A stretch of 35,803 nt of DNA from Chloroflexota bacterium. Its GTDB lineage: Bacteria > Chloroflexota > UBA6077 > JACCZL01. Position 1 is the first letter of the stretch; every line of letters starts with the position of its first letter. Positions 1 to 35,803 of the stretch are shown here, one piece after another. Below the pieces are notes generated by a model. That model was given only the letters and a program-made list of their open reading frames with translations. It was not told the origin of the DNA and did no database searches. The position numbers and the translations under genes were made by a program. The DNA lies in the NCBI GenBank assembly GCA_038318015.1, contig JBBQBU010000003.1, forward strand, positions 1-35,803. The letters are read 5' to 3'.

Positions 1-137
1 CTCGGCCATCCGAACCAGCATCCTTGCCACCGCTCGCAAGCAGGGCCAGAATCTGCTCAACGCCTTCCTCGCCATCGCCGGTCCCTCTCCTCTTCAGGCG
101 GTCCCTACCCGTACGTAGCCCGTACGTGGGTAGTTAC
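1..137 (+). mobile_element. Right end of an IS66-family (ISBst12-like) insertion sequence
   Basis: Transposase tail (2-118) followed by ...GTGGGTAGTTAC ending at 137. Its reverse complement GTAACTACCCAC begins with the GTAA terminus typical of IS66. Imperfect hairpin at 105-133. Confidence 0.75.
2..118 (+). CDS. IS66-family transposase, C-terminal fragment (5' truncated by the window)
   Basis: Frame 2 reads SAIRTSILATARKQGQNLLNAFLAIAGPSPLQAVPTRT*. The S-I-L-x-T-A-R-K-Q-G-x-N-L-L motif is typical of IS66 transposase C-termini. Too short for the ORF track. Confidence 0.75.
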   Translation, partial: SAIRTSILATARKQGQNLLNAFLAIAGPSPLQAVPTRT

Positions 138-284
138 GTGCCATGAGCGGTGACGCCACGCGCCTGATCTCGCGCAGCAGTCTGAAGAATGCTGGGGCCT
201 GCAAGGGAATAACCGTTACACCCGGAGGCAGTCTGACTTCTTATGAAAGCGCCCTCTGATGAGACGGTTATCTCCTGACGAGTC

Positions 285-1196
285 CTAGCTGCGGAGAGCG
301 GCGACGGTTTGCGCCAGACCCTCATGAAGCGGCACCGTCGGTTCCCAGCCTAGGTCACGCCGCGCACGATCAATGGTGAAATAGGCAGCCCGCAGGTCGC
401 CAGGCCGGCGCGGCCCACGACGCGGCTCGACATCGACACCGACCGCATCACAGACCGCCCGAAAGATCTGGTTGACGGACGAGCCCACACCGGTGCCGAT
501 GCAATAGACGCGGTCGTCGCCGGCCGTCGCAGCGAGCAGGTTGGCCCGCGCTACGTCGGTCACGTGGACGTAATCACGCACCTGTTCGCCGTCCCAGTGG
601 ATCATCGGAGACTCGCCACTGAGCAGTTGGTTGGTGAATATGGCCACCACTCCGGCCTCGCCGAAGGCGTCCTGGCGCGGCCCGTACACGTTGCCGTAGC
701 GCAGCGCGGTATAGCGCAGGCCACGGTCGAGCGCGTAGTACTTGAGGTAGTGTTCGGCGACCATCTTCGTGATGCCGTAGGGAGATTCGGGCAACTGTGG
801 GTGATCCTCGTCGATGGGGAGGTACTGCGGATTGCCGTAGGTCGCCCCCGACGACGCAAAGATCACCTTCCGCACGCCGGCCGCAATGCACGACTCAAGC
901 ACGTTGACCAGCCCGAGCACGTTCACCTGGGCGTCGTAGCGCGGATCGTCCGTGGAAACCTTGACCGACATCTGCGCCGCCTCGTGGAAGACGACCTCCG
1001 GTCGTTCTGCCAACAGCACGGATGCAAAGTCCGAACTGACAACGTCCACCTCATGAAAGCGTGCCCGAAGATCAAGGTTGGAACGCTTGCCGGTCTTGAG
1101 ATTATCGGCTACGGCGACATCGTGCCCCTCGGCAAGCAGGAGTTCGACGATATGGGAGCCAATGAAACCGGCCCCACCAGTGACAAGCATCTTCAT
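285..1196 (-). CDS. NAD-dependent epimerase/dehydratase (UDP-glucose 4-epimerase-like extended SDR)
   Basis: 303 aa. TGGAGFIG Rossmann motif, ASSGATYG, catalytic [18 protein letters not shown]-like [12 protein letters not shown] and RRPGD. Confidence 0.93.
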
Positions 1197-1304
1197 GTTC
1201 GATCCGAACGTCGTTAGGCGACATGGCGGCTGATGAGTTGTGCTGAGAGCACGATCAGCCGGTGTCAGGGCTGATGGTCGAGTACCGCGAACGTGCGTTA
1301 GCCC

Positions 1305-2324
1305 TCAGGGCGGCCCCGGCGAAACGGCCTGCGCCTGCGCCTGTGCCTGCACGCCAATCCAGGGGATGGGCATGGACTTCACCGCTGAACACACGAGTTT
1401 CAGCAACGCATCCTGACTTGCGAGCAGCGTGTACAAGCGATCCGAGTTCGGGAGACGCTCAAACCGAACCAGTCCGCTGTCTACGGGCGCACTCCCAAGT
1501 TCCTCGGCAACCGAGTCGATAAATTCCGCTCCGGCTCCGCCCGCCGAATGCACGAACACGACGGGCACTCCGCGCTCGACGAGCTTTGAGGTCAGCCCGA
1601 CGACGATGTTCGAGATTTCCTTCGCCTGGTCGTCGCCGGGTAGCGGCAAGGCGACTTTTCGGGCCACGATATTCTTCAGGCGGAAGTACGTCGTCGTGAT
1701 CGCCCCACCGATGATCTCCTGCGTCACATTGCGGAAGATACTTCGGTAGTCGACCTTGCCAGTGACGAACCGCCTCCACCGTCCAGTGCTCTGAATCGCT
1801 CCATGCAGATAGTAGTTGCGGTAGAATTGGCTGTAGACGCGGTCCCGGTCGTAGCGGACCCAGCTGTCGTCGCCAGCCTCAATGTCCATTGCGATGACAC
1901 CATGAACGTAGGGTGCGTCATATGCGGCCAATAAGGAATGCCAGCCGCCCGAACAGTGTCCCATCAGCACGAAACCCTGGACGCCTCTCGCCCAGTGGAG
2001 CCAGGACATTGCGTCAACCGTATCCTTGACCGCACCGTACGGCCCTTCCAGGATCTCGCCGCGCTGGCGGCTTTCTCCGATGCCAGACAGGTCGAACCGC
2101 AGGACCACATGCCCCTGTTCGGCCAATGCACGGGCGAGCTTGACGTAGAGGCGATTCGGCCCTACCCGATTGATCAGGCCAGGATTCAGCAAAATGACCC
2201 CAGGCAAGTCGGAATCGCGGCGGCCTTCGGGCGGGTCCGTGATGATGCCAACCAGATTCTGCTCCTCGTGGCCGAAAAGCAGAACCTCCTCCGTGATCGT
2301 GACTGGTGACTGACTGGTATTCAC
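1305..2324 (-). CDS. Alpha/beta-hydrolase-fold protein, exosortase-A-associated hydrolase 1-like (Cys elbow)
   Basis: 339 aa. RVGPNRLYVKLARALA, LRFDLSGIGES, elbow GHCSG and YRNYY...RWRRFVTGKVD lid segment. The GTG start overlaps the upstream TGA (GTGA). The position where a catalytic His is expected reads NSDRLY. Confidence 0.8.
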   Translation of the reverse strand: MNTSQSPVTITEEVLLFGHEEQNLVGIITDPPEGRRDSDLPGVILLNPGLINRVGPNRLYVKLARALAEQGHVVLRFDLSGIGESRQRGEILEGPYGAVKDTVDAMSWLHWARGVQGFVLMGHCSGGWHSLLAAYDAPYVHGVIAMDIEAGDDSWVRYDRDRVYSQFYRNYYLHGAIQSTGRWRRFVTGKVDYRSIFRNVTQEIIGGAITTTYFRLKNIVARKVALPLPGDDQAKEISNIVVGLTSKLVERGVPVVFVHSAGGAGAEFIDSVAEELGSAPVDSGLVRFERLPNSDRLYTLLASQDALLKLVCSAVKSMPIPWIGVQAQAQAQAVSPGPP

Positions 2325-3145
2325 TCGCTTTGACTCGACATCCAGGTGACAATTGACTGAAGGGCCTGGTGCGGCACTAGGCCCTTGTCTGGGTCCTCTG
2401 CCCAGACGCTGAAGCCAGGGACGTACTCGTATACCACGTCAACATCCAGGGCCCGCAGATGGTCGCAGAGCCGCTCGACCTCAGGGTCACCCCGGCTGTC
2501 GAACACAAGCACGCTGCGTGCCGGCTTAGTGCCAATCGCCAGCAGATCGAGGGCGGTCAGCTCGTCGATCAAGCGATTATTCATCTTGACTCCGAGCAAC
2601 TCCGACGGCCTCTCGTTCGATTGCTCAACGGTTGGGCGGTCGAAGAAGTGACCCCAGAGCCGTTCCTGATGCTGGACCTTCATCTGCTCCAAGTATTCGC
2701 GGCCATGAATGATCGGATCCCAGAGGACCAGATGCATGACATCGCCGCGCTTCACGGCAGCCTGTAGGGCCAGCGCGGCACCGAGCCGCAACCCGACCAG
2801 GGTGATGTGGCGGCGGTGCATCGCGCGTCGAGTTTCCTCGATAGCGGTCGAAACGTCACCGATCCACCCGTTCAAGCTGGTGTCGTCGTCGCCTCCACCC
2901 GAGTCACCGGTCCCGAAATATTCGAAACGGCCGACCTGGAAGCCCTGACCAGCCAGACGGCTTGCCAGATGTAAGAAGGCCCGATGTGAATAGGCGTATT
3001 CCAATCCCAGCGGATTGCACAGGACTGCCACCGTCTCGCGCTCGGTACCGTCGCTCGGCGGGTGGGAGCAGCCATAGAGACGTCGTTCCGGAGGACCGAA
3101 GAAACCGGGCCAGCGGGTGCCAATCGTGAATCTAACGGGGTCCAT
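2321..3145 (-). CDS. Alpha/beta-hydrolase-fold protein, exosortase-A-associated hydrolase 2-like (no nucleophile: GLRLG)
   Basis: About 274 aa from ATG 3145, overlapping the NRPS end by 14 nt. VLCNPLGLEY, RFEYFGTGDSGG, elbow VGLRLGA and LVLWDPIIHGREYL. Confidence 0.8.
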   Translation of the reverse strand: MDPVRFTIGTRWPGFFGPPERRLYGCSHPPSDGTERETVAVLCNPLGLEYAYSHRAFLHLASRLAGQGFQVGRFEYFGTGDSGGGDDDTSLNGWIGDVSTAIEETRRAMHRRHITLVGLRLGAALALQAAVKRGDVMHLVLWDPIIHGREYLEQMKVQHQERLWGHFFDRPTVEQSNERPSELLGVKMNNRLIDELTALDLLAIGTKPARSVLVFDSRGDPEVERLCDHLRALDVDVVYEYVPGFSVWAEDPDKGLVPHQALQSIVTWMSSQSE

Positions 3146-6100
3146 TCGACCTGGGACCAATCAGGCGCTTGACAGCACTGAACATCTGGTTCGCCAGGCG
3201 CCCGCCTGGCTTGGGCTGCTCGGCCGCTGGCTGAGCAGCCTCCTTGCGCCGCTGGACCGCTTCGTAGATCGCGGCCACCTGCCCGAGGTTCTGCGTCACC
3301 ATGATCCCCACATTGAACCGAACCCCGGTCCGACGTTGGAGTTTGGCGTTGACCTTCATGGCCATCAGCGAATGGCCGCCCAGGTCGAAGAAGTTGTCGT
3401 GCCGGCCGACCTGCTGGATTTCAAGCGCTTCCCGCCAGATCTCCGCGATGATGATCTCCATTGGTGTCTTTGGCGGCTCGAAATCATCCTCAATAGTGGT
3501 CCCCTCTGGCGAGGGCAGTGCCAGACGATTGACCTTTCCATTGGGCGTCAACGGCAGCGCGCTGAGCATCACGAATACGCTCGGCACCATGAATTCAGGC
3601 AGTCGCTCACGCAGGAACGACCGCAGGTCCATGGAGCTCGGTGTATTGCCTTCGATCGGTACCACGTAGGCAACGAGCCGCGACTCCTGCCGTCGGTCAC
3701 GGTCAGCGATGACGACCACGTCACGGACGGTGGGGTGCTTTGCGAGCGCCGCTTCCACCTCACCCGGCTCCACGCGCGAGCCTCGGATCTTGACCTGGTT
3801 ATCGACCCGCCCGACGTATTCGATGTTGCCATCGGCACGGTACCGGGCGCGATCTCCGGTTCGGAACAGGCGCGCGCCCGGCTCGTCAAGAAAGGGGTTC
3901 TGAATGAACCGCTCAGCGGTCAGCGCTGGGCGGTCAAGATACCCCCGAGCCAGGTTCGCACCACCAACATACAGCTCCCCCGAAACGCCGATGGGGACGG
4001 GTTGACCCAACTCGTCAAGGATGTAAGTCTGCGTGTTCTGAATCGCGCGGCCAATCGGGATCGTGGTGAGCGACTCGAGATCGAGCGAGGTGGTATCGCA
4101 GCACGTGACGTCTGCGGCTAGCTCCGACGAACCGTACAGGTTGATCAAACGCACCGATGGCAAGATCGCTCGGAAGCGGCGCACCAACTCAACGGAGAGC
4201 GCCTCGCCGCTGGAAGTCCAGTGCTTGAGATGGGGCAACTTCTTCGCCAGATCTGGCTCGTTTTCGAGCAACGCATCCAGTAGCGAAGGGACCAACACAA
4301 ACCGCGTCACGTTGCTTGCGGCTAGCGTCTCCACCAGCGGACCAAAGTCTTTGACGACCTCGTCGGGGATGAGTACGACGGGCACGCCCTTCAGCAGTGG
4401 GCCGAACAACTCCCAGACTGCGTCAACGAAACTCAGGGTTGTCGTTAGACAGCACGTCTCACGGGGCATGAACGGGTACGCCTGCCACATCCAGGCAAAC
4501 CTATTCAGTGCACCTCGGTGCAATCCGAGCACACCCTTGGGGAGGCCCGTCGACCCCGAAGTGTAGAGGACGTAGGCGGCGCTCTCTGCTGTGGTGGAGG
4601 CGAGCGGATTCTCGGTGCTCTCACCCTCAATCACCAATAGGTCTCGGTCCAGAAACACCACCTGGGCATCTGCATCGGGCTCATGGCTGAGCAGCGCCTC
4701 GATTGTCAGGACGATGTGTGCCCGTGTATCGCGTAGCATGAAGGCCAGTCGATCAGACGGGTAGTTGGGATCGAGCGGCAGATACGTCCCGCCGGCTTTC
4801 AGGACGGCCAGGACGCTGACCACCAGATCAGTCGTTCGCGGAAGGAAGACCCCAACCCGCGTCTCCGGCTCTACGCCTATCCGAACCAGATAGTGCGCCA
4901 GCCGATTCGCCTGCTGGTTGAGTTCGCCGAACGTCATCGGGCCGGTTGACGAGTGCAGCGCGACGACGTCGGGCGTGGCTGCCACCTGCGCTTCGAACAG
5001 ATCCTGGATGCGCTGATCGTTGGGAAAGCTCGCCTCGGTCGCATTCCATTCGACCAGCAGCAGCTGCCGCTCGGACTCGGACATGAGTGGCAGTCGCGCG
5101 ATCTCCTGCTCGGGATCAGCGACTATGGCGGCAAGCAGGGACTCAATGTGCCCTTGCATCCGGACAATCGTCTCGCGATCAAACAGATCGGGGTTGTAGC
5201 GGAAGCGATACACCATGCCCCGCTCGGTTTCGAGCAGGTTCAGGAAGATGTCGGTTCCCTCTTCGGCCTGGTCAAGGTCGAAGCGCTGGACTTCCAGGCC
5301 AGCGACCGTGGTCGTCTTGTGGGTTGGGTCAAGGTGCAGCAGGAAACCGCCGAGTCGACTGAGGGTGTTGATGTTGAACGACACGTCGAAGAAGCGGTCG
5401 CGCTTGCTCCCGCTGTTAGCACGGAGTTCACTCACCACCATTGCCCAGGGGTAATCCTGGTTCTCAATGGCACTGAGTACCGTGGGGTGCATTTGCTGCA
5501 GGAGTTCGGCGAACGTCAACCCCGGCGTCAAGCTCGCCCGCATGAGGACGATATTGGCAAACACGCCAATGACTTCCTCGAACTCGGGGCGGGTACGGCC
5601 GCTCATCGGCGACGCCACGACGATGTCGTCCTGGCCGGTATACCGGTGGAGTTGGACGAAGAAGGCCGCCAGCAGGACGGTGTAGAGCGTCGTGCGATGC
5701 GCCCGGGCCACCTTGCGTAGCCGAACGACCAGCGCCTCATCCAGCGAGAATTCATGTCGGCGCGGCAAGAATTCCTTGTTCAGGACGCGTGGTCGATCAG
5801 TTGGCAGAGCAAGCTGTGGGACTTCACCACCGAGCTGCTGCTGCCAGTACGCGCGCTGTCGCTCGCCCTCCGGTCCGCTCAGCGTATCGGTCTGCCAGGT
5901 CCCAAAGTCGGTGTACTGCGCCTTCGGCGGCGCGAGCGGGTTGGGGCGACCGGCGGTTTCGGCCTCGTACAGATGGCGCAGTTCTTCGAGGAAGAATCCG
6001 AGAGACAGCCCGTCGAAGGCGATATGGTGAGCCACCGGGAACAGAATGTGATCGGTTTCCGAGCGGGTGAACAGTGTGACGCGCAGCACCGGCCCCTTTT

Positions 6101-6511
6101 CGAGGTCGAACTGACGAAGGTGCTCAGCATTGACATGCTTGCGAATCTGCTCGTCAGTCCACTGGCTCGTATCAACCTGCTCGAAATGCACTTCGGCCTG
6201 AGTGTGGACTTCCTGCATTGGCTCGCCAGCGAGCATCGTGTACGTCGTGCGGAACACTGCGTGGCGATCAACCATGCTCTGGAACGCACGCCGCAACGCC
6301 GCGACGTCCACTCGGGAGACGATCTGCATCGGGAACGGCACCGTCAGAGACAGGCTCTCCGGGTGCATCAGGTGGTTGTACCACCACTGCTGCTGCACTT
6401 GTGATTGAGGATGAACGGTCTTCGTATTCCCGAGTCGTTTTGCTAAGAGTTGGGCCGCCAACGCCCGCTTCTCATCGGCGGTCCAGGCACCAAGCTGAGC
6501 CTGTACGTCAG

Positions 6512-6515
<4 letters not shown>
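3132..6515 (-). CDS. Single-module NRPS (C-A-PCP), predicted beta-alanine-activating, with no TE or reductase
   Basis: 1127 aa. C domain HHIAFDG; A-domain motifs YTSGSTGLPKG, NLYGSSE, GELYVGG, FRTGD, QVKIRGSRVE, NGKV; PCP NFFDLGGHSL; then only a short C-terminal tail. The TTG start overlaps the PKS-C stop (TTGA). N-terminal docking-like helix WTADEKRALAAQLL. Confidence 0.95.
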
Positions 6516-12196
<5,681 letters not shown>

Positions 12197-12283
12197 AGTT
12201 ACCCTATGCGCCCCCCGCCACATTCCGGCCGAGCGCCAGATCAGCGCCTTGAGAACTCAGGAACCGACACTTACGCCACGCAT

Positions 12284-12292
12284 GTTATACCA
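12284..12292 (-). promoter_or_regulatory. Putative extended -10 promoter (TGgTATAAC) for the left operon
   Basis: Minus strand reads TGGTATAAC about 90 nt upstream of the PKS-C ATG, an AT-rich hexamer in GC-rich context. Confidence 0.45.
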
Positions 12293-12865
12293 AGCCCGGA
12301 AGACCGCGCCGTAAATTCCGCGCCTACCCTGATGCGGTGTCCCGGCTGACCACCTGGACTCGGAACGCCTCATCGCCAGCGCTCCGGAGAATGCGGCGTC
12401 ATCAGGCGGGATTGGTATTAGTTCGGCAAACGCATGTGGTACATACGCAGTCGGGGCGCGCCAGGAATCGAGCGCCCGCCGCCCATGGCCCGCATCGCCG
12501 CAGGCGAATATACTAGCGGAGCCAGATGACATTATGCCATCTGGCACGGTCTATGCGACAATTAGGCACCCTTCTTTTTAATGGCGCGTTGATCGTGACA
12601 GCAGGCACTCCACTTGGATGAGGCGACATTGGCGAGAGCTCAGGCAGTGGGATCGACCCGCTCGTTGCGAGCGGGGATGCGCACAGCAGGCCACGCCGGC
12701 CCAACGCCGTCGGCCAACATTGACGCACTCGACCAGCAGCCGCCACTCGGCTCTCGCCTGACGACCCACCGTACAGTCGAGCACCCACCTGCGTTACTCG
12801 ACTAGTCCGTCCGGCATCGTTGAGGCGGGTGTGGCACCGGCCTCTAACCTCCGAAGGTGGAATCC

Positions 12866-15800
12866 ATGACCGCGCACCCGTCCGACAGAACCGAGCGTCC
12901 TACTCCACCGTTTGCCCGTCCGGGCAACGAGTCGAAGCAGCCGGCCACGCAGCCGGAACCGATTGCAATCGTCGGCATCGGTTGTCGCTTTCCAGGTGGC
13001 GTTGACTCCCCGGACAGCTTCTGGAAGTTTCTCGTCGAGGGGCGGGATGCTATCACGGACATCCCGGCTAATCGCTTCGATCTCGAATCGACCGGCGACC
13101 CAGAATTGGCGACGACGGTCGAGGGGCGCACGCGGCGAGGCGGCTTCCTTGAACACCTCGATCAGTTCGACGCCCAGTTCTTCGGCATCTCGCCACGGGA
13201 AGCGGCACAGCTTGATCCACAGCAACGCTTGATGCTCGAAGTTGCCTGGGAGGCGCTCGAAGATGCGGGGCATCGGCCAGACCGGCTCGACGGCAAGCAC
13301 ACTGGCGTCTACGTCGGCGTGTGGGCTGGCGATCAGGAAGGACGGCTGGCTCAAGATGCAGCACCGTTCGACTTTTATAAGCACGTGGGGAGTGGCCGCT
13401 ATTTTGCGTCAGGCCGCGTCTCCTATGCGCTCGGACTCGAAGGCCCTAGCCTGACCCTGGACACCGGGTGTTCCTCATCGTTGGTTGCTGTCCATCTGGC
13501 CTGCCAGAGCCTGCGCGCGGGAGAATGTGATGTCGCGCTCGCCGGCGGCGTCAACGTCATCCTCCAACCGCACCTGACGGACGCACTCACGCAGGGCGGG
13601 ATTCTCAGTCCAGATGGACGGTGTAAGTTCGGGGATGCCCGGGCTGACGGCTACGTTCGTAGCGAAGGCGCGGCCGTCGTTGTCCTCAAGCCGCTTACGC
13701 AGGCACTGGCTGACGGTGATCCCATCTACGCCCTCATTCGCGGCGGCGCGGTCAGCAACGATGGACGGAGCAGTGGCTTCCTCGCCACGCCCGGCTCAGA
13801 GGGCCAGGAGGAGACGCTGCGGCGGGCCTATCGGAACGCGGGCGTGTCGCCGGGCAGCGTCGCGTACGTCGAGGCACACGGGACCGGCACCCGCGCTGGT
13901 GACCCGGTCGAACTGCGCGCGATCCATAACGTGTTCAGCGTCGACCGCCCGGCAGACTTGCCCTGCCTCGTCGGCTCGCACAAAACCAATTTTGGGCACA
14001 CTGAAGCTGCAGCTGGTGTGGCCGGGCTCATCAAAGTTGCGCTGGCAGTGAAGCACCGGGTGATCCCCGCCAGCCTGCACTTCTCCGAGCCGAATCCGGG
14101 CTTCAGGTGGGAAGGGTCGCCGGTGGTGATCCCCACCGCAGCGGTCCCCTGGCCGAGTGGGGTCGGGCCTGCACTGGCTGGGATCTCATCCATCGGCCTC
14201 GCGGGCACGAACGCGCATCTCGTGCTGGAGGAACCACCGATTCGGCAATCGGCGCAGGTCCGCACGGATGGCGGCGACCATGATCGGCCTCGCGTGCTGA
14301 CAGTTTCTGGGCACTCCCAGGGGGCGCTTAATGCGGCAGCTGCTCGGCTCCAGGCGTTCCTGGATGACACCGGGTCAGCGGACGTCGCGCTCGACGACAT
14401 TTGCTACACGGCCAACGTGCGCCGCGCGCAGCAAGAGCACCGGGGTGCCGTGGTGGCTCGTGATCGCGCCAGCCTCAGCGCGGGATTGGCTCACCTGGCT
14501 GCTGGCGAGATGGCATCAGGCGTAATCGTCGGACAGACCGGCGCAGACCGGCCAAAGGTCGCCTTTGTGTTCGCGGGGCAGGGTGCGCAGTGGCTGGGCA
14601 TGGGCCGACAGTTGCTGGCTGATGAGCCGGTCTTCCGGGCAGCTATCGAGCGCTGCTCCGCGGCGCTGGCACCGTTGCTCGACGGCTGGTCGCTCCTGGA
14701 AGAACTGACCGCCGACGAGGCCACCTCGAAGCTTGAGCGTATTGACGTGCAGCAGCCGGCCGTCTTTGCCGTTCAGGTGGCACTCGCCGAACTCTGGCGT
14801 TCCTGGGGCATCGAGCCAGCCGCCGTCGTCGGCCATAGCCTCGGGGAAGTGGCCGCAGCCCACGTAGCGGGGGCGCTGAGCCTGGAGGACGCCAGCCGCG
14901 TCGTGACGCTTCGGAGCAAGCTCCTCCGGAAGATCAGCGGGCAGGGTGCGATGGGCGTTGTCGGCCTCTCGATGGACGAGTGCCGTGAGATCCTTGTCGG
15001 CTACGAGGATCGCCTCTCCATCGGCGTGAGCAATAGTCCAAAGTCGACCGTCCTGTCCGGCGATCCCACCGCGTTGGACGAGGTCATGGCGGTAGTGCGG
15101 AACCGGGATGTGTTCTGTCGCCTGGTCAAGATCGACGCAGCCTCACACAGCCCGCAGACCGAGCCACTGCTGCCAGAACTGGCGGCCGGATTGGCGATGA
15201 TCAAGCCGCAGCCGGCCAAACTGCCGTTCTACTCAACGGTGACGGGCGCGATCTGTGAGGGCTTCCTCCACGACGGACACTACTGGACGCGCAACCTGCG
15301 CGAAACGGTGCTGTTCTCGACTGCGGTGGCGCGGCTGGTCGAGGACAACTTCGAAGTCTTCGTAGAGGTCAGCCCGCACCCGATCCTGGTCCAGCCAGTC
15401 GAGGCGACTGCCCATGCACACGGGCGCTCCGTCAAAGCCGTGCCCTCCTTGCAGCGATCGGGAGACGACTGGATGGTCATCCTGAGTTCGTTGGGGGCGC
15501 TCCACGTCGCCGGCTGCGCCGTTGACTGGACGCGGCTCTACCCGAACGATGGCACAGTCTGTTCTCTACCGACCTATGCCTGGCAGCGCGACCGCTATTG
15601 GTTCGACGCAAAGTCAGCGCCAACAGGTGTCGTGTCGTGGGCAGCGGAGGCCGGCGGTGAGCCTGCTTTGCACCCGTTGCTGGGCGCTCGCCTGCCGGAT
15701 CTCGCGGTGCTACCGGGCAGTGTGGTGTGGCAGCGCCCGCTAGATGAGCGTCTGGCGCGCAAGCTTCTCGGCGAGCAGGCTTCCGACGCGCCGCTGCCGT

Positions 15801-18097
15801 CAACGCTTCCCGATGCGGCCTATCAGGCGTTGTCCATCGCTGCCGCGAAGGCACGCTTCGGCGACGGCCACCATACGGTCGGTGCGATCTCGCTCCAGGA
15901 GCCGCTGCCGCTCGATCACGGTGGTGCCAGGACATTGCAATGCCTGTTGACGCCGAGCACGGATAGCAACGCGGCGTTGCAAGTCTTCAGCCGAAACGGC
16001 GCAGGCTCCGGCTGGACACGGCACGCCGAGACCAGCCTGAGCATTGACCACCTCGATCCGAAGCACCTGTACGCACTTGCGTGGCGCCAACAACAAGGGT
16101 CACAGGATTCTGACAAGAAGGCGTCTGAGGCCGTTGCTGGCTCCTGGCTCATCTTCGCTGACCGCGCAGGCGTCGGCGCAAAGCTGGCCGAGCGACTGGC
16201 CAAGCACGGTGCTACGGCCGTTCTGATCGAGGCTGGCGAGTCGTTCAGTCTGCCAGCGGGTGACTCGGGTTCCTACACGGTGAATCCGAGCAGTCCAGCG
16301 GACTTCGACCGGCTGCTGGAGGCGCTTCGCGTCACCCATGGCGAGACGTGCCACGGTGTCGTCTTTCTCTGGGGACTTGATCTGCCGGCCACAGAGTCGC
16401 TCAGTGCCGCAGTTCTTCAGAAGGCGCAGGCGCTGGGTGTGGGGAGCCTCCTCCACCTCACGCAAGCACTCGCGCGAGCCTGTTGGGCGTCGGCACCGCG
16501 AATCTGGGGCGTCACCCAGGGAGCCGAGGCGGTGGCCGGCGAGGTCGCGCTGACGGTCTCGCAGGCTCCACTCTGGGGGCTGGGCCGGGTGATCGGGCTG
16601 GAGCATCCAAACCTCTGGGGCGGCCTCATTGACCTGTCGCTGGATGAGGCGTCGCTGGGCGCCAGCCTCGATGCGCTGGCGGCCGAGATCAGCGCGTCCG
16701 ACGGTGAAGATCAGGTCGCCTACCGAGCCGGCCAGCGGTACACAGCCCGCCTGGTTCACGCAGCCGTGCAGGACGACGTTCCCCGTCGCCTGACGCTACG
16801 AGCGGACGCAACCTACCTCGTGACAGGCGGCACTGGCAGCCTTGGACTGGAGTTAGCGCGCTGGCTGATTGACCAGGGCGCGCGGCATCTCGTCCTGACG
16901 AGCCGCAGCGGTCTGCCTGACCGGGCGGGGTGGGAAGCGTTGCCAGCTGGCTCGACGGAGCGGCGGCGAATCGAGGCGGTGCGAGCGTTCGAAGCGCGCG
17001 GGGCGAGGGTCACAGTGGCGCGCGTCGATGTGGCAGACTCGGCCGGTATGGCCGCCCTCTTGACCGCGCTACGCCTGACGCACCCACCACTGCGCGGCAT
17101 CATCCACGCCGCAGGCACGATCAATACGCAGCCGATCACTGCCCTCTCGGCCGAAGACCTCAACGAGATCATGCGTCCGAAGGTGGCCGGTGCCTGGACG
17201 CTGCACGAACTCACCAGTGACCTGGGGGCCGGCACGGACGGACTCGACTTCTTCGTCTGCTTCTCCTCGGGAGCCGCGCTCTGGGGCTCGCACGGGTTGG
17301 CGCACTACGCTGCGGCGAACCACTTCATGGATGCCCTCGTCCACCATCGGCGTCGGCTTGGCCTTCACGCCCTGAGCGTCAACTGGGGCTCCTGGGCCGG
17401 CGGAGGTATGGCCACTGGTGCGCTCGGCGAGGACTTCGAGCAGGCTGGTCTGAGCACCGTGCCGACCGAGTCGGCCCTGGCCGCGCTCGGCTACTTGTTG
17501 GCCACCGACGCGACGCAGCAAGCCGTCGCCGCCTTCGATTGGGCGACCTTCAAGCCGATCTACGAAGCTCGTCGTTCGCGGCCACTGCTCGCAGAGATCG
17601 AAGTAGCCGCGCCGGCCACGGCGCTCGTCGAACACCAGCGGCAGTCAGAGTTTCTGGAGCGCTGGGAGCACGCGCTCCCGAGCCAGCGCCCCGGTCTGCT
17701 CACGACGCTGGTGCAAAGTGTGGCGGCGCGGATTCTTGGATTCACCGAAGCGGACAAGCTCGACCGTACTCAGGGCTTTTTCAAGCTGGGAATGGACTCG
17801 ATCATGACCGTCCAGCTTCGGAGCCAGCTGGAAGCCAGCATTGGCCGCCCACTCCCGCCCACGGTGGCGTTCGAGTACCCGACAGTTGCGAGTCTGGCCG
17901 ACTACCTCGCCACGGAGATATTGCCGGTCGCGGAGGCGGGCAATGGCTCCGTCGATGTGCCGGCGGACGTGCCAGAAGCCGACCAGAACGGTCACGCAAC
18001 GCCCGAAGCCAATCTCGATGACCTCAGCACTGACGATCTGCTAGCGCTGTTCGACAAGGAGTTCGAGAGCGCTAGTGACTACGCCGAGAAGCTTTAG
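12866..18097 (+). CDS. Type I cis-AT PKS module PKS-A: KS-AT-(truncated DH)-KR-ACP-dock
   Basis: ATG 12866 after GAAGGTGG (GTG 12857 also possible). KS DTGCSSS/HGTGT/KTNFGH; AT GQGAQW, RIDVQQP, GHSLG, AASH; half DH from HPLLG without the catalytic His; KR GGTGSLG, WGSHGLAHYAAAN; ACP LGMDSI; C-terminal LDDLSTDDLLALF. Confidence 0.95.
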   Translation: MTAHPSDRTERPTPPFARPGNESKQPATQPEPIAIVGIGCRFPGGVDSPDSFWKFLVEGRDAITDIPANRFDLESTGDPELATTVEGRTRRGGFLEHLDQFDAQFFGISPREAAQLDPQQRLMLEVAWEALEDAGHRPDRLDGKHTGVYVGVWAGDQEGRLAQDAAPFDFYKHVGSGRYFASGRVSYALGLEGPSLTLDTGCSSSLVAVHLACQSLRAGECDVALAGGVNVILQPHLTDALTQGGILSPDGRCKFGDARADGYVRSEGAAVVVLKPLTQALADGDPIYALIRGGAVSNDGRSSGFLATPGSEGQEETLRRAYRNAGVSPGSVAYVEAHGTGTRAGDPVELRAIHNVFSVDRPADLPCLVGSHKTNFGHTEAAAGVAGLIKVALAVKHRVIPASLHFSEPNPGFRWEGSPVVIPTAAVPWPSGVGPALAGISSIGLAGTNAHLVLEEPPIRQSAQVRTDGGDHDRPRVLTVSGHSQGALNAAAARLQAFLDDTGSADVALDDICYTANVRRAQQEHRGAVVARDRASLSAGLAHLAAGEMASGVIVGQTGADRPKVAFVFAGQGAQWLGMGRQLLADEPVFRAAIERCSAALAPLLDGWSLLEELTADEATSKLERIDVQQPAVFAVQVALAELWRSWGIEPAAVVGHSLGEVAAAHVAGALSLEDASRVVTLRSKLLRKISGQGAMGVVGLSMDECREILVGYEDRLSIGVSNSPKSTVLSGDPTALDEVMAVVRNRDVFCRLVKIDAASHSPQTEPLLPELAAGLAMIKPQPAKLPFYSTVTGAICEGFLHDGHYWTRNLRETVLFSTAVARLVEDNFEVFVEVSPHPILVQPVEATAHAHGRSVKAVPSLQRSGDDWMVILSSLGALHVAGCAVDWTRLYPNDGTVCSLPTYAWQRDRYWFDAKSAPTGVVSWAAEAGGEPALHPLLGARLPDLAVLPGSVVWQRPLDERLARKLLGEQASDAPLPSTLPDAAYQALSIAAAKARFGDGHHTVGAISLQEPLPLDHGGARTLQCLLTPSTDSNAALQVFSRNGAGSGWTRHAETSLSIDHLDPKHLYALAWRQQQGSQDSDKKASEAVAGSWLIFADRAGVGAKLAERLAKHGATAVLIEAGESFSLPAGDSGSYTVNPSSPADFDRLLEALRVTHGETCHGVVFLWGLDLPATESLSAAVLQKAQALGVGSLLHLTQALARACWASAPRIWGVTQGAEAVAGEVALTVSQAPLWGLGRVIGLEHPNLWGGLIDLSLDEASLGASLDALAAEISASDGEDQVAYRAGQRYTARLVHAAVQDDVPRRLTLRADATYLVTGGTGSLGLELARWLIDQGARHLVLTSRSGLPDRAGWEALPAGSTERRRIEAVRAFEARGARVTVARVDVADSAGMAALLTALRLTHPPLRGIIHAAGTINTQPITALSAEDLNEIMRPKVAGAWTLHELTSDLGAGTDGLDFFVCFSSGAALWGSHGLAHYAAANHFMDALVHHRRRLGLHALSVNWGSWAGGGMATGALGEDFEQAGLSTVPTESALAALGYLLATDATQQAVAAFDWATFKPIYEARRSRPLLAEIEVAAPATALVEHQRQSEFLERWEHALPSQRPGLLTTLVQSVAARILGFTEADKLDRTQGFFKLGMDSIMTVQLRSQLEASIGRPLPPTVAFEYPTVASLADYLATEILPVAEAGNGSVDVPADVPEADQNGHATPEANLDDLSTDDLLALFDKEFESASDYAEKL

Positions 18098-18105
18098 GAA
18101 GTTTT

Positions 18106-21100
18106 TTGAACGCAATCGACTACGAGTCCCGACTGCGGAGCGCACTGCAGACACTCCAGCGCATGAAGGCGCGCCTGGATGTTCTCGAAAAGCACGAGGT
18201 CCGGCGCACCGAGCCGATCGCGATCATCGGTGTCGGCTGTCGCTTTCCCGGAGGGGTCAACGACCTCGCCTCGTACTGGGATCTTCTGGCGAACGGCGTG
18301 GATGCCATCCGGGAGATCCCCGCTGATCGTTGGGATGCGGCTGCGTACTACAACGCTGATCCGGATGCGCCGGGCCAAATGAACACCCGTTGGGGTGGCT
18401 TCCTGGACCAGATTGACCAGTTCGACCCCGAGTTTTTCGGCATCGCGCCGCGCGAGGCCAGAAAGATGGACCCTCAGCAGCGGTTGCTCCTGGAAGTGGC
18501 GATCGAGGCGCTTGAGCACGCCGGCCAGCCCCAGGATCGGCTGGTCAATAGTCGGACCGGCGTCTTCATCGGGGTGACACTCAGTGACTACCTCCAGCTC
18601 CAGGCCGACATCGACCCTTCTGAAATCGATGCCTACCGTCTGACCGGCAACGTCCTCAACGCCACGGCTGGGCGGATCTCGTACTTGCTCGGCCTCCAGG
18701 GGCCGACCATCGCGCTTGACACTGCCTGCTCGTCGTCGCTGGTGTCGGTACACCTCGCGGTCCAGAGCCTGCGGTCCGGCGAGTGCGAAATGGCGCTGGC
18801 CGGCGGCGTCAACGCGGTACTGTCTCCCGAGTGGACGATCACGCTCTCGAAGAACCGGATGCTCTCCCCGACGGGGCGGTGTCATACCTTCGATGCGAGC
18901 GCCGATGGCCTTGTGCGTGGTGAGGGCTGCGGTCTGATCGTGCTCAAGCGGTTGTCGGATGCCCAGGCAGCCGGCGACAACATCCTGGGGCTGATTCGCG
19001 GCTCCGCCATCAACCATGATGGCCCGAAAAGCGGCTTCACGGTTCCGAATAAGCTAGCCCAGCAGGCGGTCATCAAAGACGCGCTGGCGAATGCTGGGGC
19101 GAGCCCGCTTGACATCGGGTATGTCGAGGCGCACGGCACCGGCACATCACTCGGTGACCCCATCGAGGTACGGGCGCTGGCTGCCGCGCTTGGTGAGGGG
19201 CGGACCGAGGAGCAGGCGCTGGTTCTCGGTTCGGTCAAGACCAACATTGGCCACCTCGAATCGGCGGCCGGCATCGCTGGTTTGATCAAGGCACTGCTCT
19301 GCCTTCAGCATCGCCAGATCCCGCCCCACCTGCACCTCCAGCAGCCGAGTCCCTTCATCGGCTGGGATGAGATGCCGATGATCGTGCCAACGGCGATGCG
19401 TGCCTGGCAGGCCGGTTCACACGGACAACTGGCCGGCACCAGTTCTTTTGGAGCTAGTGGAACCAACGCGCACGTGATCCTGGCAGCGGCCCCGGAGACG
19501 ACCCACGAAGCCGTGCCGGCAGCCGAGCCAACTGATGCGGCCTGGCTACTCCCGATCTCAGCCCACAACTCGGCTGCGCTTCAGGCTCGCGCCGAGCTTT
19601 TCCGAGACCTGCTGGCCGATGAAGCGCAGCAGATCTCGCTGCGCGACCTCTGCTACACCGCCAGCCGGCGTCGTGCGCACCTCGATCAGCGGCTGGCGGT
19701 CTGGGGATCGACTCGCCAGGAACTGGCGGAGCACCTGGGCCGATTTGCCCGTGGCGAGGATTCTGATGGCGTCGCGAGTGGCCGGCTCGATCCAGGCCAG
19801 ACACCCCGCGTCGTCTTCGTCTGCGCTGGTCAGGGTCCGCAATGGTGGGCGATGGGACGTGACCTAGCGGCGCGCGAACCGGTCTTTCGGGCGGCGCTAG
19901 AGCGCTGCGACGCGTTGCTGCGCCCACTGAGCGGCTGGTCGCTGCTTGATGAATTGGGACGGAGCGAGGCTGACTCGCGTATTAACGAGACTGAGGTGGC
20001 TCAGCCGGCTCTCGTCTCCCTGCAGATTGCGCTGAGCGAGCTCTGGCGTTCGTGGGGCATCATCCCGGACGCCGTGGTCGGGCACAGCGTCGGTGAAGTC
20101 GCGGCGGCCCAGATCGCCGGCGTGCTGAGCCTGGAAGATGCCATCCACATCGTGTACCAGCGCGGCCGACTGATGCAACGGGCGACCGGGCACGGTAAAA
20201 TGGCCTCAGTCGAGTTGTCGGAAACCGATGCGCTCGCCGCAATAGCGCCGTGGGGCGAGCGGATATCGGTTGCGGTGGCAAACAGTCCGTCTAACAGCGT
20301 GCTGTCCGGAGAGCCGTCCGCCGTGCAAGCAGTGCTGGCTGTGCTTGAGCAGCGGGGCGTGCGCTGTCGACTGTTGCAGGTCGAATACGCCTCGCACAGC
20401 ACGCAGATGGCACCGTATCAGACCGAGCTTGTGGAATTGCTGCGTGATGTGAAGCCACGCGCGGCGAGGATGCCGCTCATCTCGACGGTGACGGGCGCGC
20501 AGGTCAGCGGTCTGGAGCTTGACGCCGGGTACTGGGGCCGAAACCTCCGCCAGTCGGTCCGCTTCGCCTCGGCGATGACCCATCTGATTTCCGAAGGCTA
20601 CGATACGTTCCTGGAAGTCGCTCCACACCCAGTCCTTACGCCGTCGATTGAAGCGTGTTTGGCTGACGCCGAGCGACCAGGAGCCGTGCTGCTGTCTCTG
20701 CAGCGCGGCCGGCCTGAACGGGAGACGATGCTGACGGCACTGGGCCAACTCTACGCACGCGGCCTACGGCCAGATTGGGAGCCGCTCACCGCCGGCGGAC
20801 ATGCTATCGATTTGCCGGCCTACCCCTGGAAGCGGCGCCGCTTCTGGCTGGAGCCGTCCGACCGGTCAACTCGCCAGACCGCTGTCCGTGCAGGCGCCGA
20901 TGCCGAGCACCCGCTGCTTGGTCGTCGGGTACGCTCCCCGATGGTCGAGGGGACGTTGTTCGAGGCTGAACTGCGTGCTGAGCGGCCGGGGTTCATCGGT
21001 GACCACGAAGTGGTCGAAGTCGTGGTCTTGCCCGGGACCGCCTATCTAGAGATAGCGTTGGCCGGTGCGGAAGCGGCATTTGGGACTGGATCACACACAC

Positions 21101-24100
21101 TCGAGGCGGTCGCGCTGGAAGAGGCGATGGTCCTGCCCGAGGGCGGTGTCCGAACCGTCCAGTTCCACCTCGATGAGCCGCAGGCCGGTTCAGCGGGCTG
21201 GCAGCTTTACGGATCAGTCGACGGTGACCGCTGGACCCGACATGCCAGCGGCACCGTCCGCCTCAATGGAGCCGGCCTGGGGGTGAGCGATCAGTTCCGC
21301 CCGGAGGAGGTTCAGAACCGCTGCCCTGACGAGATGGCGGCTGACCTCCTCTATGCCAACCTGCGTGAACGCGGCCTGGGCCTCGGCGCCCGCTTCCGTG
21401 GCGTCGAGCGGATCTGGCGCGGCCAGGACGAAGTGCTCGGTCGGATAGTACGGCCGGAAGCATTGGCGGAGGACGTCCTCCCATACCGCTTTCATCCCGC
21501 GCTGCTCGATGCTTGTCTCCAGGTAGCCGCTGCCGCCTGGCCGGGCGATGGAGCGATGTTCCTGCCGGTGGGGCTTGAGAGCCTGAGCGTGTTTCAGGCT
21601 CCCGGGGAACAGCTCTGGTGTCACGCGACGTTGCGCCCGCAGGCCGCCGGTAACAACGAAACACACACGGCTGACTTGCGTGTCTCCACGCTGTCCGGTG
21701 CGCTCGTCGCGATGCTGAGGGGTGTCAGCTTCAAGCGAGTTGAGCACGGCGTGCTCGTGCGTCTGCTGACCGGGACTGGTGCCCGCTTCAACGATTGGCT
21801 GTACGAGGTCGCGTGGCGTCCCGTGGGCAACCTTGCATCTGCGGCCCCCACGGCCAGCGACGATCTGCCAGCACCCCGCGTGCTAGTCAATGCCGCGGCC
21901 CGGTCGTGGCCTGAGATTCGCCGTCGGTGCGATCTCGCGCACTACGAGCAACTGGTGCCGGCGCTCGATGCGCTGAGTACGACCCACGCTGTTCTGGCGC
22001 TCCGAGAACTCGGTTGCCCGCTGCAACGCGGGCAGCGGTTCTCGACGCACACGCTTGCTGAACAGCTTGGCATCCAGCCCCGTCATCTGCGAGAGCTTGC
22101 TCGGCTGCTGCAGTTCTTGGAAGAGGATGGCGTGCTTCGCCGCGTTGGTGACTCCTGGGAAGTCATCGCTGAGCCGACCGTCATTGATCTCGGCCCGGCC
22201 TGGGCAGCCCTACGCGCCAAGTACCCGGCGGCGCGCGGCGAGATCGACTTGACTGAGCGCTGCGGTCAGCATCTGGCCGAAGCTCTGACCGGCCGAGCCG
22301 ATCCGCTGCAACTCCTGTTTCCGGGCGGTTCTCTCGACACCGCCGAGCATCTCTACCAGGACTCACCGGTGCTGAAGGCCTACAATACGGTGCTGCAAGA
22401 GGTCGTGCACGGCGTGGTGGCGGCGCACGCTTCTAGTCGGCGGCTTCGGGTGCTTGAGATTGGGGCGGGCACCGGCGGAACGGCATCACACCTGTTGCCG
22501 CTGCTGCCGGCTGACCAGACCGAGTACGTCTTCACGGACGTGTCGGTGCTGTTCCTGGCGCGCGCCGAGGAAAAATTCAGCACGTATCCGTTCGTCCGCT
22601 ACCAACTGCTCGATATCGGCCGCGATCCCACTGCACAAGGTCTTGCTGCAGAGCAATTTGACATCGTCGTGGCGTCAAACGTGCTGCATGCGACCGCCGA
22701 TCTTCAAGAGACGCTCAGCCACGCGCGAACGCTTTTGGCGGCCGGAGGGCTGTTGCTCCTGCTGGAGAACACCAGCCGTCAGCGCTGGGCAGACCTCACC
22801 TTTGGATTGACCGAAGGCTGGTGGGCCTTCCAGGACAAGGAGTTGCGGCCCGACTACCCGCTCATCAGCGGTGAGGCGTGGCTTGTGCTGCTTGGGCGTG
22901 TCGGCTTCGAAGGCGCGGTGGCGGCTCCCGGTCTTTCTCAGTCGGGTGGGACGGTACTCCAACAGGTCTTCATCGCGCAGGCTCCGCACACGCCCGCATC
23001 GACGGCATTGGCTCCGAACTCGGCCCCTGGCGGTTGGCTGATTCTGGCTGACAGCAATGGCGTTGGCGAGCGGTTAGCTGCTGCGGTCACGTCGCGCGGT
23101 GAACCGAGCGTTCTCGTCAGACCTGGTCCGTCCTTCGCTGAAATTGCACCGGGGCGATGGGAAATTGACCCCAGCAACAGTGCCGACTTCGAGCGTCTGG
23201 TGCGCTCGGGTTCTCAGTGGCGCGGAGTCGTTTTTCTCTGGGGGGAGGGCGCCGCACCCGCAGATCGCACAACCGTCGCTAGCCTTGAGCAAGATGGACG
23301 GCTGGGCACCGGCGGCGCGCTGCAACTCGTCCAGGCACTCGTGAAACATGCAGACGGTGAAACACCACGTCTATTCCTGGTGACGCGTGGCGCGCAGCCA
23401 ATCGGAGTACCCGACGTTCTGAATATCGCCCAATCGCCACTGTGGGGCTTCGGCCGGGCTGTTGATCTCGAACATCCAGAGCTACGATGTGTCCGCATCG
23501 ATCTCGATCCCGCACCCGAGGCCGACGTCGTGCCAGCCCTGCTGGCTGAGGTGCGCAGTCCAGATACCGAGAACCAGATCGGTCACCGTGGCGGACAGCG
23601 CTTCGCGCCACGACTCGTACGGCGTGAGTCGCTCCCTCCTGCCCCCACTGCCGTTGCCGAGCAGGCCATCCGCCTCACGATCCCTGAGCCTGGCGCGCTT
23701 GACCGCATGGTGCTCGAACCAGAAACGCGGCGTCCGCCTGGCCCCGGTGAGGTCGAGGTTCGTGTCCGGGCAATCGGTCTGAACTTCCGCGACGTACTCG
23801 TGGCGCTTGGGATGCTCGAGGGGCCGGTGGCCGAGGAACCGATTGGGTACGACTGCGCCGGTGACATCGTGTCTGTCGGTGCAGGAGTGACTGCGTTTCG
23901 GATCGGCGATGCGGTGTTTGGGACGGCCCGTGGCTGCATGGGTACCTACGTCACGGCGCCGGCCGCACCACTCATTGCCAAGCCGGACTCCCTGACTTTT
24001 GAAGATGCCGCAGCGATTCCAAGCGCCTACTTGACGGCCTACTATGGGCTGCACACGTTGGCAGGCCTCAAGGCTGGCGAGCGCGTGTTGATCCACGCTG

Positions 24101-25926
24101 CGGCCGGTGGTGTCGGGTTGGCGGCGGTGCAAATCGCCAAATGGGCCGGAGCCGAGATCTTCGCAACCGCCGGCAGCCCCGAGAAGCGTGCGTATCTGGC
24201 GTCGCTGGGCGTCCAGCACATCATGAATTCGCGATCACTAGAGTTTGCCAATGAGGTCAAGGCGTTGACCGGCGGTCGCGGGGTCGATGTGGTCTTGAAC
24301 TCGCTGGCTGGCGACTTCATCACCAAGAGCATGGAGGCCCTGGCGGAGGATGGGCGCTTCATCGAACTTGGCCGGACCGGCGTCTGGACGCACGACCAGG
24401 CCGCAGCGGTCAAGCCACGCGCCACCTACCACGATCCAGAGTTGATCGATGAGGTCGCAGGTAACCCCGGGCTGATCGCTACGCTGCTCCAGGAGTTGGT
24501 GGCGTTGTTCGACGCGGGAGCGCTCCAACTGCTACCCCGCCGAGATTTTGTGCTCACCGACGCCGAGAGCGCCTTTCGGTACATGGCGCAGGCACGGCAC
24601 ATCGGGAAGATCGTGCTCACGCCGCCAGCTCCGGTCAGTCACTCCGAAGACGGGCAGCCAACGGTGCGGCCAGATGGCACGTACCTCGTGACGGGCGGAC
24701 TTCGTGGGCTGGGGCCGTTAATCGCCCGGCGGCTGGCGGAGCAAGGGGCACGGACCCTGGCACTGGCCGGCCGGCGCGAGCCAGACGAGGACACGCGTGC
24801 CTTGATTGCGGCGCTGGAGGGCCAGGGTGTCCGCGTCGAGGTCATACAGGCTGACGTGTCACAGGCAGCCGATGTGGCGCGGCTGCTGGCTACCATCGAC
24901 CAGACAATGCCGCCCCTACGTGGCATCGTCCACAGTGCGGGGGTGCTCGATGATGGCGTGGTGCTCCAGCAGAATTGGGACCGCTTCCGAACCGTCATGG
25001 CACCAAAGGTTGACGGTTCCTGGCTCCTGCACACCTTGACGACGGGCCGCGAGCTGGACTTCTTCGTCCTCTTCTCGACCTCCGTAGCGGTACTCGGGGC
25101 GGCCGGACAGAGCAACCACGCGGCGGCGAACGCCTTCCTAGACGCACTCGCGCACCATCGTCGGGCGCTCGGCCTGCCTGCATCGAGCATCAACTGGGGT
25201 CCCTGGACCGAGGTGGGCGCTGCCTCTGGGCGGAGCATTAGTGAGCACCTTGCCGCCCAGGGCTACGGTGGCATTCCGGTCGAAGTCGGCCTCGATCTGT
25301 TCTCTGGCCTTCTCAGCGACTCGCCCACCCAGGTTGCAGTTCTGCCAATCCAGTGGTCTCGTTATCTGGGTCGGTCAGAGGGGCGTCGCAACGATCCCTT
25401 CTTCTCATCCATGGTTGTGGAGCATGCGGTTGCGCTGGCGGCACCAGGGGCGGCTGCTCTCGAATCGGCGGCACCCGCAAGCCAGCCGCGCATCCTTCGC
25501 GATCTGGCCGACGCGACGCCCACTCGCCAGCGCTCCCTGCTGATCGAGTACGTGCAAGAACGGGCCGCTGGTGTCCTCGGAGCGGACGCTTCCCAACTGG
25601 ATGCCCGCCGTCCACTCAATGAGTTGGGGCTGGACTCGTTGACTGCGGTGGAACTCCGAAACCTGCTCAGCCGGGGCCTTGATCTCAAGCGTCCGCTCCC
25701 GGCCACGCTGGTCTTTGACTACCCGACTGTCGAGGCCATAGCCGACTATCTGGCCCGCGACGCACTCGCCTTGGCACCCGTCGCGGTACCAGCGGGTGCA
25801 GCGGAAGTGACTCCGGCTCCCGCTGCACAGCGCGGTGGTGAGGTGACATCGCTGCTCGACAACCTCGACGACCTGTCTGACGAGGATGTCGAGCAGCTTC
25901 TGGCCGAGCGTCTAGGCGGCGGATAG
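18106..25926 (+). CDS. Type I cis-AT PKS module PKS-B: dock-KS-AT-DH-cMT-ER-KR-ACP-dock
   Basis: 2606 aa, TTG start after AGGAAG. KS DTACSSS/HGTGT/KTNIGH; AT GHSVG with YASH; DH HEVVEVVVLP and HPALLDACLQ; C-methyltransferase LEIGAGTGG and SNVLHAT; ER IHAAAGGVG; KR GGLRGLG, VLDD, GQSNHAAAN; ACP LGLDSL; C-terminal LDDLSDEDVEQLL. Confidence 0.96.
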   Translation: MNAIDYESRLRSALQTLQRMKARLDVLEKHEVRRTEPIAIIGVGCRFPGGVNDLASYWDLLANGVDAIREIPADRWDAAAYYNADPDAPGQMNTRWGGFLDQIDQFDPEFFGIAPREARKMDPQQRLLLEVAIEALEHAGQPQDRLVNSRTGVFIGVTLSDYLQLQADIDPSEIDAYRLTGNVLNATAGRISYLLGLQGPTIALDTACSSSLVSVHLAVQSLRSGECEMALAGGVNAVLSPEWTITLSKNRMLSPTGRCHTFDASADGLVRGEGCGLIVLKRLSDAQAAGDNILGLIRGSAINHDGPKSGFTVPNKLAQQAVIKDALANAGASPLDIGYVEAHGTGTSLGDPIEVRALAAALGEGRTEEQALVLGSVKTNIGHLESAAGIAGLIKALLCLQHRQIPPHLHLQQPSPFIGWDEMPMIVPTAMRAWQAGSHGQLAGTSSFGASGTNAHVILAAAPETTHEAVPAAEPTDAAWLLPISAHNSAALQARAELFRDLLADEAQQISLRDLCYTASRRRAHLDQRLAVWGSTRQELAEHLGRFARGEDSDGVASGRLDPGQTPRVVFVCAGQGPQWWAMGRDLAAREPVFRAALERCDALLRPLSGWSLLDELGRSEADSRINETEVAQPALVSLQIALSELWRSWGIIPDAVVGHSVGEVAAAQIAGVLSLEDAIHIVYQRGRLMQRATGHGKMASVELSETDALAAIAPWGERISVAVANSPSNSVLSGEPSAVQAVLAVLEQRGVRCRLLQVEYASHSTQMAPYQTELVELLRDVKPRAARMPLISTVTGAQVSGLELDAGYWGRNLRQSVRFASAMTHLISEGYDTFLEVAPHPVLTPSIEACLADAERPGAVLLSLQRGRPERETMLTALGQLYARGLRPDWEPLTAGGHAIDLPAYPWKRRRFWLEPSDRSTRQTAVRAGADAEHPLLGRRVRSPMVEGTLFEAELRAERPGFIGDHEVVEVVVLPGTAYLEIALAGAEAAFGTGSHTLEAVALEEAMVLPEGGVRTVQFHLDEPQAGSAGWQLYGSVDGDRWTRHASGTVRLNGAGLGVSDQFRPEEVQNRCPDEMAADLLYANLRERGLGLGARFRGVERIWRGQDEVLGRIVRPEALAEDVLPYRFHPALLDACLQVAAAAWPGDGAMFLPVGLESLSVFQAPGEQLWCHATLRPQAAGNNETHTADLRVSTLSGALVAMLRGVSFKRVEHGVLVRLLTGTGARFNDWLYEVAWRPVGNLASAAPTASDDLPAPRVLVNAAARSWPEIRRRCDLAHYEQLVPALDALSTTHAVLALRELGCPLQRGQRFSTHTLAEQLGIQPRHLRELARLLQFLEEDGVLRRVGDSWEVIAEPTVIDLGPAWAALRAKYPAARGEIDLTERCGQHLAEALTGRADPLQLLFPGGSLDTAEHLYQDSPVLKAYNTVLQEVVHGVVAAHASSRRLRVLEIGAGTGGTASHLLPLLPADQTEYVFTDVSVLFLARAEEKFSTYPFVRYQLLDIGRDPTAQGLAAEQFDIVVASNVLHATADLQETLSHARTLLAAGGLLLLLENTSRQRWADLTFGLTEGWWAFQDKELRPDYPLISGEAWLVLLGRVGFEGAVAAPGLSQSGGTVLQQVFIAQAPHTPASTALAPNSAPGGWLILADSNGVGERLAAAVTSRGEPSVLVRPGPSFAEIAPGRWEIDPSNSADFERLVRSGSQWRGVVFLWGEGAAPADRTTVASLEQDGRLGTGGALQLVQALVKHADGETPRLFLVTRGAQPIGVPDVLNIAQSPLWGFGRAVDLEHPELRCVRIDLDPAPEADVVPALLAEVRSPDTENQIGHRGGQRFAPRLVRRESLPPAPTAVAEQAIRLTIPEPGALDRMVLEPETRRPPGPGEVEVRVRAIGLNFRDVLVALGMLEGPVAEEPIGYDCAGDIVSVGAGVTAFRIGDAVFGTARGCMGTYVTAPAAPLIAKPDSLTFEDAAAIPSAYLTAYYGLHTLAGLKAGERVLIHAAAGGVGLAAVQIAKWAGAEIFATAGSPEKRAYLASLGVQHIMNSRSLEFANEVKALTGGRGVDVVLNSLAGDFITKSMEALAEDGRFIELGRTGVWTHDQAAAVKPRATYHDPELIDEVAGNPGLIATLLQELVALFDAGALQLLPRRDFVLTDAESAFRYMAQARHIGKIVLTPPAPVSHSEDGQPTVRPDGTYLVTGGLRGLGPLIARRLAEQGARTLALAGRREPDEDTRALIAALEGQGVRVEVIQADVSQAADVARLLATIDQTMPPLRGIVHSAGVLDDGVVLQQNWDRFRTVMAPKVDGSWLLHTLTTGRELDFFVLFSTSVAVLGAAGQSNHAAANAFLDALAHHRRALGLPASSINWGPWTEVGAASGRSISEHLAAQGYGGIPVEVGLDLFSGLLSDSPTQVAVLPIQWSRYLGRSEGRRNDPFFSSMVVEHAVALAAPGAAALESAAPASQPRILRDLADATPTRQRSLLIEYVQERAAGVLGADASQLDARRPLNELGLDSLTAVELRNLLSRGLDLKRPLPATLVFDYPTVEAIADYLARDALALAPVAVPAGAAEVTPAPAAQRGGEVTSLLDNLDDLSDEDVEQLLAERLGGG

Positions 25927-25934
25927 GGGGAAGA

Positions 25935-26723
25935 TTAAGGCATCAGCCGGGCGGACGGCGGCACCACCCCTGCCAGCGAGCGGTTGATCTCGGTCAACAG
26001 CTCCTGGCGGGCGGTTTGGAGGTAGAAGTGGCCGCCAGGAAACAACTTCGGCTCCTTAGGCTTCGTGGTATGGATCGCCCAGCCCATCAGGTCCGTAACG
26101 GGAACGCTGGTGTCGTCGATTCCACCGAACACGCTGATCGGGCAATCGAGCGGCTCCTCCTCAACCCACGAGTGGGTCTCGAAGATCTTCACGTCAGCCC
26201 GCAGAATCGGCATATACAGGCTGAGCATCTCGGGATCCTGGCGAATGAGATCCGGGATGCCGTTGTAGCGCCGCGCTAGTTCGTCCAGGAACATCTCGTC
26301 AGGCAGGCTGTGGATCGGCCCGAACCTCGGCGGCAAATGCGGTGCACGGCGCGCGGAGATGAAGAGGTGGGCCGGTTGCAGCCCGTAGCGCCGTCGCAAC
26401 GTCCGCACAAGTTCAAAGCCAACCAGCCCGCCGAGGCTATGCCCGAAGATCGCGAACGGCTCTTTAAGGTAGCCGGCCAGCGCTTCAGCCAGTTGCTCGA
26501 TCAAGGTGTCCATCTGATTCAGCGGTGTCTCGCGCAGGCGGTTCTCGCGCCCCGGTAGCTGGATCGGACACAACTCGATCTCTGGCGGCAACAGCCGTGC
26601 CCAGGAAAAATATTGAGACGCGCCGCCACCAGCGTTCGGCAGACAGAGGAGCGGCATTCCGCCCCGATGCGCTTTGTGCGGGCGAGCGAACCAGGCTTCG
26701 ACGAATGGAACGGGTACGGTCAA
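25935..26723 (-). CDS. Type II (editing) thioesterase
   Basis: 262 aa. LCLPNAGGGAS, IQLPGRENR, GHSLG, PILRAD and FPGGHFY. Convergent with PKS-B, with only 8 bp between the stops. Confidence 0.93.
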   Translation of the reverse strand: MTVPVPFVEAWFARPHKAHRGGMPLLCLPNAGGGASQYFSWARLLPPEIELCPIQLPGRENRLRETPLNQMDTLIEQLAEALAGYLKEPFAIFGHSLGGLVGFELVRTLRRRYGLQPAHLFISARRAPHLPPRFGPIHSLPDEMFLDELARRYNGIPDLIRQDPEMLSLYMPILRADVKIFETHSWVEEEPLDCPISVFGGIDDTSVPVTDLMGWAIHTTKPKEPKLFPGGHFYLQTARQELLTEINRSLAGVVPPSARLMP

Positions 26724-26786
26724 ATTACTGATCCGTGGTGAGAGTACGCGCCGCCAAGCGGTAACAGTCGTGCGAGCGGCAGCTCC

Positions 26787-28679
26787 TCAGCGGGGCGGGA
26801 TGATGGGCAGTGTAACGTACGAAGCGTAGTCGACACTTCGCAGCACATTGATCGTGGGGGCTGGTGACACTTCTGGGGTCTGCGCCGAGCCTTTATCCGC
26901 GCCAGTGATCGTCAACCGGATGCGATGGCCGGCTTTGACAAGATAGGACGTTGATGTGAGGCTGAAGACCAACTCTGTTGGAGTCGAGGGGGATGGGAGC
27001 GGCGCGGCGTCCGTTGTGAGGCCACTATGGTAGGGCAAGTCGAAGTTCTCGTACGGCGGCTTGGAGAGCGCACGATGCGAGGCGCGTAGGGCACCGTCAC
27101 TGATCGGCCGCGAGGTTCCCGTCTCATCGACATGCTGCAGGAACGCGAAGAAATCACCGTCTGGCGCGCTCGACGTAATCCAGAGATGCAAGACTGGGTA
27201 ACCGGTGATTTCCGTATCCGCCGTCAATAGTTCACTCGTATAGGTGAGGCCCGCCTTGTCAAGCGCCGTCATGTCGCCTTTTCGTGGCTGCCCCGGCGAT
27301 GTCGGGAAGGCCCAGCGGCTGGCCTGACCGCTGGTGACATCGTAGTCAACAGTGTACGCATCGGAGGCGCGCGGCTCCGTCGGCGGCTGCGGCCCCAACA
27401 GGCCATCATTTGCCGATTTGATGGTCATGGTCGGGCCGCTGCGCAGGTAGAAGGGGGTGGGCTGGCTGTTTGGGAGCGGCCAATCATTGGTCGACCGCCA
27501 CTCCTGACCGGCCGGTGCGCCAATCGTAAAGTAGGTGATGGGCGGCCCCGTCATCACCCCGTTGTTGATGCCCTTGAGCCAGTAATCGAACCAGCGAAGA
27601 TGCTCTGCGCCGTCGTAGCTACTGAGGTTATCGTCGTGATACCAGGGGCCAATAAGTATCTTCTGCGGATTGTCGACGTTGGCGTACCAGAGGAGCGCGT
27701 CACCGTCGAGTAGGTCGTACCAGCCGGCAAGATGGTAGATCGGGATCTTCGAGCTGCTGATCTCGCCGATCAGCGAATGCGGTGACCCGACCAACCAGGG
27801 TGGACCCCCGGTGGCGTCGACCCGACTGTCCCGAAAGGGCAACGCTGTACCCGCAGCGACTCCGTACGTATTCTGCTGATGGTCCTTCACCGCCTCGGCC
27901 AGCAGTTTTCCTTCTGGGTCGTCATCGACGGGGACTGCTCCATGCCCCTGGTCAATCCACTTCATCAGCAACGCGACGGCAGGAAGAAAGCCAACGCGTG
28001 GAATGCCACCATCGACGATGTCGGCGTATGAATCGAACGCCGCCATCTCAGGAAAGATTGCGCGCAGATGCGGTGGGCGCGTCGAGGCGGCGATAAATTG
28101 TGCCTGGCCCAGGTACGAGCGACCGATCATGCCGATATTGCCATCCGACCAGGGCTGGGCCGCGAGCCACTCAGTCACGTCGAAGGTATCAGCGACAGCC
28201 GCTGGCGCCATGATGCCGCGATCAGTGCCGAATGAGGCGCCCGAACCCCGCGCATCCACGGCCACGATGACATAGTTCTGCGCCAGGAGGTTGCGCAGCC
28301 AGGGGAGTTCTTCGACGACGGTCTTCAGCTTTCCGAACACGAGCGAGGCGCGCAGATACCGGTGAAGAATCCAGATCACCGGCAGTGGTCGTGTCTCGAC
28401 TGCGCCGTTGCGAACCGGCCGAAGAATGTCGGCAGCCAGGCGCGTGCCGTCGCGAACCGTGATGTAGCGTGATTCCCTCACCCAGGCAGTGCCCTGGCTT
28501 GTTTCCCCGCCGCCGGACTGGTTCTTGGCAACTGCGACCAGGGTGCATGTCGCGGTGAGTCCGAAGCCTGCCATTGCGATGAGGAACCCGCGCCGACGGA
28601 GCCTCGTTCGCTTGGGCGAACGTCGCTGCACAGAGCGATGCGTTTGGTTCAAGATCTCAACTCCAGGGAGTGCAGCCAC
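26787..28679 (-). CDS. CocE/NonD-family (peptidase S15-like) hydrolase with a Tat-like signal peptide
   Basis: 630 aa. VRDGTRLAADI, DARGSGASFG, QPWSDGNIGMIGRSYLG (Ser), GWYD (Asp), GPWYH (His) and a C-terminal PepX_C-like domain. N-terminal RRRGFL followed by a hydrophobic stretch. Exact start uncertain. Confidence 0.9.
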   Translation of the reverse strand: MAALPGVEILNQTHRSVQRRSPKRTRLRRRGFLIAMAGFGLTATCTLVAVAKNQSGGGETSQGTAWVRESRYITVRDGTRLAADILRPVRNGAVETRPLPVIWILHRYLRASLVFGKLKTVVEELPWLRNLLAQNYVIVAVDARGSGASFGTDRGIMAPAAVADTFDVTEWLAAQPWSDGNIGMIGRSYLGQAQFIAASTRPPHLRAIFPEMAAFDSYADIVDGGIPRVGFLPAVALLMKWIDQGHGAVPVDDDPEGKLLAEAVKDHQQNTYGVAAGTALPFRDSRVDATGGPPWLVGSPHSLIGEISSSKIPIYHLAGWYDLLDGDALLWYANVDNPQKILIGPWYHDDNLSSYDGAEHLRWFDYWLKGINNGVMTGPPITYFTIGAPAGQEWRSTNDWPLPNSQPTPFYLRSGPTMTIKSANDGLLGPQPPTEPRASDAYTVDYDVTSGQASRWAFPTSPGQPRKGDMTALDKAGLTYTSELLTADTEITGYPVLHLWITSSAPDGDFFAFLQHVDETGTSRPISDGALRASHRALSKPPYENFDLPYHSGLTTDAAPLPSPSTPTELVFSLTSTSYLVKAGHRIRLTITGADKGSAQTPEVSPAPTINVLRSVDYASYVTLPIIPPR

Positions 28680-28763
28680 GAGATGGCACGGTTAAGACTT
28701 CAGGGGTTGACATCCCTGCACTCCCAGGTCAGGTCACCTAGCTAGGATATCAAGATCCCGGAT

Positions 28764-28784
28764 GCGCCAAATATGATTTGGCGC
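28764..28784. promoter_or_regulatory. Operator-like inverted repeat GCGCCAAAT-N3-ATTTGGCGC upstream of the CocE-TEII genes
   Basis: Perfect 9-bp arms with a 3-nt spacer, about 85 nt upstream of the CocE start. Confidence 0.35.
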
Positions 28785-28930
28785 GTGGGTCACGACGCTC
28801 CATCCAACGGCGCCACGAGTACGATGTGGCGCCGGCCCTCGAAGGCGGCCGGACTGGACAAAGGCGACGGCCTACGTGGACCGGGCGGCGAGGCAGCCGT
28901 CGTGGTCACAGCTCGCTACGTCAAAGAGAT

Positions 28931-28984
28931 CAGATATCGAGCAACAGGGCTGTCGCTAGCGACAGCCCTGTTGCTTGATATCTG
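28931..28984. repeat. 54-bp spacerless near-perfect palindrome
   Basis: CAGATATCGAGCAACAGGGCTGTCGCT|AGCGACAGCCCTGTTGCTTGATATCTG; 26 of 27 pairs match and the centre is CTAG. Confidence 0.95.
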
Positions 28985-29028
28985 CCAGGATCATCGGTAT
29001 CCGGACCGCTAGACCGCGGCCAGGTGGG

Positions 29029-29751
29029 TCACCACCCCGACTTCTCGGCGTTGCCGGACCTGATCAATCGCCAGGTTCTGCCGTCGGGCGTGGCAAGAGA
29101 GACATCCGGATAGTGATCTTGCAAGTACTGAACAACCGCCTGCGCCACGCCGGGCAACGGGAGATCGTCTCCGCAGATCGATCCGTTCGGCAGGAGGAGC
29201 GCCGTCCATGCGTCGATATCTGCGCGCACATCCGGGGCCTCGTGATTGCCATCAATGAAGGCGAATGCGATCGGACCGTGCGACCATACTTTGGCGGCGT
29301 CCAGGCTCGGCGAGCGAATCACCTCTAACCACGGCTCGACACGAAATCGGCGGCGGTTTCGCAGGAAGCGCTGGTAGGCTACTTCGAGCGAACTGAGTCC
29401 TTGCTCTTTCAGCCACGCATTGACACCCTGACCGTTTTCCGAATAGTCGTGCCAGGGATCGATGGCATAGACCTTCTTGCTCGTGCCACGACAAGCGATC
29501 GCCATCGCGATCGCTGTCCGCCCCTGCCAGACACCAGTCTCAACGATCTGGCTACCATCAGGCAGGCTGGCGACCAGATCGTGCAGAAAGCGGAGCTGAT
29601 CCGGCGTGGAGAAGCCGTCTACCAGTGACATCTGATCGAGTCCCATAGGCTCGGACCCGTGACGTGCCACGCGCGCAGCCACAAACGCCTCTCGAACCTG
29701 AGGATAGATCCGTAAGCGTTTACAGATACTGACTAAGCTTGTTCGAAGCAT
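29029..29751 (-). CDS. Class I SAM-dependent methyltransferase (Methyltransf_24-like)
   Basis: 240 aa. IVETGVWQGRT, YAIDPW, FAFIDGNH and ICGDD. Start uncertain, because the IS256 remnant end lies just upstream. Confidence 0.85.
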   Translation of the reverse strand: MLRTSLVSICKRLRIYPQVREAFVAARVARHGSEPMGLDQMSLVDGFSTPDQLRFLHDLVASLPDGSQIVETGVWQGRTAIAMAIACRGTSKKVYAIDPWHDYSENGQGVNAWLKEQGLSSLEVAYQRFLRNRRRFRVEPWLEVIRSPSLDAAKVWSHGPIAFAFIDGNHEAPDVRADIDAWTALLLPNGSICGDDLPLPGVAQAVVQYLQDHYPDVSLATPDGRTWRLIRSGNAEKSGW

Positions 29752-29756
29752 CAGAA

Positions 29757-30058
29757 GAACAGTGTCCCGTCAGATGTGTCAAGGAGGGTTGGTGCGACCC
29801 TTTTCGAGGCTGTAAAGCTGACGTGGCGGGGGCCGAGTTCCACGTATCGTGCTGCCGTGCTAGGACCGAACCGACGACGGGCATGACCGGCGCGTCGTTC
29901 GGGAATATGCCGACAACCTTGGTGCGGCGCTTGATCGCCTGCATGAGCCATTCGAGCGGGTTGCTCGACTCGTGTATGCGCCAGGGCCATGCTCGCCATG
30001 TCGGCCATCGTCGTCGTACTCTCGCTCACGATCCACAAAATTTGAGTCGACACCATCC
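29757..30058 (-). mobile_element. Internally deleted IS256-family element (about 300 bp, both ends retained)
   Basis: Minus strand: left end GGATGGTGTCGACTCAAAT, then MADMASMALA (transposase-like N-terminus) joined out of frame to SSNPLEWLMQAIKRRTKVVGIFPND...LARQHDTW (IS256 C-terminal motif). The other end reads GAACAGTGTCCCGTCAGAT on +. No target duplication visible. Confidence 0.75.
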
Positions 30059-30367
30059 AAGGCTGACCGTATCTGCCCACCGATTCACTCGCATCCGAGA
30101 CCGCCAGCATCGGCGAACCTGGGGCTATCTTATCGCGAGCATATTGCTCGGGGCAATCATGCGGACCTGCTGCATGGTAGTGGAGGACACGGTTGTCCGG
30201 TGGGGAGCTTCGGCGAGGTTGGCCGCTTGGCCCTGGCCGAGCGGCGAAGACTATACTCGGCCCGAGCAAACCGTCGGGGCCGTCGCGGACTGATTCAGAT
30301 TGGCAGGACGTGCGCCCGCTTCCTGATCGTCGCCACAACATGGTGTTGCCTGGAAAGAGGACTTAGG

Positions 30368-33139
30368 ATGCTTCGCTTCCTGCCATCGTCGGCCGCCCAG
30401 GTCGGCCGTCGGACCCCCCCGCGACGCCTTGCCTTGCCGTGCTGGGTGTTGGCAGTTGGCCTGCTCATCTCCGCGTGCGCCCCACCGCCCGCGCCGCCAA
30501 GCCCGCACGGCCTGCTACGGCCACCGTCGGCTGTGGCCGGCGCGGTGGCACCTGGCCTGACGGCCGTGCCCGGGCCGCTCCCGTTCCCGATTGAGCAGAA
30601 CGTCGGCCAGGCCGGCTCGAGCGTCGGCTATCTGCTGCGGGCAGGGGCGATGAAAGTCGGATTTGGGGCTGGAGAGCTGACATTCGTTCTCGATGGTAGC
30701 AGCACACTCGCCAGCCCGGGAAGCGCAGGCTGGCGCCAGAACCATCACGCGCACTCCTTTTTCGATACGCCAGCGCCTCGATGGACCGTGCGGCAGGAAC
30801 TGGTCGGTGCAAGCAAGGCGATGCCGAGCGGCACGGTAGAAAGTCCGACGACGGTCAGCTACTTCAAGGGCGGTCCGGAGCAGTGGCTGGTGGGGGTGCC
30901 GACCTTCCAGCAGGTCGCGTACACCGATGCCTGGCCTGGGATCACCGTGACCTACGAGCGTGGGTCCGTTGGTCCGAAGTCGGCTTATCACGTGTCGGCC
31001 GGGGCCGACCCGGGGCAGATCCGGGTGCTCTACAGCGGTGCGCGCGTACGCGTGGACGAGGTCGGGGTGCTGGTGGCTGAAACGCCGCTCGGGGTGTTGC
31101 GCGAATCGCCCCCGGTAGCGTGGCAGGAACGCGACGGGACACGGGTAATGGTCGATGCGCGTTATAAGCTGCTGGGCGAGTCGAGTTTGGACGACGCCGA
31201 ATATGGATTTGCGCTCGGAGCCTATGACGCCGATCTGCCGTTGGTGATCGACCCGCAGATCGCCTACACCTCGTACGTCGGCGGGAGTGGGACAGACTGG
31301 AGCCGTGCGATCGCAGTTGACGGGGCTGGCAACGCCTACCTAACCGGCCATGTTGACAACGGTGCGACATTTCCGGGCTCGCCAGCCACGTTTGACAACA
31401 GCCCCAACGGCGATTGGGATGCGTTCATCGTCAAGATGAATCCGGCCGGGACGGCATTGCTGTACGCCGGCTTCATAGGAGGCACCGGCCAGGAGATCGG
31501 TTTCGGGATCACCGTCGACGGGGCCGGCAGCGCCTACATCGCCGGCCTGATCGGCTCATCGGGGACGTCGTTCCCGGATGGCGACGGCATGGGTGCGCTG
31601 GCGACCTTCGATGGCACCTACAACGGCGGCGAGGACGCCTTCGTGGCGAAGGTCAATCCGACTGGGACGGCCTTGCTGTACGCCGGGTACATCGGGGGCA
31701 GCGGGCCGGAAACAGCCTCCGGTATCGCTGTTGACGGGGCGGGCAACGCCTACGTCGCCGGACTGACCGGCTCATCGGAAACAACGTTCCCGGATGGCGA
31801 CGGCATGGGTGCGCTAACAACCCTGGACGGCACCTACAACGGAGGCGGCGGGGACGCCTACGTGGTCAAAATCAACTCGGCCGGAACGGCCCTGCTCTAC
31901 GCCTCCTACATCGGGGGCGATGGGTACGACCAGGCCTATGCCATCGCGGTAGACGGGGCCGGCACCGCTTACCTCGCGGGCCGCGCCGAGTCAAGCAGCG
32001 CGACGTTCCCGACCGGGGCCGGCATGGGGGGGCTGACAACCTTCGACGGTACCTCCAACGGAGGAGGCGGGGACGCCTTCGTGGTCAAGGTGAACCCGGC
32101 GGGGACGGCCTTGCAGTACGCCGGGTTTATCGGGGGCAACGCGTACGATTTCGCGTACGGCATCGCAATCGATGCGGCCGGCAATGCCTACGTCGTTGGC
32201 TCCGCTGAATCGAGTCAGGCGACGTTCCCGAACGGGAGCGGCATGGGGTCGCTGACGTCCTTCGACAAGACATTCAACGGCACCACGGACGCGTTCGTGG
32301 CGAAGGTCAATCCGACCGGGACGGCCTTACTGTACGTCGGGTATATCGGTGGCGGCGGGATCGACGTTGCTGTCGGCATAGCAGTCGATGCGGCCGGCAA
32401 TGCCTACATTGCTGGAGGAACCACGTCGTCGGAGACGACGTTCCCGGACGGCGACGGCATGGGCACGCTGGCGACCTTCGACGGCACCTACAACGCCGTC
32501 ACGTCCGCGTTCGGAGACGCGTTCGTGGCGAAGGTCAATCCGACCGGGACGGCCCTACTGTACGCCGGGTACCTTGGGGGTGACGGGCAGGATACGTCGC
32601 CGCCGTATAGCACAGAGGTGAGCACCGGAATCGCGGTCGATGCGGCCGGAAATGCCTACGTCACAGGTCGTACCAACTCCAGCGAGGCGACCTTTCCGGA
32701 CGGGCTCGGCATGACCGGCCTGCCTACATTTGACAGCACCTACGGTGGCGGTTTGGCCGACGCGTTCGTCGTGAAGGTAACCCCGGGTGCCACCTGTGCG
32801 TTGGCCGGGCGGCCAGCGGCAGCGGGACTCACCTATGCCAACGCCGCCTGGCAGTACGCCTACTACGATTACATTACGTACGGCACGACCAACAGTTACT
32901 ACGCATTGGTCTATGAATATCAGGCCTATCTCAGCAGCCAAGCAGGCGCCACTGCACATGCGAGCGGAAATTATGCGACGGCGAAGACGAACTTCAATGC
33001 TGCGGCCACCTACGCCTACTACGGCCACCAGTACGCCTATGCCTCCTACCTGGCTTCCAGTAGCCCGTATGCGAACTTCGCCTACGCGTATGGATATTAC
33101 GTCGTGGCATATGAGAACCAGGCCTACGTTAGCTGCTAG
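30368..33139 (+). CDS. Surface lipoprotein with a seven-bladed SBBP beta-propeller and a Tyr-rich C-terminal domain
   Basis: Likely start ATG 30368 (923 aa). Lipobox LISAC; N-terminal domain typical of SBBP proteins (IEQNVGQ ... LVIDP); 7 repeats of IAVDxAGNAYxxG...FP...DAFVxKxNPxGTALLYAG; 114-aa Cys-bounded tail with 25 Tyr. Confidence 0.85.
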   Translation: MLRFLPSSAAQVGRRTPPRRLALPCWVLAVGLLISACAPPPAPPSPHGLLRPPSAVAGAVAPGLTAVPGPLPFPIEQNVGQAGSSVGYLLRAGAMKVGFGAGELTFVLDGSSTLASPGSAGWRQNHHAHSFFDTPAPRWTVRQELVGASKAMPSGTVESPTTVSYFKGGPEQWLVGVPTFQQVAYTDAWPGITVTYERGSVGPKSAYHVSAGADPGQIRVLYSGARVRVDEVGVLVAETPLGVLRESPPVAWQERDGTRVMVDARYKLLGESSLDDAEYGFALGAYDADLPLVIDPQIAYTSYVGGSGTDWSRAIAVDGAGNAYLTGHVDNGATFPGSPATFDNSPNGDWDAFIVKMNPAGTALLYAGFIGGTGQEIGFGITVDGAGSAYIAGLIGSSGTSFPDGDGMGALATFDGTYNGGEDAFVAKVNPTGTALLYAGYIGGSGPETASGIAVDGAGNAYVAGLTGSSETTFPDGDGMGALTTLDGTYNGGGGDAYVVKINSAGTALLYASYIGGDGYDQAYAIAVDGAGTAYLAGRAESSSATFPTGAGMGGLTTFDGTSNGGGGDAFVVKVNPAGTALQYAGFIGGNAYDFAYGIAIDAAGNAYVVGSAESSQATFPNGSGMGSLTSFDKTFNGTTDAFVAKVNPTGTALLYVGYIGGGGIDVAVGIAVDAAGNAYIAGGTTSSETTFPDGDGMGTLATFDGTYNAVTSAFGDAFVAKVNPTGTALLYAGYLGGDGQDTSPPYSTEVSTGIAVDAAGNAYVTGRTNSSEATFPDGLGMTGLPTFDSTYGGGLADAFVVKVTPGATCALAGRPAAAGLTYANAAWQYAYYDYITYGTTNSYYALVYEYQAYLSSQAGATAHASGNYATAKTNFNAAATYAYYGHQYAYASYLASSSPYANFAYAYGYYVVAYENQAYVSC
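31290..32780 (+). repeat. Intragenic tandem repeats encoding the 7 SBBP blades (roughly 190-240 bp units)
   Basis: Recurring DNA blocks such as TTCCCGGATGGCGACGGCATGGG, GACGGCACCTACAACGG and GTGGCGAAGGTCAATCCGAC, in frame within the ORF. Boundaries approximate. Confidence 0.85.
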
Positions 33140-33184
33140 CGCGCAGAGTATTCCGTGCGCTGGCGCCAGGAGGAAAAAACCGTG

Positions 33185-33850
33185 ATGCCAAAACTTCCGA
33201 GCCGGGCCACCCTGCTCATCCCCCTGCTGAGTCTGGGTCTGCTCGTACCCGGCTTCATCCCAAGCCTAACGCAAGCCGACACGTTGCCCACACCCTGTGA
33301 GTTGATCGCTGCGGCGGATCCAGCGGAGGACACGGCGCTGCTGCTGCGTGGGATCCTGACTGTTGACCTGGATCCGGACTTTGCCCTCGCCCCGCCGCTC
33401 CCCCATCTGGCCGCCCCTCCGCCCCCGGGAGTTCCCGTAGCACCGAAGCCCCTCGGCACCGACTTGCGCCCGCCAGATTTGGCGCTGTTCAATCAGGAGC
33501 CGATTGCGGCGGCCCGTCAACTCCGAGAGAGCCTGTCCGAGAAGCAGAAGGCGGATCTGCGGGTCGTGTTGACAAAACACCAGGGCGCACATCAGCAAGT
33601 TCGATCGCGGTTGCCCGGGCTTCCATCCGAGGCGCGGGGGAACAAGCCTCTGAAGGCCGATCAGGAGGCCACGCTGAACCAAGTGTCAACGGACGTGCAG
33701 CGTATCTCCGATCAGACCGACCAGGACATCGAGTCGCTCCTCACACCCGCGCAGCGAGCGCTGCTCCAGAAGTCCCGGCCAAAGCGATTTCGGGCGGAAC
33801 AGCCGGAGTCGTCAGAGGTCGTCTCAGAGGAACGTGCGCCGGGCTGCTGA
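33185..33850 (+). CDS. Secreted Spy/CpxP-like (LTxxQ motif) helical protein
   Basis: AGGAGG RBS near 33168-33173, GTG 33182 or ATG 33185. Signal peptide MPKLPSRATLLIPLLSLGLLVPGFIPSLTQA, Pro-rich linker, and paired motifs LSEKQKADL and LTPAQRALL. Confidence 0.6.
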   Translation: MPKLPSRATLLIPLLSLGLLVPGFIPSLTQADTLPTPCELIAAADPAEDTALLLRGILTVDLDPDFALAPPLPHLAAPPPPGVPVAPKPLGTDLRPPDLALFNQEPIAAARQLRESLSEKQKADLRVVLTKHQGAHQQVRSRLPGLPSEARGNKPLKADQEATLNQVSTDVQRISDQTDQDIESLLTPAQRALLQKSRPKRFRAEQPESSEVVSEERAPGC

Positions 33851-34030
33851 AGGATCGACCCATAGGCTCGGCTCCATTCATCCAGAAGGGTGAGCGGGCG
33901 GGCGTACTTCTGAAGGCGGTGAATGAGAAACCCTTCGCCGGACCGCGACAACGAATCAGGCGCGCCGAGAGTAGAATTCGGTCCGCCGGTAAAGTCGTTG
34001 CGGCGACGCCGTGACCGGATGCCGGAACTG

Positions 34031-34039
34031 TGGTACATT
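34031..34039 (+). promoter_or_regulatory. Putative extended -10 promoter (TGgTACATT) for the glycosyltransferase
   Basis: TG-n-TACATT about 50 nt upstream of ATG 34090. Confidence 0.4.
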
Positions 34040-34089
34040 GAGGCCCGTCGATTTGAGAGTGCGGAAGGGCGAACTCCGATCAAGAAACC

Positions 34090-35370
34090 ATGAGAGTCAA
34101 TATGATCGCCATCGGCGGACAAGGCGACGTTCGGCCCTACATGGCGCTTGGAGTCCGCCTCCAACAGATGGGTCACTCCGTCAAGATTGCCACACATAGC
34201 GAGTTTGAAGCGCATACTCGCGACCTTGGCCTCGGCTTCATCGAGATCGGCGGTAGCCCCCGCGCGATGCTCGAAAGTGAGGCCGGCCAGCGCTGGCTCG
34301 AAGCCGGCTCAAATGTGTTCGCGCACATTCGCTGGGGTGCAGAAGCTGTGCGGCCGCTGCTGGATGATCGCGCGCGCGACATCACGAAGGCCTGCCTGGG
34401 AACCGAAGCGATCATTTACTCACCGATGGCGTACCCGGCCGCGCACCTCGCGGAGCGGATGGGTATTCCCTGCTTCGCCGCTGACCCCGTTCCGCAGTAT
34501 CGGACGCGGTACTTCCCAAGCCCGGTATTCGGGGGTGGGCGGTCACTGGGTTGGCCGATCAACTGGCTGTCCCACATACTTATCGACCAGTATTGGTGGC
34601 AGCAAATGCGGCGATCAGTCAACCAGTGGCGCGTCGGAGCCTTGGACCTTCCACCGATCGGCCTGCTTGGCCCGACCTTTCGACGGGACCGCACCGTCCC
34701 CATGCTGCTGTGTTACAGCCCATTGATCTCCCCTGTCCCCCCCGACTGGCCAGCCTCGAACCATGTGACCGGCACCTGGTTTTTCGACTCGCCGGCAGAC
34801 TTCGAGCCGCCCCGCGACATCGTCGACTTCCTGGCCGCTGGCCCGCCGCCGGTCTCGGTCGGCTTCGGTTCGATGGTCGCCCGCGACGCCGAACGCCTGA
34901 CCGACCTCGTGGTGAAGGCGCTTCGCCTGGCCGGAAAGCGCGGTATCATCCAGAGTGGCTGGGGCGGCCTGGGCGAGCGGATCGACGGCACGGATATCTT
35001 GGCGGTTCGTTCGGCCGAGCATAACTGGCTGTTCCCACAGGTCGCGGCAGTGATCCACCACGGCGGCAGTGGCACCACCGCCGCCGGGCTACGGGCCGGT
35101 GTGCCCTCGATCGTGACGCCGTTCTTCGCGGATCAGCCCTACTGGGCGCGACGGGTGTATGAGCTTGGTGCCGGCCCGGCCCCGATTCCCCACAGGCAAC
35201 TCACGGCCGAAAGGCTCGCGGCGGCGATCCGGCGGGCGACCGAGGACGAGGGCATCCGGTCTCGGGCAGCCGCGTTGGGTGCAGCGCTGCGAGCCGAGGA
35301 CGGCGTCGGCCATGCTGCAGCGGTCTTCGAATCGTACGTCGAGAACTGGTCGGGCGCTTCGGTCATCTGA
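34090..35370 (+). CDS. GT-B glycosyltransferase, family GT1 (sterol glucosyltransferase/RhlB-like)
   Basis: 426 aa. GGQGDVRPY, VGFGSM, HNWLFP, HHGGSGTTAAGLRAGVP and PFFADQPYW. Confidence 0.93.
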   Translation: MRVNMIAIGGQGDVRPYMALGVRLQQMGHSVKIATHSEFEAHTRDLGLGFIEIGGSPRAMLESEAGQRWLEAGSNVFAHIRWGAEAVRPLLDDRARDITKACLGTEAIIYSPMAYPAAHLAERMGIPCFAADPVPQYRTRYFPSPVFGGGRSLGWPINWLSHILIDQYWWQQMRRSVNQWRVGALDLPPIGLLGPTFRRDRTVPMLLCYSPLISPVPPDWPASNHVTGTWFFDSPADFEPPRDIVDFLAAGPPPVSVGFGSMVARDAERLTDLVVKALRLAGKRGIIQSGWGGLGERIDGTDILAVRSAEHNWLFPQVAAVIHHGGSGTTAAGLRAGVPSIVTPFFADQPYWARRVYELGAGPAPIPHRQLTAERLAAAIRRATEDEGIRSRAAALGAALRAEDGVGHAAAVFESYVENWSGASVI

Positions 35371-35465
35371 GTTCTACCTGCATCTACCCGGATCACTGTC
35401 AGACACATCCGCGATGATGCGGCACTCCCGTCGATGGCCTCGGTAGTCCGTCCACGATTCCGCGA

Positions 35466-35543
35466 CTAGTGGGTCACGCTCCATATAGTTGAGGATCCGA
35501 CCAGATTGACGCATCCCCAATCAAATACGACGTGACCCACTAG
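35466..35543. mobile_element. 70-bp ends-only MITE (35470-35539) flanked by CTAG
   Basis: Perfect 14-bp inverted repeat ACTAGTGGGTCACG (35465-35478) / CGTGACCCACTAGT (35531-35544). Inside the CTAGs the termini align at 19 of 27 positions. Confidence 0.6.
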
Positions 35544-35578
35544 TGACACTGAGCGGCAATGCAAGGTCGGAGGGCTTA

Positions 35579-35803
35579 GGCATTGCCGAGTAATAACAGT
35601 GTCAATGTGATGGCGTTGTGACGGTCCGCAAGCATGACGCGAGCTAGAGTGTCGGCATGATGGAAACGCTGGAGGCGATCAAGCGGCGATTTGAGCTGCT
35701 GGCTCCGGGGCTCGACGAGCGGCAGCGGCGGTTGCTCGCAGCGTCAGAGGCGCTGGTGCTTGGTCGGGGCGGTGGTGTTGCGGTGTCGCGAGTGACGGGG
35801 GTC
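35579..35803 (+). mobile_element. Left end of an ISAzo13-family insertion sequence (runs off the window)
   Basis: Putative terminus TTA|GGCATTGCCGAGTAATAAC about 78 nt upstream of the transposase start. Boundary approximate. Confidence 0.65.
35657..35803 (+). CDS. ISAzo13-family transposase, N-terminal fragment (3' truncated by the window)
   Basis: MMETLEAIKRRFELLAPGLDERQRRLLAASEALVLGRGGGVAVSRVTGV; the LDERxRRLxAAxEAxxLGxGGxxxVSRxTG motif is characteristic. Confidence 0.85.
   Translation, partial: MMETLEAIKRRFELLAPGLDERQRRLLAASEALVLGRGGGVAVSRVTGV

Follow-up and report, generated by a model that had tools for sequence, protein, structure and literature searches.

How a finished chain leaves a modular assembly line decides whether the product is an acid, a macrocycle, an amide or a conjugate, and genome-mining tools predict products from this release step. 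What, then, can be expected of a line that ends without a thioesterase (TE)? The closest described relatives of the two proteins found at such an end here are the exosortase A-associated hydrolases 2 and 1 (TIGR03101 and TIGR03100). In the literature searched, the TIGR03100 family appears as an annotation only, and neither biochemistry on any member of the superfamily nor a paper treating the hyd2 family was found there. In one bona fide exosortase-type locus, a TIGR03098 ligase (808 bits) is followed by an ORF of 83 aa that matches PP-binding marginally (20.5 bits against a threshold of 20.8), by hydrolase 2 (318 bits) and hydrolase 1 (350 bits), and by an Asn-synthase-like gene. The nucleophile elbow of bona fide pairs reads GLCDA in hydrolase 1 at 7/7 aligned loci and GLR.G in hydrolase 2 at 5/6; this Cys/Arg hallmark of TIGR03100/TIGR03101 pairs was found in the present analysis and is not a published definition.

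The stretch of DNA analysed here (the window, 35,803 nucleotides) is one whole contig of a fragmented assembly from an uncultured Chloroflexota-like bacterium, and it carries the following features.

285-1196, minus strand: GalE-like extended SDR of the UDP-hexose 4-epimerase type (PF01370, 206.8 bits)
1305-2324, minus strand: hyd1, alpha/beta-hydrolase fold with a Cys elbow (Abhydrolase_1; TIGR03100, 82.9 bits)
2321-3160, minus strand: hyd2, alpha/beta-hydrolase fold with an Arg elbow (Hydrolase_4; TIGR03101, 93.7 bits)
3132-6515, minus strand: NRPS, C-A-PCP (Condensation, AMP-binding, PP-binding)
6512-12223, minus strand: pksC, KS-AT-DH-KR-ACP
12857-18097, plus strand: pksA, KS-AT-(DH remnant)-KR-ACP
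18106-25926, plus strand: pksB, KS-AT-DH-cMT-ER-KR-ACP
25935-26723, minus strand: type II TE (TEII; PF00975, 140.3 bits, motif GHSLG)
26787-28679, minus strand: CocE/NonD-family hydrolase (TIGR00976, 343.3 bits, over the cut-off)
29029-29751, minus strand: Methyltransf_24-type methyltransferase (PF13578, 68.8 bits)
34090-35370, plus strand: GT1-family glycosyltransferase with an EryCIII-like C-terminal domain and a Glyco_transf_28 N-terminal domain

As the preliminary description had said, there are three single-module cis-AT PKS genes and a C-A-PCP NRPS without TE or reductase domain, and profile matches recover the epimerase behind the hydrolase pair and the methyltransferase and GT1 nearby. 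The coupling from NRPS through hyd2 to hyd1 that it proposed is borne out by the ORF coordinates, in which start and stop codons overlap at pksC/NRPS, at NRPS/hyd2 (by 14-29 nt, according to the start codon chosen) and at hyd2/hyd1, while a gap of 108 nt separates hyd1 from the epimerase. None of the 14 ORFs scanned in the window matches a transporter family, in agreement with the remark that an exporter is missing from it. Both contig ends fall within dispersed repeats, so that in this fragmented assembly the cluster may be cut off 284 bp past the epimerase.

The domains are those of a hybrid cis-AT type I PKS/NRPS, with KS-AT-ACP modules carrying an active KS Cys and a C-A-PCP module carrying HHxxxDG and a Ser attachment site (HHIAFDG in the C domain, GGHSL in the PCP). 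pksA, which has an active KS Cys, a DH remnant without the catalytic His and no loading domain, is probably the first module, and pksC is probably the final PKS module, feeding the C domain of the NRPS. In pksB the AT motif is YASH, and His replaces the Tyr of the YAAAN motif in the KR. The A-domain code, tentatively read by sequence alignment on GrsA numbering as VDWSTSLADK, is of the beta-amino-acid type. It equals VDATVSIADK at 6/10 positions, including V235/D236 and A330/D331/K517; the latter code is listed for beta-Ala (PMC3777966, Table 1) and is itself a prediction. From this likeness beta-alanine, named earlier as the NRPS substrate, seems a reasonable prediction. The three PKSs would extend a starter acyl by three ketide units, of which one or more carry a methyl branch, and the C-A-PCP module would then append beta-alanine or a close beta-amino acid to give an N-acyl-beta-alanyl-S-PCP. 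That the acyl chain is short, as had also been supposed, is not established, since no loading module is seen.

To which family do the two proteins behind the PCP belong? TIGR03100 for hyd1 and TIGR03101 for hyd2 are the best NCBIfam matches, and the nearest ESM Atlas clusters are again exosortase-A-associated hydrolases. The scores lie under the cut-offs (82.9 bits against 168.45 for hyd1, 93.7 against 202.75 for hyd2), and exosortase A itself (XrtA, TIGR03109) has no match at E<=0.001 in the genome of the window (G000), which is 89% complete; for these reasons the pair is placed outside TIGR03100/TIGR03101. The resemblance to exosortase-A hydrolases 1 and 2 claimed at first therefore holds for the best matches, for the hallmark residues and for gene order, and fails for family membership. 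PF00975, the TE family, matches neither protein in the profile scan, and their elbows have Cys and Arg where a Ser-Asp-His triad would need Ser.

In hyd1 the elbow is GHCSG, with C124, and G-x-C-x-G is found in 81/81 loci (80 from genome contigs, and L012). In hyd2 it is GLRLG, with R125, and no catalytic His is conserved; G-x-R-x-G is found in 77 of the 78 loci having hyd2, the remaining one showing Trp. In PDB alignments both residues align with the Ser of GxSxG. The hyd2 family amounts to 4,894 representative clusters at E<=1e-30, and among 165 domains aligned from the best 150 of these, 148 have Arg at the elbow column. Thirteen of the others have Cys, which is attributed to the hyd1 halves of fused proteins.

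The pairing of hyd2 with hyd1 is strict. In the set of 70 loci that extend 4 kb or more upstream, hyd2 lies immediately 5' of hyd1 in 66, and the pair directly follows the PCP end of an NRPS in 32, drawn from many phyla. C-A-PCP-hyd2 is a single ORF in four loci (L019, L061, L023 and L036), and 45 longer hyd2-matching proteins comprise 12 of NRPS type, 3 ending a PKS as ...ACP-hyd2, and 30 (530-632 aa) with hydrolase families only. In another lineage, hyd2 and hyd1 share one ORF in 32 loci. A quick version of the tree, whose groups were defined by the genomic context that was later counted, has one branch (SH-aLRT 100) splitting 35 assembly-line rows from 24 fused rows. The module ends NRPS/PKS lines in Chloroflexota, Planctomycetota, Acidobacteriota, Gemmatimonadota, Calditrichota, Myxococcota and further phyla, most of them uncultured. 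G001, a genome of the same genus, holds a second such line, which closes with NRPS, hyd2 and hyd1 at 37-43% identity.

The AF2 models have pLDDT 81.6 for hyd1 and 89.2 for hyd2, and the two proteins are predicted to form a heterodimer, with ipSAE values of 0.89, 0.90 and 0.89 against 0.01 for the best of three controls; the ipSAE mark is reached by 58/80 solved complexes and by 2/110 mismatched pairs. At least 54% of contacts are common to the runs, partner pLDDT is at least 69, and the predicted interface is built from the loops that are best conserved in each protein. No solved complex similar to hyd2/hyd1 was found in the PDB, where the matches are generic esterases.

We consider it probable that this is a TE-less hybrid line whose N-acyl-beta-alanyl-S-PCP is released by a two-subunit, Cys-dependent hyd2/hyd1 module in the TE position. 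In this scheme hyd2, having Arg for the nucleophile, would replace the TE next to the carrier protein and bind hyd1, and the hyd1 Cys, the only nucleophile of the pair, would take the chain as a thioester and hand it to an acceptor; that an acyl-S-Cys forms, that hyd2 serves as an adaptor and what the acceptor is are all inferences. What might this acceptor be? In the subclade of the window a sugar-linked molecule or a glycan is our tentative choice, at somewhat less than an even chance, with water placed slightly behind.

If water is the acceptor, the pair would be a split trans-acting thioesterase that frees an N-acyl-beta-alanine, serving as a lipoamino acid surfactant or signal, and the epimerase and GT1 would be unrelated neighbours. 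We think this account somewhat unlikely but a serious rival, and a good deal fits it. The fold is that of alpha/beta-hydrolases in hyd1 and hyd2 alike, their nearest structures are esterases and lipases, and hyd2 takes the TE position after the PCP. The sugar genes are not conserved either. The epimerase, which the preliminary description had taken as a partner of the pair, adjoins it in 1/109 related loci (L034) and is absent beside the same-genus cluster of G001, where a GDSL lipase and unrelated metabolism genes come next after hyd1. Its best solved relatives are short UDP-glucose 4-epimerases (4zrm at 300.8 bits, then 247.9 and 234.6), it has the motifs GGAGFIG and YGITK, and it scores 201.9 bits with TIGR01179 against a cut-off of 262.3. 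The genome holds at least 11 GalE-like paralogues; given this number and the single adjacency, its placement here could be chance, and its membership in the cluster is uncertain. The GT1, a putative cluster member that a beta-propeller gene separates from the PKS genes, and the Methyltransf_24 enzyme, a possible tailoring enzyme, are without homologues across the 109 related loci.

The expectation that homologous loci would lie with polysaccharide genes came true in part. Downstream sequence of 3 kb or more is available for 35 assembly-line loci. In 9 of these, mostly of the window's own subclade and including L015, L019 and L099, such genes (Wzm/Wzt, Wzx, GT4) lie within 6 kb downstream of hyd1, a lower bound because the polysaccharide seeds were few. 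The remaining 26/35 have no polysaccharide-type seed match downstream, which argues against a general glycan link and speaks for hydrolysis. Fused-type loci have polysaccharide genes within the same distance in 2/28, and this comparison is not a proper control. Against plain hydrolysis, such an enzyme would have no need of a second subunit that is strictly conserved yet lacks a nucleophile, the invariant residue is Cys and not Ser, and polysaccharide loci house sister branches of the pair. In L015, L019, L097 and L099, all of the window's subclade, Wzm/Wzt, Wzx, GT4 and Asn-synthase-like genes stand directly 3' of hyd1, and L019 reads PKS, C-A-PCP-hyd2, hyd1, Wzm, Wzt, Asn-synthase-like, GT4. 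Transfer of the product to a glycan is in this light plausible. A much wider proposal, to which we give about the same low credence as to hydrolysis by a split thioesterase, is that hyd2/hyd1 might be a widespread, unrecognised acyltransferase of two subunits, one with the Cys and the other a pseudo-enzyme adaptor with the Arg elbow, and that this enzyme would load carrier-bound chains onto Wzm/Wzt- or Wzx-exported glycans or glycolipids, with the exosortase-A pair doing the same job.

Is the pair of the window active at all? At position 296 its hyd1 has Arg where the conserved His of the family sits, His being found in 58/58 other loci covered there, and this hyd1 may be inactive or work differently. 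The pair could then be catalytically dead and kept as a scaffold or relic, a reading that also draws on the missing nucleophile of hyd2 and on two other enzymes that could release the chain instead. One is the TEII with its intact GHSLG, whose homologues lie directly after hyd1 in 11/109 related loci; the other is the CocE/NonD hydrolase, upstream on the same strand as the TEII and with a PDB match to cocaine esterase (119 bits), which has no homologue in the 109 related loci and is specific to the cluster of the window. We regard a dead pair as very improbable. R296 is kept in 13/14 hyd1 homologues of 54-81% identity and co-occurs in 13/13 with a clade-specific His at position 129, the sole homologue with His296 having Gln129, and the nearest orthologous locus (L095) carries the same residues. 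Such conservation and perfect co-variation look like a relocated catalytic residue under selection and not like decay; Cys124 and the remaining invariant motifs are preserved, and the overlapping start and stop codons are retained. That the pair and the epimerase are part of a neighbouring polysaccharide locus unconnected to the assembly line, as the exosortase-type best matches and an epimerase of sugar-nucleotide type might suggest, is close to refuted by the overlap of the NRPS, hyd2 and hyd1 coding regions, by PCP/ACP-hyd2 fusions in 15/45 longer proteins and in four loci, and by the recurrence of an NRPS end directly upstream across many phyla.

What would such a release module mean? In place of the TE stands an unusual module, in which the elbow Cys of hyd1 is invariant and the defunct nucleophile position of hyd2 is taken by Arg (77/78 loci). 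If it only hydrolyses, it would be a new kind of split thioesterase. If transfer to sugars is true, secondary-metabolite machinery would be linked to envelope polysaccharides, and the long-unexplained ligase, ACP and hydrolase genes of exosortase A loci would gain a testable function. On the acyltransferase reading, the chains moved would be acyl, aminoacyl or polyketide-peptide, and such assembly lines would decorate the envelope or cap a polysaccharide and not make free metabolites.

Compared with the TEs of NRPS/PKS lines (PF00975), the pair has the same alpha/beta-hydrolase fold, likewise follows the last carrier protein and presumably also passes through an acyl-enzyme; it differs in that the function is split over two proteins and that Arg replaces the nucleophile in the carrier-side subunit. 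A Cys nucleophile is also used by ObiF-type TE domains. The term GXCXG occurs in PMC6668435. Unlike standard TE lines, the window has a separate canonical TEII besides hyd2/hyd1.

PHA synthases combine a Cys nucleophile in an alpha/beta fold with a second subunit that is obligatory (PhaC/PhaE). They resemble the pair in the G-x-C-x-G elbow, in the thioester substrate and in their two-subunit make-up, which serves transfer and not hydrolysis. The partner of PhaC, unlike hyd2, is not an alpha/beta-fold paralogue, and no PHA synthase link to hyd1 or hyd2 appeared among the matches listed from sequence and fold searches. In the D-alanylation of teichoic acids by DltA/DltC/DltB/DltD and the acylation of Nod factors by NodF/NodE/NodA, a similar logic can be seen, in which a carrier protein is charged by an adenylating enzyme and its cargo then goes to a sugar polymer by way of a dedicated transferase; no sequence relationship to the window pair is expected there. 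N-acyl amino acid synthase (NAS) genes are linked to exosortase/EPS loci, as PMC7293339 states (citing Craig et al. 2011). The predicted product of the window is likewise an N-acyl amino acid, with release enzymes akin to exosortase-locus proteins. NAS are single acyltransferases using acyl-ACP, whereas the amide bond in the window would come from the NRPS C domain.

The module of the window is best read as an assembly-line branch of the superfamily that includes the exosortase-A-associated hydrolases 2 and 1. The two pairs share the superfamily, the elbow residues (Cys in hydrolase 1, Arg in hydrolase 2) and the gene order of adenylating enzyme, carrier protein, hyd2 and hyd1, these first two being A-PCP in the window and the ligase with the PP-binding-like ORF in the exosortase locus. 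An Asn-synthase-like gene 3' of hyd1 is common to the true exosortase locus and to L015, L019 and L097. One difference lies in the carrier protein: in the window it closes a PKS-NRPS line as its final domain, whereas the exosortase locus has a free ACP.

The assembly of this organism (G000) measures 6.14 Mb in 824 contigs at 67% G+C and is 89% complete, and the window is its contig C3 in full. The labels of homologous proteins and of related loci indicate Chloroflexota/Anaerolineae. All the genes named in the preliminary description were recovered by Pfam and NCBIfam scans, and they are laid out as follows, the minus-strand genes being given in their order.

minus strand: pksC (KS-AT-DH-KR-ACP)
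3132-6515, minus strand: NRPS (C-A-PCP)
2321-3160, minus strand: hyd2, alpha/beta-hydrolase fold
1305-2324, minus strand: hyd1, alpha/beta-hydrolase fold
285-1196, minus strand: GalE-like SDR (the epimerase)
plus strand, divergent from pksC: pksA (KS-AT-DH remnant-KR-ACP)
plus strand, divergent from pksC: pksB (KS-AT-DH-cMT-ER-KR-ACP)
preceding the next two genes: Methyltransf_24 gene
convergent with pksB: CocE/NonD hydrolase
25935-26723, minus strand, convergent with pksB: type II thioesterase (TEII)
farther right: DUF7948/SBBP beta-propeller protein
farther right: ORF of no family
farther right: GT1 glycosyltransferase

By the ORF coordinates, start and stop codons overlap at the pksC/NRPS, NRPS/hyd2 and hyd2/hyd1 junctions, and a gap of 108 nt lies between hyd1 and the epimerase gene. 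No TE or reductase domain was detected in any window megasynthase by the Pfam/NCBIfam scans, and the lack of an exporter, which had been pointed out before, is borne out by the absence of transporter families from the 14 ORFs scanned. Rfam gave no match anywhere in the window at gathering thresholds, and the number of promoter and terminator sites in positions 1-3300 is not above that of shuffled sequence. Between the PKS cluster and GT1 (29972-33850) are found the beta-propeller protein, of 1055 aa, and a 231-aa ORF that has a hydrophobic N-terminus and no family match. A further ORF of 196 aa at 29751-30341 shares sequence with that of the propeller and has a high content of Arg, Ser and Pro, so that it may not be a real gene.

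What, then, occupies the TE position of this assembly line? Judged from their sequences, hyd1 and hyd2 appear to belong to a widespread, apparently uncharacterised two-subunit module composed of a Cys subunit and an Arg-elbow partner, and across many phyla this module stands where NRPS and PKS lines usually have a TE. When aligned to solved esterases, Cys124 of hyd1 (GHCSG) and Arg125 of hyd2 (GLRLG) fall at the Ser position of the GxSxG elbow. Among 80 loci drawn from contigs of one genome per species, together with L012, a second NRPS-hyd2-hyd1 line in a genome of the same genus, the hyd1 elbow Cys is present in 81 of 81, while the hyd2 elbow, found in 78 loci, is Arg in 77 and Trp in one. 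A hyd2 profile search of a library of 1.84 billion proteins returned 26,485 representatives at E<=0.001, 11,388 at E<=1e-10 and 4,894 at E<=1e-30; in the 165 domains aligned from the top 150 of the 4,894, Arg stands in the elbow column 148 times and Cys 13 times, and we ascribe these Cys elbows to fused proteins, of which they would represent the hyd1 part. The invariant residues of hyd2 are H59, R60, the GTGDS loop, R125 and W147-x-P149, and no conserved C-terminal His was found in it. A search of the PDB by fold matched both models to generic esterases, lipases and dehalogenases only, at TM 0.4-0.7, with no specific functional lead. A metagenome scan with the single protein brought no relatives, and one with an alignment of close homologues brought 29 loci; the sole close orthologue there, L095 (73% identity), is uninformative on conservation of the epimerase because its sequence stops 71 bp past hyd1.

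The two hydrolases are rarely apart. Among the 70 loci whose sequence extends 4 kb or more before hyd1, 66 have hyd2 directly upstream, 28 of these with the two as one ORF, and the PCP end of an NRPS is directly upstream in 32 of the 70. Pfam finds C-A-PCP-Hydrolase_4 as a single protein in L019, L061, L023 and L036. The longer hyd2 relatives (n=45) comprise seven C-A-PCP-hyd2, five A-PCP-hyd2 and three PKS fragments ending in ACP-hyd2, and the remaining 30, of 530-632 aa, have hydrolase families alone and the length of hyd2-hyd1 fusions. Two loci differ in copy number: L016, at 1-2759 of a 3.2-kb contig, has the order hyd1, hyd2, hyd1 with the extra hyd1 upstream of the pair, and L068, on an Exilibacterium tricleocarpae scaffold (9032-19379), has two fused hyd2-hyd1 genes about 4 kb apart, after which comes a stand-alone ORF like an adenylating ligase. 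A heterodimer of hyd2 and hyd1 is suggested by structure prediction with custom alignments, in which the complex reached ipSAE values of 0.89, 0.90 and 0.89, and none of three controls exceeded 0.01; the mark applied is one that 58 of 80 solved complexes attain, as do 2 of 110 mismatched pairs. Agreement in contacts between the runs is 54% or more, and the partner pLDDT is at least 69. The predicted interface coincides with the most conserved loops, namely 52-63 and 83-91 of hyd2, and 49-58 (GLINRVGPNR) and 293-304 of hyd1, the last carrying the family's conserved-His position. Sequence and fold searches of the PDB brought up no comparable solved complex, which makes it unlikely that the predictor merely reproduced a known structure.

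It is to be noted that the window copy of hyd1 is unusual at this His. The usual place of a catalytic His is after the last strand, and a D/N-H motif His past the last strand is found in hyd1 of all 58 other loci covering the position. In the window the family's His is replaced by Arg (R296, in SDRLYT), which keeps release by the TEII or the CocE/NonD enzyme alive as an alternative here. Of 14 homologues with 54-81% identity, 13 likewise have Arg at this position, and it co-varies perfectly with His129, five residues past the Cys: the single homologue with His296 carries Gln129, and L095 is the same as the window. We hypothesise that His129 may be a relocated catalytic residue rather than a sign of decay.

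What kind of chain would reach the pair? The active Cys is kept in all three KS domains, and no loading domain that would indicate the starter was found in the PKS genes; the short acyl chain of the preliminary description is therefore not established. PksA probably represents the first module, as the N-terminal docking-like helix is missing from it; its DH-like region has also lost the His of HxxxGxxxxP. Neither pksA (AASH) nor pksC (FAAH) has an AT specificity motif of the usual malonyl or methylmalonyl type. PksB has the AT motif YASH plus a C-methyltransferase domain, and methyl branching of the chain is thus likely. The KR of pksB (near residue 2335) reads NHAAAN as compared with YAAAN in the other two KRs, by which the expected catalytic Tyr appears as His, despite the presence of DH, ER and cMT in the module. 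The NRPS has HHIAFDG in its C domain and GGHSL in its PCP, and the ten specificity positions of its A domain, mapped by alignment to LgrA and by GrsA numbering, read VDWSTSLADK. The pattern Val235-Asp236 ... Ala330-Asp331-Lys517 agrees at 6 of 10 positions with VDATVSIADK, a beta-Ala code listed in Table 1 of PMC3777966, where the entry is a prediction itself. From this agreement the earlier assignment of beta-alanine is a reasonable call, and there is perhaps a somewhat better than even chance that the A domain activates beta-alanine or a close beta-amino acid. A search of open-access papers for the specificity code gave no match. In pairwise alignments, many pair-carrying loci of other phyla show the A-domain pattern DIL..G....K (L012, L017, L020, L037, L039, L041, L043, L048, L053, L058, L064, L077, L083, L086, L091, L092 and L097), which we take to be glycine-like. 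Glycine-like codes elsewhere and beta-alanine here hint at a preference of the hydrolase pair for chains that end in a small amino acid lacking a side chain.

The preliminary description also made the epimerase a partner of the line and sent the chain to a sugar, glycan or lipid. As a conserved partner the epimerase did not hold up: among 109 loci, its homologue is within 49 bp of hyd1 in L034 only, lies 2.6-6.4 kb off in four fused-type loci (with hyd2-hyd1 in one ORF), and is absent from the other 104. At least 11 GalE-like paralogues exist in G000, and in the same-genus cluster a GDSL lipase comes after hyd1. Homologues of GT1, the Methyltransf_24 enzyme and the CocE/NonD hydrolase were found in none of the 109 loci. 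Co-occurrence with polysaccharide genes was seen in a part of the loci: by seed tblastn, such genes lie within 6 kb in 9 of 35 assembly-line (NRPS/PKS-linked) loci that continue for 3 kb or more downstream, the remaining majority giving no seed match, and in 2 of 28 fused-type loci, a comparison made with few seeds and in which the fused type is no true control. The two ORFs next after hyd1 were collected from the assembly-line loci, leaving out those over 900 aa; in the resulting 85 ORFs the leading families are Glycos_transf_1 (5), Polysacc_synt/Wzx (4) and Glyco_transf_4 (4), followed by Thioesterase, PPTase, sulfotransferase and ABC-2 (3 each). The neighbourhoods concerned are listed below.

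L019: PKS, C-A-PCP-hyd2, hyd1, Wzm, Wzt (Wzt_C domain), Asn-synthase-like, GT4, regulator
L015: TEII, PPTase, hyd2, hyd1, Asn-synthase-like, Wzx
L099: Wzx-like gene and polysaccharide pyruvyl transferase
L022, L030: polysaccharide deacetylase and GT4
L034: GalE-like gene and GT4
L027: CapD-like gene

A sugar destination of the chain is plausible from this context in a minority of related loci, and it draws no support from the window's own epimerase or GT1. The earlier interpretation holds in part: the exosortase kinship stands, beta-alanine is a reasonable reading, and the sugar is plausible. The epimerase may open a sugar-related group of genes that is truncated by the contig end within a repeat. 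Immediately past its stop codon lies a dispersed repeat of about 92 bp (195-287), with copies of 94-99% identity on at least 12 other G000 contigs, and the first 50 bases of contig C154 are identical to window 89-138; these two probably account for the assembly break at the left end. Extension of the cluster past this end gave no unique join. Wzm/Wzt-like genes on contig C234 (~4169-6146) are 43-44% identical to those of L019, but no link of C234 to the window was found, and these genes were set aside as evidence for that reason. At the right end, about 30 other contigs carry a 41-bp element (35504-35544) with 100% identity, contig C442 matches window 35584-35803 at 98%, and an open-ended ORF from 35657 presumably resembles the start of an IS transposase.

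A quick maximum-likelihood tree of 78 hyd1 rows (the window and 77 of 110 loci, a tblastn match of under 270 query residues being the ground for leaving a row out) has one branch, with SH-aLRT 100, that splits 24 fused rows from 35 assembly-line rows; these groups came from context, and hence the branch is evidence of clustering only. The window and L095 fall within a 15-row, mostly Chloroflexota clade, which L015, L019, L097 and L099 share. In the main texts of the open-access literature searched, no paper on NRPS-linked exosortase-type hydrolases was found, and there is one annotation-level mention.

How close is the pair to the hydrolases of the exosortase A (XrtA) system? The best NCBIfam match of hyd1 is TIGR03100, with 82.9 bits against a cut-off of 168.45, and that of hyd2 is TIGR03101, with 93.7 bits against 202.75. 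As both scores are under the cut-off and XrtA was not found in G000 (89% complete), the window pair is not a member of these families. Five genomes with fused pairs, proteobacterial and Gemmatimonadota, were considered as possible holders of true TIGR03100, and none of them reaches the cut-off; the Ideonella fused protein is likewise under it. TIGR03101 matches over the cut-off occur in 14 of 81 genomes of one betaproteobacterial order (including the unpublished G071, which enters this count alone). The window pair is clearly kin of the exosortase-type pair all the same, and this kinship, proposed earlier, proved deeper than the sequence alone had indicated, extending to elbows and gene order. 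In the ESM Atlas, hyd2 adjoins clusters labelled exosortase A-associated hydrolase 2. In eight bona fide loci, GLCDA stands at the elbow of hydrolase 1 in 7 of 7 aligned, and GLR.G at that of hydrolase 2 in 5 of 6 aligned. One true exosortase-type locus starts with a divergent TIGR03098 ligase (808 bits) and an 83-aa ORF with a marginal PP-binding match (20.5 bits, threshold 20.8), continues with hydrolase 2 (318 bits), hydrolase 1 (350 bits) and an Asn-synthase-like amidotransferase, and has Wzy_C, DegT and a sugar-transfer ATP-grasp nearby. From this gene order, an adenylating enzyme, a carrier protein, hyd2 and hyd1 form a unit that the assembly lines share with exosortase A loci.

Follow-up and report, generated by a model that had tools for sequence, protein, structure and literature searches.

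Two adjacent genes in a Chloroflexota bacterium, encoding the alpha/beta-hydrolase-fold proteins H2 and H1, probably specify a heterodimeric chain-release unit that operates through a cysteine acyl-enzyme and replaces the missing thioesterase (TE) of a PKS-NRPS assembly line. We place the probability of this reading at approximately 0.6. Chain release sets the final product of an assembly line, which may be an acid, a macrocycle, an amide, or a conjugate, and in many phyla an entire class of NRPS/PKS lines without a TE terminates in an H2/H1 pair. Once the chemistry of the pair is known, genome-mining tools could predict the products of such clusters. It would also reveal what an invariant arginine does at a nucleophile elbow.

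The window, by which we mean the whole stretch of 35,803 nucleotides that was analysed, carries H2 (274 aa, G-L-R-L-G elbow) at positions 2321..3145 and H1 (339 aa, G-H-C-S-G elbow) at positions 1305..2324, both on the minus strand. The two open reading frames lie where the original prediction placed them, and the overlaps that it described, from which it suggested a 1:1:1 co-translation with the NRPS that may apply, were found again when the sequence was re-read. The stop codon of H2 and the start codon of H1 share four nucleotides (GTGA, 2321..2324, minus strand). The ATG of H2 at 3145 lies within the 3' end of the NRPS gene (14-nt overlap, 3132..3145, minus strand), the stop codon of which is TAG (3134-3132). 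A longer H2 may start from a TTG at 3160, from which the frame is open; a length of exactly 274 aa was found in all 14 full-length H2 matches with at least 75% identity (P0121-P0134). H1 starts with GTG, and its N terminus agrees with those of homologues that open with VNTVQS. A scan of positions 1-3400 for promoters and terminators revealed nothing exceeding the shuffled expectation.

The NRPS gene (3132..6515, minus strand) encodes a terminal C-A-T module of 1127 aa, in which Pfam identified Condensation (34-487), AMP-binding (507-860), AMP-binding_C (919-994), and PP-binding (1023-1080) domains; HHxxxDG and the GGHS motif of the carrier domain were also seen. Approximately 45 residues extend beyond the carrier domain, and the protein lacks a TE as well as an R domain and a terminal C domain. 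The NRPS is fed by a PKS module (KS-AT-DH-KR-ACP by Pfam; 6512..12223, minus strand), the gene of which overlaps that of the NRPS by 4 nt. Two more PKS modules, KS-AT-DH(N-terminal part only)-KR-ACP and KS-AT-DH-cMT-ER-KR-ACP, are encoded on the divergent strand (12857..25926, plus strand), and Pfam found a TE in neither. H1 and H2 themselves gave no match to the NRPS/PKS thioesterase family PF00975 at E ≤ 0.01. A type II TE is encoded by a separate gene (25935..26723, minus strand; PF00975, E 1.4e-40), so an editing role is already covered. The window additionally encodes an S15-family alpha/beta hydrolase (28679-26787; Pfam) and, on the strand of H1 and 108 nt downstream of it, a GalE-like NAD-dependent sugar epimerase/dehydratase (285..1196, minus strand; Pfam Epimerase; TIGR01179 at 201.9 bits, under the cut-off of 262.3). 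A GT1-family glycosyltransferase (34090..35370, plus strand; Pfam EryCIII-like_C, Glyco_transf_28, and UDPGT) could supply a sugar acceptor or give rise to a glycosylated product.

Neither H1 nor H2 has G-x-S-x-G at its elbow. The elbow of H1 is L-M-G-H-C-S-G-G, with Cys124 encoded by TGT (1955-1953), and that of H2 is V-G-L-R-L-G-A, with Arg120 encoded by CGG (2788-2786). In the AlphaFold2 model of H1 (pLDDT 86.3), Cys124 was located between strand 118-123 and helix 125-136; in that of H2 (pLDDT 89.7), strand 113-119 and helix 121-133 flank Arg120. A profile alignment to solved esterases placed the cysteine of H1 on the serine of G-L-S-M-G and the arginine of H2 on the serine of G-F-S-L-G. 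Judging from these models and alignments, which agree with the original prediction, Cys124 and Arg120 occupy the position of the catalytic serine. The elbow residues are not due to chance because cysteine was present in 119 of 120 H1 matches and arginine in 120 of 120 H2 matches. Cysteine was also found in all 209 near-full-length H1 domains. Among the best 150 proteins from a search of 1.84 billion proteins, arginine occupied the elbow column of H2 in 147 of 165 domain matches; 13 of the others had cysteine and presumably represent the H1 portions of H2-H1 fusions. The arginine protein had been regarded as a pseudo-enzyme scaffold. This description may understate its role because the arginine is invariant across the family and has not decayed. 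Above the Pfam cut-offs, H1 matched Abhydrolase_1 and H2 matched Hydrolase_4, and Foldseek returned at least 500 matches for each model at E ≤ 0.001.

Based on gene order and structure prediction, H1 and H2 constitute a conserved pair and very likely a heterodimer, as originally proposed. Both genes were present in 75 of the 80 related genome loci, and H1 was directly downstream of H2 in 73; it was upstream of H2 in L060 and 1.2 kb away in L063. Natural H2-H1 fusions accounted for 36 of the 50 longer homologues, and the order was never reversed. The predicted complex of H1 and H2 scored 0.89 (0.88-0.89 in three runs), against 0.05 for the best of three controls. The runs had at least 67% of contacts in common, with a partner pLDDT of at least 83. 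Of 157 solved complexes, 116 attain this mark, as do 2 of 215 mismatched pairs, and these rates are a rough guide here, where our own alignments were used. The conserved columns of H1 were enriched in the predicted interface (10/33 versus 20/306, Fisher p = 1.5e-4), whereas those of H2 were not (6/36 versus 34/238, p = 0.8). H2 occurred without H1 in 5 of the 80 loci. Since it is followed by more PKS/NRPS modules in L046, L057, and L075, where H1 is likewise missing, H2 can apparently have a role that is independent of H1.

The pair of the window closes an assembly line that has no TE, in support of the original prediction, and this position recurs among its relatives. In 43 of the 80 loci, H2 is preceded on its own strand by the end of a full A domain, and in 40 of these the gap to H2 is 619 nt or less, which fits a carrier domain, but not a TE. 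The pair follows the terminal carrier domain, and there is no space for a TE. The arginine protein is the one that adjoins the carrier domain, as suggested previously. Fourteen of the 50 longer homologues were C-A-T-H2, A-T-H2, or PKS-ACP-H2 fusions, and one further protein was an (A)-T-H2-H1 fusion; P0165 and P0183 were PP-binding-H2 fusions. Such fusions are expected from gene order alone and are no proof that H2 docks the carrier domain. The specificity positions of the A domain in the window are V-D-W-V-T-S-L-A-D (+K). The domain appears to be selective for a beta-amino acid, and we found no printed confirmation of its substrate in the literature. The signature DILQLG(M/L)(V/I)W, which we take to be the glycine type, was common to 22 of the 43 terminal A domains.

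We propose that transthioesterification would move the acyl-aminoacyl chain from the carrier domain of the NRPS to Cys124 of H1. H2, which has no nucleophile, would hold H1 and adjoin the carrier domain, and its invariant arginine pocket may bind an anionic group, either the phosphate of phosphopantetheine or a phosphorylated or carboxylated acceptor. The acyl-S-enzyme would then be resolved by an acceptor. Because glycan-gene neighbourhoods occur across the family, we favor a sugar hydroxyl or an amine over water as this acceptor, although the step could instead be hydrolytic. Glycan-related functions were assigned to 20 of 64 downstream ORFs (64 of 131 candidates, picked by strand and size and viewed with no background set). 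They included glycosyltransferases, polysaccharide deacetylases, flippases, pyruvyl- and acyl-transferases, glycosidases, and sugar aminotransferases.

The H1 protein of the window departs from its family at the position of the catalytic histidine, which is Arg296 (codon 1439-1437), a feature that the original prediction did not mention. The D-H-x-F motif of the family aligns to G-D-H-T-F of solved esterases, and the histidine column of 209 H1 domains contained histidine in 194 and arginine in 14. Arginine was restricted to the H1 clade of the window (14/209 domains) and was invariant in 13 of 13 close homologues. Ordinary Cys-His catalysis is impossible in this clade because Arg296 replaces the catalytic histidine, and the window copy could be catalytically weak or dead. 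From this replacement follows our suggestion that H1 of this clade may shuttle acyl groups by means of a Cys(thiolate)-Arg pair, which would require an amine or a thiol as a good nucleophile, or else a base from another source. We were unable to assign a conserved acid at the canonical positions 261 (E 89, A 49, and others) and 263 (D 72, S 53, and others) in the 209 domains. The H1 protein of the window thus offers a test, set up by nature, of the extent to which the cysteine enzyme depends on the triad.

Two sets of candidate catalytic residues were considered within H2 and rejected. His259, a possible substitute for the lost histidine of H1, is located at the catalytic-histidine position of H2. 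However, this column is variable, with histidine in only 32 of 165 domain matches and N, T, or A in the close clade. Cys43 and His54 are invariant in the NRPS-type subfamily, and we regard them as structural or family motifs rather than as an alternative catalytic pair because they align to C-H-G and A-H-R-L-F of family members that are ordinary serine esterases and are absent from L081, the single bona fide TIGR03101 member aligned.

We tentatively speculate that the pair represents a new class of terminator, in which no free molecule would be released and the Cys thioester of H1 would serve to graft the product onto a lipid-linked glycan or a sugar. The arginine pocket of H2 might grip a phosphate, that of phosphopantetheine or of the acceptor, and the clade of the window might be a His-less Cys-Arg shuttle serving an amine or thiol acceptor. 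If grafting is true, bacteria of many phyla decorate polysaccharides or glycolipids with assembly-line lipopeptides. Knowledge of the chemistry of the pair might also reveal how lipopeptides become attached to exopolysaccharides.

A hydrolytic TE in two pieces would use the same acylated cysteine, with water freeing a polyketide-acyl amino acid, similar to a lipoamino acid, and no acceptor being involved. The Cys-His pair, which is competent for hydrolysis, was retained in 194 of 209 H1 domains, and the closest solved relatives are esterases. The terminal residue also appears to be small in most loci, as indicated by DILQLG(M/L)(V/I)W in 22 of 43 A domains; because of this presumed glycine-type signature, the products would resemble N-acyl amino acids. 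According to one study (PMC4897644), the synthases that make N-acyl amino acids have a genetic link to PEP-CTERM/exosortase systems, which is also in line with hydrolysis. However, the H1 protein of the window has no histidine for the activation of water. Furthermore, plain hydrolysis would need neither a cysteine as the nucleophile nor an obligatory partner subunit that bears an invariant arginine pocket, and glycan-modifying neighbours are frequent. We consider simple hydrolysis to be rather unlikely.

The change from histidine to arginine may instead have left the pair of this clade catalytically dead, as a structural or docking element, with another hydrolase in the cluster releasing the chain. 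Arg296 in 13 of 13 close homologues is compatible with this scenario, the S15-family hydrolase and the type II TE of the window provide candidates for release, and the lone H2 between assembly-line proteins in L046, L057, and L075 suggests a docking role. However, in the close H1 clade (13 sequences at 69-81% identity), Cys124, the G-H-C-S-G-G frame, and approximately 150 other positions were invariant, which is unlike a relic site, and Arg296 itself showed no drift. We regard a dead pair as improbable. An editing thioesterase, or a tailoring esterase or acyltransferase acting on the free product or on polysaccharide, would suit the generic alpha/beta-hydrolase fold with its esterase relatives and the glycan neighbourhoods, but is very improbable given the dedicated type II TE in the window (a type II TE is also directly 3' of H1 in four loci, L019, L027, L055, and L080), the location of the pair in the exact place of a TE after the last carrier domain, and the covalent fusion of H2 to carrier domains in 15 proteins.

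The acyl-enzyme release unit proposed herein resembles type I TE domains in its alpha/beta-hydrolase fold, its place after the last carrier domain, and its chemistry. Cysteine replaces serine in a few NRPS/PKS TEs, and obafluorin synthetase reportedly has a cysteine-containing TE that makes a strained ring. A type I TE is one domain, whereas the pair comprises two polypeptides, one of which has an invariant arginine at the nucleophile site. The closest relatives of H1 and H2 are also different, being of the Hydrolase_4/feruloyl-esterase type, and the H1 model has a large helical lid of ~100 residues (about 153-250). SyrC and CmaE are free-standing, Cys-dependent aminoacyl transferases of the alpha/beta-hydrolase fold that act between carrier domains. 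They form a Cys thioester and pass on the carrier-bound acyl group without hydrolysis, as we propose for H1, and we liken them to it by description only. However, SyrC and CmaE act singly and mid-pathway, whereas the pair has two subunits at the end of the line. To our knowledge, neither has an Arg-elbow partner.

The closest solved sequences are of the feruloyl-esterase/PET46/MHETase type (8B4U, 9PJB, and 9PIC), and the profile matches reached E 1.9e-30 for H1 and E 1.3e-23 for H2. The motifs R-F-D-x-x-G-x-G-D-S and H-R-L-(F/Y)-V and the D-H-T-F histidine loop are common to these esterases and H1/H2. In contrast, the solved enzymes are single-chain Ser-His-Asp proteins, with an identity of 12-20% in the structural alignment. 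Membership in PhaC-like or dienelactone-hydrolase families was rejected because no such Pfam match was obtained for H1 or H2 at E ≤ 0.01.

The best family matches of H2 and H1 were TIGR03101 (hydr2_PEP) and TIGR03100 (hydr1_PEP), respectively, the exosortase A system-associated hydrolases 2 and 1, which are hypothetical equivalogs with no function assigned. The link to these families, which the original prediction suggested for an HMM search, is real as a best match, but both scores are far under the cut-offs: 93.7 bits against 202.75 for H2 and 82.9 bits against 168.45 for H1, the latter covering profile positions 1-179 of 274 only. Bona fide members score 303-345 bits (TIGR03101) and 383.1 bits (TIGR03100). 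For H2, the ESM Atlas returned just 'Hydrolase_4' and 'exosortase A-associated hydrolase 2' clusters. The gene order of TIGR03101/TIGR03100 pairs is H2 and then H1, as in the window, where a TIGR03101-type partner (itself below the cut-off) is immediately upstream of H1 with the 4-nt overlap. Bona fide pairs from three genomes have G-L-R-A-G and G-L-C-D-A elbows plus D-A-D-H, so the elbow residues are arginine and cysteine as in the window; this is our observation and is not part of the curated definition of either family. Pairs of TIGR03100/TIGR03101 presumably occur together with an acyl carrier protein and an acyl-CoA ligase, and would hence likewise be tied to a carrier-bound acyl group. 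In the window, by contrast, the carrier forms the terminal domain of a PKS-NRPS line. Cys43 and His54 of NRPS-type H2, which L081 does not keep, are a further difference. The same three genomes also carry a separate NRPS-type pair (90-95 bits), which indicates that the two kinds of pairs are distinct paralogous lineages. The genome of the window (89% complete) gave no match to TIGR03109 or PF09721, searched for exosortase A, at E ≤ 0.001. In the literature, we found TIGR03100/TIGR03101 named only in a Burkholderia EPS study, and the words 'hydrolase', 'ligase', 'acyl carrier', and 'decarboxylase' are all absent from Haft 2006 (PMC1569441). Once its chemistry is known, the NRPS-type pair would also provide the exosortase-A-associated 'hydrolase 1/2' families with a function.

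Our literature search found no functional or biochemical study of the H1/H2 pair. The pair was present at more than 592 loci in species-representative genomes, and the H2 profile matched 4,998 cluster representatives at E ≤ 1e-30. No orthologous cluster was found among 66 genomes of the class, in which matches at E ≤ 1e-20 occurred in 3 genomes only: that of the window, one at 37% identity, and one with a fragment. A metagenome scan with a single protein gave no match, whereas the clade alignment, used as the query, led to a single useful locus. This locus is 73% identical and shares the architecture of the window, with a PKS, an NRPS in which the V-D motif recurs, H2 with GLRLG, and H1 with GHCSG and S-D-R-L-Y.

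H2 (274 aa; 3145-2321, minus strand) follows a C-A-T NRPS module (6515-3132, minus strand), which was placed by Pfam directly after a KS-AT-DH-KR-ACP PKS module (12223-6512, minus strand), and H1 (339 aa; 2324-1305, minus strand) follows H2. The ATG of H2 falls 14 nt within the NRPS reading frame, and GTGA is common to the H2 stop and H1 start. The elbow of H2 reads V-G-L-R-L-G-A and that of H1 reads L-M-G-H-C-S-G-G. In confident AlphaFold2 models (pLDDT 86.3 for H1 and 89.7 for H2), Cys124 of H1 and Arg120 of H2 both occupy the strand-to-helix turn, i.e., the nucleophile elbow. Profile alignments with solved esterases matched the H1 Cys to the Ser of G-L-S-M-G, the H2 Arg to the Ser of G-F-S-L-G, and the family D-H-x-F to the esterase His loop G-D-H-T-F. 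The original prediction of overlapping tandem hydrolases with GHCSG (Cys) and GLRLG (Arg) elbows was correct based on the sequence, models, and alignments. Foldseek matched generic esterases, lipases, and monoglyceride lipases only (12-20% identity) and revealed no solved close relative of H1 or H2; the nearest named homologues in protein searches were Chloroflexota MAG proteins. The window is one entire 35.8-kb contig from a Chloroflexota-like MAG.

Both residues were strongly conserved. The elbow Cys was present in 119/120 H1 matches and the elbow Arg in 120/120 H2 matches. When near-full-length H1 domains from protein matches, loci, and fusions were combined, all 209 had the Cys. The H2 profile retrieved 4,998 proteins at E <= 1e-30 from 1.84 billion representatives; the top 150 of these proteins gave 165 domain matches, with Arg as the elbow residue in 147 and Cys in 13, the latter presumably being H1 halves of fused proteins. 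The Arg protein had been proposed to be a pseudo-enzyme. Invariance of the H2 Arg is unlike the pattern of a decaying pseudo-enzyme, and we consider this residue to be under selection for a function.

A scan of species-representative genomes yielded at least 600 pattern matches and at least 592 confirmed relatives. The best 80 of these loci belonged to Chloroflexota, Acidobacteriota, Gemmatimonadota, Myxococcota, Gammaproteobacteria, Calditrichia, Planctomycetota, and others. Both genes were present in 75 of the 80, with H1 directly downstream of H2 in 73 of those 75. Single-chain H2-H1 fusions accounted for 36 of 50 longer homologues, always in the order H2 then H1; Arg was retained in 49/50 and Cys in 36/36. 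The first protein search provided an additional fusion (P0116). The expected partnership was also favored by complex prediction, in which H1+H2 scored 0.89 (three runs, 0.88-0.89) versus 0.05 for the highest-scoring of three controls, with at least 67% of contacts in common between runs and a partner pLDDT of at least 83. Among solved complexes, 116 of 157 pass the mark applied, as do 2 of 215 mismatched pairs; these figures are a rough guide here, where our own alignments were used. In the model, the interface is pseudo-symmetric: each subunit contributes its post-strand-3 loop and its G-x-G-D/E-S loop, and the H1 His loop (residues 295-301) is set against H2 residues 181-187. Highly conserved H1 columns were enriched at this interface (10/33 vs 20/306, p = 1.5e-4); conserved H2 columns were not (6/36 vs 34/238, p = 0.8). 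These models support, rather than show, H1-H2 binding.

The pair occupies the position expected of a thioesterase. By Pfam, none of the PKS/NRPS proteins in the window ends in a TE, a reductase, or a terminal condensation domain. In 43 of the best 80 loci, H2 was preceded on its own strand by the end of a full adenylation domain, and the gap to H2 was <= 619 nt in 40 of these 43, which leaves space for a carrier domain, not a TE. Carrier-H2 fusions represented 14 of the 50 longer homologues (C-A-T-H2, 7; A-T-H2, 4; PKS-ACP-H2, 3), one longer homologue was (A)-T-H2-H1, and C-A-T and H2 were joined in stop-to-stop frames at four loci (L012, L014, L059, and L074). The order carrier, H2, H1 was constant, apart from deviations in H2/H1 order or spacing at L060 and L063. 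These deviations count against the two-subunit reading, as does the occurrence of H2 without H1 in five of the best 80 loci (L046, L057, L062, L065, and L075); L062 ends at a contig edge and one ORF in L065 matches both profiles. Since further KS or C-A modules directly follow the H2-type domains of L046 (2-1078), L057 (8945-10795), and L075 (351-1322), H2 may also be a docking element between assembly-line proteins, independent of H1. L078 carries two complete, convergent H2-H1 pairs (9794-11634, plus strand; 15284-13543, minus strand), each after its own NRPS.

The best NCBIfam matches were TIGR03101 (hydrolase 2, exosortase A system-associated) for H2, with 93.7 bits against a cut-off of 202.75, and TIGR03100 (hydrolase 1) for H1, with 82.9 bits against 168.45. 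The suggested family link stood as the best match, but both proteins fell under the cut-offs. H1 and H2 were not PF00975 members in Pfam. A profile search found no exosortase in the source genome, a 6.1-Mb MAG of 824 contigs, for which absence is not proven at 89% completeness. In three other genomes (G001-G003; loci L081-L083 and L086-L088), a bona fide exosortase-type pair coexists with a separate NRPS-type pair; the former scored 339-345 bits (in one pair, the two members gave 303 and 383 bits) and the latter 90-95 bits. These lineages are not interchangeable, and the window genes belong to a separate, assembly-line-associated lineage. Since bona fide pairs also retain G-L-R-A-G and G-L-C-D-A, together with D-A-D-H, the elbow Cys and Arg are an old hallmark of both lineages. 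TIGR03101/TIGR03100 are partnered by a ligase or decarboxylase; one was expected in L098 in the long ORF that immediately precedes a bona fide pair (4766-7936, plus strand), which had no NCBIfam match at E <= 1e-6. Our literature search yielded no study on the function of either family, and the hydrolases go unmentioned in Haft 2006 (PMC1569441).

We conclude that the pair is real, conserved, and uncharacterised, and is a putative two-subunit release module, kin to a catalogued function-less family pair. Such a Cys/Arg module would be a new variant of assembly-line termination. By analogy, it may work in like manner to a trans-acting TE, and perhaps to SyrC and CmaE, which are aminoacyl shuttles that depend on a Cys. 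The catalytic-His column of H1 held His in 194/209 domains and Arg in 14/209, all 14 being the window protein and its closest relatives in one clade. No conserved acid was found at the canonical position across the 209 domains. Since Arg296 (1437-1439, minus strand; Arg in all 13 closest homologues) replaces His at the canonical position, window H1 cannot use a Cys-His dyad. An Arg beside the Cys may keep a thiolate, which would be enough for thiol-thioester exchange but poor at activating water; we infer for this reason that a shuttle or transferase suits window H1 better than a hydrolase. Alternatively, the lost His could mark a dead enzyme, which is opposed by strict conservation in the clade (13 sequences, 69-81% identical), where D295-R296, Cys124, and the flanking frame are invariant. 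Position 261 is Ala in window H1 and Glu in most relatives.

The nine specificity positions were DILQLG(M/L)(V/I)W, which we take to be a glycine-type signature, in 22 of 43 terminal A domains; the remainder look like Ala, Asn, Ser, and unknown types. The window A domain (4300-5000) reads V-D-W-V-T-S-L-A-D. The V-D start was found in this domain only, the 43 other terminal A domains examined beginning with D, and a 73%-identical metagenome locus (L096) shares its F-V-D-A-V-W motif. An anchoring Asp shifted by one residue is a mark of A domains for beta-amino acids. Because the Asp is displaced in this manner, a beta-amino acid, such as the beta-alanine of the original prediction, is a plausible substrate; a literature search found no confirmation of this specificity.

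Elsewhere in the window, two more PKS modules (12857-25926, plus strand) diverge from the minus-strand PKS gene across an intergenic region (12224-12856), and no loading module (FAAL, KSQ, or CoA ligase) was found anywhere in the contig. Pfam identified a free-standing type II thioesterase (26723-25935, minus strand), which adjoins a 630-aa S15-family alpha/beta hydrolase of the X-Pro dipeptidyl-peptidase/cocaine-esterase type (26787-28679, minus strand), a candidate for an alternative role in release or for tailoring. A 1055-aa DUF7948 and SBBP beta-propeller-repeat protein (29972-33139, plus strand) overlaps a 196-aa ORF without a Pfam family (29751-30341, minus strand), and a 231-aa ORF (33155-33850) had no family.

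A GalE-like sugar epimerase/dehydratase gene (1196-285, minus strand) lies directly after H1, and Pfam placed a GT1 glycosyltransferase at 34090-35370 (plus strand). We scanned 64 of 131 candidate ORFs just 3' of H1 in the related loci (all plus-strand ORFs <1,100 aa and ten minus-strand ORFs). Twenty were glycan-related (glycosyltransferases, polysaccharide deacetylases, Wzx-type flippases, pyruvyl-/acyl-transferases, glycosidases, and DegT aminotransferases), a count that suggests rather than tests an enrichment. The others included phosphopantetheinyl transferases (7), type II thioesterases (4), ABC transporters (3), and asparagine synthases (2), and 15 had no family. A protein of ~1000 aa follows H1 in three soil MAGs (Terriglobales, Candidatus Angelobacter, and one labelled Saccharimonadales) at L008 (12011-15037), L032 (11788-14712), and L064 (11756-14836). 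It is a conserved, uncharacterised partner, whose sole Pfam match is to a HAD-like Hydrolase_3 segment towards its C-terminal end.
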